Positions 1-64,000 of a stretch of DNA of 64,000 bases are shown here, one piece after another. Origin of the DNA: Neoechinorhynchus agilis. Lineage: Eukaryota > Animalia > Acanthocephala. The DNA lies in NCBI GenBank assembly GCA_051530055.1, contig CM121342.1, forward strand, positions 8,091,389 through 8,155,388. Direction: 5' to 3'. A model generated the notes under the pieces. It was not told the origin of the DNA. It ran no database searches and was given only the letters and a program-made list of their open reading frames with translations. Within the stretch, counting starts at the first letter, position 1, and each line of letters starts with the position of its first letter. The translations under genes and the position numbers were made by a program.

Positions 1-4
1 TGCT

Positions 5-3000
5 TTGTTGGCTATAATGAGAGAGGTTGGTAAGAACACCACACCGGATGGCACCATTTGTACGGATACGTTCAAAGTGATCTACATTGCACCAATGCGT
101 TCTCTTGTACAAGAGATGGTTGGTAATTTCAGTCGTCGATTGGCGTGCTATGGTCTTAAAGTTTCTGAACTGACAGGAGATCATCAACTCACAAAGCAGG
201 AGATTGACGCGACTCAGGTGATCGTGTGTACGCCCGAAAAATGGGATATTGTTACTCGCAAAGGAGGTGATAGAGTCTACACTCAAATCGTTCGACTTTT
301 AATTATCGACGAAATTCATTTGCTGCATGATGATCGCGGACCGGTGTTGGAGGCGATTGTCGCGCGGACCTTAAGGAATATTGAAAGCAATCAAATGGAT
401 GCGCGTTTCATTGGACTTAGTGCTACACTTCCCAATGTCGAAGATATTGCTCGGTTTTTGCGAGTTAATCCCGATTCAGGACTGTTTTCGTTCGATAACT
501 CGTATAGACCTGTGCCGCTCGAACAACAATATATTGGAATCACAGAGAAGAAAGCTGTTAAAAGGTATCAGTTGATGAACGATCTCACCTACGAAAAGGT
601 CATTGAACTCAGTGGTTCGACTAAGCAACAAGTACTGATTTTCGTTCATTCGAGGAAAGAAACTACTAGAACGGCTAAATGGATTCGGGACAAGTGTATG
701 TCAGAAAACACAATCGGATCATTTCTACGAGATGGATCTGCCTCCATGGAAATTCTTAAATCCGAAGCTGAGCAAACTTCTAATTTAGATCTTAAAGATT
801 TATTGCCTTATGGTTTTGGAATACATAATGCTGGTCTCAGTCGCGTAAAACCCATCGTGCTCCTTTAAGGGTTTAAATTGCGAACAATTATTGAATTGTT
901 TTAAGCCTTCTTTTTTATAGAAGCTCGATTAGTCTACTTTAAAAACGCTTAAAGGGTAAATCTCTATTTTTAAGTAATGCGAATTCCGATTCAGCCAATC
1001 TTAGTAGAGTCTCAAAAATGGGCGATGGAATTGGCACTAAAATTCAGTCGATTACGGAGATTTCCCAAAAAGGGATATTGTTAATTTTCCAATATCCACA
1101 AATTCCCTAACATTCAAATTTCAAAAAACACGAAGGCAAATGTCATTGAAAGCAAGTTACTCTTCAGTAGGTCTATTTTTTACAAGAAAAAAGTTTCTTG
1201 CTTTATATTTTTATAGAGGCGAAAGTTGATTTTTTTTTCAAAAAAAAATTAAAAACGCTTTGTCGCGCTTCTGTTTCTAATGTTAAAAGGAGCACGGATT
1301 GGGCAATAGATCGAACACTGGTTGAGGACTTATTTGCGGATCGACACATTAACGTCCTTGTATCTACAGCAACCCTTGCTTGGGGTGTTAACTTACCCGC
1401 TCATGCGGTTATCATTAAAGGAACTCAAGTGTATAGCCCCGAACGTGGTCGATGGGTGGAACTCGGTGCATTGGATGTGATGCAGATGTTGGGTCGAGCC
1501 GGTCGCCCCCAATTCGACCGTCGTGGAGTAGGTGTCCTTTTGACCACTTACACTCAACTCCAATACTATTTAAGTCTCATGAACCAACAATTGCCGATTG
1601 AAAGTCAATTGATTGCTCGTTTAGTGGATAATCTAAACGCAGAGTTGGTTCTTGGCACTATTCACAATTCTGACGATGCCGTTCAGTGGCTTAAATATAC
1701 GTATCTCTATATTCGAATGCTGCGCAATCCAGTACTGTATGGAATTGAATTGGACGAAATAGATTCGGATCCGTATCTGGTGAACCGTAGAAAAGACCTC
1801 ATACACACTGCTTGTCTTCATCTAAGCAAATCAGGTCTTCTAAAATACGATCCACGAAACGATCATCTTGATCCAAGTGCTCTGGGACGTATAAGTAGTC
1901 ATTACTATGTAACCGCAGATACAATGCAGGTATACAATCAGCTGCTAAGATCAACTGTATCTGAGATCGAACTTCTTAGGATATTCGCCTTATCGTCAGA
2001 GTTCCGAAATATTCGAGTTAGAGAAGAAGAAAAACTCGAGTTGGCGAAGTTGATCGAAAGGGTTCCATTTCCGGTAAAGGAAGCAGCTGAGGAACCAAGT
2101 GCTAAGGTGAACGTTCTCCTTCAAGCTCATATAAGTCAACTTCATCTCGATGGATTTTCTCTTGCTTCAGACATGATATACGTCACTCAAAGTGCCTCAA
2201 GGCTTGTTCGAGCTTTATTTGAGATTGTTTTGAGCCGGGAATGGGCTCAACTAGCTGAACGGTGTCTAAATCTTGCAAAAATGATCGATCGACGAATGTG
2301 GCAATCAATGTGTCCACTGAGGCAGTTCAAAAAAATTCCGGAGGAAATTGTTAGGAAATTAGAGAGGAAGATTATACCTTGGGAACGCTTTTACGATATG
2401 GGTCCACATGAACTTGGTGAACTTATCCGAGCGCCAAAACTAGGAAAATCTCTGTATCGATACATTCACGAGATTCCACGTCTTGAGTGCAGTATTCATG
2501 TACTTCCTGTAACACGATCCATGCTTCAAATTGAACTCAGTGTCCGTGCTGATTTTGAGTGGGACGAAAAAGTTCACGGACGTGGAGCAGAATCATTTTG
2601 GGTTTTTGTCGAAGACGTCGACTCTGAACGACTCCTGCATTACGAATATTTTCTATTAAAAGCGAAATACACAAATGAAGAACATCTCATCAAGTTTTAC
2701 GTCAGTGTATATGAACCCGTTCCTCCTCAGTATTTCGTAAAGATAATAAGCGATCGATGGTTGACCGGTCAGCAGGATACAACGGTTGCGATATCATTTC
2801 GCCATCTCATTCTGCCTGAGAAATTCACCCCATGTACCGACCTTCTGGACCTTCGTCCACTTCCAAAGAGCGCATTAGGATGTAAGTGGTTAGAGGAAAG
2901 CTACGATTGGGCATATTTTAATCCCATTCAAACACAAGTTTTCAATACAGTCTACAATACCGACGAAAATGTGTTTGTGGGTGCTCCGGTCGGTTGCGGA

Positions 3001-5451
3001 AAGACCGTTTTGGCGGAAATTGCCATTTATCGTGCTCTGAGCTCTAAAGGAGGAAGATGTGCGTACGTTCACTCTAGACCAGAAATCGTTGCCGCTCGAT
3101 TTGAAGAATTTAAAGAAAGGTTCAAAAACCTTGGGGTCCATGTTGCTAAACTCACTGGTCACTCACAGACGGATTTGAAAGTGATTGCAACTTCTGGATT
3201 GATTGTGAGCACAGCAAATCATTGGGACAGTGTGAGTAAAAGATGGAAACAACGAAAAAGTATTCAAACGTTAAAACTGTTTGTTATTGACGATCTTCAT
3301 TTGGTTGGATTTTCCGATGGTCCTGTAATTGAAGCTATTTGTTCTCGGATGAGATACATTAGTTCTCAAGTTGCCGATAATCAAATGCGAATTCTGGCCT
3401 TAAGTGCCTCCACTGCAAATTTAAGAGACATTTCATCGTGGTTGGCATGCTCAAAGGGCGCATTTAACTTTCATCCAAGCGTTCGGCCTCAACGACTAAA
3501 CATTCGAATTCAAGCGTTCAATCAGTCTCACACGCCTACACGTCTACTCACAATGTCCCGACACGTGTATACGGCCGCTGTTCAATGCGGCCGTGAATCC
3601 GTGATCGTTTTTGTTAGCAGTCGAAGACAAACAAAACTCACTTGTGTTGACATGTTGGCCTATTCCGTTGCCGATGGACAAAATCTTCAATTTTTATCCG
3701 TGGAGAAATCGGAGGATCTTCTTGCTTCAATCGTTGACAAATTGAATGATGAGTATCTCGGAGAATGTTTAAAACATGGAATCGGATACGTTCACGAAGG
3801 AAGCAGTCATACGGATGAACTCATTGTGTTTGACCTTTTCACTTCGGCTATTATAAAAGTACTCGTAGTCACTCAATCGATCTGTTGGCGACTAAATTCA
3901 CTTCATAGTTACATGGTGATCTTGAGTGACACCTCGTTCTATAATGGCCAATCGCATTCCTACGAGGACTATCCAATGTGTGACATCCTCGAAATGTGCG
4001 GTCGAGCAACCCACGACGCTCTCGTACTCACAGAACGGTCAAAAGCTGAATACCTCCAGAAATTCCTATACGATCCATTACCAATAGAATCACATTTGAC
4101 GTCAGCGGCAGCGACTCAAGGCATTCACGATCATTTTAACGCAGAAATCGTTGCTCATACAATTGAGAGTAAACAGGACGCTGTCGATTACCTTACATGG
4201 ACTCTCATGTACCGAAGGATGACTCAAAATCCAAATTATTACAATTTAGCTGGTCTTACTCATCGACACCTTAGTGATCACTTGTCGCAACTCGTCGAAA
4301 GTGTCCTCAGTGACCTTGCCGAATGCAAATGCATCCAAGTAGACGAATTCACGTGCTCTCCATTGAACCTTGCAATGATATGTTCATATTATAGCGTCTC
4401 ATATCGCACAATTGAACTTTTATCGCGTACCTTAAGTCCGAAAACTAAAAGCAGTCGAACGTTGCTTGAACTTGTTTCCAACGCTGCCGAATTCGACGAT
4501 CGCCTTCCAGTACGCCATCGTGAAGATGTCATTCTTAAACAACTCACTCAAAGGCTACCTGAGACTTACACACCACCTAAAAATACCAATGATCCGATCC
4601 ATCTTAAAGCTCATGCACTCATATACGGATATTTGGCACGACTACAACTACCGGCAGAACTTGAACGAGACGCCGATTTCGTTATTGCACTTGGCGCAAA
4701 ACTTCTTCATGCTTCCGTTGATGTTCTTAGTTCGAGTGGATACTTGACATCAGCTTTAGTCGCCATGGAAACCGTACAGATGATCGTACAAGCAGTTTGG
4801 CCGGGATCAGGCGATTCAGGAGTCCTGAGACAAATTCCTCATTTCAATGAGGAAATAGTGGACAAATGTAGAGGAAAAGGCGTGTTTAGTGTATTTGATC
4901 TCATGGAAATGGACGACGACGAAAGGTTAAAGCTTTTACAAGAAAGTCTTAGACCTCGGCAGGTGTCAGACGTGGCTCGTTTTTGTAATGCGTATCCGAA
5001 CGTGGATTTCGGTATCATTGTCAAGTCCGTGAGTTCACAGGGAGATGTTGTCAGTGAGCTAAAGGTAGAAAGCGATGAAGACGAAGACGGAGTTGTAGAA
5101 TGTATGGACGATGGGAGTGTTTGCGTGGAAGCGACACTCGAGCGGGAGCAAGATGACGAAGGTGAGCAGTTGGTGGTTGCTCCTTTCTTCCCAAATGAAC
5201 TAAAGGATGAAGGATGGTGGCTTATTGTGGGACATCCACATTCTAATCGTCTTCTAGCCATCAGAAGAGTTTCCATGGGAAACAAAAGTCAAGTCAGAGT
5301 TCAATTGGATGTAGCTAACCCGTTGACACATGAAGATGGGTCACAAAATGAAACGGCGCAACTTAAAGTGTATCTCATGTCCGATTCTTATTTGGGATGC
5401 GATCAGGAACACAAATTTAAAGTAACCAAAAGAAACCTCGCTAAAATTTGA
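5..5451 (+). CDS. SNRNP200: U5 snRNP 200-kDa helicase BRR2, 5'-partial; exons <5-847 and 1309-5451
   Basis: Tandem Ski2-like helicase cassettes and Sec63 domains ([43 protein letters not shown], second cassette [10 protein letters not shown]). The join 847/1309 gives [15 protein letters not shown], the conserved BRR2 text. Confidence 0.97.
848..1308 (+). other. Non-GT-AG intervening sequence in BRR2 (461 nt)
   Basis: cgc gTA|aaacccatcgtgctcctttaa...ttaaaaggagcacggattgggcaaTA|gat cga. TA at 846-847 and 1307-1308; inverted arms 851-868 and 1283-1303. Confidence 0.85.
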
Positions 5452-5560
5452 TTGTTCTAGCAAAAGAGTGCGCGTGAGTAACTCGAAAGTTGTAAAATCG
5501 ATTTTGTGTCAAAGACTGCCAAAATACCGATTTGTCCAATTTGCGATCATGTCTGCTTTG

Positions 5561-5692
5561 GTGACGTCATTCTTCCTTTTCATATTCTGACTGGAAAATG
5601 CGTCTAAATTTGTCGAATAGTGACGTCATTCTTCCATATTGGTGCAGTTCTGCCTGGAAAATGCGTCTAAATTTGTCGAATAGTGACGTCAT
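5561..5692. promoter_or_regulatory. ~60-bp tandem duplication carrying three TGACGTCA (CRE/ATF-type) palindromes upstream of RNASEH2C
   Basis: TGACGTCA at 5562, 5621 and 5684; repeated ctggaaaatgcgtctaaatttgtcgaatagtgacgtcat. Function is inferred. Confidence 0.5.
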
Positions 5693-5866
5693 CCTTTCGT
5701 TCATATTTACGAAAACGCCACGTTCTATGACATCGGCTGCGATTTGTACTTTCGGCCTGATACATTCGAAAAAAGTTCGTAGTTTGCTGATTTATTCTCT
5801 CTTACAAGTTTAAGGTGGCTTTTAAATGAGAAGCGCTTAAAGTATGCTAAAAAATCTTTTTAGAAA

Positions 5867-6252
5867 ATGAAAGATAGCAAAGTGCATTTTCTTCCCTGTC
5901 ACATCGACTACAATGGTTCTACTGAAGTGGACGAGTTATTTTCGAGTAAAATAAAAGCTGGGGATGAAACTGAAGACGGTATCATGGAAGTGAATGAAGT
6001 CGGAGCGCCTAAGAGTTTCGCCTCTTCTAAAATCTTAGAAGCATTGACTATAACACATTCCGTGGGCGTCCGTTGGTTGGACGGCAATTGGCGTTACCCG
6101 AAGGTTGGACCGGTGTATTTATAGAGGAAGATTCAATGGAAGTAATATCCAAATTCAGCGAGTTCACTTATTGGAAATTAGACGAGAAAACAACGAACAA
6201 GGACCACTTCGTCAAGATTATTGAGTTTTTGAACAAACAAAACCAAAGCTGA
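5867..6252 (+). CDS. RNASEH2C: Ribonuclease H2 subunit C; exons 5867-5992 and 6055-6252
   Basis: VHFLPCHIDYNG at the N-terminus. A second frame reads TFRGRPLVGRQLALPEGWTGV...FSEFTYWKLD, matching the RNase H2C pattern (LPC..DG / SFRGR.L.G...LP.G / F...TYW). Confidence 0.88.
5993..6054 (+). other. Non-GT-AG 62-nt intron (AA...AC) in RNASEH2C
   Basis: gaa gtg|aatgaagtc...gactataac|aca ttc cgt gives GIMEV-TFRGR. The only nearby AGs need a phase-2 donor that would delete ~20 N-terminal residues. Confidence 0.7.
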
Positions 6253-6921
6253 TGTTCGGGTACGAATTTGGAAATTTTTTCATTTTGTATTTCGCAAAGA
6301 AAATATATATTAAAGAAGGTAGAGTACAATATAGACTCCAAAATGCATTGTAGGAGTATTGTCGACTCCTTTTATTTTCATACGTTTTATTTTGATTATG
6401 TTTTTCTCGAATCGATTTTGAATGACTGTATCGACCTTTTATTGATTTTTCGAATGTCTACTAATGTCGATCAAACTATTTTTTAAACTAATTTTAATTT
6501 CATATTATTGATCGCTAGCTTTAACTTACAAATTCTTGATTTAGACTAAAAACGTTATTGTAAATCTACCTTACTCGCGGAACAAAATCTTTCTTTTGAC
6601 TTTAACATTTTTTTATCCCAAACTCAATCAATAGACGATCTAAATAGAGAGAAAATCCTTAAAGGATGATAGAGTTAGAGATGTACTTAAAAACGTATTT
6701 TGAATTGAGTGATATTTCGAAAGAGGAAGTCTATTGTTTCTTAAGTTTTTATGATCAAAGTTTGATGGGCGAAAAAAAATGGCCGGCACTGAAAGTCTTA
6801 ATTTTATACAAAGACCATCGATCGCATTTTCTGACAAACACAAAAGGTTCGAGGATATTTTCGGCATAACTATTTTTATTTTGAAGATCAGTTTGTATCT
6901 CTTTTGTCGAAAAAATCCAAA

Positions 6922-9900
6922 TTAGACGTGTCTGGACATGCTACGGCGATCTCCATTGCTCAACACGGACAATTCTCTATCAGTGGGTCTCGTGATATAA
7001 TTAAACCTGCTAGCAGCTCGATACTTGCTGATCATGGCTTCAGCAGCTTCTAATCGTTGCTCAGCTCTTAGAAGGTCATCAGCCATGACTTTATATCTCG
7101 CCAGACTATGTGCAGCTTCTTGTTCGGCGCTATCAGCCTGTTTTCTGTAAACCTTCATCTTTTGCTGAAGATTCTCATTCAGCTCTTTGAGTTTCTCATT
7201 TTGATTTTCGATCACATCGGCCTGTGTATTTGGACGCTAAGCTTATAAACTTTAAAAAAAGATTACCTGCGTTAGAACTTCTCTCATTTTTCGCTCCATA
7301 CGCCCAGTCGCACGATTCGCATCGTCCACTTGATGGTTCAACAATTGAATGTTATTATCTCTCTCAAGTAAACGGTCTTCAAGGTTCTGGATGGTCGCTT
7401 TAAAATTCCTAAAAGCCGTGCTCTCCGCCATTTCAGCCCTATTCTCCGCTTCTCCCAATTCTCTCCTCATTATACTCATGTCGGCGTCGAGTTCCTTCAA
7501 ATGCTTTTGCTCGAGATTAAGCTTTTCGTTCAGGGAATTGTTTTCAGAAGAAAGTTTCGTGCACCGTTCTTCTAAGACGTGCAATTCGGACAGTGTACCT
7601 TCGTGGTCCACCTGAAGTCGTGCCAACGCCCCATCCGAATGAGCCTTCTGATTTTCCAATATCCGTAAATGGGACACGAGTTCATTCCGAGCGACTGTGA
7701 CTTTGTTTAATTCTAGTTGAAGATTATCAATCGCCTTTTCGTACAATAAGGCGTTTTCCTTTAACCGATCTACTTCCCCAATTAACGCTCTGTTCCGCTT
7801 GGATGCCAAAGCTTCTAAGTCACGAGTTTTGTCATGTTCACGCCGTTCATCGTCCAACTGGTTTCGTAGATCCGATACTGTGCCATGAAGAGCATCCGCT
7901 TGGAGTTTCAAATCAGAAACAAGCTGCTGTTCTAATTCGAGCTCGTGGCGAATAGTGTCACATGCTGCTAAAGCGTTCTCTTTTTGAGTTAAAGCTTCAC
8001 GTTTCGCCATAACCTCGGCTTCCACGTTCGCTTGCATCATTTCCAGCATCCTTTGTGAATTTTTCTTTGTTGATTCAATATCTTCCTGGAGATCTCTTAA
8101 GGCCATTTCGTATTCGTTTTTCATGTTGTCCAAATCGTTTAAAGAACCCTTCAAACGAATTTCATATTCGTCTTTTTCCATCATACAATCGTCGATCTTC
8201 AACTTTAATTCGCCCTTCTCCTTCTCCAGTCGCTGTTTCATTTTCTCAAATTCAAAAACGCTTGTTGCGTTTTCTTCTACTTGCTCAATCAAATTCCGAA
8301 CTTCATCAGACAAATTCCGATTCTCGCGCCTTAAAGATTCAATCTGGTCCTGGGCTTCCATATACTGATCCTGTTTTTTCTGAGCTTCGGAACTCATGTA
8401 TTTGGCGTTGTTTTGAGCACCTGCCAACTCCAAAGACACACTTTCACACTTTTGTTTCCATTCCTCAATTAATCGATCGAATCTCTTTTGTTTCCTTTCC
8501 AAATTTCCAATGGTTGTATTCGCTTTATCCACAGTGCCAATCAATTCTTCAACCTCTTGCTATAAATGCGCGCACGCACACTTTTAAGGGCTTCAAAAAT
8601 TCTCCAAATACCTGCAGCTTCTCTTTTGACCGTTGTAAAAGAACACTCTTATTCGCTGATTGCTCAATCTGGTCTTCAGCCTCGACCAAACGAGTTTCGT
8701 ACTTGCTTCTAGTTTCCTCCATTTCACGCATACGCTCAAATCGTTCATTCTCGTATTTTTTCCTTAATTGTTCGATCTAATTAACAAGAGATACAAACAT
8801 GAGAAGGTTTTTTCTTGAGCAAAAACTAACCGCATTATTTGCGCATACCAACTCCTTCTCGAATTCTCCGCGATTCTCCAATTCAATTTCCAACTGAGTC
8901 TTCACGGATTCCAACTCAACCACAGCATTTCGTAACTCGGCGGTTAAAGCAACCTTAGCCCGGTCCTCTTCGTTCAACTGATGTCTTGCGTTCTCCAAAT
9001 GATCCTGAAGAAGTTGTTTCGCCTAAAATTTGTGAGATTATATTAAACAATTAGCATTTAGACGTGTGGTTTAATCATAATCCTTCGGATAAAACGTATT
9101 GAAATATTTCGAAAGAGGAACAACTAAAATATCTTTCGAAATATCAGTGAATTCAAAATATTTTATATCCGGTGATCATGATTCGAGAAGGACTTTCGAT
9201 GATTTTGGATTTGTAATGACCTTCAACAACGAACTGATTTGATTACGATACTCTTCAAGGTCCGCATTAACTAAACGCAACTCTCCGTCGATCTTCTTCT
9301 TAGCTGCAGTCTGCTCGTCGAACCTTCGAGTGAGTGTCTCGATTTGCGCATTCGATTCCTCCAGATTCGCTTCCATTTGAGCGTTCAACGCACTCAGCTT
9401 CTCGCGCTCTTTCTCCATTTGTTCAATAACACCTTCAGCATGAACTAATTTATAACCAAGTTCATGAACCTCCTTGTCCAATCTCGCTTTATCGCTGTAT
9501 ATCCCGTCTATTTGCTTTCCCATCTCTTCAACGGCTGCCTGATGTTTCTGTTTCAATTGAGTGATCGTCGTTTCGTGAATCTCCGATAACTCCCGCATAT
9601 CAAATCGTAACTTTTCTAGTTCGCCTTCTCGTTTCCGAGTTATGTCACCGTGTGTAGCGTTCATTCGCTGACTCTCTTGTACAAAGCTGCTTTGCTTTTT
9701 AAATATAATTTTTGCCATTAATTTTGATGTGTCTTCGACGGGGAAAAGATACTTCTTTTTCTTAGTTTTGTTAACCCGAGGATTTAAATTCACTGATTTA
9801 TTTCAAGTCGGATTATTCTTACATTTTCCCGTGGATTCTCATTGTTGAAGTGTTTAATCCGAACATCGGAAATAAATCAGTGAATTTGGTGGCAAAACTA

Positions 9901-11178
9901 AGAAAAAGAAAACAAATTTTAATCTTCAACTTTTTATTCTTTTTCTATTTCAATTAACTCAAATGACATTGTAAAATTAAGTCTGAAGCGGACGCAAGAA
10001 TTTTAGATTTACTCAAATTTTAATAATCTTCCTGAAATTTAAATCATTTTTACACTTTTCAGTTAGGTTCAAATCGAGAGAGAAATCCAATTGTTTATTA
10101 GTAAGACACAATTTTAGAATTACTTATTGCGATATTTTTCTATTAATTTTATTAATCACTGGCCCACTATAGAGGTGAATGTAATCTTACAGGAAGAAAT
10201 AGACTGCTGAAACTATGCGGAAATTTTTCTTGTTTGCTTATTTCACAGATCAGTCGATCGTTATTTCCTGAAATTTAAATGATAAAATTGTTACCAATAC
10301 GCGAAACAAATTCGAATTCCCGAGAAGCAATGCTGCTTGTTTAAATTTTCATCCAATTCTCTTATTTCAATCTCATTTTCAGTATTCTTGCGTTCAATCT
10401 ACACAAATCATAACAATCTTTTCGGTCAAAAACAGTAAAAAACTCACCTTTAATCTCAATTCTTTTTCCGTATCTAAGCGTTGCTCGAGATTTTCATATT
10501 CAGACTAAACCCGAGAAGAACTCGAGATTTGAGCTAAAATGTTTCGCTCACCTGCAAATCAGAATATCGTCTGTGCATATTTGAAAGTCCGATGGATTTT
10601 TCTTCTACAATTTCTTTAAGGCTGTTTATATTTTCGTCTTTATGTTTAATTTTGTTCTCAAGTTCAACGCGTCGTTTCTCAAAGTCTTCTCGTTCACTTT
10701 CAATTGAACGTATTTCAAGTTCAAACTTTCGGTTGTTTTTAGTCGCAATACTCAACTGTCTTTTCTCATTTAAAAGATTGTCCTCTAAGTCGTTGATTGT
10801 CTGTTCAAGTTTAATCCTTTGTTGAACAAGCATGGAGTTCTTGTTTTGTTCGTTTACAAGGTCACTTCTAAGACTCGTGCACTCGGTTTCAATAGTTCGG
10901 CGCTCGGATTTAAGTCGTTGGACGGAATCAGAATTATCGGTCATCTCCCGTTTTACATCACTCAGAAGCTGATCACGTTGATTGAGTTGTCTCTGCAATG
11001 CCCTAATCTTCTCTTCCAACTCTTCAACCGTTCCATTTAGAGTTTCAATCTCAGAATAAAGTTCTGACTGCTGCCGTCGTTCCCCTTGAATTGAACGGTC
11101 ATCTTCGATTGTGCTCGTGTGCTCATCGCTGTATTCCTCTTCCATATCGTGTGCCAAACGAACAGTGTTTTCCTCCAT
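6922..11178 (-). CDS. Myosin heavy chain rod-like coiled-coil protein without a motor domain (~1050 aa, 8 exons)
   Basis: Heptad sequence colinear with the myosin II S2/LMM tail (TRKREGELEKLRFD, LERKQKRFDRLIEEWKQK, LQQKMKVYRKQADSAE). Six GT-AG introns plus one non-canonical insert; presumed start MEENTV at 11178. Confidence 0.8.
9680..10341 (-). other. Non-GT-AG intervening sequence in the myosin-rod gene (662 nt)
   Basis: Minus strand aat tTA|aacaagcagcattgct...agcaaagcagctttgTA|caa gag. Arms at 10326-10338 and 9684-9696 (11/13). Confidence 0.8.
9786..9887. mobile_element. ~100-bp MITE-like foldback inside the myosin non-canonical insert
   Basis: Perfect 19-bp inverted repeat aaattcactgatttatttc / gaaataaatcagtgaattt, plus inner tcggatta / taatccga. 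Confidence 0.65.
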
Positions 11179-11355
11179 CTTTAATACCTTTGCTCCCACG
11201 TTTACGCGCAGACACTTATGCCTCTGACTTTCCGCCGCTAATATCTTCTCTTCCCTCCCCACCCGCGAAACCCATTGCCGAAGAATATATCTTTTTCCAT
11301 CACCCGCTCGCACAAACACGTACCTCACACTGAAAAATATTGTCTCTCTCTCTTC

Positions 11356-13028
11356 TTAGTTTGGAACTATCAGTTGCCAATCGGTCGGCATATTTCCTTC
11401 AAGAACACCTAAAGCACATCCAAATCCCTGGATCACGCTCATCGGATACCCAATGTCGCATAAGTACGATTGGGAGCATACTTTACCCAATCGAAAAACA
11501 ATCACACCTGATTTATCGTGCAATTGGAAATTCTTGGCTGATGAATACAACACTCGATTCCCATACCTAAGAATAAACGCGTTGTTGTCCCATATAGGCG
11601 CAACCGTTTCCAACAATAATGTCCGAGGTGGAACTGACTTGATTTTGTCCCTTAATTCCACTTTATCCGTAAACATCAACTTATATTCACCTCTTGATCT
11701 TAACTCGGATTTGAACCGGCGCCCATTCTGGTCAATGGCCGGTATTAGTACTCGCGTTGACCAAAATCGACCATACATCAGCGAATTCTCGTCGTGAGTT
11801 ATACTGGCCTGCTGAACCTCGGTCCCTGAAGGTTCCATCACGTAAAGACCGGTCAGTCGCCACGTCATGTTCGGCTTAAGCCAACCGATTAATCGTTATT
11901 GAACACTTTCAGACAATTAGGACCTACGGAAAAAATTTGATTTTTCGAAAGGATTTCTCTTAACCGGTGAAGGTGTAATGCGCCACACGACTAATTGTTT
12001 CGAATCAGTTGGCTGTGTGAACTCTTCACCGGTTAAAAAATGCTTTCGAAAATTCGAATTTCCCCCAATCCCGTAGGCTTTTAGTGCATTTCATCGCTAC
12101 TTAATCGAATTTAGACAAATTTTCAAATATAAACTGGTTTTTAGAGTTTTTATAAGAGTTCACACAGCCCACCGATTCGAAACAATTAGCCGTATGGCGC
12201 ATTATCACTTCACCGGTTAAGAGAAATCCTTTCGAAAAATCGAAAATTTATTGTTTTTAAATAGAATAAATTCTGTGATTTCGAATCGGTTGACTGTGTG
12301 AACGCTTATAAAAACTCTAAAAAACCCAACAAGCCACACGTATGAATTTTCCGTTGAAGGGTTAAATTTTTGATCTAAATTCGATCTCAAAACTAATCGT
12401 TACGGACATTGATTTAAATAGCAATGATTTTTTAATTTTATTTAAGAATTTGCGTATATCAAACATTCGGCTTACTATAAGCGAGTTATAAAATGAAATT
12501 GTTGCCATTTCATACTAATGTTCAATAATTTCTGCTTACATATTTCGTATCAAACTCCATTAGTGAATCGTGTGAGTTCTCCGATATACAAATCTTAATC
12601 GCGCCCGAAACTGCATAACGTGTAGCCAACAACAAAGGATCCTTTTTATCCAAATCATCGCTTCGATAGAGGTAATAATGGGAGCCTAAACCCGATTTAG
12701 ATCGATGAATCACAAAGTTCACACAGTTTCCCTTGTTATTAAGAGGTTCGGTTACATCGAGATATCGATTGCTTAATTCCTTCTTTACAGCGAACGGATT
12801 ATTTGTTGAGAATAAAGGTCGACTTCGTCCATCAACGTTCGATTTGAACCTTAGTTTCTTCAATGCCTCGTCTAAGCTCGATTTAATTATACTCTTTTTT
12901 CTGCCAACATTGCTTTTGTGTTGTTCTTGTTCAAGAAACTGAGGTAGCGATATTCTTCGTGAATTGAGTGACTGTTGCTTGAACGCATCCTTAAAAATGA
13001 TTTCGCTATCGCTTTCGTTTTTTCTCAT
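11356..13028 (-). CDS. Tubby-domain (TULP-like) protein, 2 coding exons
   Basis: HYYLYRSDD..PLLLATR, P.WDNNAFILRYGNRV...SAKNFQL, FRLGKV..SYLCDIGYPMSVIQGFGCAL match the tubby C-terminal domain. Confidence 0.85.
11890..12536 (-). other. Non-canonical intervening sequence in the tubby-like gene (~647-650 nt)
   Basis: tat gTA agcagaaattattgaaca...tgttcaataacgatTA atc ggt tgg. Perfect 10-bp inverted repeat; no in-frame AG between the stop and IGWLKPN. Confidence 0.75.
11936..12245. mobile_element. Foldback/MITE with ~90-bp inverted arms inside the tubby insert
   Basis: 11941-12026 is nearly the reverse complement of 12154-12239; a partial third arm lies at ~12279-12328. Confidence 0.75.
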
Positions 13029-14174
13029 CGTTTTTTATGAATGTAACCCCAACTGAACAAAAACCTAAGATGAATGCAGAATCCATGAACACATTCATCG
13101 TTGACTCAGTCCTTTGAACTCGGTCGTGATTTTTACCAGAAGTGAATCAAAGTTTTCTTTTTTAAGGAGACTTACGTTGCTCAAAAGTAATCTCGGTGAA
13201 ATTCAAGCGACGGATAAGCCTTTTTCTCTGTTAAGCAAAATAGTATTCAATCAAACTCAGTCCGAATGAGACGTTCTTAAATTGTAAAATTTTGAACTGC
13301 AAATTCACACACTGAAAAAATTAGAAATAGTTTTAAAGTTATCCAATGAGCTTCAAAAAGTTTTGTTTGATAGATATTCTGATTGATTGTCTTAGCTTGC
13401 AAAGTATCAAAAACCAAGCAGAAACGCAGGGCTATATTATTCGTAAATCGAATAAAAAACATGTTCAATAACGTGTCCTTGTTCGTATTTGAATCCATGA
13501 ATATCGTCGTGTTCAATGGTTCTTTTTTATGTCCATCAATTTTCAGTTACAATTGAGGTTGAGGACGGCGAATGGTTATGTTTATATCTTCAAACAATGA
13601 ATTAGTGAAATTCTGAAAATCTAGTGCATTTTAGTGTTAAAAATTGTTCTGACAAATATTCATTTGTACGGTAAATCAACCAGCAATGCCAAAATCTATG
13701 AAATATCTTGTTCTTTTCGATTATCGGAACAGAAATAGTAGGCTAAAAATTATAATCTTTCTAATAGTTGTCTAAGAACTTTCAGCACATTATCAAATAT
13801 TTAGGTAAAAGACAATTATGAAGAGTGCAACGGTTTCGATAAATAAAAACGTTTTATTGCATCCATAAATCATTTTTAGGGGTTTGATTCTGATTTATTA
13901 TGTTTTATAATTTAATATTCGCTTTTTAAGAATACAGAAAAGTACATTTGAGTGATCTAAGATTATGGCACAAAAATTCGCCTTTTTAAGAAACCATAAA
14001 AAGAATTGGCCTGCAAAAAGATTACGGCATCTAAGATCATTTTTAAGGAACTGAGAAGAGTGGACACTTTTAAAATAAGTCAAAAATCCATTCAACAACG
14101 CGAATGCTTTAAAATTGTGAGAATTTCATTCGGTTTTTCCTGTCGACTTAATCTACAAAAATTCGTCTAAAAAT

Positions 14175-17100
14175 TTGATGGCACTTTTATTTTTGCAAAA
14201 TGATAAAAATAAATCAATGTTAAAAAACGTCCGCCGCGAGGAGGACCACAGACGCCTCAACCAAGCGGTTACACGCATGTGCGCGCAATCGATCGTTGTA
14301 AAAAAAGTCTACTCCAAGGAGAAGCCTACTGACCCTCCAGATGAAGGGGGTGAAATTCACGAACCACAGGTTAGTGAATTGTGTGATAGTGGGACGGGGA
14401 GTGATGCCTCCGCCGTTATTGTTTTTCCCCCGGTATCCCCACAGCTTTTTGCATCTAATACTCATTCACAAAAAAATTGAAAATTTCATATTAAAATTTA
14501 ATAAAGAAAAGATGGGTAACAAAAGTAAATTTAATCTTATAAACTACTACGTAAAACACACATTAAACGAAGCTCAACGTAAAAATATGTTTTTTCCATT
14601 AAAAAACCTTCGAAAGCAAATTTTCAGTAATGATTGTTTTCTCAGACTACAAAGATGCTTTCATCAAGACATTAAATGAGCTAAATATTCCTTTTGAGGA
14701 CTTGTCGAGGAGGGTCACTTTCCTTATGATGAATCCCCCACAAGACCTTCCCGCTGAGGAGCAAAAAATTATTGAGGTTGAGAACAAAATCAAACTTATT
14801 ACCGAAAAAACTCATCAGCCTATGCTTTTCTTTGCTCTGCCCCCTCGTCGAAATAGCCGACTCGTTATGTGGTGGGTATAAAAGATGTATTTTTTCGTTC
14901 TGGGTGACATTCACTAACTATAAAGACACCATCCAGGACTATAACTTAACCATTTGTCAGAGATGTGCCAGCTGGGCACTTCATCGCTGTGGGGGAGAAC
15001 ATCTAAAGGCGAATTGCCCAAATCTCAAAACCCCATGCTATCCCAATTGCGGACTAAGTCACCAAACATATTCAAGATCACGTAGGGCGGCGACATCTTT
15101 TTTTGGAAAGCTGTCTGAAAACAGCCAGACAACCAAGAAAAGAGCTTAAAAGTGTCACAGTTACATTTGCACATGAACCCCGATCCAACGGAATGCAGCA
15201 ATAAACTTTAACAAATAGAAATTCACCCCAAAATATTTCGACCGAACATTGTTTTTTTAAACCTCTAATGGAGAGTGGTTCTCTTAAACCAGACTTGAAA
15301 ACCCCAATAAACCTCCCGATTCATTTCTTAACGAAACAAATGGAGATAAATTGATGCCAGTTTTATTCCAAGATTTGGAATCACTAAAAAAACCTAATTT
15401 TCATACTGTTGAATGCTTTTAGGGTCAACGGCATTTGCAAAGATATACCCGCCAATTTACTAGACCCGGGTATTCCTCCGCAAGTTAACAAGCGTCATCC
15501 ATCCTCCGTAATTATGATTTTATTAAACCTAAGAAAGGACGAGCTAATATTTGATGAATTTTAGCCTTGCGACATACAATACATCAAGAGCCTTTTACTT
15601 ACCCAATCATATATTAGGAAAAATTTGAGAGGTTCTGCAAGACCTATTGTTTTTTCAAGAGACGGCCGTTGCATCTCATACAGTCTGATTCTTATAATTG
15701 TTTTAAACTGGACCAGTCACCACCAGCTAAAAAAATTAAATATAGGTTTTTCGGGAGGTTTACAATGTTTCATAAAAACGAAATGGAAGCCAAAATTACT
15801 TGAGCAGGAAAAAAACGAAATTTTTTCTTTCCAAGTTGTATCTATAATAAATCCTTTTTATTTCCCAGCATCAGGTACACATCTGATTATTGTAAATTTC
15901 TATGTTACTCCCAGGAAGGTGTCTCACTTCCTAAAATTAAAATCTCATAGAATATCGATTTGGTACCCGGACTTGATATGCGGAGATTTCAACTCCAATT
16001 ATCTTTCAATCTTTTTTCAAGGACTACTCAAGCTGTATCACTAAATTCCCATAATTCCACAATTATTCAAAGCAGTCTCATTCTTTTCTAGACGGATTCT
16101 TAATAAAAAAGTCTATTCCGATTAATATGTACCCCACTGCTCAACCTCAAGTTCAGCAACGTATGGGACATGATTTTATACTATTTGGATATAAAGCCCT
16201 TGACTTAAAGGACCGAATTGTTATCAACCCCAACTCAATTTTACATTTTAACGTCAAGTTGACAATGGGATTGAAGGCTAAGAGAAAAATATTACTCAAA
16301 GATCTAAACGATATGATATTATCAGCAGCCGACTCTTGTTTAATTAAAAAGGGTTTCATTCACAGAACATTTGCCTCCAAGGAAGCCAATATAATATACA
16401 AGAGGGCTATTATAGCCAATTTAAATAATGAGGGAACTGAATACAAAATTATGATGTCTCAATTTTACTCAACAATTCACAAAGAGGAAATGGAGAGGGA
16501 TAAAAATGTACTATTTTTATGCAAAACCTTTTCTAAACCTTTTTGGAATGTTATTTTAAAAAATAAAATAGTTAATTGGAAAACTAAGCCAGCGTCTTGG
16601 ATTGGATCCGCCTCTTATCCAGAAGTTATCAAATTAATTTTGACTGCACACACTTTCTCTACTTTTACTAATCAACCAATCATCATTTTGCAATACAAAA
16701 ACTTTGCATGGAACATAAAATTAGAGGAACTTTTAAACGCATGGAAATCAAACCCGTCAAGAGCGAATAATTCATTCGCTGTTTCCCCTTCCATCTTTTC
16801 TTGTGTCTCCAAAGATAACAAATTATTATTTTTACAATGTTTTAACGATAAAATCAACACTAAGGATCTATTATCTATCAATAAAGCAAGGAAAATATTT
16901 ATCCCAAAAGCGAAATGTAGGAAAATTTCAGATCCCTCACACATTCGAGTTGTATTGATCCAGAATCTTTTAATATCGTGCTTGGAAACATATAATTAAC
17001 TTTAAAGTCATAAACAATCTCTTGAAAAAAACGGGTTCATTCCTGGTAGAGGAGTACACACTCTTTTATCATCCCTTCAATCCTACAATGAAAAGTACAC
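14175..17100 (+). mobile_element. Degenerate APE-type LINE (ORF1 with Cys/His knuckles, endonuclease, start of RT)
   Basis: CQRC...HRCGGEHLKANC...CGLSH in ORF1; IIVNFY...LICGDFN endonuclease motifs; RT-start-like KCRKISDPSHIRVV and GFIPGRG. Many stops and frameshifts. Confidence 0.75.
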
Positions 17101-17329
17101 TTACGTTAAATGAGTAATTGCGCTCATCTCAAAAGTAAATTAGCGCGATGGCAGAGCTCAGAAGGGGTATTGGGTAGCCTGATCAGCTTTAATCCCAGCT
17201 CCAATGTGCTCTAAGGAACCAATATGGCAAATCACGAAACCTCAATCAATTAGATCATTACTAATAATATGTGTATGCGCGTGCCTGATTGTAAGGATAA
17301 TAATAATAACACAAACGCCCTTCGAAAAC

Positions 17330-19260
17330 GTTCCCGCAATAGTCACCCGAGGAACACCGGGAAGATTGCATTCCGATAGTTCAAACCTGCCACAACAACG
17401 TCCGCCACGCCGGCTGTTTCAATCGCTGGCGAGGGGGTGCCCAGTCTCTAATGCAAATCGGTCAAATGCAATGTTTGTCTTCGTGACTTCAAACCGAATC
17501 TCAGTGGTCTCGTCCGCTCCCACGATAAACATGGGTCGCATTGCCCTGGATCCAGAAAACCGGCAACTCAGCCTGTCTCTCCGTCTTCATCCAATCCATC
17601 CAATCCAACCGAACTCACAACTCCCGCGTGACTGGACGAATCCTGCGAGGCGCCAGGCCCTCAGTAGCCTCCAAATTAGCATGCCTGATCGAGCGCATCC
17701 TACGTGATTCAACTGTACCATCTGACTGGTTCAACCTCATCGCGTTTCCGAAAGCTATCTTACGTGTTCCCACACAAACATCTGAAGCCAACGAGAATCC
17801 ATCGCTTAGCCAAAATATTCGCAACAGGTCCGACGCTTTCGAGTCCTTTGAACAAGTCGAGTATCTTGGATGGCAGAGCCATCGCCGTAATTTTCCTCAC
17901 GACCCGGACTCTCAACTCCGCGCGAAATGCTCCGAGAAGCTGGAGGACGGCGATCGTGTGCCGTTCGACTTGTAAGCGGAACGGACCGCCTACTCGCGCC
18001 GAACAAGGACATCCTCGACTCCTTAAAATTGAAGCATCCTCCACGCAGACGGAGTTGCTTCAAGCCAAATTATGATCCGTTGTTCACAGAGTCTGACCGC
18101 GATCCCCTCATACCCACTACAGTCTCCACCGTCACTTACGCTCTGATATCCTTTCCGCCATCGTCAGCTGGAGGGCATGATGGTTTAAGCCCTCGACACA
18201 TACGGGATTTGACCTGCTTCTCTTCTGGAGCTCAAGGTACACGATTGCTGAAGGCAATCACCGAGCTCACACGCGTAATCGTCCGCGGTTCCGTACCTCC
18301 TCCAGTCGCAAGTCTACTCTGCGGTGCCAAGCTGATCGCTTTCACAAAAAAGGTGGAGGGGTTCGTCCGATTGCCGTTGGTTGTACCTTCCGTCGACTGG
18401 CATCCAAAGTCGCGTGTCAGTTCGCCACCGATCGATTGATCGATCAACTCTGGCCGGTTCAATTAGGAGTCGGAGTTCCTGCTGGAGCCGAGGCGGCCGT
18501 ACACTCAGCACGAGGGTATAGTCGAAATGGTATCAATAAGGGAAGGGCTATGGTCAAGCTTGACATGGAGAACGCGTTCAATTCAATATGCCGCACCGAG
18601 ATGACGGAGGTTGTCCACCAGCACTTACCAGAAATCTACCAATATGTGTCCTTGTGCTACGACCAGTCCATCATGCTGCTGTTTGGCGAGTCCCAGGTCG
18701 AATCAGCAGAGGCTGTTCAACAGGGTGATCCCCTAGGTCCTCTGCTGTTCGCATTGACGATCAATCATCTTGCCCACAGCTCTTTCTTCAGAGTTATCGA
18801 TCTGGTACCTTGACGACTGTTGCATCGGAGGGGAGATCGACCAGCTCATTCGCGACATCAAAAACATCTCCGAAATGGGTGCCGATATCGGACTATTCCT
18901 GAGAACGGACAAATGCGAAATCATTTCGGACGACCAAGAGGATGCATCGAGACTGCTCACCGTACTGCCCGGAGCAAAGACAACTGCAACCGACTCAGCT
19001 GACATTCTCGGGTCTCCAATCGGTAACCTGTCTAACCTGGGAAACGTTTCTTTCAAAAGCCATCGATCAATTGCGGCTCATTGCCTCCAGGCTCTTGCAC
19101 ATCGCGCGACACGACGCTCTGTTCATACCAGGACGATGTCTGTCGCTTCCGAAGATTGCGTACCTTCTGAGGACTTCTCCATGCTTCAGGTCAGTGCTCA
19201 CCAGGGATTTCGACAACTGCGTTCGATCAACCTTGGCACGAACAAGCACATATTTAAAAA
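17330..19260 (+). mobile_element. CRE-clade-like non-LTR retrotransposon, frameshifted and 3'-truncated
   Basis: N-terminal C..H..C finger-like text; RT motifs SAGGHDGLSPRHIRDL, QLGVGVPAGAEAAVH, KLDMENAFNSI, VQQGDPLGPLLF, WYLDD. Confidence 0.8.
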
Positions 19261-19272
19261 CTTACAAGCAAA

Positions 19273-19574
19273 CTGATGATGAACCCGACGAGGTTCGAAA
19301 AGTCTTTAATAAATAATCATTTACCGGGTGTAGACCTTTAAACAATAATTCTAATCACATTCTCCGGTACCTCACATATCGACAATCATGACGACAGTTG
19401 CAGAATTGGACGAAAAAGAGGAATTTGTGAACGAAAAGCAAATGTAATGATTATTTGCATGTTAAGCAAGGTCGATATGTGAGGAGGTACCGGGGATATG
19501 TGATTGGAAATGTTTTTGAAAGGTCTACATCCGGTAAATAATTTTTTCGCTTAAAAGTGCTTCGAACCTCGTCG
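19273..19574 (+). mobile_element. Foldback repeat with ~100-bp inverted arms, starting with a hammerhead-like core
   Basis: 19286-19384 inverts ~19470-19574; CTGATGA-T-GAACC-cgacga-GGTTC-GAAA at 19273-19300. A related copy lies at 41537-41700. Confidence 0.7.
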
Positions 19575-20013
19575 AATTTGTCAAGGAAGGAGAACGACGA
19601 TGAAACACATTCACTTCCTTGCACCCTGAAAGGTTGAACGATTTTTTCAACTTCGCTTTCTCATGACTCCATGAAGCGAATCAAAAAAATTGAAAATGTA
19701 AAACGGCCCTAAAACTTTAACGATGATTTCTTGAGAATTTGGTCTCCAAGTCAATTCTTAAACGAGTATTTTTGGAGCACCATTGCTACTCAAAAATTAA
19801 TTGAAAAATTAAGTAAGTCATGAATACTTTTTCACTTAAAATTTTAAGTTTCCCCAACGAATTTTGTGTCTTCCAGAATTCGTCGGCAATGAACACTGAT
19901 AATTATCTCGGATAAAAAAATTTCGAAATGGATTCAGTTGAACGTTCCCTCGTATAAATGGATTTAAGGTTCAGGAGGACCCATGAACCTTTGGGTCCTT
20001 ATCCGTTAGGACG

Positions 20014-20700
20014 TTAATATCCAATCGAGGGATGCCCGTTCTGGAGGTGGTCAGAGGGATTCCTATTCGGATGGGAACTATCCAGTCGGGGGAGGTTCGT
20101 TCGGGTGAGAATGTGTCCGTTCGTTTGAGAATATCCGGTTAGGTTGGAAGGTCCGTTGTGGTGGGAATTGGTGTTTATTTCTTGCAGTGAGCGCTTGTAA
20201 GGTTGGTCTTTCTTCAGAATCATTTCAAGTACTGATATCCGAGAAGATTGGGTAGCATGGAAAAAGGAGCGTAGGTACAGGGATAATGAAACGAATTAGG
20301 ATTACAAGTGTTGTGCTCATGTGAAAAGGGGAAGATGTGTTGTAGAAATTGAGGTGGTATGGTTGAGAGGCGTTTTGATTGTTTTATGAAAATAGCATCA
20401 AGGCATTCGGTGAGTGGGGGGAAAAGTTGTGCAACTTTTAGATACTCTTTTATGAAACATTTCAAGATGACGGATTTAAGATTTGGATAGGTTGCAAAAT
20501 ACGGGGTAACCGTGAGATAGGGGTGGTAAAATAAAGCAGAAGTAAAATTTGTGGAGATCGGGTGAAGGGATTCCTAAATGTTGATGGCATTTGAGGAGAT
20601 AAATTTTAAAGGTATTGAGCTTGAGGGAGAGAGTGAAATGCGAGTCCCATTTCAAGTTTGATTGAAATTGGAGACCCATAATTCTTAGGGAGGTTACTCG
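20014..20700 (-). mobile_element. 3' fragment of a CR1/L2-like LINE ORF2
   Basis: LGLQFQSNLKWDSH...LLK..HLG..DL.KFY..FILP.LSHG.PVF is typical post-RT LINE text; multiple stops. Confidence 0.6.
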
Positions 20701-21135
20701 TTCATTTGGTAGGTCTGGGGAGGATGTGGGGTTGCGGGAGAGAGGGGATCATTTCGAAGCATTCAGAGAAATTCAGGTGGAGTTTGTGATTGGTACAGAA
20801 ACTGAGATGGAGTTTGTGATTGGTGCTCAGTGTAAGGTAATCGAACCCCGGCCACTTGCATGACAGGCAGATTTGTCATTAGCTTTTATCCTTAGTCTTA
20901 ATCCATTTGGAACCACTCCAAAACCATCAAATGTCTCCATGTCAAGACAATTTTTGAGGTTATTTACGTAATTGTGCAGGAAATTCTGGGAACCTGAACA
21001 AAAACTCAGTTTTGACAAAAGAAAGGGAATGAAACATTCCTTAAACTCGTGCTAAATTGCCAGTCTTGTGTGTGCTTTTTAGTCTTTAAATTTGGATTGC
21101 CGGTTGAATTGAATACTTTGTTAATTTCATTTCAG

Positions 21136-24009
21136 ATGTCCTTCGATTGGTTCGACAATGACACTGAAGACTCCATCGCACCTTTGAACGCGGACGAACT
21201 CGGATATCTCGAAATGCTGCGATCCAAAGAGCGATTTTACATGAGCGAGGAAATCGTTGATGATTTGGATAAGACGCGTCTGTCGATATTAACGTACCAT
21301 TCAAAAAAGGAACAAAATGAAACAGGCATCGAATTGCTAAATAAACTTTCACAAAAGCTGTCAAAAGCCGCACCAATCGACCAATTTCTCTCAACACGAG
21401 CAGAAAATTTTCAATTGCTTGAAAGGGACCATGCGGCGATGATTTCGTCCTTGGAGGTATTTTTTCATCCCTGCCAAATATTATCCAAATCTCAGGACCG
21501 TTTGACCGATGAAATTGACTGTATTCAAAGACGGCTTCGGTACTTTTCAATTACACGATCACTCGTTCGTAAGCTTGAATCTAACATGATTCTCACCAGT
21601 GTCGATATTATTGCAAACCAAATTCTACCACAGGCAAAGGAATGCCTTGGTTTTATGAGAGCACATCGTGAATACAAAGAGGCTGAAATTTACGAGAACA
21701 CTCTCCGAGACACAGTGATTCCAAAATGTCTTTCTATTCTTAAAGAAAGCTCCATTGAGATTCTGCGGCTGGCTTCCAATGGCCTTTCCAATAGTAAAGA
21801 TAAAGTTAAAGAAAACCCATCGTACGAAGAAGTATTCAATCGAGTATATGGTGAGTTTCGCATGAACACTTGTCTTAAGCTGCAACAAATAATCGATGCC
21901 ATCAGCAGAATCGAAGATGGCGGTGGTTTAGCTTTTGAAGAGACGGAAAGGAAGTTGGCGAAAATGGTCATTGAAGATTGTGTTATGGCTTATGTTAATT
22001 GCCGAAAACAAATGATCCTTGATCCAGTTAAAAAGCAAATCGAAAGTCATCACGAGTCAACTGGAAAAATGAAGAAACATTCTTTTGTTTATTATCTCCG
22101 TCAATCTCTCGATTTGATCTTCGCCGTTTGTGAAAATGAAAACCAATTAATCGGTGAAGTATTCCGATCCATGTCTGGGTCTTCAGCAGCACTATTTTCG
22201 ATCAATGAACATTTATTCAATCACATTTGTGATGCGCTCGTTAAAATATTTTTGGAATGACGACTCCGGGTTTTCATTTTATAGAAAAGGTTTCTTAAAA
22301 TTCTCGTTACAAGAAGTTTCACGTGCCTTAAGGTTTAGTAAAAACTCGTCTAAACTAGTTCTGGAAGCAAATTATTTCGTTCTTTTTCTAAATATTCGAA
22401 AAATCTAAGTTGTGTGCGAACTCTGAAGCCATAGAACCACTTAATTTGCACGAAATATTTAAGCTACGATAAGAATTTTAAGATTTCGTCAAGTGGAAAA
22501 ATTGCCTCAATTTTAAGAGGAATGTCTAATATATTTAAAAATCACTTCCGATCGCATTTTAAGATTTAATTACTTATTTTACAGTCTCAATAAGTCGTCT
22601 TTCTCCGCTTAATTCGTCCACTCATAGTCAAAACCAAATGTATCGAGACACTAGCCGACATTGTCAATGCACTTCAACGCGATCCATTAACTGAGGATTC
22701 CACTGCGCCCTCATCCACTTACCGGTATCCTTCATCCATCCGGACGACTCTGACGCAGTTAATACAAGACTCACAAGAACGTCTTGTATATAGAACCGGA
22801 GTGTACACCAAAAATGATATTTTGCAATACGAGCCGAACTCAGCTGATCTCATGTACCCAGAACGTCTCCAATTGATGCAATCAATCGCCAATGAACAAA
22901 GCGGCAAAAATAATTCAAATTCTAAATTTGATCTTCACGGAATGTGGTATCCCACTCTTCGTCGTACTTTACTTCACATGTCCAAGCTTTATTATTGCAT
23001 CGATGATAACAGCGTATTTCAGGCTCTGTCACAAGAAATAACTGTCGATTGTTTAAATTGCGTACCGGAGAGCAAAGCACTGGGTAATTTATACATTTTT
23101 TGCCTTTAAATATACAATATTTGATTTTTAAAATAATCATTGAGACGGGATGGTTTCTTAAAACTTAGAAACAATTCGATATATTTCAATGGAATGAAAT
23201 ACGTTTTATCCGATGGATTTATCAATCAAAAATAATTCATTTTTAAAACAAAATTTCTTATCCGTTAAAAGTGAATATGTCAGTTTTATGATTTAAAAGG
23301 CTCTTTTTTTAAGAATTAATCTTTAGATAAACTCATTACTTCGTTGTTTTCACCGTTAACGAAATGCTCTTTGAAACGCAAATTAACATCCCTTCAAATG
23401 GCGGCGGTCAAAATCAGTGAAAGATCTTCACAATCCGATGGATTATTGTTTCTACTTAAACATCTCCTCATTCTAAGAGAACAAATAATCCCCTTTAATG
23501 TCCGATATGCACTTGAGGATACTCGCATTAATTTCGGTAAATTAAAGGACGCATTCGGCATTCTACTGCAGCAAACCAAAGAAGATTCGGCTTCTGACTC
23601 GCATGGGACCAACAGTGTTTTCCTCGAATTTTTAACAAAAGGGCAAGACGTTATTGAAGAATCACTGATTGATTCTCGATCAGAAGTTGATAAAGCCATT
23701 CAGACGACTTGTAAAAAGCTCATTGAAATCTGGAAAGTTGACTGTCGATGCGCAGATGATATTTCCTCCAATGAAAATGCATTTAGTCAAGCGTTTTATG
23801 CCGTCAAGGAATTTGTTCCATTGCTTAAGTCTACTCTTAACCTATATCTTGCCGATGAACGACTTGAACGAGTTCTATTTCGTCCGATCGGAAATATGAT
23901 AATTGATAAATTCGAAAAAGCTACCTTTGAAATGGATGGAAATGCTGATGGATCCTATTTAAAGCAAATCAGACAAATTGTTGATTCGCCTGAGAATACT
24001 GTCGAGTAA
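21136..24009 (+). CDS. COG3: Conserved oligomeric Golgi complex subunit 3; exons 21136-22248, 22612-23055 and 23386-24009
   Basis: RPLIV...IETLADI, LIQDSQERLVYR, GMWYPTLRRTLLHMSKLYYCID..VFQALSQE, DGLLFLLKHLLILREQI.PF. Confidence 0.92.
22249..22611 (+). other. Non-GT-AG intervening sequence 1 in COG3 (363 nt)
   Basis: aaa aTA|tttttggaatgacgact...agtcgtctttctccgctTA|att cgt cca. Arms at 22254-22265 and 22593-22604 (10/12); in-frame stops inside. Confidence 0.78.
23056..23385 (+). other. Non-GT-AG intervening sequence 2 in COG3 (330 nt)
   Basis: tgt TTA|Aattgcgtaccggagagca...tgctctttgaaacgcaaaTTA|Aca tcc. TTAA repeat; arms at 23058-23074 and 23365-23381 (13/17). Confidence 0.82.
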
Positions 24010-25482
24010 ACTAGACCATTCGAAACACGATGTAAGTCTTCAACATTCTTATAAATCAACCTTTTTGAATGTTTAAAATCTTTCAGTGCTTTTCACCCTT
24101 ATAGAGTTGAAGTTATCATTTGATTCAGAAAACAAAATACGATGTAATCTTGCCATAATTTTTTTAACGATGAAGTCACTAATGGCTTCACAAACATGAG
24201 AGTTCTTTGGATGTTTTCGTTTCATAAAAAAATCTCGTATTTTCTATGCGATCAGAATCTATTTTATGAAGCAACGTTAAACTTCTATTCTTAAAAAATT
24301 AACAGCTATTGACTTACCTCTCAGATTTCTTCTTGATTTTTTATTACAGAAAATCGCTTCGATAAGTAGCGTTTTCCACGAAAAGTTGATAGCGACTATT
24401 CTCATGGCATCCTTTTTGTGCCACGGTGAAAAAATTACACGATGTTAGTAACACTTTAAAACATTAGTAAAATTTTTTTAAGATTGAAAGTCCTTCAAAC
24501 GATCGGCAATAAAAATATTGCTCCAGCCAATAACGTACTGAGAGTTGTGTAATTAAATTGTGCAACCAATCAGCGTGAGTAAAAATAAAATTAGCAAAAA
24601 ACACGAGTGTTTTATTTGCAGAAACCAGACCACCTTAGCGACTATCATTGCGCAGTAACATAAAACAATGTGGTTTGTTCAGGTACGAAAACAAAGACGA
24701 ACACCCACTAAGCGCCTTCGTTTAGGTAGCGAAATAGTTTCTTTCGGTTAGTCTCCTAATACGTCATTATCGATTACACAATTTCTTTCTGCAAATACAT
24801 CGAAGGTCATAGTAACCAAGTTTAGACTCTTTAGGATTCGTTAATTCCTTTTTGTGGGAACAAGATTTCTATTGTTAACGTGTCTTCATTTCTGCCTTGA
24901 AATCGGATGGTGCTATTTGATCGATTTGAATATCTCGCTAGCAGTACAACGGGGCAATGCTGCCAGCGTGATGGCGACGGTCGAGGAAGGACAAAAGCTG
25001 GAATCGGCGGGAGGTGGTGAGTGTGTTAATTGTCGAGAAATGAAGATTGATTGAATATATTTGTAAACAGGGGAAAAAAACATTTCCAATTAAAAAATTT
25101 GGTAAAAGGGTTAAAAATGTGCATTGGACAATGGTCGAAAGTTGTTTGATATTTTCGCAGCTAAAGTCACCACTGGAAACGATCATAAACAATTGAATCG
25201 ACCAAGTGTGAATACGTCCTTATGATTAGACAAATTTGAAGTCGAAAAAAACCACTGGAATCGACCAAGTATGAATACGTAATGGTGATTGGATGGAGTG
25301 TTAGAACCATTGGTTTATTGAAACCGCCAAAATATTTCTTGTATAGAATTGTACATTTGATAAAGAAATCAGATTCATCATCAAATTTTGTGTGTACGAG
25401 AGATTTGTTAAGATCTGTCTGCGTGTTTTATGCCGATTTTTTACAGTCCAATTTTCTTAATAATTCGATAAATATTTTTAAG

Positions 25483-25929
25483 ATGGCTCATAGAAGACCG
25501 GACGTTCTTTATGACAGCGATACTGATGAGTACTACATTCCCAGTGAAATGCGTCCAGATGGGCGACGGACCCGATCGATGCGAGTACGGCGGGATTATG
25601 TGCCGGATATTTATCAGAAGCCATATATAATACCACAAAGAAGAGTTGAAGAGCGTAAGAACAAATGCTCTCCGCGGTTCGATCTGGACGAAAAATGCCG
25701 CCAGACCAATAAAGGCGATTCGAACCAAAGGTCGGTAGAGAAAGAAGGTTCCAATTCTAGCACAGTGGCACGATCAATCTCTTCACATAAAGCCCCATGT
25801 GTAGACGAAGTCCCAACGGTTAGAGAGTATCTTAGAAAAACACGAGGGTCCATTGAAGAATCGAAAGTGGACCCGAAACTTGTTGATTTAATTGAACAAA
25901 TCAAGAATATAAAGCTTAGAGACGATTAG
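25483..25929 (+). CDS. PYM1: PYM homolog (partner of Y14-Mago)
   Basis: YIPSEMRPDGRRTRSMRVRRDYVP matches the PYM N-terminal motif YIP.TQRPDG..RK.RRVK.GYVP. The ATG is directly preceded by ttttaag. Confidence 0.8.
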   Translation: MAHRRPDVLYDSDTDEYYIPSEMRPDGRRTRSMRVRRDYVPDIYQKPYIIPQRRVEERKNKCSPRFDLDEKCRQTNKGDSNQRSVEKEGSNSSTVARSISSHKAPCVDEVPTVREYLRKTRGSIEESKVDPKLVDLIEQIKNIKLRDD

Positions 25930-26941
25930 ACAAGTGGTTTATTCGAAATATGGGCTTCAAATAAATAGTTAGGCTAAACCGTGTTTAACAAAAATTTAAC
26001 ATTTTATCCAGAATCACACACTAAAGTTGTTTGTGCTGCGTTTTTGTCGAAAATTAAAGACATTTTCGAGATGTTTGAGGATTGAATACTGTAAAAGTAT
26101 TTTTAATTCTTTGAAATTTATATCATAAAATAAGTAGAGTAAACATGATATGATTTGAAAAAATCAGGTCTTTTGTAAAAGAAACATTAGTATAAAAATA
26201 TGCGCCAATGACCCGTCCTTATCGAGTGAAAAAATAGAAATATCCAAAGTCAAGAACAATCTCAAAATTTGAAGAATTTTATAGATCGTTCGTAAGATTT
26301 TTGGACCACGCGATATAATAAGAAAATCGGTCGAAATCGTAAACTTTGAAAACCAAACAAAATTTCTATCAGAAAACTGCCTATTTAAAATATTTATCGA
26401 AAAAACGTTTCTTGACAACTGACTTTGAAAAGCAAGCAAAAATTCTCCAAAATTTTTATCAGAAAACTGCTTATTTAAAATATTCATCGAAAAAAGTATC
26501 TAGACAACCGGTGTTTTTAATTGAAACTGAAGAGCAGAATTTAGTCGCTCGTCGGTTTGCTGTAATTTATTTTTTGTGCTAGGAGTTGAGGATCAGAAAT
26601 TAAAAATAAAAGCGAACTTTGCTTGAAAAATCCGAAATAGTACAAACAACCTTGATAAACGCGTACAAGATTGTGCCTCAGAAATATCGAATTTAATTAC
26701 TTCCATTTTTTCCGCAATATAAAAACCACTTTTTTTATCCGCGATTGAGCGAAGGAAATCGCTTTTTAGTTTCGCACCTCATCTTTAGTTTAAAAAAACC
26801 CTACATTTTTCCACGTTCACTTTCTCCGTACAGTACGAAGGAGTTTAATGGCGCTCACACGCCCCCCGTTTAAATTCTCGCATTATTACTATTCGAAGCT
26901 ATCATCAATCCCTATTGGTTTACCGAGTTATAAGTAGCATT

Positions 26942-29900
26942 TTAATTGACAAGATCGTGCAGGAGTTCGAGTAAGCTAGCAGCCGACCAGGCTTGTGTCT
27001 CGCAACTGAATCGACATGGTGATCCGTTCACATTGGTAAGTTCGGGCAAACCCTTCCATGGAGACTGGAGAAGCAATTCGCACTGTTTTCCCAGAATCCG
27101 ACGACATTTCTGTTCAACCGCTACAGTATCCGATGGATTATGTTCGCGTGTCAAAAGTAACATCGCTCTGTACAGATACCCGCTAAGCCAAAGCCATTCT
27201 GGTCCTTGGTGGTAATTCCATCCTTGAGCCACGCTACGATCATCCGAATCGTCAGAGTTATCATAGTATCCACGATAATTCCAATCACTAAATTCATGCA
27301 AAGTAATGAGGGAAGTTCAATTGAGAAAACCAACCTTGGGTCAAGTGTCTTCATGCCGAATTTGCCCATTAGAATGGTTTCCGCGTTTCGTATCGCTTCC
27401 AAAGCATGCTCAGGATTACATAACTCAGGCGCCTTTGTTCAAACAGACATTTGCATTTTTAGTATTTATCCTGAGAATAAGACGGATACTCACAACAACT
27501 AAAGCTATCAAAAAATTCGGTCTCAATTGGTAATCAGTGTATCGATGAGATGATCTGTAAACATCTTTATATATTCCTCGTCTATTTACCAGGCTAACGT
27601 CATTCATGCTCTCATCCACTCGCTCGTCGATCCAGAAATGCTTTTCAAAGTTCTTTTCTATCAATAATGACCAATCGAGGAGAGTAAATGTGGCTAAATG
27701 TATTCATGGTTCAATCGTAAGCTAAAGCAAATTCACCTTCGATCTTCTTGTTAGGATAATCCTGTTCGTTTAGTTGGGATAAAAACTTTATACACGCATA
27801 AGAGAGACCCACGATTTCAACTGCACTGCCGTCTCGAGGTGTAGCTGGCAACCCTTTGTTTCCTGCTTTAACAGAACCACCCATCTTATCCATCCATGTT
27901 CCACAATTGTACTCGTTTCCTCCATATACGAATCCCGTCGATTTATCCACTCCCACTTCAATATTAAAACCAGCGTCTGTCATGTTCTCGTCGATCAGAG
28001 TGCCAGCGTTTCGTTCTCGGAAACTTATGCCTTTGTAATGTTTTTCGAGAGAGTTGTGAATAACTTGATGAAGAGGAAGATCGGTAGCGCCGGCGGGTGA
28101 GTGCGGATCACTCTCGTCTGTCGGGTACATTACATGTCTATGGTTCAATCCCTTTCAAAAAATTCTAATGTTCAATCTTTATTTGATTTCCCGAGCTCAA
28201 AAACTAGTTCAAGCGATTAACATATTAATTATTAAAAATATCCACGAGAATTAATTCCATATTTCATAGGTCTAATAGGAAATTACGTGCCGATGAAACT
28301 GTTTTTAAAGACGAATTGACCAAAAGGCTACTTTAATAAGGATTCCTTAGTCCAAGCGTTGAAATGAGCTTAAAATAAAAGTCCAAGAAAGTAACAATAC
28401 TGTCCTGCATCTACTCTAATGGTTGGCAAGGAAATATTTTTTAATTCTTTGAATTGCCATGAGGAAGCCTCGCCTCATCAGTCATTGTAAATTTATCTAA
28501 TCGACTTTTCCGGGCGCGATGATTAATTATTGTAATATTTAATTTTTAATAAAATAAAAGAGAGGTAAAAATTATTCGAAAAAAGGTCCAACAGGATTGT
28601 CGTACATAGAAACAACGGTATAAATGGAATTACCAAGTAGTCCAAGAAATCCATAAACGAAATTATTGATCAAAACACGATAAAGGATTGCTTTAAGATT
28701 TCAGTTTTTTTCACTAAAAGTTTTCAATGTTATAAACTGACCGAAATGAACCATAGAAACAACCTAAAGCCACCCTATCAGCTAAAATGGTCGTACTCGA
28801 AGTCCATTTGATATAACAAACGATTGAATATAACCACCACCAAAAAGCATCTCTGCAGTTATAGCGAGCGTGGGTGCCGTCTGCGAGTAGATTAGGAATT
28901 AGACCATGTCTCATCGTCTGCCCATAAGATAGAATTATAAATCTAGCTTCTTCAGTCCTCCCAGTTAAAAGAAGAAGGCCACGAAGAGCGATGAACGTAT
29001 CGCGGCCCCAGTTTCTAAAAACTCCGGTTGAAAAATGCTGAAGTCCTGCCGAGAAACATGGGATAAGTTGTTCTTCTGCGTGATCCGAGTATTCGTCAAA
29101 TACAATTGCAGGTTTAGGCGGACTTAACTGGGACGATAGAGGTGGCATTTTAGCACTTTTCACTCTTCCAACGAGTTGTATGCTTGTCATTGCGAGTACT
29201 CTACTTAAAGAGGATCCTTGGCGAATAAAAGGTGGGTAAAGACTGATTGCATGTTCAATTATTCTTGCATATGAGCCAGTTAAAATGGCATCAAAATATG
29301 ACGGAACTAGATATCGAGGCAATTTCGCAAGATGTTTAAAAATCTCGTCGTACCAAATACCAAGCTAAAAAATTAAGTCCTGAAATCATTCATTTCAATA
29401 TGAACTGACCTCTTTTGTGGTCTTATGAACAATGAGTCGATGGGCAATATACTGTGGTAGCCAGTCACCTTCTCGAAGATTAACACAAATGGGATGGCCG
29501 AGGTCGTTTCCCAATCTTATTCGCTCAAGTACACTCATAATGCCTTGAAGTCCACAATAGACAAGGTCGCCGAAATTCGGGACGGTATATGGACCGAATC
29601 CGAGACAATCATCGACTTCCTCTGCTCCACATCGGTACAAAACAGTATTGAGATCAAGTGGGGAAAGTGCTTTTATCAGAGAATGAAACTTTCCGTCCTT
29701 CACACCAAAGTCGGCAGCATGCTTCCTGATTTCGTTCAAACTGTTGACTACCGAATCAGAAAGCGTCGTTCTAATTCAATAAGAACTTTAATGAAGTCAC
29801 TTTTTGTCGAAAGTACTCACTTGAATGCAATTACACTTCCAAATCCGAAATCCTTGAATCTCACGTAACCACCTTCATTTCCATCGTTTGTATAATGAAC

Positions 29901-32900
29901 GAATTGGCTTTCCTCAACATTGACATCTTCACGGATTGAAAGGTTATATCCGAGTAATCCATTGATGAGACTATCGTCAGCTACGAATCGGATATCTGCA
30001 ACTTCTTCAAGTCTTGCCTCGAACAATATTTTCTCTAATCGTCCAGGGACAAACATTGGTCTAATGTTCGGATCTGTTTGCTTCGGATTATCGGGTTTTG
30101 TAAAAGAAGTTCTCGCTACCAATATAATCGAATTGTGATTAGAGGGATTATGGCGAGTGACTGCAATTGTATCATTGGTCACTTGATCGACGTATATCTG
30201 CAAGTAGAAGGTTGTCGAAGGCGATTTTATGAAAGAGAATGGTGTGCCAACCTGGGAAAAGTTGGTTTGAGCCATGTGATAATGAAGCTTGTTCGCAATT
30301 ATACGAGCGGCAATAATTCCCGTTGACTGTGCCACAAAACTCTGATCGATGCATGCGCTCGGTTTCCATTTCCGATAAAAACGATTCTCGGTTACTACAT
30401 CGAGCTAAAAACGACAATTATGCATATTTCATAGAGGCATTTTTCGTCAAAGCTCGTAAATAAAACTTTAAAACATGTAAAGTGCTCGGTTTTATTCTGA
30501 AACTTAATCTAACGAGTGTCAGTATTCCGTAATTGCAAAATGTTTTAGCTAATCAAAAAATCGACATTATAAATTTCTTATTGATTTTCATCCGATTAGA
30601 AAAAGCTATTTGTTTAGCCATTGAATATCGCTTTTAAAAAAGACTAATTTTCTCACATAGACTTCGGATATAAACCTACTGAGCTGGCCAAAACTATTAA
30701 CTTACATTATGTGGAACAAGTTCATCGAATCCTCGTGAGCTGCCAGTAGAGCAACAGACCATATTGCTCAAAAACATCCTAGGTAACATATCATAGATTG
30801 ATCTGACTTTTATTGGACTCATATTATCATGAGTCACATCATAAAACATTGCATTGGCAATTCGTGGAATGAGTGGACGCACTGGCGGTTGATAGAAAGC
30901 TCCAACTGGATCGCCGCCGTATCTGTGGATGTATCCACCGAGCTCATATGCACTACCAGCACCCATTGATTCTAAGCTTTTTGCTTCAGAGCTAAGAAAA
31001 AAGAATAAAATTACCTCTGACGAGTGATGTTATACCAATTTTATTGACAAACTGATTATCGATTTGTTCACTTCCAGTGAAGAGCTCAGCGAAGATATAC
31101 ACGTTTGGTCGTTGTTCTCTCGCAATGTCCATCATATACTCAGCGACGTGTAGAGGAGTCGAATGGCAATTATCCAGGCGAACCGCATGAAATACATCGA
31201 CGGTATCTCGAGTGTACTGCTCCATATACGACCAGAGTTCAGGGCAGTCTTCTGGCTTTTTCCCAAATCTTGTCTTCACCAAATCCGTCCAGATCACTAA
31301 CTCTCGACGAAGATACGACCGGGAACCTATAGAGCTGAGTTAGTCGAGATTTCCCAACAGAAATATTGAACCTTCTTCAGCAAACAGATTGGTGTCGACG
31401 CCACCTCCAATCAACCATCCATTGAAAGCCATAATCTGGCAGCATTTTTGAGAATCAAAACAAATCATCTCAGCTTCCTCAACACTTATACCATCCCATG
31501 GAAACGTAAAGTATCGAGGAGCAAGCGGAGTCGCTTCACTCAGTCGCGAATACATGTTTGAGTCGAAAAACCAATACTTGGCATTTCCAATACACGCATT
31601 TACTCCATTGACAACGTCGTCCGTTATTCGATCACGAGCCTCGTTATTTAAACGATCCAAATGCTCACGAAGAAGCTCACATGATCGCCGAATTTTGTCT
31701 TCGCGGTACACTCGATCGTGCCTGTTTTTTCCAGGAATGAAGTGAGAAAAAACGTTTTAAACGAACCAATCAACATCCAGCAAATCGGTGGCGAGATCTA
31801 GATCGATCCACGATCCAAAACGTTTATATTCAGGGTCTTGGTACAATTTTAAATCTTCGAGACCTTGAAAACTTTCATTCGGTTTTAAAGTCTTCACTTC
31901 TATTATGAATGTAATCATAAAAACGTCATTTTGCCGCTCGACTTACCATGTAATCTTGAATTGAGCTCACCAACAATCACATCAACATTCGCCATGACAA
32001 ACTCGTGGAATCGATATCGCGGCAAAACTTCATGAAGAAGATAGTTTCGTATTCTCTAAAAAAATGCCTGCTTTAAAAAATGCTATTATTGCAGTATAAA
32101 ATCGGATATTTTCAAGTAATCCTCTAAGGTCGACAAGTGTATGAACCAGTTGAAAAATAGCCAAATCTATCTGAGAGAAATCGTTTAAAAAGCTTAACAG
32201 GTGTTTAGATACAAAAAACGTTCTGTCTTCAGCGAAACGGTCGAGTGTGTTTCAGAAAACATGAATCCTGGACGGTTCGATCTATCTGACCAAGTAATAT
32301 GGGTTCCAATCACAGCAGAGAATGAATTCCGACGACGATAAAACACAATTTGAAAATGTAATAAAAAAAGTCGTCAAAGCATCGGCATGGTGGGATACCT
32401 CGAGGTGATATGGCTCGATCCGATCAGGAATTCCCTTATTGTTCAACTTTCCGTTCGCCACATCCAGGGTGAATTGATAAATTATGTAGTCGAAAACAAA
32501 AGCTGGTCTGAGGTACGGAGAGTTTTGAAGATTGTAGCTAGCAGATGGATATTTTTTAAGAAGCGGACAATCAACAGCGACATGATTGTAGACAAGATCA
32601 GAAACAGAGATTAGTTGATGCTCTTCGTATAATTTGGCAATAAATTCAACCAACTGTTTCTTGGTGACATTTCCAAACACTGGATTAAAGGTAAGATGAT
32701 CTCGAATAGCATAAGATGAATTTGAGATTTTGCATAGTTCTTGGAGAGGTGTAATATGGACCATATTGAATCCGGATTTAACGGTTACCATGATTCGATC
32801 TAGCCATTCGTCAAAACGACCTAAGCATTTTGCTAACAGGGTCTGACATTGGAGACCGTTTTTTGAAATCGGTTGACCGTCGTATGAGTTTAAAATGGGA

Positions 32901-33347
32901 TAGACAACAACGTATCCATTTCCAACTTGACGATCACTATTTGAAAAAAAACGTAATTAAAATCATAAAAACATAAACGTACTCACCTTTCGTCTTCGGT
33001 AAAGTAGTAATGAAAAGTACCGCATTTGTTAAATTGAACAGCGGCGTATTGATTAAAATTGTCATTTTTTGAAGACTTTTTGTTCGGATTAATCCATTTC
33101 AGCTCTCGATACTTTTTTCTACTAAAGTTTTCACCATCTGCTGGATAATTTAAATAGAATTTAATGATTTTGTGGTATAAAGAATGACCAGGAGTGAAGT
33201 ACACAATAACTCCTAAATAGAAATTCCTCTATTAAAAATCTTAAATTTAGAATTAGAAAACAAACCATGCATGACCGAAAAAAGTTTATCTTCATTAAAA
33301 TCACCATCATTGAGCGTTAGAATCCGAACTTGTTGTTCCTTTGACAT
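26942..33347 (-). CDS. AGL: Glycogen debranching enzyme (~16 exons)
   Basis: VRILTLN start, [79 protein letters not shown]. 14 GT-AG introns plus one non-canonical insert. Confidence 0.96.
28131..28764 (-). other. Probable non-GT-AG intervening sequence in AGL (634 nt)
   Basis: Minus strand gct tTA|ggttgtttctatggttca...tgaaccatagacatgTA|atg tac ccg. Perfect 11-bp inverted repeat at 28137-28147 and 28747-28757. A weaker GT-AG alternative exists that adds 4 residues. Confidence 0.68.
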
Positions 33348-36300
33348 TATGGAATCGTTGGAGAAGGGGAGCTATTAAGGAAGGAAAGGCGACAACGATT
33401 AGAGATTCGAGACCGCTATTTTTATACTCTCATGTCAACCATGTTGCTTTTCGACATCTTTTTTATCATGTAGCGATGGAAAAAGAAGCATAAGTGAATA
33501 AGAAAGCGATGAGCGCCTGTGATTCTGTATTTGCCGGCTGATAATCGCGAGGATTTGAGCAACATGGTGATGAGACAAAAGACCAAATATGAATACGTAC
33601 GGTGGTGCAATAAAGTTGATCGGTATCGATTGACGAGTAGTAATCTAGAGCCACTGAACGAGGGCGGTCCACAATGAGATACCGTGCCAGACGACTATGT
33701 TGATAATGCATGACTAAGGAACAGTCATCTACGCCTTTGTGCTAATGCTTACACTCACTCAAAGACAACGAAGAGAGATTGAGAATAGGAAAGCAAGGCT
33801 ATTTCTGAAAAATACTATTGATAGTATATCGTTAGAATATAGCGTTTTATCATAAGAGGCAGTCAATATCCGTCCATAACTCTCACGAAATTCTTTGATG
33901 AATGTAGCGATCAAAACGACGGGCGGGAAGAGGAAATAAGAACGTTATGAAACAATTGAATTTTAAGGATCTTGAGAAATTAGAAAATTAATTACATCTC
34001 ACATAAGTGATTCGATTGCTCGAAAACGTTAAAAAAAGGTTGGCTCGGCATCAACAAACGGGAAGCAAATAGCTAAGACATTTCTCTGCTTCTAGTACAA
34101 ATTCCGGTGTTGATATCTATCAAAAACATATTATCGTCAAAACAACAAATTTTTTTTATACTCATAGACCAATACGGCCAATTAGTGACATGAGACGACA
34201 AGACCAAGGTATTTTTAATTTTTTAACATTTTTGAAAGTTTATAATTTTTGCCGATAGAAACTTTGGAAATTAGATGGAAAACACGAAAACAATTTCCTA
34301 GTCAATAAATTATTTCAATTTTTTAGAAATGAAGATAATAAGTTTGCAAGTCCTTCATAATGCGTTGGACGTCTCAACCTTTAGAAAAATTCTAAAGGAA
34401 AGTGCGCAAGACTTCTATTTAGGTTTTGGGCATTTTAAAGAACTAATGTTAATACATTTCAGAATTGACTAAATCATAAATCTGTTTTTAAGACTTTAAT
34501 CCGCCCAGAAAAGTGTAGTATAAAATTTCGTTGATTTCGCTTGTGGGAAGCGATTGCATGTCTTCACATTTATTTGCTGTTCCGATTTCACAACGCAATG
34601 TGCTCTAAAATCTCAGAGATGTGATATACGACCAATCGAACTTGAGAGAGCGCTTAATCTTTTGAATAAAACGATTCATCCGCCATAATATGGATAAACC
34701 GAAATATTAAATTCGAGAATAAAAAATCATTACGAATCGAATGTTTAAAACGCTACTGCACAAATAATTAAAGCATTTCTACAAGTAAAGCATCGTCCTC
34801 AAAAGACAAGATTACATTGAACATTAAACCTATCCATCGAATTATCGGTTATTCAATTGAAAAACGCATTGGACTCCCTTTATAAATAGATATAATCCGG
34901 ACCGAAAAGATATGCATTACGATTGTGCCATCAAATGTGTTGCGTGATCAGAATTACTTTGTTTACGGGCCAAGCCTAACATCGGGCATAAGTAATCTCG
35001 GAGAGATATCTATTTCTGGAAGATTTTGGAGGGACTTTGTGGAATGACTGCAGTGTCACACAAAAATTGTTCTCGTGTACAAATTTGAAAAAACTTTAGC
35101 CATGACAACATCAAAGCATTCATAAGATAGAAATGATGTGGTGATCATAATCTCTCGGATGTAAAATATTTTATTGAATCGAGATATTTTGGGAAAGTTC
35201 GAACACTTAAACAGTGGCTGACCCCGAAGGATTCTCTCTTGATGATTTTTTTTGAATAGTTCAAATTAGATAGTTCAAGTATTTTCTTTAAAAATTGGAC
35301 TAAAAAAGACAAAATACCCACAATTTTCAGCATCATGGATGCCATTTCGCACCAGGAAATAACTGAAATGAACAAGTACACAAAAATGTGTGTGCATTTG
35401 TTATAGTATTTACGATAAGCACCAAATTTTAGACCTTTTAGATTTGGGATAAATTGCACAAAAAACGATTGTCTTCGCTTCTCCGTTAAGGAATGTAACC
35501 CCTCGTCCTTTATACAGAAAGATTAAGCACGTCTGGTGCCTCAAAATAAAACATTTCAGCATTAGTGTTATGTTTCGCGTAGAAACATAACTCCGGCGGC
35601 ATTCGTTGAGGTGGGAAATCAGAAAACAATTCTATCGCACAACATCCACGGGAAACCAATTATATTTCACTGGCATGTATGGGAAAAACGAAGGTAAAAT
35701 AATAAGCTAGTTTCATTTTGAATTTTACTGATGCAAAAAACGAAGCAGGGCATAGAGTAGACAATTAGGACGAAACCATTCTACACTTTTACCATGGAGA
35801 GCCAACGATTGTTGGCGTGAGTAAGCAAGCTGATATAAAAAAACTTTTTAAAACTCAAGATTACTAAGCAAACGAAGAAGGGTCATTTTGGGAAACTATG
35901 CGAGCAAAAATTCAGCCCGTGTGATCCAAAGACTTTTTAAAATACGCAATCTTTTTACCTCCGGTTACTCTCCGATTTGTTGAAAATACTTTACTTACCA
36001 GAGGATTTCATGTAACTTTAAACTCGGTGCACTCGTCTTATTTGTCCAAATTTGTTTGCATCGAGAGGATAAACGAATGAGATCATTTATTACTGGTCAC
36101 AAGATTGGACAATGATTTTGGGGATTTTCCTCAATACACAATTTCAACAGTGGAGGTGGTTCTTAGATAGCGTGCAATTCAATTTACTTTGAACCGAAAT
36201 AATATTACATGCAATTACTTCGGAAAACCAGAATTATCCTCTTTTTTTAGAATTTTTATGTGCCTCAGTTGGTAGTCTTTTGATAGATTCTTTTTCCATA

Positions 36301-37788
36301 CACGGCCGAATGGACACACAGTCCACCGATTTCGGTCTTTAATTTGGAAACCAAAAATGCTTTGAATAAAATACGAAAAATTACTGAAAACATGAAAAAT
36401 TGCTTTAAGCCTAAAAATTCCGCATAACAATAATCTCCACATCAACATTTCAACATTTAATCAACAAGAAGATTTGGTCTCGGGTTTTGAATTGCTGTAG
36501 ATTAACATGCATATCGGACCACATCGAGATGCGATCGTTTCGGTCCTAATAACCGGATTTGACTGTGTGTTATACTCATGTAAATACATTTGTTTCGGTT
36601 CTTTAGAATTTGGCCCTGTTAAGCGGTTGATCCGATTAATCTGTGATTTGACTATATTTCAATTTTATCTGACTGCTCAGGCGAAAACAATGAGTGGAAA
36701 ACTACAACAGAATTTAAGCCAGTTGTTTAAAGACATTTAGGATAGATTTCTTGATTCCGTCGTGGTGGCAAGAGAATAAGAGAACAAGTGAACTTCGTTA
36801 AGCTGTAGAAAGCACTTGTTGTAATCGAGAAAAAAGGCAGAAATAAATTTGACTTTTTTGAGAAATGAATAGGATACTAACAAAAAATTGGAAAACGATC
36901 ATAATTAGATCATCCTTAGAAAAATGCATTGGCTACAGGCTTATTGGAATTTCAAAATCAAAGGGAGACGATTAGTAAAAATGTAGTTCCCCAGGAAGAT
37001 TCTTTAGATGGAAAACTTGATCGTTTGAGAAGACAAAACTTCTGTCATGGGAAGCGTACATGTCCGTTGAAGAAAAGCTTAGAATTTCGGAACAAATTAA
37101 AGCACTATAATTGAGAAAATCGCACTCACCACAAGACTTGGGCATGTTAGCAAATGCTAAGCTCCCTAAAGTACATTTAAATTTTTTACGCAATATCTTC
37201 GCTTCATTGATATGATATTATGTAACCGGGCAAAGTTATTTTTGGCAGGTTGAGCAATGACAAAAGCCTCAAGGAATCTCTAAATTGTCTCGCAGAGGCA
37301 ACTCGTCATATAGTTTCTCAGAATGACGCGGGGCAAACCCGGAGAGCAAAAGCAGAGATGAAAACTAACGAGGAGCAGGAGAAGCAAGTAGAAAGTGTAA
37401 ATAATTTATGTTTGCGGGATATACGAAAAATGCCACTTTGCCTTTGAGTTTTTAGGGGGAAGAGAATGAGAAATATCAGCCGAACTCAGAACCATTAAAA
37501 CCCAAACCATGATACTCTAGACTGATTGATATAAAACCAAATCCGGTCAATTGATTATTAGTTCAAGAATCAATAAAGGTCGCTGCTATGACAAAAAGTC
37601 GAGAACTAGTGACTTAAGTGTGGGTATTGATAAATTTCAGCATTGAGTTGATTTAAAAAAGGTACAAATTCTTTTAAGAAAATTTTAGCGGATACAAACT
37701 ACTCTAAAATAAAATTCATTTCCCTTTTGACTGAAGCAAAAAATCATATCAAGAAGATCCTTTGGGATGGTAAATATTTAATGGTTTT

Positions 37789-37989
37789 TGAACATAATCC
37801 TGGTTCAAGATTCCTTTATTATTAAATATTTCACGGGGAAACCTCCCCTCATTGGTCATTGTAAATTGTTTCGAGATAAAATTGAAAGTAATAAAGCTGT
37901 TTTTCACAGTGAGAGTTCTTTAGCGATGAGTTTTCCTCTTTCGATATATTTCATAATAATGCAGGAATCTTGAACCGAGATTATGTTCA
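37789..37989. mobile_element. ~200-bp intergenic MITE-like element
   Basis: tgaacataatcctggttcaagattcct ... aggaatcttgaaccgagattatgttca (25/27 inverted match). Confidence 0.75.
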
Positions 37990-38349
37990 CCGCCATCCAA
38001 AGCAATAAATATCATAAAACGACTGTACATTGTAACAAAATGCAAAAAGTTTAACGATAGATTTCTTGTCTTGGATTATTATCTCCCGAGAAAAGATTGC
38101 GAAAAAGGTACATAGCTTGATCATTTTTCAATACTTCAAAACAATGACAAACCATGGGAAAATGTCGGAATTATGTGCAATATCGGAAATTAATTGGTCA
38201 ATTTAAATTCGGGAGGGGTGGTATAACTAAGAAAAGGAAAACATAGATTAATTAAAAGCTCCTCAGTTCAGGACGAATCAACGCCATAATTTTAAGCGGG
38301 TTATTTTCCAAATAATATTTGAATAGTTAAAGAGAAAATCCATGAGTAT

Positions 38350-38441
38350 GTGGAAGTGGGGAAATTACATATCCAAGAATCACTTGGACGAAATATTTCA
38401 ATTAAAGTCAGTCTTTGATATGTAATTTTTCCCACTTGCAC
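38350..38441. repeat. Short foldback hairpin
   Basis: gtggggaaattacatatc / gatatgtaatttttcccac. Confidence 0.55.
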
Positions 38442-38560
38442 AAATATTCCAATATCATAAAGGATCGTCTAAGATTCAATTTCGTGTCAATATAAAGCGA
38501 AAAAACCCACAATTTCATAGCGTAAAATCCAAAACACTAAAGGCGACGTCCGTGCGGTGT

Positions 38561-38579
38561 GCGCATGCGAATGACGTCA
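38561..38579. promoter_or_regulatory. Adjacent NRF1-like (GCGCATGCG) and CRE (TGACGTCA) motifs ~390 bp upstream of HFM1
   Basis: gcgcatgcgaatgacgtca in a locally GC-richer patch; function is inferred. Confidence 0.35.
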
Positions 38580-38959
38580 CACATGAAAAAAAGATCGCCG
38601 CAAGAATTTCTCACGTCCTTGAAATCCAAGAAGGTTCAACAATTTTAAATCATTTTCTGAATGTCATGAGTTCTGAACGGCAAGATAGCGTCGATCCATT
38701 TATAAGGAATCTAAGAGCGTTCCAAAACGAGTTTGGTTGTGTTAAAGGTCATCTTATGAACGGTTTATCGATGAATCGGACGATAAAACGAAAGCTCTCA
38801 GAAACTAAGAAATGCGAGAAGTGAGTTGCATTCATTTGAATTCACCTTCTTTTTGAACATAAACGCAGAAATAAACGACGATGTTCTCGAAAAAAATCGA
38901 AAAAGTCCGCATCAAAACCGCTGGAGCCCTCGAATGTAACTCTTCCCTGTTCGAATCCA

Positions 38960-41900
38960 ATGGGTAACATGCTTAAAATACGTGAGTTTATATGAATTTA
39001 TTTCAGTTTTTTTTTGTATTTGATGGCTAATAGCTGAAAAATACCAATCGATTTTCATGGCAAATATGTCTCAGTTTAATAAAGTTCAAGAAACTGTGAT
39101 GGAAAAAGTATTTTAGAATTTTTTTAAAGCTCACTTTATAGTTCAATATATTTAGGCGTTTTTTAGTTCGGATTCTATTGTCGTTTGCGCGCCGACGGGT
39201 TCGGGAAAGACGACTATATTCGAAATGGCAATCGTACGAATGCTTATGGATAATAATGACGATCCAAGTGGATGTTGTTGTCTCTATTGTGAGTTTTTGT
39301 TCAAAAATAGGCAACTTTCGACATTATTGTTCGTTTTGCCATAGTGGCACCAACCAAATCCTTGTGCCATGAACGATTTACCGATTGGACAAGACGCTTT
39401 TCATCGCCGCCTTTTAATTTGTTGACCAATCAAATAACCGGCGATTCCAACGAATCGGATCTTGTTGGTCTTGATCGATCAAATCTTATTTTCTCAACTC
39501 CGGTTGGACTTTCCCTTTTCGGTTGTTTTAACTCATTTCTTTTGAAGGAAAAGTGGGATTCTCTTACTAGAAGATTCAGTAAATCAAATCCTTTAAATCA
39601 AAGATTGAAACTGGTCATGATTGATGAAATTCATATTATTAGTGATAAGGAAAGAGGACCGACCTTAGAAGCGGTCGTAACTCGAATGAAGGTTCATTTG
39701 CCTCATTTAAGGCTTGTTGGAGTATCGGCTACGATTCCTAACGGCGATGATGTGAGTTGTGCAATTTTTTAATTGCTCTTTAAAAACTATACATTTCTTC
39801 AAATAATTTCGATCCCTTAACGACCTTTTAAGTGTGCTATTTTCTCAAACAAATTGCATACTTCTTTATTTTCAGATTTATTACAAATTGGACCTTTTAA
39901 AGTTCAACTCACATAGTCAGGTTTTGTTTCTTATAATTATGGATTTTTTCCCTATAAATTGGACTAATCATTTTGCATTTTGACCAAACTCTTCAACTGT
40001 GATCGGGATTTACAAAATTAAACGAATTTTAAGCAAACTAAAGAAAAACCTTCAGTGTGTATTGTAAAATTCAACTCAGATAATCAAGTTTTGTTTCTTA
40101 TAATTATGGATTTTTGGTACAAATTTGACTAATCATTTTGCGTTTAACAATGATAAAAAGTTGCTATTATTGAACAATACTACGGATTTGAGTGATTCGC
40201 GCTGCATGTAGATGCTGCGATCTGTTTCATATTTTCAGGAAGTTCCCTGGACGGAATTATCCTCACCTAGTTTGGTATTTCTTTAGTTAGCTTTTTAGAG
40301 CAATGAGAATTTGCATAAAATAACAACTAATTTTTTTTAAACTAATCCCTTTGTTTCCTTTAAAGATCTCCAGTTGGTTTCGAACCTGTCGCCGACCGTC
40401 GATCTCATTTACGTTCGATCAATCATACCGACCAGTTAAACTAAAGACAATTGTTCTTGAGTTCTACAGCTCACCTACATGGACAAACTTTCGATTCGAC
40501 ATTAGTCTCAACTATAAACTCAGCACTGTGATTCGGACATATTGTTCCGGCCGATCGACTCTTGTGTTTTGTGGAACCAGGAAAGGAACCATACAGGCGG
40601 CTTCTGTACTCGCCTCGAATTTTCCAGTTCTAAGCAAATTCAGTCAGCTTGCTTTAAATAAAAGGTTCCATGATTTAAAACTTAAAGGTACACACTTTTA
40701 CTCTAACTTTTCATCGGTTGTTTTTATACTAATAAGAACTCATGTCCCATGGAATTGCATATCATCACGCGGGATTAGACTTGGAGGATAGAGTGGCCAT
40801 TGAAGAAATGTTCAAAAATGGAGATATATTCGTTTTATGTGCGTTGGTTTTAGTTGCGTCTTAAATGCACTATATAAGTCTCGATTTTAGTCGCCACATC
40901 CACTCTCGCGATGGGTGTCAATTTGCCCGCAAGTGCGGTTATAATAAAGTCGACTTCTTATTACAGCGAAGGAACTCATTGCGACTACAATAGCAGTCAA
41001 TTGCTTCAAATGATCGGTCGAGCTGGTAGACCGCAGGTGACTTCTCTTTTTTCAAAGGGAATAATGTAGCTTTATGTGAGTAGTTTGGCGAAACCGAAGC
41101 CATTGTTATCATCATGACGAAGACGGGCAGTCAAGGAAAATACATTAAATTATTGAACGGATCTGAGACTGTTGAGAGCAGGTAATTAAAATCGTCGAGG
41201 GGCTTGAAACCGAGAGTCGGAAAAGGAATTAATCAACTTTTCACAGAATGCCTAAATTTCTAAAATGCACCTTTGCGTCCATTTAATATATCTTATTATA
41301 CATTTAGCCGATTTTAATCCCTTTTTCGACGCCCGGGTCTTTTTTAGGCAGTTTCGGTGAGCTAACCGTATAGTTTCTTCAGCAAAAAAACAGATTTTTT
41401 GTCTTAAACTTCCTTTCCACAACAGCAATATAAAGCAAAAAATCATCATTTCGTTCTCAAATATTTCGCAAGCGAATTCTAATTGACGTAGTGATTGAAA
41501 TAAGCAAATTTAACTTGGTAAAATCGATAAACACTTTGGAAGTATTATTTAAAGTCTTTACCCGGTAAATACTTTTTTTATTAAATACGTTTCGAACACG
41601 GTCGGGTTCATCATCAGTCTGTTAGTTATTGAAATAAAAAATTATTTACCGGTGAAGACCTAAATAATGCTTCCAATCATATACCGCGGTACGTCTTCAC
41701 ATATCAACATTTAGATAAGCACTTTGATTTTCTTTGTTTCGAACCCAAAGTGATTAAAGTAAATTAACAACTACATTCATTTTTTTATCTCGAGCAGTTT
41801 TTGTTGCCTGTTTTTTGGTTCTTGTAGACAGATATAAATTTTTAAACAGCTCTAGCAATTGCCTTTTACAAACTGAGATGTTTCGAGATCCGCAAAGACT

Positions 41901-44895
41901 TAATAGAAAATAATTTCCAAACTATTACTCATTTGATTCGAATAGCCTTCATTCCCGACTGATTGAGCACGTGAATGCGGAGATCGTGTTGGGAACAATT
42001 AGAGATTTCTCAGATGGCACAAGTTGGATTCGATCGACATTCATGTTTGTTCGTATGTCAAAAGAACCAAAAAAGTATAAAGGTACATTGGGTTCTTTCT
42101 AAACTTCCAAATATAGATGTTGCCCGTTTAGAAGTCTTAAAGTGTATAATAGATATAGACGACGGAGGCGAGGACAAATTTGTGGATAAATTGTTCTTAA
42201 AGTGTCTTGAGCAACTCACAAGTGCGAATATGGTTATTTACAATGAAGATGGGTTATGTTTTCAATCCTCACGTACGTTCATTTGTGATCGATGCCATTT
42301 AATGCAATTCTACGCGTAGAACTTGGAATGATCATGTCGAAATACTGCGTTAGTTTTGTGACAATGAAGCATTTGTTGAAACTTTCTTACAGTACCAAAA
42401 TGTCCGACCTGGTGCGTATTCGAGTTTTCCTTTAATAACGGTCTCATCTGTATAGTTTAGCTTATGGAAATATGCAAAAGTTCTGAAATCGTTTCCGATA
42501 TTGTTGTTAGAACAAATGAGAAATGTGTACTGAACGCGTTTCATCCTGACAACAGAGCTCAAAAGAATAAGAACAATGAGAATAATTCAAGTTCTTACAA
42601 CGTTTTTGTAGTCTTTGTTGACGTTTTATTTAGATGGAGATTCTGAATGCACTCAGAAACATGTTCGATTTAAATTAAAAGCAAAAATCAAAACAAGTGA
42701 CATGAAATGCTATACGTACGTTTTTAATTTATGTGCTATACCGATCAAACTTGCGGTTGTATTAAAGTCTCGCAAATTTCAGACAATCGTTAAATTGTGC
42801 CATAATCCGTTCCCCTTTTTAGTTAAAATAATCGCTGATAATTTTTTGAAGTTCTTAATTTCGCGTCTCCCAGCTAACCCACTGCGCAAATTGATAAAAT
42901 CGATCACTAATAGCATTTTCATAGTCTGTAAATGATCTTAATTCTCATTTAGATTAATTCAAGTGTGCCTCGGTTGTCTGCCCCTAAACGATTTTGCACT
43001 AAATCAAGAAACAATGCGTATAATGCGTGTTGCAAACCGATTACTAACAGGTTAGTTCGCTATAATTTCAGATTTGACCGTATTGAACGTTCCTTAGCTT
43101 TATACGAAACAGTTGTGATCCGACACAATCACGAACTCGACAATGAAAAAACTAGACAGTCTGGCAAGCTCATTTTGAACACTTGTTTGTTGTTAAAATC
43201 AGTAAGACTCAAAGTCTGGTACGACAGCCATCACGTCCTTAAGCAGTTTCCTGGAATTGGTGATTTTTAAGCTTTTTAAACCGTTTTCTCATTTATACTT
43301 TAATTAATTAGGACAAGCAATATCGAATGCCTTTGTTAATGTCGGCATTCACACACTTGAGACATTTTCAAATCTCGATCCACTTCGAATTGACATGGTT
43401 TGATATGTTTATGTTTTTCTTTATCGTTGATTTTGAAAAGATTGCATCGAGGCACTCTCCGTTCGGTCATTCTCTTCTAAATCAAGTTCGATCACTTCCT
43501 AAACTAAGTATTTCCTTTCAAACACAGGTAAAAAATTACACTATACTCTGACTAATTTGAAACTAAAGGAACTCAAACAAACGCTAAAAATCGTAATCAC
43601 TTTATCTAATGTCGAAAACGTATCTCATAACTCTCAAGTGCGAAACCACACATTCGTAGTTCTCGTTATTTCCTCCGATACGTCTAAACTTTGGTTTCTG
43701 CGATGTCTCAGGATATGCAACATGCTTCCTTCCGGCACTTATACAATCTATGTGGATAATTCTGGGATGGGTGGTGCCATCAGTGCAATGTTGATCAATT
43801 TAAACTTGAGTACGATTGCGTTTACTGTGATCTTGTTTCAGTGTCTGTTTAAGTTGGCATGGATGCTAGTGCTAATCTGAATCTCCCACCAATTTATGAT
43901 GAAATTGAGGATTTACTCGAAGAAAAGTGTACGGATGATCAATCTTGCCAGAGAACAAAACTTTCTAGGAAAGGTTGGTCGAGATGCAGTTTGTTAAAAA
44001 AATCCTTATTTCCTTCATTGTTTGACTATCAAATGTTGATCGCTCTTAACACTCGATATCGATTATTGGAGTATTTATTCTCCAGTCTTCAAATAATGGA
44101 CTGGGAAGCTTTTCGTGTGTTAAATTACGCTCCACATTTGACTGAAAACTGATAAAACGACCAATGCTAGTGGATCGCTTTCTATACCTTTTGGCACAAA
44201 TCGCTTGAGTCTAATTAATTCTTTAATTCAGAAAAACCCGATACGAAGAAAACTGAAAAGGTCACGATTGATCATTATTTACAATCGGCTATAAGTTCTG
44301 CCGATATGAATTACTATTTTGACCATTCAGTAAGTTTTGCTATTTTGTCCCATTTTTATACTATGAATAACATTAGCTCGCCTGGGACGAAATCAAAGTG
44401 GGAGAAAGTAAAGAAGCCATGGAAGTAACTGACAAATCATTATTTGATTTGTTTGATGAACAAAGTAGTGAAAAAAATATGATCGAGCTGGATACAATAA
44501 GTCCGGATACCGGATACATGAGTAATCGAGATGATATTAACGATGAAGATTTAGTCAAGTACGCCAAAGAATTGGATATTCCTCCTTTAAATAGTGACGA
44601 CGACCTTTTCGGCGCTTTCGATGACCAAACCAATATTCCAATAGTCATGCCGAATGACAGGAAATGTAACCAGGCAGCTTTCCATTCTGCCCGTTTTGAG
44701 GATAATGTATTAAATGAAAGGACAAAAAGTGTACAAAAAACAATCGATAGTTTTGATATCGGCAACTTTGGAGTTCAACAGCGTTCACTTACTGCCAATA
44801 GCGGAAACTTTCTGAACGACAAAAGCAATGCTGTTCAAGATGAATTCTCCCAAATGTTTCTGTCTTTATATGGTTCTGAATTTAAGTTTGAATGA
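38960..44895 (+). CDS. HFM1: Meiotic helicase HFM1/MER3 (~22 exons; C-terminal exon linkage less certain)
   Basis: [96 protein letters not shown]. Confidence 0.9.
41537..41700 (-). mobile_element. Second copy of the hammerhead-core foldback repeat, in an HFM1 intron
   Basis: Minus strand CTGATGA-T-GAAC-ccgaccgt-GTTC-GAAA-CG-TA (41617-41586), enclosed by inverted arms similar to 19300-19560. Confidence 0.7.
44028..44142 (+). other. Candidate non-canonical AT...AC intervening sequence near the HFM1 3' end (115 nt)
   Basis: gac t|atcaaatgttgatcgctcttaacactcga...tcgtgtgttaaattacgctccacatttgac|tg aaa. ~30-bp imperfect inverted repeat; removal links two otherwise unconnected open frames. No homology check was possible. 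Confidence 0.45.
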
Positions 44896-45230
44896 CCTAA
44901 TATCGTTTTTCCTACCTCGATCGAAGTTCAGTTTTATTGCAAATGAACCATGTTTTAGTTTTGTTTATTAAAGTCAAGTTTTGCTATTGTTGCTTTTGAG
45001 CACTTTTATCTACAAATGAGAGCTTTAAAAATAACAGAAAAAGGCTTTTCGAAACTCCGCGAAACCGTTCATGACTAAAACATGACTATTTGTCCGAGGC
45101 GAATTGTTGCGCATCCCATTCTGCTTGTTGGTAAAAGTTGAAATTATACGAATAGCTATTTTGTGGAAAGCCTAAAATATCAGTGGCTCTAATATGACCC
45201 ACAACTTGTTTCATAACTAATCCCTTTTCC

Positions 45231-47702
45231 TCAATTATAAATACAATCGTTGGATTTTGTATCGTTCAGATGCAGATGACTCAATGAATGACTTCTAGCA
45301 TTTCTTCCCCTTGTTTTGACAGGGACAAAAGAAGTTTTTCTCATGGAACGGATGTTAGAGACTTCACCAGAGTCGCTCATCATTTTTTCTGCTGAACATT
45401 TCAACATATAATGCCTCGTGAACATATCGTATAAACTTACATCTTCTACAAGGTGTTCAAAAGCGTTCATGGAATCCCTTTTATATTCAGGAGACGTTTA
45501 CTTTGCTATTATTTATTGACTGCTCGTATATTCCCTTCATTATAACCGAAAAAACAACCCGAGACTTTTTGAAAGTCAGTCGAACTTACGTTATAGTAAC
45601 TTTCAAACAGTGCAAACCCCAATGACGACCAAAGATGTAATCGTATCTCATAGGGCAATTAATAAAATCAAAGATAATCGGTGGAATTAGTTTTTGAGTG
45701 GGTGCGAATTGTTTAACATTCGCAAAATCACATTTAGCGATGCTCTATTCAGAAGCGCTACTGCGCTACGCGACTTGAAATTCAGATAAATGTCCTCGTG
45801 CATATGAATAAATTTAATGGTGGTCTGCAGATTTGCGTGCTATCAAAAACCCTTAATAATACCGAGCGGTCTTAAAATAAATTTATATTTGTAAATAATG
45901 TGAGACCTTTAAGAGGATAATACAAATACCGATGTTTTCAATGGCTTTATTCAAGGGGCAAAGAACTTATAAAATTCTTCAACACAATAGTGATTATTCG
46001 TCGTCTTGTAAAAAACGCGATAATTTCAGTGCCTTCAAAAGTGCTGCATTTATCTCACCTTTTCCTGGCGTCTGATTTAAACAAAATTCAAAAATGTTCA
46101 CATTTATGCTTATGGCAGTCTTTTGAAGGCCAGTCGCATTCAAGTTCAATTTCTTATACAATGAAATGTTTTAAAAAAATGCCGAGTTTGACGAAATCGT
46201 TCGTCTTTGAAAACAAAACGAACAAGACTTAATTTCTTTAAAAAAAAGAGTGAGGGCACAACACAAGCAACAAAGTTTCTCCAAAAACAGTGAGTATTTG
46301 CAGAAAGCCAAATCCCAAAGACGACCGAAGATGCGATAGCATCTCACAGCGCAAGAGAATTAATTTCACTCCCTCAGATAAAGCATCAATAACACTGGAT
46401 TTTTTTAGATTCTTATTGATAAAAATGCGTCATCTTATGCATTACCGTTATTCTTAACGCATTTGACGTCACGATTCGCATTCATTGCTCTTTAACATCG
46501 ACAGAGAAGATCCTTCGAGTTAATAAAAGTATAATTTTGGTGAAAATAATCCCGGTCATTACATATTTTATTTATAGGGGAAATATGTGATGACCGGGAT
46601 TATTCTCACCGAAAGTATATCGCTCTTTATTCATTTTCAACTGAACGGTGTAATTGTTTTGATCAGTTCAATTTACCCGTTCCTTATATCATTGTTGTTC
46701 GCTTCATAAATACCACAAAATTTTAAGCTTTAAATTCTCGAATCGCTTTCTAATACGTTTGATTTCCTCTGCTTGTAATTTTTGTGCAGTTTGAAAGAAT
46801 TCTTTCTCGTCTGCAACATTTATACCGTCGGCCACGCGTTTTCATGGGTGCACAATCGAACTTTAAGCTCCATAAAGGTTCCGGAGGTTAGTTAGCAATT
46901 CTCTGTTCCGTATTTGTGATTTGGTCTTCATTCGTCACGGTGAATCGTTTCCTTTTATTTGCGTATTCTTCATATTTATCTTTCATTCAATGCTTCGACT
47001 ACTTTTTTATTCATCGTTTCAGTCGCGGAGCTCGACTATTAATGTCGACCAACCACACCGATCGTCATTCTAAAACCTTTTGCGCTTTTTATACGAAACC
47101 TTTCCTGTTTTAACATCCGATTTCCTTTTTCTTGACTCTCTGTCCACATATCCGAGTTCGTCAATACGTTAAAATCAATCGCAATTTTTTGCATCTCGTT
47201 CACCTTTTTAATTCTACTTTCTACAAATTATTTATGCAGGTTTGGTAGCTTTCCGCTATTTCCTTTATAGTTACATTAGAGCTATCCATTTCTACCATTT
47301 TCACCTCAATTTCGTCAACCCTGGCTGCTTGAACAAATCGTTCTTTTTCTGTTCGTTCGAATGCTTCAATCTGCTACCTAATAAATATTGAAGCAAATCA
47401 CGAGACATTATTGGTGCTGATAATATTAAGGTATGAAAGATTCCCTAAAAACGCACATCATTTCAGTAGATCGTATTTTTGAAATATTTAGGAGATGATA
47501 ATCTAGAATATTAGGATGTAACAAAAATTGAAAGTGCTGTTTAACTTAAAAATTTATTTAGGATTCAAAAAATATCAAAACGTTCTTGCCAAAAGTTACA
47601 ATGCTCTTGGCGTTCTCCGCTCTATTTTTCAATGCGTGTTGTCGAGCGATGAACCTTGAAAGTCCAAAATAAATGATTCGGGCATTATCCCCGTCTGTCA
47701 TT
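45231..47702 (-). CDS. Possible unidentified multi-exon gene
   Basis: Short open frames with plausible GT/AG boundaries (~47700-47600, 47357-47300, 47213-47100, 45470-45231); no recognisable family. Confidence 0.25.
46530..46620. repeat. ~90-bp near-perfect hairpin (MITE-like)
   Basis: ggtgaaaataatcccggtcattacatattt / aaatatgtgatgaccgggattattctcacc. Confidence 0.7.
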
Positions 47703-48222
47703 GGATTCCGGATTGTGAATTGTATTTGGTAAATGTTGTAATCGTTCGAATGATAATCGAATCGATTTCGTAGGAACGTCGAATTTAGTGCGGCTTTAAT
47801 TTTTCATGGAAATCACAGCGGGTTTGCTGAAAATATCATTGAGGTTATAATTTTTCGCATACTATACAAATTACTCTTGCTGCCTTCCAGAAGATTTCAT
47901 CAATCCTTTGCATTTTTTACAGTTAATGAAGGATTTCATCAATATTTATCTTGTCACTGTTTTTTAAGAATAAGCAAGACATACATGACTAGTTGTTATT
48001 TAGGTCACTTGTAGACACGCGAGGGAGATCGTCCAAGACGAAATTTCGACTGATTGAATCAGTCATTGTCAATTCAATCTAAAAATTGCAGAGGAATTTG
48101 TCACAACATACCCATGATTGTTCATTTGGACTCGGGAACCTGGGATCGTCAACACGCATGCGAAGACCAGCCTCGCACCTGCGTTAATTAACAAAAGCGA
48201 TTATATCCTTCATTTTCAGAAC

Positions 48223-50850
48223 CTAAAGAAAAATTAATGTCAGCAGCTTAGAGCGTATAAAACTTTCATTTTGGGATGTTACAGTCCATTGTATCTTGTC
48301 ATCTACCGAATTTAGACTCGCACTCAATTTGTCGACATCCATACCCTTATCCGCAATAATGAAAACGTTACCGACATACCGAAGCCACCGTTTAATCGCT
48401 TTGTTTTTGCGCAGAAAACTCTTCTCCCAACTCCTCATATATATCGCCGATTATAGGAGCAAGAGGCGAGCCCATCGCTACACCATCCCTTTGATCGAAG
48501 AAAGTTCCATCGTACTCAAAGACAGTCCTCGACGTGCACCACTTCAATAGTTCGGTCCAGGTAGAAACATCCATCTTCACTTCTTCACATTTTTCCGATA
48601 GCAACATCGCAGTCATGTTAACTGCCTTGCCTATCGGTATGTTCGTAAAAAGCGAAGAAACGTCAGCCGTAAATAGAGCTCTATCGGTCAATGTCTGTCC
48701 CTTGATTTCACTAGCGAATGCAATGCCATCACTGATAAACGAGTCCGCCACTGGAAGCACATTTTTGGTTAACCTATTGATCTCCTTCGCGAGTTTATGG
48801 TTGAACGTCATGTGGCTTGCAATTGGAGGTCGAAATTGTAAGCTAGGCTTGTGGATGTTTGGCAAGAGGTACAAAAAGGCACATCGACTCAATGACGACC
48901 ACACTTTCAGATATAAGTCTTCAGGTAATATATTCCGTCTAATAGGGCTTCTCAAATAACCGTTGGATTGAGTTTCCCTCTTGGTGGTAGAGTCGTTGTT
49001 CATGCCACTGAACTTACCAGACTTCAAGAGTAGCTCGGCAGCTTCTTTGTACTTGTAAGTATCTACTGCCACTAATGCCCTGCCTTTGTCCGATTTACAG
49101 ATCGTAATCTCATCATCTGCTAATACGTTGCTTGGTATCGGCCACTCCTTATCTACCGTATTTCTATTGAGCAACCTTTATGCTTTGATCAACAGTTCAC
49201 TATCCCACCGTATATCGATTGCCCATTGTTGCCTCCGGATGATATACTCTGGTCCTTTGTTTAATAGACTTAGTTCGGTGTTGTTGAACACTCGATTCGA
49301 TTTGTTCACGAAATACATGTTGTTATTCACTCGTTTGGGACGTAAACCTTCTATCTTCTTTACATGCCGTTCCTTGACCTCGATCCTTGCCCATTCGACC
49401 TGTCGTCCACATATTGAGACATCCATTTGTCATCGACACAACCACCTCCGCAATTCCCGTGCGTTAACCATAGCCTTCGATGTTCTCCATCTCATTTCCT
49501 TAATCCCGGAATTAGTGAGTTTCCGTTCGAGGAAATGTTTCAGGTGAGATTCTTGGAATCCAATCAACCCAGATTTGATTTTCATACACTTCGGCACCAG
49601 ATCCTCCTCTCGACACACCTGTAAGAAACGCAATCCTTCTTTCAAGTTCATAACCTTCGTTTCGATCTTCACCAACTTGTAAATGGCTTTTCCGCAGTTA
49701 TCGCCATACTGCCTATAAATATCCTTCATGATAACATTCCGGTTAAAAGTAATCCTCTTGTGGCGATTCACACCCCGAGAATCAGTTTTATTTTGTAATA
49801 TTTCGTGGGCCATACCCACCTATTCAAACATTGTCATCTGAAAAACCGAAACATAGATCGCATTAGCCTATTTCCGATTGCTCTGCTTGGCTCGGGATCG
49901 CGGGGTTGCCATTCCCGTGAATCGGGGCGTTAAATACCGCACGAACACCCTGCGATTGGGTATCCGGTTTCCTCTTTACGTTGATATTCTTGATGGACAA
50001 CAGCAGTGCAAAATTCCCTTTTTTGGCCTTCCATTGTATCCGCAAAATCAATGTATACCGCCTCTAAAACCAATTTCCGCGATAGAAATCGTTCCGTGGC
50101 CAGAAACGAAGCGCCTTCAAAGTCGACCCTGTGTTGGGTGTTTTGTTCGTGATTCGAAATGGCGGAAGAATGATCGAATCGTCAGCAAGTATACTTATGT
50201 TGGGTCACTCGTATTTGCAAACTTTGCTTAGTTTGCCCTATATATTGTTTTCCACACTCAAGGCAATCGATTTTGTAAACCCCACATTCTTCACCGTGGG
50301 CCTCTTCCTCTTGCACAAGCCGGCTAAAGAGACCGCTTTTCGACACAATCAATGGTCGTAGTTTGTTCGTCGCCGCTTCGTTGATAAAGGTGTGCGTCAC
50401 GTACTTGCACGGTTCCATTAGCACACGTAAAGGATGTCGTCGTTGTTGATGGTCTCGTTAAATTCTTTTCTGCGCGACTTCGACCACCCAACATGGAAGG
50501 CCTCGCTCTCTTAACTTCGGCGATATTCTTCTTCTATCCGCTACCCAACCTCCCTAGGCTCTCCTAATCTTGTCCTGGATCGGTTGATGGCTAGACCAAT
50601 CAGGTGGGCCCCAAGGCATGTCGGGCTTTCGGAAAACGCTTGTCGTAACCTCGCCATCCCGACCACGCTGGATCATTACATCTAGGAATGAAATTGTTCA
50701 TTTTTTATTTTGGGACGTTACGGCCCATTCTATCTTGCCATCAACCGAATATAGAATCGCACGCAATTTGTCGACAACCATACCCTTATACGCAATAATG
50801 AAAACGTTACCGACATACCGAACCCGTCATTTAATCGCTTTGTTTTACAC
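48223..50850 (-). mobile_element. Penelope-like retroelement in partial-tandem arrangement, inactivated
   Basis: RT motifs LFTADVSSLFTNIP, FDQRDGVAMGSPLAP; GIY-YIG text CGVYKIDCLECGKQYIGQTK (50182-50424) lies upstream of the ORF start at 49819; direct repeat 48319-48412 / 50758-50846. Confidence 0.88.
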
Positions 50851-50919
50851 ATTCATAAACGACACCTTGTTCAATTTTTTGACAAATATCCTTGTTTATC
50901 GATATTAAAACATCATTAA

Positions 50920-53900
50920 ATTTTAGATCAAATTAACTTTTCTAGGTCTACTTTTGACGCTGATTTCACCTGCAGTAACGGTTTCCTGTGGCTTTTAAAG
51001 TCTTTACATTTAGTTTCAAGATCGAAGTTCATAAAAGACACCTGAATTAAATCAATGGGGCTTTGGAGTGGTTACCAAATGATCAAACATTCTGAGCATT
51101 TCTGATGCGCTGATTTCAATCGTGTTATCAAATTTAAATGAATCTATAAAATCTAGTGATCTCTCACTCTTGTGACTATTGACCAAATATGATAATGCGA
51201 TTTCCGATGTGAATGATGCAGCTGTAGTTTCATTTAGTACATCTTAACGCGCTGATTCCAAATCTATATTCGGATTAGCGATAGCTGTCATGGTTCTTGA
51301 GCTATTCGTTGTTCAATTTTGAGACCAATAACCTTGATTATTGATATTAATACATCAATAAATTTTAGATCAAATTTACCTTTCGAGAACTACTTTTGAC
51401 GTTGAACTCACCGGCAATAACTGTTTTTTTGTAGCTTGTTAAATTTTTACACTTTTCAATGGTGTTATCTAATTTTAATGAATCTTGCAAATTTAGTGAA
51501 CTTTCACTCTTGTGAATATTGACAAAATATGATAATGCGATTTCCGATGCGAATATCACAGCTGTAGTGCACGGAATAAGTTAATTTAGTACATCTTAAC
51601 GCGCTGATTCCAAATCTGTTCTCGGATTTTCGATAGCTTTCATGGTTCTTGAGTTATTTGTTGTTACATTTTGAGACAAACTGCCTTGATTATTGATATT
51701 AAACCATCAATGAATTTAAAATCAAATTAACTTTTCTAGATATACTTTTGACGCTGAATTCACCTGCAATAACGGTTTGATGTTGCTTGTTAAATTTTGA
51801 CACTTAGTTTTAGGATTGAAGTTCATAAAAGACACCTGAATTAAATTTGTGGTGCTCGAAAGTTGTTACGAAATGAAAAAACCTTTTGGGCATATCTGAT
51901 GCGCTGATTTCAATGGTGTTATCTAATTTTAATGAATTTTGCAAATTTAGTGATCTTTCACTCTTGTGAATATTTACAAAATATGATAATGCGATTTCCG
52001 AATCGAATATTACAGCTGTAGTGTTCGGAATCAGTTAATTTAGTACATCTTTACGCCCTGATTCCAAATATGTTTTTGGATTCGCGATAGCTATCATGGT
52101 TCCTGAGTTATTTGTTGTTACATTTTGAGACAAACTACCTTGATTATTGATATTAAAACATCAATCAATTTAAGATCAAATTAACTTTTCTAGATCTACT
52201 TTTGACGCTGAATTCACCTGCAATAGCGGTTTGATTTTGCTTGTTAAATTTTGACCCTTAGTTTAAGGATGGAAGTTCATAAAAGACACCTGAATTAAAT
52301 TTGTTGTGTTCAAAGGATGTAACGAAATGAAAAAACATTTTGAGCATATATGAATCGCTGATTTCAATGGTGTTATCTAATGTTAATTAATCTTGCAAAT
52401 TTAGTGAACTTTCACTCTTGTGAATATTGACAAAATATGATAATGCGATTTCCGATGTGAATATTACAGCTGTAGTGTACGTTATAAGTTAATGTAGTAC
52501 ATCTTGACGCGCTGATTCCAAATCTGTTTTCGGATTTTCGATAGCTATCATGGTTCCTGAGTTATTTGTTGTTACATTTTGAGACAAACTACCTTGATTA
52601 TTGATATTAAAACATCAATCAATTTAAGATAAAATTAACTTTTCTAGATCTACTTTTGACCCTGAATTAACCTGCAATAACGGTTTAATGTTGCTTGTTA
52701 AATTTAGATCCTTAGTTTCAGGATTGAAGTTCATAAAAGACACCTGAATTAAATTTGTTGTGTTCGAAGGTTGTAACGAAATGAAAAAACACTTTGAGCA
52801 TATCTGATGCGCTGATTTCAATGGTGTTATCTAATGTCAATGAATCTTGCAAATTTAGTGATCTTTCACTCTTGTGAATATTGACAAAATATGATAATGC
52901 GATTTCCGATGCAAATATTACAGCTGTAGTGTACGGAATCAGTTAATTTAGTACATCTTGACGCGCTGATTCCAAATCTGTTTTTGGATTTGCGATAGCT
53001 ATCATGGTTCGTGAGTTATTTGTTGTTACATTTTGAGACAAACTACCTTGATTATTGATATTAAAACATCAATCAATTTGAGATCAAATTAACTTTTCTA
53101 GATCTACTTTTGACGCTGAATTCACCTGCAATAGCGGTTTAATGTTGCTTGTTAAATTTTGACCCTTAGTTTCAGGATTGAAGTACATAAGAGACACCTG
53201 AATTAAATTTGTTTTGTTCGAAGGTTGTAACGAAATGAAAAAAAACTTTGAGCATATCTTATACGCTGATTTCAATGGTGTTATCTTATGTTAATGCGTC
53301 TTGCAAATTTAGTGATCTTTCACTCTTGTGATTATTGACAAAATATAATAATGCGATTTCCAATGCTAGTATTACAGCTGTAGTGTACGGAATAAGTTAG
53401 TTTAGTACATCTTGACGAGCTGATTCCAAATCTGTTTTTGGATTTGCGATCGCTATCATGGTTCTTGAGTTATTTGTTGTTACATTTTAAGACAAACTAC
53501 CTTGATTATTGATATTAAAACATCAATCAATTTAAGATCAAATTAACTTTTCTAGATCTACTTTTTACGCTGAATTCACCTGCAATAAATGTTTTATGTT
53601 GCTTGTTAAATTTTGACCATTAGTTTCAGGATTGAAGTTCATAAATGACACCTGAATTAAATTTGTTGTGTTCTAAGGTTGTAACGAAATGAAAAAAAAT
53701 TTTGAGCATATCTGATGCGCTGATTTCAATAGTTTAATCTAATGTTAATGAATCTTGCAAATTGAGTTATCTTTCACTCTTGTGAATATTAAAAAAATAT
53801 AATAATGCGATTTCCGATGCGAATATTACAGCTGTAGTGTAAGGAATCAGTTAGTTTAGTTCATCTTGACGAGCTGATTCCAAATCTGTTTTCGGATTTG

Positions 53901-56900
53901 CGATAGCTATATTTGTTCCTGAGTTATTTGTTTTTACATTTTGAGACAAACTACCTTGAATATTGATATCAAAACATCAATCAATTTAAGATCAAATTAA
54001 CATTTCTAGATCTACGTTTAACGCTGAATTCGCCTGCAATAACGGTTTGATGTTGCTTGTTAAATTTTGACCCTTAGTTTCAGGATTGAAGTTCATAAAA
54101 GACACCTGAATTAAATATGTTGTGTTCGAAGGTTGTAACGAAATGAAATACATTTCGAGCATATCTGATGCGCTGATTTCAATGGTGTTATCTAATGTTA
54201 ATGAATCTTGCAAATTTAGTGATCTTTTACTCTTGTCAATATTGACAAAATATGATAATGCGGTTTCCGATGCGAATATTACAGCTGTAGTGTAAGAAAT
54301 AACCTAATTTAGTACATCTTGACGCTCTGATTCCAAATCTGTTTTCGGATTTTCGATAGCTGTCATGGTTCCTGAGTTATTTGTTGTTACATTTTGAGAC
54401 AAACTACCTTGATTATTGATATTAAAACATCAATCAATTTAAGATCAAATTAACTTTTCTAGATCTACTTTTGACGCTGAATTCACCTGCAAAAACGGTT
54501 TGATGTTGCTTGTTAAATTTTGACCCTTAGTTTAAGGATTGAAGTTCATAAAAGACACCTTAATTAAATTTGTTGTGTTCGAAGGTTGTAACGAAATGAA
54601 AAAACACTTTGAGAATATCTGATGCGCTGATTTCAATGATGCTATCTAATGTTAATGAATCTTGCAAATTTAGTTATCTTTCACTCTTGTGAATATTGAA
54701 AAAATATAATAATGCGATTTCCGATGCGAATATTACAGCTGTAGTGTAAGGAATCAGTTAATTTAGTACATCTTGACGCGCTAATTCCAAATTTGTTTTC
54801 GGATTTGCGATAGCTATCATGGTCCATCAGTTATTTGTTGTTACATTTTGAGACAAACTACCTTGATTATTGATATCAAAACATCAATCAATTTAAGATC
54901 AAATTAACTTTTCTAAATCTACGTTTGACGCTGAATTCGCCTGCAATAACGGTTTGATGTTGCTTGTTAAATTTTGACCCTTAGTTTTAGGATTGAAGTT
55001 CATAAAAGACACCTGAATTAAATTTGTTGTGTTCGAAGGTTGTAACGAAATGAAAAAACATTTCGAGCATATCTGATGCGCTGATTTCAATGGTGTTATC
55101 TAATGTTAATGAATCTTGCAAATTTAGTGATCTTTTACTCTTGTGAATATTGACAAAATATGATAATGCGGTTTCCGATGCCAATATTACAGCTGTAGTG
55201 TAAGAAATGACCTAATTTAGTACATCTTGACGCGCTGATTCTAAATCTGTTTTTGGATTTGCGATAGCTATCATGGTTCCTTAGTTATTTGTTGTTACAT
55301 TTTGAGATAAACTACCTTGATTATTGATATTAAAACACCAATAAATTTAAGATAAAATTAACTTTTCTAGATCTACTTTTGACGCTGAATTCACCTGCAA
55401 TGACGGTTTTATGTTGCTTGTTAAATTTATACCCTTAGTTTCAGGATTGAAGTTCATAAAAGACACCTGAATTAAATTTGTGGTGCTCGATAGTTGCAAC
55501 GAAATGAAACAACATTTTTAGCACATCTGATGCGCTGATTTCAATGGTGTTATAGAATGTTAATGAATCTTGCAAACTTAGTGATCTTTCACTCTTGTGA
55601 ATATTGACAAAATATGATAATGCGATTTCCGATGCGAACATCACAGCTGTAGTGTAAAGAATCAGTTAATTTAGTACATCTTGACGCGCTGATTCCAAAT
55701 CTGTTCTCGGATTTTCGATAGCTTTCATGGTTCTTGAGTTATTTGTTGTTACATTTATAGACAAACTACCTTTATTATTGATATTAAAACATCAATCAAT
55801 TTAAGATCAAATTTACTTTTCTAGATCTACTTTTGACGCTGAATTCACCTGCAAAAACGGTTTGATGTTGGTTGTTAAATTTTTACCCTTAGTTTCAGGA
55901 TTGAAGTTCATAAAAGACACCTGAATTAAATTTGTTGTGCTCGAAAGTTGTAACGAGATGAAAAAACATTTTTAGCATATCTGATTCGCTTATTTCAATG
56001 GTGTTATCTAATGTTAATGAATCTTGCAAATTTAGTGATCTTTCACTCTTGTCAATATTGACAAAATATGATTATGCGGTTTCCGATGCGAATATTACAG
56101 CTGTAGTGTAAGAAATAACCTAATTTAGTACATCTTGACGCTCTGATTCCAAATCTGTTTTTGGATTTGCGATAGCTGTCATGGTTTCTAAGTTATTTGT
56201 TGTTACATTTTGAGACAAACTACCTTGATTATTGATATTAAAACATCAATCAATTTAAGATCAAATTAACTTTTCTAGATCTACGTTTGACGCTGAATTC
56301 GCCTGCAATAACGGTTTTATGTTGCTTGGTTAATTTTTACCCTTAGTTTCAGGATTGAAGTTCATAAAAGACACCTGAATTAAATATGTTGTGTTCGAAG
56401 GTTGTAACGAAATGAAAAAACATTTCGAGCATATCTGATGCGCTGATTTCAATGGTGTTATCTAATGTTAATGAATCTATCAAATTTAGTGATCTTTTAC
56501 TCTTGTCAATATTGACAAAATATGATGATGCTTTTTCCGATGCGAATATTACAGCTGTAGTGTAAGAAATAACCTAATTTAGTACATCTTGACGCTCTTA
56601 TTCCAAATCTGTTTTCGGATTTGCGATAGCTGTCATGGTTTCTGAGTTATTTGTTGTTACATTTTGAGACAAACTACCTTGATTATTGATATTAAAACAT
56701 CAATCAATTTAAGATCAAATTAACTTTTCTAGATCTACTTTTGATGCTGAATTCACCTGCATAAACGGTTTGATGTTGCTTGTTAAATTTTGACCCTTAG
56801 TTTAAGGATTGAAGTTAATAAAAGACACCTTGATTAAATTTGTTGTGTTCGAAGGTTGTAACGAAATGAAAAAACACTTTGAGCATATCTGATTCGCTGA

Positions 56901-59900
56901 TTTCAATTATGTTATCTAATGTTAATGAATCTTGCAAATTTAGTGATCTTTCACTCTTGTTAATATTGACAAAATATGATAATGCCATTTCCGAATCGAA
57001 TATTACAGCTGTAGTGTACGGAATCAGTTAGTTTAGTACATCTTGACGCGCTGATTCCAAATCTGTTTTTGGATTTGCGATAGCTATCATGGTTCTTGAG
57101 TTATTTGTTGTTACATTTTGAGACAAACTACCTTGATTATTGATATTAAAACATCAATTAATTTAAGATCAAATTATCTTTTCTAGATCTACGTTTGGCG
57201 CTGAATTCACCTGCAATAACGGTTTAATGTTGCTTGTTAAATTTTGACCCTTAGTTTCAGGATTGAAGTACATAAGAGACACCTGAATTAAATTTGTTTT
57301 GTTCGAATGTTGTAACGAAATGAAAAAACGCTTTGAGCATATCTTATACGCTGATTTCAATGGTGTTATCTAATGTTAATGAATCTTGCAAATTTAGTGA
57401 TCTTTCACTCTTGTGAATATTGACGAAATATGATAACTCGATTTCCGATGCGAATATTACAGCTGTAGTGTAAGGAATCGGTTAATTTAGTACATCTTGA
57501 CGCGCTGATTGCAAATCTGTTTTCGTATTTGCGATAGCTATCATGGTTCCTGAGTTATTTGTTGTTACATTTTGAGACAAACTACCTTGATTATTGATAT
57601 TAAAACATCAATCAATTTAAGATCAAATTGACTTTGCTAGATCTACTTTTGACGCTGAATTCACCTGCAATAACGGTTTGATGTTTCTTGTTAAATTTTG
57701 GCCCTTAGTTTCAGGATTGAAGTTCATAAAAGACACCTGAATCAAATTTGTTGTGTTCGAAGGTTGTAACGAAATGAAAAAGCATTTTGAGCATATCTGA
57801 TTCGCTGATTTCAATGGTGTTATCTAATGTTAATGAATCTTGCAAATTTAGTGACCTTACACTCTTGTGAATATTGACAAAATATGATAATGCGATTTCC
57901 GATGCGAATATTACAGCTGTAGTGTAAGGAATCAGTTAATTTAGTACATCTTGACGCGCTGATTCCAAATCTGTTTTCGGATTTACGATAGCTATCATGG
58001 TTACTGAGTTATTTGTTATTACATTTTGAGACAAACTACCTTGATTATTGATATTAAAACATCAACCAATTTAAGATCAAATTGACTTTTCTAGATCTAC
58101 TTTTTACGCTGAATTCACCTGCAATAACGGTTTGATGTTTCTTGTTGAATTTTGGCCCTTAGTTTCAGGATTGAAGTTCATAAAAGACACCTGAATTAAA
58201 TTTGTTGTGTTCGAAGGTTGTAACGAAATGAAAAAGCATTTTGAGCATATCTGATGCGCTGATTTCAATGGTGTTATCTAATGCTAATGAATCTTGCAAA
58301 TTTAGTGATCTTTCACTCTTGTGAATATTGACAAAATATAATAATGCGATTTCCGATGCGAATATTACAGCTGTAGTGTACGTTATAAGTTAATTTAGTA
58401 CATCTTGACGCGCTGATTCCAAATCTGTTTTCGGATTTGCGATAGCAATAATGGTTCCTGAGTTATTGGTTGTTACATTTTGAGACAAACTACCTTGATT
58501 ATTGATATTAAGACATCAATCAATTTAAGATCAAATTAACTTTTCTAGATCTACTTTTGACGCTGAATTTACCTGCAATAACGGTTTGATGTTGCTTGTT
58601 CAATTTTGACCCTTAGTTTCAGGATTGAAGTTCATAAAAGACACCTGAATTAAATTTGTTATGTTCGAAGGTTGTAACGAAATGAATATACATTTTGAGC
58701 ATATCTGACTCGCAGATTTCAATGGTGTTATCTGATGTTAATGAATCTTGCAAATTTAGTGACCTTACACTCTTGTGAATATTGACAAAATATGATAATG
58801 CGATTTCCGATGCGAATATTACAGCTGTAGTGTAAGGAATCAGTTAATTTAGTACATCTTGACGCGCTGATTCCAAATCTGTTCTTGGATTTGCGATAGC
58901 TATCATGGTTACTGATTTATTTGTTGTTACATTTTGAGACAAACTACCTTGATTATTGATATTAAAACATCAATCAATTTAAGATCAAATTAACTTTTCT
59001 AGATCTACTTTTGACGCTGAATTTACCTGCAATAACGGTTTGATATTGCTTGTTGAATTTTTACCCCTTGTCTCAGGATTGAAGTTCATAAAAGACACCT
59101 GAATTGAATTTGTGGTGCTCGATAGTTGTAACTAAATGAAAAAACATTTTGAGCATATCTGAGTCGCTGATTTCAATGGTGTTATCTAATGTTAATGAAT
59201 CTTGCAAATTTAGTGATCTTTCACTCTTGTGAATATTGACGAAATATGATAATGCGATTTCCGATGCGAATATTACAGCTGTAGTGTAAGGAATCAGTTA
59301 ATTTAGTACATCTTGACGCGCTGATTTCAAATCTGTTTTCGGATTTGCGATAGCTATCATGGTTACTGAGTTATTTGTTGTTACATTTTGAGACAAACTA
59401 CCTTGATTATTGATATTAAAACTTAAATCAATTTAAGATCAAATTAACTTTTCTAGATCTACGTTTGACGCAGAATTAACCTGCAATAACGGTTTAATGT
59501 TGCTTGTTTAATTTTGGCCCTTAGTTTCAGGATTGAAGTTCATAAAAGACAGCTTAATTAAATTTGTTGTTTTCGAAGGTTCTAACGAAATGAAAAAGCA
59601 TTTTTAGCATATCTGATGCGCTGATTTCAATGGTGTTATCTAATGTTAATGAATCTTGCAAATTTAGTGATGTTTTACTCTTGTGAATATTGACAAAATA
59701 TGATAATGCAATTTCCGATGCGAATATTACAGCTGTAGTGTACGGAGTAAGTTTATTTAGTACATCTTGACGCGTTGATTCCAAATCTGTTTTTGGATTT
59801 GCGATAGCTATCATCGTTCCTGAGTTATTTGTTGTTACATTTTGAGACAAACTACCTTGATTATTGATATTAAAACATCAATCAATTTAAGATCGAATTA

Positions 59901-62900
59901 ACTTTTCTAGATCTACTTTTGATGCTGAATTCACCTGCAATAACGGTTTGATGTTGCTTGTAAAATTGCTACCCTTAGTTTCAGGATTTAAGTTCATAAA
60001 AGACACCTGAATTAAATTTGTTGTGTTCGAAGGTTCTAACGAAATGAAAAAACATTTTGAGCATATCTGATGCGCTGATTTTAATGCTGTTATCTAATGT
60101 TAATGAATCTTGCAAATTTAGTGATCCTTCACTCTTGTGAATATTGACAAAATATGATAATGCGATTTCCGATGCACATATTACAGCTGTAGTGTACGTT
60201 ATATCTTAGTTTAGTACATCTTGGCGCGCTGATTCCAAATCTGTTTTCGGATTTACATAGCTATCACGGTTCTTGAGTTATTTGTTGTTACATTTTAAGA
60301 CAAACTACCTTGATTATTGATATTAAAACATCAATCACTTTAAGATCAAATTTACTTTTCTAGATCTACTTTTTACGATTAATTCACCTGCAATAACGGT
60401 TTTATTTTGCTTGTTTAATTTTTACCCTTTGTCTCAGGATTGAAGTTCATAAAAGACACCTGAATTAAATTTGTGGTGCTCGGCAGTTATAACGAAATGA
60501 AAAAACATTTTGAGCATATCTGATGCGCTGATTTCAACGGTGTTATCTAATGTTAATGAATCTTGCAAATTTAGTGATCTTTCACTCTTGTGAATATTGA
60601 CAAAATATGATAATTCGATTTCCGATGCGAATATTACAGCCGTAGTGCACGCAATCAGTTAGTTTAGTACATCTTGACGCGCTGATTCCAAATCTGTTTT
60701 TGGTTTAAGGATAGCTAGCATGGTTCGAGTTATTTGTTGTTACATTTTGAGACCAACTACCTTGATTATTGATATTAAACATAAATCAATTTAAGATAAA
60801 ATTAACTTTTCCAGATCTACTTCTCACGCTGAATTCAATTGCAATAACGGTTTAATGGTACTTGTTAAATTTTCACCCTTAGTTTAAGGATTGAAGTTCA
60901 TAAAAGAAAGTTTACTAAATTTGTTGTGTTCGAAGGTTGTAACGAAATGAAAAAACATTTTGAGCATATCTGATGCGCTGATTTCAATGGTGTTATCTAA
61001 TGTTAATGAATCTTGCAAATTTTGTGATCTTTCACTCTTGTGAATATTGACAAAATATAATAATTCGATTTCCGATGCGAATATTACAGCTGTAGTGTAA
61101 GGAATCAGTTAGTTTAGTACATCTTGACGCGCTGATTCCAAATCTGTTTTCGGATTTTCGATAGCTATCATGGTTCCTTAGTTATTTGTTGTTACATTTT
61201 GAGACAAACTACCTAAATTATTGATATTAAAACATCAATCAATTTAAGATCAAATTAACTTTTCTAGATCTACTTTTGACGCTGAATTCACCTGCAATAA
61301 CGGTTTGATGTTGCTTGTTAAATTTTGACCCTTAGTTTCAGGATTGAAGTTCATAAAAGACACCTGAATTAAATATGTTGTGTTCGAAGGTTGTAACGAA
61401 ATGAATAAACATTTTGAGCATATCTGACTCGCTGATTTCAATGGTGTGATCTAATGTTAATGAATCTTGCAAATTTAGTGATCTTTCACTCTTGTGAATA
61501 TTGACAAAATATAATAATGCGATTTCCGATGCGAATATTACAGCTGTTGTGTAAGGAATCAGTTAGTTTAGTACATCTTGACGCGCTGATTCCAAATCTG
61601 ATTTCGGATTTGCGATAGCTATCATGGTTCCTGTGTTATTTGTTGTTACATTTTTAGACAAACTACCTTGATTATTGATATTAAAACATCAATCAATTTA
61701 AGATCAAATTAACTTTTCTAGATCTACTTTTGACGCTGAATTCACCTGCAATAACGGTTTGATGTTGCTTGTTAAATTCTGACCCTTAGTATCAGGATTG
61801 AAGTTCATATAAGACACCTGAATAAAATTTGTTGTGTTCGAAGGTTGTAACGAAATGAAAAAACATTTTGAGCATATCTGATGCGCAGATTTCAATGGTG
61901 TTATCTAATGTTAATGAATCTTGCAAATTTAGTGATCTTTCACTCTTGTGAATATTGACAAAATATGATAATGCGATTTCCGATGCGAATATTACAGCTG
62001 TAGTGTACGGAATCAGTTAGTTTAGTACATTTTGACGCGCTGATTCTAAATCTGTTTTCTGATTTTCGATAGCTATCATGGTTCCTGAGTTATTTGTTGT
62101 TAAATTTTTAGACAAACTACCTTGATTATTGATATTAAAACATCAATCAATTTAAGATCAAATTAACTTTTCTATATCTACTTTTGACGCTGAATTCGCC
62201 TGCAATAACGGTTTGATGTTGCTTGTAAAATTTTGACCCTTAGTTTAAGGATTGAAGTTCATAGAAGACACCTGAATTAAATTTGTTGTGTTCGAAGGTT
62301 GTAACGAAAATAAAAAACATTTCGAGCATATCGGTTGCGCTGATTTCAATGGTGTTATCTAATGTTAATGAATCTTGCAAATTTAGTGATCCTTAACTCT
62401 TGTGAATATTGACAAAATATGATAATGCGATTTCCGATGCGAATATTACAGCTGTAGTGTAAGAAATCAGCTAATTTAGTACATATTGACGCGCTGATTC
62501 CAAATCTGTTTTCGGATTTGCGATAGCTATCATTATTCCTTAGTTATTTGTTGTTACATTTTGAGATAAACTACCTTGATTATTGATATTAAAACACCAA
62601 TCAATTTAAGATCAAATTAACTTTTCTAGATCTACTTTTGACGCTGAATTCACCTGCAATAACGGTTTGATGTTGCTTGTTGAATTTTTACCCTTAGTTT
62701 CAGGATTGAAGTTCATAATAGACACCTGAATTCAATTTGTGGTGCTCGATAGTTGTTACGAAATAAAAAAACATTTTGAGCATATCTGATGCGCTGATTT
62801 CAATGGTGTTATCCAATGTTAATGAATCTTGCAAATTTAGTGATCTTTCACTCTTGTGAATATTTACAAAATATAATAATGCGATTTCCGATGCGAATAT

Positions 62901-64000
62901 TACAGCTGTAGTGTAAGCAATAAGTTAGTTTTGTACATCTTGACGCGCTGATTCCAAATCTGTTTTTGGATTTGCGATAGCTATCATGGTCCCTGAGTTA
63001 TTTGTTGTTACATTTTGAGACAAACTACCTTGATTATTTATATTAAAACATCAATCAATTTAAGATATAATTGACTTTTCTAGATCTACTTTTGACGCTG
63101 AATTTACCTGCAACAACGGTTTGATGTTGCTTGTTAAATTCTGACCCTTAGTTTCAGGATTAATGTTCATAAAAGACACTTGAATTAAATTTGTTGTGTT
63201 CGAAGGTTGTAACGAAATGAAAAAATATTTTGAGCATATCTGATGCGCTGATTTCAAATGTGTTATCTAATGTTAATTAATCTTGCAAATTTAGTGATCT
63301 TTCACTCTTGTGAATATTGACAAAATATTATAATGCGATTTCCCATGCGAATATTACAGCTGTAGTTTAAGGAATCAGTTGATTTAGTATATCTTGACGC
63401 GCTGATTCCAAATCTGTTTTTGGATTTGCGTTAGCTATCATGGTTCCTGAGTTATTTGTTGTTACATTTTTAGACAAACTACCTTGATTATTGATATTAA
63501 AACATCAATCAATTTAAGATCAAATTTACTTTTCTAGATCTACTTTATACGCTGAATTTACCTGCAACAACGGTTTGATGTTGCTTGTTAAATTCTGACC
63601 CTTAGTTTCAGTATTGAAGTTCATAAAAGACACCTGAATTAAATTTGTTGTGTTCGAAGGTTTTAACGAAATGAAAAAACATTTTGAGCATATCTGTTGC
63701 GCTGATTTCAATGGTGTTATCTAATGTTAATGAATCGTGCAAATTTAGATATCTTTCACTCTTGTGAATATTTACAAAATATAATAAAGCGATTTCCGGT
63801 GCGAATATTACAGCTGTAGTGTAGAGAATCAGTTAATTTAGTACATCTTGACGCGCTGATTCCAAATCTATATTTGGATTTGCGATAGCTATCATGGTTC
63901 CTGAGTTATTTGTTGTTACATTTTTTGACAAACTACCTTGATTATTGATATTAAAACATCAATCAATTTAAGATCAAATTAACTTTTCTAGATCTACTTT
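50920..64000. repeat. Tandem satellite, ~454-bp unit, ~29 units, continuing past the window end
   Basis: Same-phase ORFs recur at 454-bp spacing (57169/57623; 61250/61704). The first two units are more diverged and the second lacks ~100 bp. Confidence 0.97.

Follow-up and report, generated by a model that had tools for sequence, protein, structure and literature searches.

Six inserts in conserved genes, all lying in a 64-kb window (the whole stretch of DNA analyzed), point to a second, non-GT-AG removal system: judging from sequence, the conserved protein is recovered only by removing exactly the insert plus one TA. The inserts interrupt BRR2, a headless myosin rod, tubby, COG3 (twice) and the glycogen debranching enzyme AGL, and the removed segment (insert plus 3' TA) spans 330-662 nt. 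The original prediction listed eight interruptions of this kind. Six of the eight form the TA class, matching exactly the described length range and inverted repeat 2-8 nt from the ends; RNASEH2C turned out to be a different, short and ambiguous case and HFM1 canonical GT-AG.

TA-bounded inserts and the proteins recovered by their predicted removal

The six inserts and their internal features are as follows.

848-1308, + strand: BRR2 removed segment, 461 nt (459-nt insert plus 3' TA); 5' TA at 846-847
851-866 (CCCATCGTGCTCCTTT) and 1286-1302 (AAAGGAGCACGGATTGG), + strand: BRR2 inverted-repeat arms
9680-10341, - strand: myosin-rod removed segment, 662 nt (660-nt insert plus 3' TA); 5' TA at 10343-10342
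10338-10325 and 9697-9684, - strand: myosin-rod inverted-repeat arms
9753-9910: palindrome internal to the myosin-rod insert
11890-12536, - strand: tubby removed segment, 647 nt (645-nt insert plus 3' TA); 5' TA at 12538-12537
12528-12519 (TTATTGAACA) and 11905-11896, - strand: tubby inverted-repeat arms
11930-12323: nested long hairpins within the tubby insert
22249-22611, + strand: COG3 removed segment 1, 363 nt (361-nt insert plus 3' TA); 5' TA at 22247-22248
22255-22265 (GAATGACGACT) and 22593-22603, + strand: COG3 insert 1 inverted-repeat arms
23056-23385, + strand: COG3 removed segment 2, 330 nt (328-nt insert plus 3' TA); 5' TA at 23054-23055
23058-23074 and 23365-23381, + strand: COG3 insert 2 inverted-repeat arms
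28131-28764, - strand: AGL removed segment, 634 nt (632-nt insert plus 3' TA)
28766/28765 with 28132/28131, - strand: AGL TA pair fitting the homologs
28757-28747 (TCTATGGTTCA) and 28147-28137 (TGAACCATAGA), - strand: AGL inverted-repeat arms

Deletion of the insert plus one TA restores the reading frame at all six sites, and TA stands at both ends of every insert on the diagonal set by homolog spacing. That spacing is exact after TA-to-TA deletion in BRR2, the myosin rod, AGL and both COG3 sites, and one residue longer in tubby. For BRR2, AGL and the two COG3 sites, every in-frame junction within 36 nt was ranked by how it scored on the homolog profile. There the TA junction came out 1/746 for BRR2, 1/856 for AGL, 3/998 for COG3 site 2 and 10/501 for COG3 site 1, where the models ranked above it lose four more residues. 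By the same profiles, it exceeded the best GT/GC-AG alternative by 15 bits (BRR2), 6 bits (COG3 site 1), 16 bits (COG3 site 2) and 11 bits (AGL). As originally proposed, the inserts are not GT-AG introns, with no GT/GC-AG pair reproducing the homolog protein found at any of the six.

After removal, BRR2 reads HNAGLSRV|DRTLVEDLF with the spacing of about 100 homologs. The myosin rod becomes ELDENLQESQRMNATHGDITRKRE, its spacing equal to that of tarantula myosin 3jbh residues 1151-1159; against Pfam Myosin_tail_1 the TA junction scores 68.6 bits in one stretch, versus 66.4 for the sole equal-length GC-AG alternative. Compared with solved chains, the rod scores 236 bits with arthropod myosins and 210 with vertebrate ones, which faintly suggests that the host may be something other than a tunicate. 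Tubby becomes DTKYVIGWLKPN, in frame, and its TA junction scores 74.7 bits in one stretch with Pfam Tub; the only GT-AG alternative loses VIGWLK and reaches 68.9 in two stretches. Because the same model gives 77.9 bits to a GT...TA junction that shortens the protein by one residue, the tubby boundary is the least certain of the six and may differ by one codon.

COG3 site 1 reads ICDALVKIIRPLIVKTKCIETL and aligns without gaps to 36 homologs, while site 2, where the direct repeat extends to TTAA, reads CLTSLQMAAVKIS with spacing identical to homologs (CIQSLLKASDVI). An in-frame GT-AG intron at site 2 (23084-23326) was rejected, as it adds 29 residues present in 0/36 homologs and scores 16 bits lower. 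In AGL, the restored ILADRVAL|MYPTDES keeps the IL-to-YP spacing of the listed homologs (ILSDKVSRLYP), and the WWW-to-YPxDD span is the same in 74/79 homologs. A TA pair 11 nt further upstream leaves the AGL protein one residue short and was set aside.

All six inserts have their TAs at codon positions 2-3 (P = 0.003). Their 5' ends are TA-AAAC, TA-AACA, TA-AGCA, TA-TTTT, TA-AATT and TA-GGTT; TA is followed by A, A, A, T, A and G in turn at the 5' sites, and by G, C, A, A, A and A at the 3' sites. The direct repeat is longer than TA in three inserts (TAA, TTAA, TAG), an extension at chance level, and the six share no end motif beyond TA.

Inverted repeats and folding

Every insert carries inverted-repeat arms of 10-17 nt that start 2-8 nt inside the TAs. 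Scores of these terminal inverted repeats (TIRs) were compared with those of randomly drawn TA pairs of matching spacing: BRR2 scored 12 (p = 0.0002), AGL 11 (p = 0.001), the myosin rod and tubby 10 each (p = 0.005), and the two COG3 inserts 9 each (p = 0.012), giving a Fisher combined p of 2.7e-10 for the six. The ends are paired in the MFE folds of all six, with 22 end-to-end pairs in AGL. Four long GT-AG introns tested from the same genes had TIR scores of only 4-5 and 0-4 end-to-end pairs.

The TIRs are imperfect and comprise six different, unrelated stem sequences. By eye from the arms, two of eight stem mismatches are G-U compatible, and the mismatch pattern gives no sign of RNA-level selection. 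The stem-to-TA distance, varying over 2-8 nt, argues against a simple structure-measured cut.

Age of the inserts and integrity of the genes

The six inserts are mutually unrelated in sequence, and no second copy of any was found within the 64-kb window. TA duplication, TIRs, the lack of any coding capacity found in the six and the hairpin elements nested inside two (myosin rod and tubby) give them the transposon-born look that had been claimed. The nested elements and imperfect TIRs suggest that the inserts are old. Retrotransposon remnants lie at 14-20.5 kb, with further hairpin elements nearby, and the same window holds a 12.5-kb satellite of 454-bp units.

BRR2 has a 1,663-codon frame, 71% identical to homologs and without other defect, and neither a stop nor a frameshift occurs in the roughly 11 kb of coding sequence that was checked. 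In line with the earlier view, simple knock-out is improbable for six conserved genes lying within 28 kb of each other. Because no transcript, cDNA or related genome was found in the collections searched, where the best matches were 71% (BRR2) and 35% (COG3) identical, we infer removal from gene integrity only. Two metagenome scans gave no matches.

Ordinary introns and the two remaining cases

As had been anticipated, the TA inserts are a minority class beside ordinary short introns, numbering 6-7 against at least 24 GT-AG introns. Of the 24 traced with coordinates, 18 are 34-56 nt long, with introns around 47 nt. Pyrimidines make up 0.43 of positions -22 to -3 in the inserts versus 0.63 in GT-AG introns, and AT skew is about 0 versus -0.23, so that the inserts are without sense-strand T bias; pyrimidine tract and strand asymmetry are absent from all six. 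Start codons are directly preceded by acceptor-like sites. Together with the short introns, this genome style would fit lineages with known intron turnover.

The interruption in RNASEH2C is described by one feature.

About 5993-6054, + strand: RNASEH2C short interruption without a GT-AG solution (gene 5868-6249)

No GT donor is present there in the required phase. One option is a 32-nt GC-AG intron at 6007-6038, which leaves 9-10 extra residues; the other is a 59-62-nt intron with AA/AT...AC/CA ends and homolog-like spacing. With Pfam RNase_H2_suC they score 70.9 versus 67.0 bits, and in human and mouse chains a single residue separates EV from FRGR. Because the interruption is short and has no TA repeat (nor any direct repeat longer than 2 nt), it falls outside the TA class. 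In HFM1, 18 gaps were traced over 39.2-44.1 kb, 17 of them with listed coordinates and including gaps of 614 and 764 nt. The HFM1 candidate is not supported because every traced gap resolves as GT-AG, yielding a homolog-like protein.

Proposed origin and removal of the inserts

On balance we lean, with little better than even confidence, toward old MITE-like inserts tolerated as non-canonical, stem-closed introns whose removal is predicted at the RNA level. Non-autonomous, TA-duplicating DNA transposons would have landed inside codons of conserved genes, and would owe their persistence to precise removal by the organism, before translation, of the insert together with one TA. The most likely route would be through the pre-mRNA, from which the inserts would be removed as non-canonical introns that form a minority class. 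The terminal inverted repeat would bring the two insert ends together, and the normal GT-AG system would handle short introns in parallel. Removal itself, its action on RNA, the stem as recognition feature and the nature of the cutting machinery are all things we infer.

The variable stem offset and the lack of a shared terminal motif, pyrimidine tract or strand asymmetry agree equally well with DNA-level excision or unprocessed insertion. Plain MITE insertional alleles, which we consider unlikely, could for instance sit on a haplotype that is degenerating, does not recombine or is heterozygous, or in paralogs that are redundant, with intact copies elsewhere or imprecise rescue by cryptic splicing of the kind seen with Tc1 in C. 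elegans. A TA TSD, TIRs, symmetric composition and no splicing signals are the look of an unprocessed MITE, and the neighborhood is rich in repeats; yet six separate exonic insertions, each of a different and unrelated family, would be needed within 28 kb, and the coding sequence of about 11 kb has kept free of stops and frameshifts. Recent inserts should resemble each other and old ones, as nested elements and imperfect TIRs suggest these to be, should come with other lesions. Nor does neutral insertion predict TAs at codon positions 2-3 in six of six. It is also improbable, in our judgment distinctly so, that the assembly derives from the germline, with the inserts as germline-limited IESs cut from somatic DNA at TAs, in which case GT-AG splicing would suffice. 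DNA-element traits (TA at both ends, symmetric inverted repeats, strand-symmetric composition, no pyrimidine tract), placement within coding sequence whatever the protein conservation and restoration of every gene by precise TA-to-TA loss all speak for such excision. Against it, the Paramecium end consensus was not found at the six insert ends, neither an excisase gene nor germline/soma evidence was seen in the window, and a routine whole-animal assembly would reflect mostly somatic DNA. IES-type editing within genes is not known from any animal.

Mis-inferred boundaries of GT-AG or GC-AG introns, with proteins that differ from homologs by small indels, are very unlikely to account for the inserts. 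In-frame pairs do occur near all six, among them the equal-length GC-AG pair in myosin and a good-looking GTAATT...TTTAG pair at COG3 site 2, but their use loses invariant residues (BRR2 GLSRV, tubby VIGWLK, the COG3 C..LYD block) or gains 29 novel ones. They score 6-16 bits lower by profile and 2-6 bits lower by Pfam (myosin, tubby), and leave unexplained the TA repeats and TIRs that mark the six off from the long GT-AG introns tested. Closed hairpin ends might recall self-splicing or ribozyme inserts (group I/II introns, hammerhead type), a possibility that, together with assembly artefacts, we find scarcely credible: no Rfam intron or ribozyme family was detected in 1-46 kb even at E <= 5, and mis-joins would not six times over produce a TA duplication, symmetric TIRs and a length that restores the frame. 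The long hairpins resembled plant MITE-derived miRNA hairpin models in Rfam at sub-threshold level only.

Comparison with known systems

The inserts share TA duplication, TIRs, a length under 700 nt, lack of an ORF and hairpin-forming potential with Stowaway/Tc1-mariner MITEs, but their TIRs start 2-8 nt in from the TA rather than at the terminus and they have no family terminal motif. Paramecium IESs are Tc1/mariner-derived, mostly <150 nt, removed from DNA in the ciliate macronucleus and marked by the end consensus TAYAGYNR (TA-YAG-YNR). As in those IESs, TA occurs at both ends, a TA-targeting transposon is the putative source, coding sequence is interrupted and deletion to one TA (predicted here) restores the ORF; unlike them, the inserts lack TAYAGYNR, measure 330-662 nt and reside in an animal. 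No 5' end among the six looks like the U12-type (AT-AC) 5' splice site /RTATCCTT. An introner that creates GT-AG sites was likewise rejected, since no GT/GC-AG pair at the inserts gives the homolog protein.

Fritillaria borealis, Amoebophrya and euglenids have non-canonical introns that derive from transposons and carry TSDs and TIRs (PMC11282704, PMC13326754). Amoebophrya are dinoflagellates without U1 whose introner-like elements are multi-copy, with variable 3-5 nt repeats and strain-specific conserved TIR motifs (PMC7789003, as summarised in PMC11282704). Direct repeats, TIRs and non-canonical borders are shared, whereas here TA is the repeat in every case and the six inserts have TIRs unrelated to one another.

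In F. borealis, ~95% of introns are non-canonical and removal by the U2 spliceosome has been shown (PMC13326754, PMC11282704); these introns have a TAC (YAY) repeat and mostly AG/AC and AG/AT termini (Henriet et al. 2019; Soo et al. 2026, PMC13326754; PMC11282704). Compact animal genes, non-conserved positions, non-GT-AG termini, border inverted and direct repeats and a putative transposon origin are common to both. Unlike the F. borealis TAC|AG...TAC| arrangement, the inserts repeat TA only, the third base matching in 3/6 and being a pyrimidine in 1/6 at each end. They also have no AG start rule or pyrimidine tract, are a minority class, and their removal is a prediction. No register gives AG...AC or AG...AT termini in more than one of the six.

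Euglena follows the splicing code 5'-N3CDG...CH'GN5-6|R, with CAG/CTG at +4..+6 and -8..-6 (PMC12501133). Like euglenid nonconventional introns (PMC11282704), the inserts have variable borders, possible pyrimidine|purine cuts (T|A), a stem a few nt inside the ends, no pyrimidine tract, TSD-like repeats and conventional introns alongside. CDG/CHG is absent from the required end positions of all six (BRR2 +4 to +6 is CCC or ACC by register), and unlike euglenids the host is an animal, by its muscle-type myosin rod and the affinities of COG3 and AGL. Because the junctions follow neither the F. borealis nor the Euglena rule, the analogy first drawn with Fritillaria and euglenids denotes resemblance, not membership. 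Following neither code, the inserts are, on our best reading of their sequences, closest to the Fritillaria and euglenid cases.

Gene content of the window

The window holds eukaryotic, gene-dense DNA of 31-46% G+C with the following features.

Genes and repeats of the window (coordinates, strand, feature)
2-5451, + strand, BRR2
5868-6249, + strand, RNASEH2C, after BRR2 (Pfam E = 3e-18)
about 11180-6925, - strand, headless myosin-rod gene, ~175 nt past the tubby stop
13037-11359, - strand, tubby
14100-20600, degenerate retroelement region (retrotransposon remnants at 14-20.5 kb), many short overlapping ORFs, local G+C up to 0.46
18181-18810, reverse-transcriptase domain PF00078, the sole such domain of the retroelement region
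21136-24009, + strand, COG3
about 33-26.9 kb, - strand, AGL
39.2-44.1 kb, + strand, HFM1
51114-51805, 352-bp variant related to the 454-bp satellite
51454-64000, satellite of 454-bp units, 27.6 copies, 92% identity, continuing past the window end

Judged by protein sequence, the affinities of the window genes are animal, and the source can be placed as a fast-evolving animal, possibly a protostome. Protein searches returned metazoan matches for COG3 and AGL, and scores for the myosin rod were 236 bits with muscle myosins of tarantula and Drosophila and 210 bits with human MYH7. Best matches in the protein collection were 71% identical for BRR2, 54-56% for AGL and 35% for COG3. No relatives or transcripts were found in the protein collection, by an exact 30-mer scan or by a COG3-based metagenome scan, and a tRNA search of the window gave no lead. 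Ordinary introns are of the GT-AG type; 24 were listed with coordinates, and most measure 34-56 nt.

The myosin rod begins MEENTVRL and corresponds by alignment to approximately residues 914-1928 of myosin heavy chain, without motor exons. It shares its strand with tubby and lies downstream of it; an acceptor-like site, tttttcag, follows the tubby stop by ~20 nt, and the arrangement looks operon-like. Acceptor-like sites also lie directly 5' of the start codons of COG3 (tttcag before ATG, 21130-21138) and RNASEH2C (ttttag before aaaATG, 5860-5870), a pattern expected if a trans-spliced leader is added to mRNAs; a search of the window revealed no SL RNA gene. Between BRR2 and RNASEH2C (5563-5700), a direct repeat of ~62 nt with three copies of the CRE-like palindrome TGACGTCA may be a shared promoter element. 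A 343-nt AGL intron (32398-32056, - strand) starts GTATCCCA, in part resembling a U12-type 5' splice site, and has an ordinary end, TTTTTTTAG. This canonical GT-AG intron accounts for the region of an apparent 55-nt TA-flanked insert at 32098..32043, which is spurious.

Junctions of the TA-flanked inserts

Interruptions of conserved genes were located from reading frames and homologs. Six are flanked by TA, and deletion of the insert with its 3' TA leaves a join termed here the TA junction.

TA-flanked inserts (removed segment, i.e. insert plus one TA, with strand; removed length; 5' TA position and codon; offsets of the terminal inverted repeat, TIR, from the two TAs)
BRR2, 848-1308 (+); 461 nt; 846-847, GTA; 3/4
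Myosin rod, 9680-10341 (-); 662 nt; 10343-10342, TTA; 3/2
Tubby, 11890-12536 (-); 647 nt; 12538-12537, GTA; 8/4
COG3 site 1, 22249-22611 (+); 363 nt; 22247-22248, ATA; 6/6
COG3 site 2, 23056-23385 (+); 330 nt; 23054-23055, TTA; 2/2
AGL, 28131-28764 (-); 634 nt; 28766-28765, TTA; 7/4

In BRR2 the frame stops six codons past 847 and picks up at 1309; the 847-to-1309 join links HNAGLSRV to DRTLVEDLF, with identical spacing in ~100 homologs. For the myosin rod, two local alignments to solved myosins match L247 and A330 of the query to residues 1151 and 1159, respectively, leaving space for seven residues, exactly the TA-junction product QESQRMN. The same solved-structure alignment has no space for a candidate small exon, NNDRLICEISKQEK, in this insert, and using a 7-nt direct repeat near the insert ends (AAGCAGC) as the junction causes a frameshift. 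At COG3 site 1 the TA junction yields ICDALVKIIRPLI, and its alignment to 36 homologs is gap-free; at site 2, where the junction reads tgtt[TA]...caaat[TA]aca, the product is CLTSLQMAAVKIS, with spacing equal to that of CIQSLLKASDVI. An in-frame GT-AG intron at site 2 (23084-23326) would insert 29 residues found in no homolog. The AGL TA pair 28766/28132 joins ILADRVAL to MYPTDES with the IL-to-YP spacing of homologs (ILSDKVSRLYP), 74 of 79 of which have one common WWW-to-YPxDD span. Another AGL pair, 28777/28140, gives a protein one residue short and a weak TIR, and both the homolog count and the scan favour 28766/28132. Tubby offers a single in-frame TA pair; its product, DTKYVIGWLKPN, is one residue longer than homologs.

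We enumerated all in-frame, stop-free junctions up to 36 nt from each boundary and scored the resulting proteins with homolog-built profiles. By profile score the TA junction ranked 1st of 746 at BRR2, 1st of 856 at AGL, 3rd of 998 at COG3 site 2 and 10th of 501 at COG3 site 1, a region that is only weakly informative. Top-ranked models were all equal in removed length at BRR2, COG3 site 2 and AGL, and on the diagonal fixed by homologs TA was the sole direct repeat of at least 2 nt at the junction. With TA accounting for 6.7% of dinucleotides, the chance of a TA/TA match this close (a few positions) to the correct junction is estimated at roughly 4% per site; such a match was seen six times. 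The best GT/GC-AG alternatives scored lower by 15 (BRR2), 6 (COG3 site 1), 16 (COG3 site 2) and 11 bits (AGL), either removing invariant residues, such as GLSRV, or inserting unmatched ones. With Pfam models, the myosin TA junction scored 68.6 bits versus 66.4 for the sole equal-length GC-AG pair, and the tubby TA junction 74.7 bits versus 68.9 for a GT-AG pair that loses VIGWLK. A GT...TA tubby junction one codon shorter scored higher (77.9 bits, Pfam), making the tubby boundary the least certain of the six. Scanning generically for TA pairs that combine TIRs with open frames proved uninformative, since AT-rich sequence and satellite returned thousands of matches.

At every one of the six sites the 5' TA falls on codon positions 2-3, placing each insert exactly between codons, whereas these positions hold 37% of TAs in the checked coding sequence (P = 0.003). 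About 11 kb of flanking coding sequence was checked and is free of other lesions.

Ends and composition of the inserts

Inverted repeats of 10-17 nt occur in each insert, starting 2-8 nt inside both TAs at nearly symmetric offsets. TIR scores were high against 6000 random TA pairs 330-662 nt apart (p = 0.0002-0.012; Fisher combined 2.7e-10), and in minimum-free-energy folds the first and last 45 nt were paired in six of six inserts (11-22 pairs). By comparison, four long GT-AG introns of the same genes (301, 614, 764 and 237 nt) had background TIR scores of 4-5 and 0-4 end pairs. Thus, two kinds of long interruption coexist: GT-AG with unpaired ends, and TA...TA with paired ends.

The inserts also differ from GT-AG introns in composition. 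T is enriched on the sense strand of the 24 GT-AG introns (mean AT skew -0.23; 22 of them have more T than A), whereas the inserts are strand-symmetric (-0.09 to +0.08; Mann-Whitney p = 0.001), and the pyrimidine fraction before the 3' site is 0.43 in inserts, which have no tract, versus 0.63 in GT-AG introns (Mann-Whitney p = 0.004). No insert has an open frame: each of the three frames contains 5-20 stops. No sequence relatedness was detected among the six or to the remainder of the window, nor was a shared terminal motif past TA found across them. Stem mismatches, read by eye, were G-U compatible in 2 of 8 cases, giving no signal. Long hairpins are nested in the tubby insert (11930-12323), where the arms measure 96 nt and are 90% complementary, and in the myosin insert (9753-9910); their Rfam matches are sub-threshold only, to plant MITE-derived miRNA hairpin models.

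Two related hairpin elements, 78-80% identical, were seen at 19251-19583, adjoining a retrotransposon remnant, and at 41536-41711, within the 764-nt HFM1 GT-AG intron. Palindromic elements were also seen at 37789-37989, 38349-38442 and 46530-46619, the third of which starts with TA-TA on either side. Hairpin-type elements therefore occur in non-coding DNA too.

RNASEH2C and HFM1

The original prediction placed two further genes in the insert class, HFM1 as a weaker candidate. All 18 HFM1 gaps traced proved to be GT-AG with a homolog-like protein, leaving this weaker candidate unsupported; 17 of the 18 are included in the list of 24 GT-AG introns. A 45-nt GT-AG intron of HFM1 (39503-39547), in frame and stop-free, sits precisely where the invariant TP meets EKWD in the helicase motif and would insert 15 residues if retained. 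For RNASEH2C, a GT donor is indeed absent in the phase of the only usable acceptors, but there is no TA repeat, making it a separate case. It would need either a 32-nt GC-AG intron, leaving 9-10 residues too many (67.0 bits), or a 59-62-nt intron with AA/AT...AC/CA ends, giving homolog spacing (70.9 bits). A TA junction there would delete just 26 nt and was judged implausible.

Probable origin and proposed removal of the inserts

In anatomy the inserts match MITE-like transposon relics that have inverted repeats and duplicate TA. Six unrelated, imperfect and partly nested elements sit in conserved genes within 28 kb, and together with their lesion-free flanks they speak for old and harmless insertions; this in turn requires precise removal before translation. 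Removal of the six from RNA appears the most likely route, a reading that we favour with modest confidence. The sequence has no strand-specific signal and the stems lie at variable distance from the TAs, so that any part played by end pairing, or by a given machinery, is an inference.

The same insert facts would fit insertions that create null alleles on a haplotype that is degenerate or heterozygous, a reading that we consider improbable though not negligible. Insert anatomy and gene integrity are likewise compatible with DNA-level excision resembling that of internal eliminated sequences (IESs), an explanation to which we give slightly less weight still. Canonical introns that were mis-inferred are quite unlikely, given the 6-16 bits lost by GT/GC-AG alternatives at BRR2, AGL and both COG3 sites. 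Ribozymes and artefacts, taken jointly, are highly improbable; no ribozyme or self-splicing intron model in Rfam matched at either threshold. It is possible, though doubtful, that an animal precisely excises TA-bounded, hairpin-ended transposon relics from essential genes without conventional splice-site recognition, whether by euglenid-like, stem-guided RNA excision or by ciliate-style germline/soma DNA elimination, and that this system, with its TA-only boundary rule, arose independently of the one in Fritillaria.

Precise removal would mean that transposon insertions become tolerated gene interruptions directly, without gaining GT-AG signals. The genome would then capture an early stage, the new class being still a minority beside normal introns, a stage absent in Fritillaria, whose introns are about 95% non-canonical. 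The minimal information that defines an excision boundary would become testable, as would the terminal stem as a stand-in for splice-site dinucleotides and whether a relaxed spliceosome, a separate RNA pathway or DNA editing evolved in an animal. In practice, standard gene finders would truncate or mis-join insert-bearing genes, among them BRR2, a core spliceosome helicase.

Comparison with known systems

MITE-derived non-canonical introns of Fritillaria are the only animal precedent (PMC13326754, PMC11282704), and euglenids have stem-closed introns without a pyrimidine tract (PMC11282704, PMC12501133). The inserts appear to work most like these two cases, yet follow neither defining boundary rule. 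Both the TAC/YAY repeat and the AG/AC or AG/AT termini of Fritillaria are absent, as is the Euglena signature N3CDG...CH'GN5-6/R, and the inserts do not show the U12 consensus. Paramecium IESs share the TA rule; however, their end consensus is absent and the host here is an animal. Target-site duplication and TIRs are held in common with Stowaway/Tc1-type MITEs, but the TIRs of the inserts start inside the termini, and the comparison of copies covers the 64-kb window. Collectively, sequence features suggest that the inserts are transposon-derived non-canonical gene interruptions, a kind already known, here with new features.

Follow-up and report, generated by a model that had tools for sequence, protein, structure and literature searches.

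Whether and how a conserved gene keeps its product when its coding sequence is interrupted by a mobile element is the question raised by the gene for the spliceosomal helicase BRR2 in the window analysed here (the whole 64-kb stretch of DNA). An AT-rich insert breaks the BRR2 reading frame, and we considered whether, at what boundaries and by what kind of activity the insert might be removed.

Anatomy of the insert in the BRR2 coding sequence

The features of the gene and its insert, in window positions, are as follows.

2–847, + strand: part of the BRR2 (SNRNP200) coding sequence that precedes the insert, placed by translation, orthologue alignment and alignment with human BRR2
846–847, + strand: left TA of the target-site duplication, which completes the Val codon GTA
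848–1308, + strand: insert of 461 nt, made up of a 459-nt non-coding element (848–1306) and the right TA copy (1307–1308)
851–868, + strand: 5' arm of the terminal helix, CCCATCGTGCTCCTTTAA, with a perfect 11-nt core at 856–866
1262–1281, + strand: pyrimidine-rich stretch ending in CTAAT (1277–1281), about 28 nt before the 3' junction, as read from the sequence
1283–1303, + strand: 3' arm of the terminal helix, TTAAAAGGAGCACGGATTGGG, with a perfect 11-nt core at 1286–1296
845–1309, + strand: best-looking canonical splice pair, CGC/GTAAAA ... AATAG/A, which removes 465 nt and shifts the frame
1309–5451, + strand: remainder of the BRR2 coding sequence after the insert, from DRTLVEDLF... through the stop codon, placed by reading frame and alignment with human BRR2

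The window starts within the BRR2 gene, and positions 2–847 encode part of the N-terminal helicase cassette. The upstream frame is legible up to position 847, where it ends with V (GTA, 845–847), and the downstream frame has GAT (1309–1311) as its first codon and reaches its stop at 5449–5451. With these approximately 1,380 codons uninterrupted, the gene looks alive. The first-pass annotation had identified the gene as BRR2, and this identification held: among solved structures, human SNRNP200 was the best match (491 bits, versus 410 bits for ASCC3), and the joined protein aligned with human BRR2 over 220 residues across the junction with no gap. The orthologue alignment that the same annotation had called for gave a corresponding picture, with the joined protein (...HNAGLSRV/DRTLVEDLF...) gapless against nine orthologues as well. 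In human SNRNP200, the insertion would fall at about V792/D793, within the N-terminal helicase cassette and presumably in the RecA2 domain of this catalytically active cassette, and the spacing of the HxAG(L/M) segment is kept across Ski2-like helicases. BRR2 in the window deviates at several positions that are near-invariant among orthologues (e.g., HHAG is replaced by HNAG). The nearest protein in a collection of 5.8 billion was 68% identical, with no near-identical one present, and metagenome contigs, scanned twice by exact matching for an empty site or a product of splicing, contained no exact match to the BRR2 exon flanks.

Deleting 461 nt, comprising the element and one TA, restores the conserved sequence of BRR2 exactly, giving the junction ...AGTCGCGTA/GATCGAAC... 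(...CGCGTA/GATCGA...). The sequence statements made at the outset, among them that only TA-to-TA removal restores BRR2, were all checked and confirmed. The arms with an 11-bp perfect core, also described at the outset, were recovered as the inverted repeat CGTGCTCCTTT at 856–866 and 1286–1296, within imperfect arms that begin 3 nt from each TA. This repeat is subterminal, leaving the outermost 3 nt (AAA and CAA) unmatched, unlike ordinary MITEs in the window, whose repeats begin right at the TA. The helix formed by the insert ends is approximately 18 bp long, 11 bp of it perfect (approximately 18/22 paired, with indels). None of 5,000 random window segments of 300–650 nt contained a perfect inverted repeat of at least 11 nt within 35 nt of its ends. 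In RNA folding, the minimum-energy structure and the centroid were each closed by a stem of these arms (z = -2.8). No open reading frame of at least 60 aa is present in the 459-nt element, ARAGORN detected no tRNA in the insert, and a BLAST search with the insert returned no second copy of the element within the 64-kb window. No Rfam family reached its gathering score at any point in the window, and there were only chance-level snoRNA/sRNA matches (E ≥0.5) at 780–1380. The BRR2 insert is a MITE-like, TA-duplicating, non-coding element, probably a non-autonomous DNA transposon, located at the TA in the codon pair GTA/GAT. We refer to it as an insert, which is the correct term for what is present in the DNA; "intron" would be a hypothesis about its fate.

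Several other origins were considered and rejected. Neither a TTAA duplication of the piggyBac type nor an 8-bp duplication of the hAT type is present in the flanks of the BRR2 insert, and derivation of the element from an ncRNA, a tRNA or a SINE was set aside on the Rfam and ARAGORN results.

Canonical splicing was examined at the BRR2 junction in detail. The apparent pair GT845..AG1309 had been described as removing 4 nt too many and causing a frameshift; it does so (465 nt), and it is missing from the list of frame-preserving pairs. Both of its dinucleotides arise from the TA duplication together with the flanking G's of an original GTAG site. The duplication makes three registers equivalent (TA..AA, AA..AT and AA..TA), and since the duplicated bases are TA, GT..AG can bound exact removal in none of them; clean removal of the BRR2 insert by GT-AG splicing is thus impossible. 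The 41 frame-preserving GT/GC-AG pairs alter the protein by -33 to +49 residues, and the smallest in-frame changes (-2, -3 and -5 residues) all fall within the HxAG(L/M) segment. These pairs include GT834, GT840 or GC843 with AG1309, and GT845 with AG1326 or AG1218, which delete two to seven residues from, or add 29 to, a conserved helix. It seems to us rather improbable that the ordinary spliceosome removes the element at such cryptic sites (GT840, GT834 or GC843 with AG1309), so that BRR2 loses two to five residues in a Tc1-like manner. In-frame pairs are available for this, AG1309 has a plausible CTAAT box approximately 28 nt upstream, and the donors of this genome show little conservation past GT, but the strongest donor, GTAAAA at 845, causes a frameshift, and the in-frame products lose residues of a helix that has no gaps and little variation in all orthologues.

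A second insert and its genomic surroundings

The window holds a second insert, which interrupts a conserved exon of the gene for the glycogen-debranching enzyme.

28131–28764, - strand: second insert, in a conserved exon of the debranching-enzyme gene, 634 nt comprising the element (632 nt) and one TA

Its TAs lie at 28766–28765 and 28132–28131, and an 11-nt perfect inverted repeat, TCTATGGTTCA, is found in a subterminal position at 28757–28747 and 28147–28137. The element has no sequence in common with that of BRR2, from which it is 27 kb apart. TA-to-TA removal yields the junction ...ILADRVAL/MYPTDES (DNA ...GGCTTTA/ATGTACCC...), which scored above the canonical alternative GT28773..AG28152 by 8.7 bits when judged on a human structure, by 6.6 bits on a yeast structure, and by 13.2 bits on a profile of 120 orthologues. 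The canonical pair preserves the frame, and its product gains four loop residues and loses a conserved V-S-R, whereas the loop at this junction is of equal length in 45 of the 45 orthologues displayed. Hence, although this in-frame pair extends the case for cryptic splicing to the second insert, its product, with four residues added to a loop of constant length and V-S-R lost, speaks against it. In the predicted fold, the terminal stem forms and the two TAs pair with each other in an extended helix.

Read in the same register, the ends are AA..TA in BRR2 and GG..TA in the debranching-enzyme insert, with TA the only dinucleotide in common. No obvious pyrimidine tract is apparent in the latter. 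The CTAAT box of the BRR2 insert resembles the CTAAC, CTAAT and TTAAC boxes of short canonical introns in the window and, from its sequence and position at 1277–1281, could serve as a branch site.

The BRR2 insert had been presented as one of a class, and because a second TA-bounded insert with an 11-bp stem occurs in a conserved exon in the same window, its membership of such a class is substantiated. Two unrelated inserts of one design within 64 kb argue for tolerance, and we infer that TA-bounded, hairpin-closed inserts in coding exons form a class that this genome tolerates. The second case also bears on the very remote prospect that foreign sequence was joined into the BRR2 exon during assembly: the element does occur only once in the window, as would fit such an artefact, but misassembly does not leave behind a perfect duplication of TA, inverted repeats that match at the two ends and an exactly restored frame, and another insert with the same anatomy is present.

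A candidate third case was found in COG3.

22240–22605, + strand: possible third non-canonical insert, COG3 intron 1, with the junction favoured by orthologues

Orthologues favour the junction ...ICDAL[V/L]/RLIRPLIV, which is produced only by the registers GT..TT, TT..TC, TA..CT and AA..TC, and the canonical pair GT22229..AG22594 loses a conserved Cys and Leu. An inverted repeat matching at 10 of 11 positions is present at 22255–22265 and 22593–22603, its 7-nt perfect core being non-significant. With this repeat, and an advantage of only 4.7 bits for the non-canonical junction, COG3 intron 1 is a candidate but not a firm third member.

Elsewhere in the window, about 20 introns of the debranching-enzyme, HFM1-like, COG3 and tubby-like genes were examined, and approximately 16 of them (about 80%–90%) are canonical GT-AG introns, mostly 43–50 nt long; hence, the spliceosome here looks conventional. 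Neighbouring genes are mostly canonical and intact-looking, with two problem junctions: that of COG3 and a 39-nt in-frame piece containing TAA in the debranching-enzyme gene. A junction motif, CGT(1-3)AAAA, shared by the BRR2, COG3 and 39-nt-piece sites was discarded as it occurs 24 times in the window and had been chosen post hoc. Ordinary MITEs flanked by TA are also present (e.g., 11961–12218, 12142–12318, 15308–15761 and 37795–37982). The closest relatives of the BRR2, COG3 and debranching-enzyme proteins come from many animal phyla and are about equally distant (only approximately 27% identity for COG3), and the gene set looks, from these sequence comparisons, like that of a fast-evolving, animal-like lineage without a close relative in the collections searched; placing it among larvacean tunicates would be a guess.

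Possible removal from pre-mRNA and its alternatives

Precise non-canonical removal from pre-mRNA, as with the MITE-derived introns of Fritillaria, is our best guess, although a tentative one. Under this explanation, the element and one TA would be taken precisely out of the pre-mRNA at non-GT/AG boundaries; the duplicated TA would set those boundaries and the terminal helix would draw them together. As no register offers an exact GT..AG pair, precise removal would need relaxed end recognition or another RNA-level activity, and a spliceosome tolerant of unusual ends, or such other activity, may act beside the ordinary GT-AG splicing of 43–50-nt introns. Counted in favour of this reading were the exact restoration of BRR2, the failure of canonical pairs, the terminal helix, the recurrence of the anatomy in the debranching-enzyme gene, the intact downstream frame and mostly intact neighbouring genes, the pyrimidine-rich tract and CTAAT box approximately 28 nt before the BRR2 3' junction, and the Fritillaria precedent. 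Counted against it were the absence of near-identical proteins and of exact matches to the exon flanks from the collections searched, the conventional-looking spliceosome, the lack of end dinucleotides other than TA shared by the two inserts, the absence from both of the Fritillaria signatures (YAY, and AG/AC or AG/AT), the lack of an obvious pyrimidine tract in the debranching-enzyme insert and of a second copy of the BRR2 element in the window, and the 39-nt TAA piece and doubtful COG3 junction, which could point to decaying gene copies. Exact restoration of the coding sequence would fit any recent TA-duplicating insertion, so the efficient removal suggested by the first-pass annotation may be inferred from the recurrence of inserts and from the intact 1,380-codon downstream frame of BRR2.

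The main rival, which we consider unlikely but the most serious of the alternatives, is that the transposon insertion is simply disabling and no removal occurs. In that case the assembly captured a heterozygous null allele, or the interrupted gene lies in a segment that is duplicated, polyploid or degenerating, with its function covered by an intact copy elsewhere. A TA duplication, inverted-repeat ends and exact restoration are together the plain signature of a recent insertion, and the several ordinary TA-flanked MITEs in the window indicate that TA-targeting elements have been active. Other possible defects (the 39-nt TAA piece and a COG3 junction without a good canonical solution) and the deviations of BRR2 at near-invariant positions, such as HHAG to HNAG, are consistent with such decay. 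However, rare null alleles would hardly be expected to strike exons of conserved genes twice, independently, in a span of 64 kb. Moreover, the 5-kb frame of BRR2 is otherwise free of frameshifts and stops, as are the debranching-enzyme, HFM1-like and COG3 genes with their many exons, and constraint, if lost, would have to have been lost very recently. Both inserts also have arms that match only over an 11-nt subterminal core, whereas the repeats of nearby ordinary MITEs extend end to end.

Excision could instead take place at the DNA level: a nuclease derived from a transposase would cut a germline-type sequence precisely at TA in somatic cells or in those that express the gene, as in ciliates. 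In Paramecium, internal eliminated sequences are bounded by TA, of which one copy is kept, lie within coding sequence, have Tc1/mariner-like ancestry and are excised exactly; this ciliate excises such sequences from DNA, has two kinds of nuclei, and carries TAYAGYNR ends on the eliminated sequences, and none of these traits is evident here. The inserts are like those of Paramecium in having TA on both sides, with one copy retained after deletion. This similarity, the near-end inverted repeats and the need for exactness would fit DNA excision, as would two unrelated elements that share only TA and a stem, with no common splice dinucleotides, and the pairing of the two TAs within the extended helix of the debranching-enzyme fold. 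We nonetheless regard it as improbable. Precise intragenic DNA elimination is not known from animals, the gene content is not that of a ciliate (BRR2 with nearest animal orthologues, a myosin-tail protein and standard stop codons), and a whole-animal assembly would mostly show the excised form. Further, neither the BRR2 ends (TAAAACCC and TATTGCCC) nor the debranching-enzyme ends (TAGGTTGT and TACATGTC) match the TAYAGYNR consensus.

A more general proposal, which we hold to be unlikely, is that a second precise excision system operates beside ordinary short GT-AG introns, whether as hairpin-guided RNA removal that ignores GT/AG or as transposase-like DNA excision at TA. It would act on TA-bounded, hairpin-closed transposon relics in coding exons, that of the spliceosomal helicase included.

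Known classes of unusual introns were compared with the BRR2 insert and rejected. A U12-type intron does not fit, given a 5' end that reads (GT)AAAACCCATCG, not ATATCC or GTATCC, and a last 40 nt without TCCTTAAC. For group I or II self-splicing introns, there was no Rfam catalytic-RNA match at gathering score in the window. Inspection of the folds by eye found no bulge-helix-bulge geometry of the kind associated with tRNA-type splicing.

Known systems and biological meaning

Tc1 is a transposon that duplicates TA, and its removal is imprecise, occurring at cryptic sites close to consensus. Rushforth and Anderson reportedly described in 1996 the cryptic splicing by which Tc1 insertions are removed from exons of Caenorhabditis elegans. 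The inserts described here resemble Tc1 in being exonic, TA-targeting, inverted-repeat elements, and the harm done by Tc1 is lessened at the RNA level; in contrast to Tc1, imprecise in-frame products would here damage a conserved BRR2 helix.

The closest parallel to precise removal from pre-mRNA is that of the larvacean tunicate Fritillaria borealis and its relatives, where non-canonical introns derive from MITEs and are spliced out as the element together with a single duplication copy (Henriet et al. 2019; Soo et al. 2026, PMC13326754; review PMC11282704). As in Fritillaria, short inverted-repeat transposons lie in coding sequence of an animal nuclear genome at a lineage-specific position and with non-GT-AG bounds, and in both the BRR2 and the debranching-enzyme inserts the putative intron corresponds, at the DNA level, to the element plus one duplication copy. 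The Fritillaria duplication is a YAY triplet that precedes the 5' site and recurs as the final 3 nt of the intron, whose termini are in most cases AG/AC or AG/AT (PMC13326754). Here, by contrast, the duplication is TA, GTA precedes the insert and ATA ends it, and AG/AC and AG/AT termini are absent. Moreover, GT-AG introns make up only approximately 5% of the total in F. borealis, for which RNA evidence exists (PMC13326754, PMC11282704), whereas approximately 80%–90% of checked introns here are canonical and short, and the inserts are known from DNA alone. Beside the Fritillaria case, it may be noted that a core spliceosome gene (BRR2) is itself affected here.

Introners of Micromonas, Aureococcus and dinoflagellates are likewise inverted-repeat DNA transposons with target-site duplication, and become introns on insertion (Huff et al. 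2016; PMC11282704). They carry or co-opt GT/GC and AG so that canonical removal is exact, which the TA duplication here allows in no register. Nonconventional introns of euglenids have non-GT/AG borders, duplication-like repeats at their junctions and a terminal helix that draws the ends together, in which positions +4 to +6 pair with -8 to -6 (CAG/CTG) (PMC11282704, PMC12501133). The present inserts share with them the non-GT/AG borders, the duplication-like junction repeats and a helix a few nucleotides inside the ends. The BRR2 arms, however, begin at +4 and end at -6, with the 11-bp core at +9 to +19 and -23 to -13. In the inserts the core measures 11 bp and stands at a variable distance (3–12 nt), and they come from a wholly different lineage.

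Should no removal take place, the inserts would record how transposons inactivated conserved genes in a copy that is redundant or decaying, which would be an ordinary outcome. If they are removed exactly, GT-AG splicing of most introns and excision of TA-bounded hairpin elements coexist in one genome. This genome would then stand at an early or intermediate point on the route by which Fritillaria came to replace nearly all of its canonical introns, and would offer a direct handle on how exonic transposon insertions become harmless and then introns. BRR2, the helicase that activates the spliceosome, would itself depend on this unusual removal.

Insertion in a coding exon of BRR2

The window begins inside a long plus-strand gene for which translation gave two different open frames, frame 2, open from position 2 through GTA (Val) at 845-847, and another running from GAT at 1309 to the stop at 5449-5451. 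When 847 was joined to 1309, with the loss of 461 nt, the protein aligned to nine orthologues without gaps over the junction, confirming the TA-to-TA insert reported in the first-pass annotation. The gene was correctly named there as BRR2 (SNRNP200, a spliceosomal helicase), given this alignment and a match to human SNRNP200/BRR2 (220 residues aligned, 491 bits, posterior accuracy 1.00) that outscored ASCC3 (410 bits). In the human protein, the break corresponds to approximately V792/D793, within the N-terminal helicase cassette and at a site that we take to lie in the RecA2 domain of the active cassette.

Features of the BRR2 insert (848-1308)
846-847 and 1307-1308, plus strand: TA copies flanking the insert
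856-866 and 1286-1296, plus strand: 11-nt perfect inverted repeat at the insert ends

The insert is AT-rich, disrupts the reading frame and comprises a 459-nt element plus one duplicated TA copy. Its 11-nt repeat, described earlier as the perfect core of the arms, is embedded in longer imperfect arms beginning three nucleotides from each TA, and no comparable end repeat occurred in random window segments of 300-650 nt (0/5000). When the insert is folded as RNA, these arms pair into its closing stem, in the minimum-energy structure as well as in the centroid (z = -2.8). Comparison with RNA families and tRNA gave no match, and no further copy of the element was found within the 64-kb window. The insert is the sole interruption in 5.4 kb of BRR2. 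Around the insertion site (including 827-835), the protein also departs from its orthologues at several near-invariant positions (HHAG to HNAG, HIQV to HINV, AHTV to AHAV, PEKG to PERG), which may point to a fast lineage or to relaxed constraint.

The duplicated TA allows three equivalent registers (TA..AA, AA..AT and AA..TA). None can start with GT and end with AG, and an exact GT..AG register is ruled out for every TA-duplicating element. The GT845..AG1309 pair derives from the pre-insertion GTAG site, now parted by the element; as first noted, it takes out 4 nt too many (465 vs 461 nt) and shifts the frame. Enumeration of all pairs identified 41 frame-keeping GT/GC..AG combinations. The mildest lose two, three or five residues with AG1309 (GC843, GT840 and GT834, respectively), lose seven (GT845-AG1326) or add 29 (GT845-AG1218), and all alter a segment in which orthologues align without gaps and vary little. 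The spacing of the helix at this site is conserved in Ski2-like helicases, and imprecise canonical splicing would cut helix residues. Cryptic canonical splicing that leaves a small deletion is unlikely, and removal of the BRR2 insert is probably exact if the gene is functional.

An insert of like design in the debranching-enzyme gene

A scan of the window sought TA..TA pairs that have an inverted repeat close to their ends and that, when deleted, bring two long open frames together. Besides BRR2, this yielded one non-trivial match.

Features of the debranching-enzyme locus
26945-33228, minus strand: glycogen debranching enzyme gene (1148 bits against the human structure)
28764-28131, minus strand: insert, 634 nt including one TA
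28766-28765 and 28132-28131, minus strand: TA copies

The insert carries an 11-nt perfect inverted repeat (TCTATGGTTCA), set 7 and 6 nt in from the insert boundaries and 4 nt ahead of the 3' TA. Its element is unrelated in sequence to that of BRR2; in the predicted RNA fold, a stem closes this insert too, and both TAs pair together. There is an in-frame canonical alternative, GT28773..AG28152.

Scores of the TA-to-TA junction (ILADRVAL joined to MYPTDES) and the canonical junction
Human structure: 240.2 bits vs 231.5 bits
Yeast structure: 169.6 bits vs 163.0 bits
120-orthologue profile: 407.4 bits vs 394.2 bits

The TA-to-TA junction leads the GT-AG reading by 13 bits on the profile. Loop length is identical, and the pattern [IL]LxD[KR]-VSR-[LI][YF]P present, in 45/45 orthologues displayed; the TA-to-TA product fits this pattern, whereas the canonical product departs from it by four additional residues. 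Profile and loop pattern together indicate that an ancestral exon was split at a TA by an inverted-repeat element. We conclude firmly that the BRR2 and debranching-enzyme inserts are transposon insertions in coding exons.

Introns, repeats and suspect junctions in the window

Other features of the window
39156-44900: HFM1-like helicase, canonical introns of 45-50 nt and one of ~614 nt
5864-6249: RNase H2 subunit C
6925-11355: myosin-tail-like coiled-coil protein
11359-13034: tubby-domain protein
25240-25926: possible PYM-like protein, by our own reading (no Pfam match)
11961-12218, 12142-12318, 15308-15761, 19322-19535, 24613-24796, 37795-37982 and 46530-46616: TA-flanked palindromes resembling MITEs (short non-autonomous inverted-repeat transposons)
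17183-19313, plus strand: retroelement with reverse transcriptase (Pfam RVT_1 match), split over several frames, probably a dead non-LTR copy as read
48395-50457, minus strand: retroelement ORFs, by motif a Penelope-type reverse transcriptase, then a GIY-YIG-like motif (no Pfam match)
51114-51805: satellite-related 352-nt variant
51454-64000: satellite array (period 454 nt, 27.6 copies, 92% matches) reaching the window end
22240-22605 (region 22229-22605), plus strand: COG3 intron 1, possible third non-canonical junction
31786-31748, minus strand: 39-nt in-frame piece with TAA (31759-31757) in the debranching-enzyme gene

Junctions reconstructed in four further genes (debranching enzyme, HFM1-like, COG3 and tubby-like) indicate that splicing signals in this genome are conventional. 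At least 11 debranching-enzyme junctions were solved cleanly as GT-AG, with introns mostly of 43-50 nt carrying a CTAAC/CTAAT/TTAAC box and a few of 300-335 nt whose donors are GTAAGT or GTATCC. COG3 intron 2 is canonical, as is a ~650-nt intron of the tubby-like gene that contains ordinary MITEs (11961-12318). Throughout 26945-33228, 39156-44900 and 21016-24006, introns are mostly canonical GT-AG, 43-50 nt long, with the same box near the 3' end. COG3 is only ~27% identical to animal orthologues, and this divergence and the short introns fit a compact, intron-remodelled, fast-evolving animal-like genome. In the ordinary MITEs, inverted repeats start directly at the TA, a design unlike that of both exon inserts, which are set apart by a subterminal stem with unmatched outermost nucleotides.

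COG3 orthologues prefer ICDAL[V/L] joined to RLIRPLIV at intron 1, a junction obtainable from no GT-AG pair and given only by the registers GT..TT, TT..TC, TA..CT or AA..TC; read canonically, as GT22229..AG22594, the junction drops a conserved Cys and Leu. The non-canonical advantage is only 4.7 bits and the inverted repeat is not significant, leaving this intron a possible third case. The 39-nt piece sits between IDLDLAT and SHFIPGK, where the human enzyme is empty. No GT-AG pair excises it; canonical splicing to AG31722 would instead skip ~30 codons, among them those of conserved FIPGK. Intronisation, a lesion or a very small non-canonical intron are possible readings of the piece. A motif chosen post hoc from the BRR2, COG3 intron 1 and 39-nt-piece sites, CGT(1-3)AAAA (at or beside 844, 22239 and, on the minus strand, 31763), is probably there by chance, with 24 occurrences on both strands of the window.

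Removal of the inserts and comparison with Fritillaria

Exact restoration upon TA-to-TA deletion follows from insertion alone and is therefore no proof of cellular removal. The observation of the first pass stands and has gained a second locus of like design; its reading as a putative removable class is plausible. Tentatively, the leading explanation is that the inserts may be taken out precisely from RNA; against such a class, they share no splice-like dinucleotides, and no pyrimidine tract is present in the debranching-enzyme one. Three arguments favor tolerance: the affected genes have few other defects; the inserts share a design (each is bounded by TA and carries a subterminal stem of 11 bp with mismatched outermost nucleotides); and a second exon insertion among approximately six neighbouring genes, given one, is improbable if these are rare null alleles. 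The last point weighs against a disabled or redundant copy, or a null allele, a less likely but appreciable alternative in which decay of gene copies could explain both the TAA-containing 39-nt piece and the COG3 junction. Precise excision from DNA is rather unlikely, and an assembly artefact is very improbable.

The nearest precedent for both exon inserts is the larvacean Fritillaria, in which introns derived from MITEs have a target-site duplication at their boundaries and are spliced out by a modified U2 spliceosome (PMC13326754; PMC11282704). However, the duplication is TA here rather than YAY, the end dinucleotides are unlike those of Fritillaria introns, and canonical introns dominate here, unlike in Fritillaria. 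Owing to these three differences, we keep the inserts of Neoechinorhynchus agilis outside the Fritillaria family, as putative relatives in kind only.
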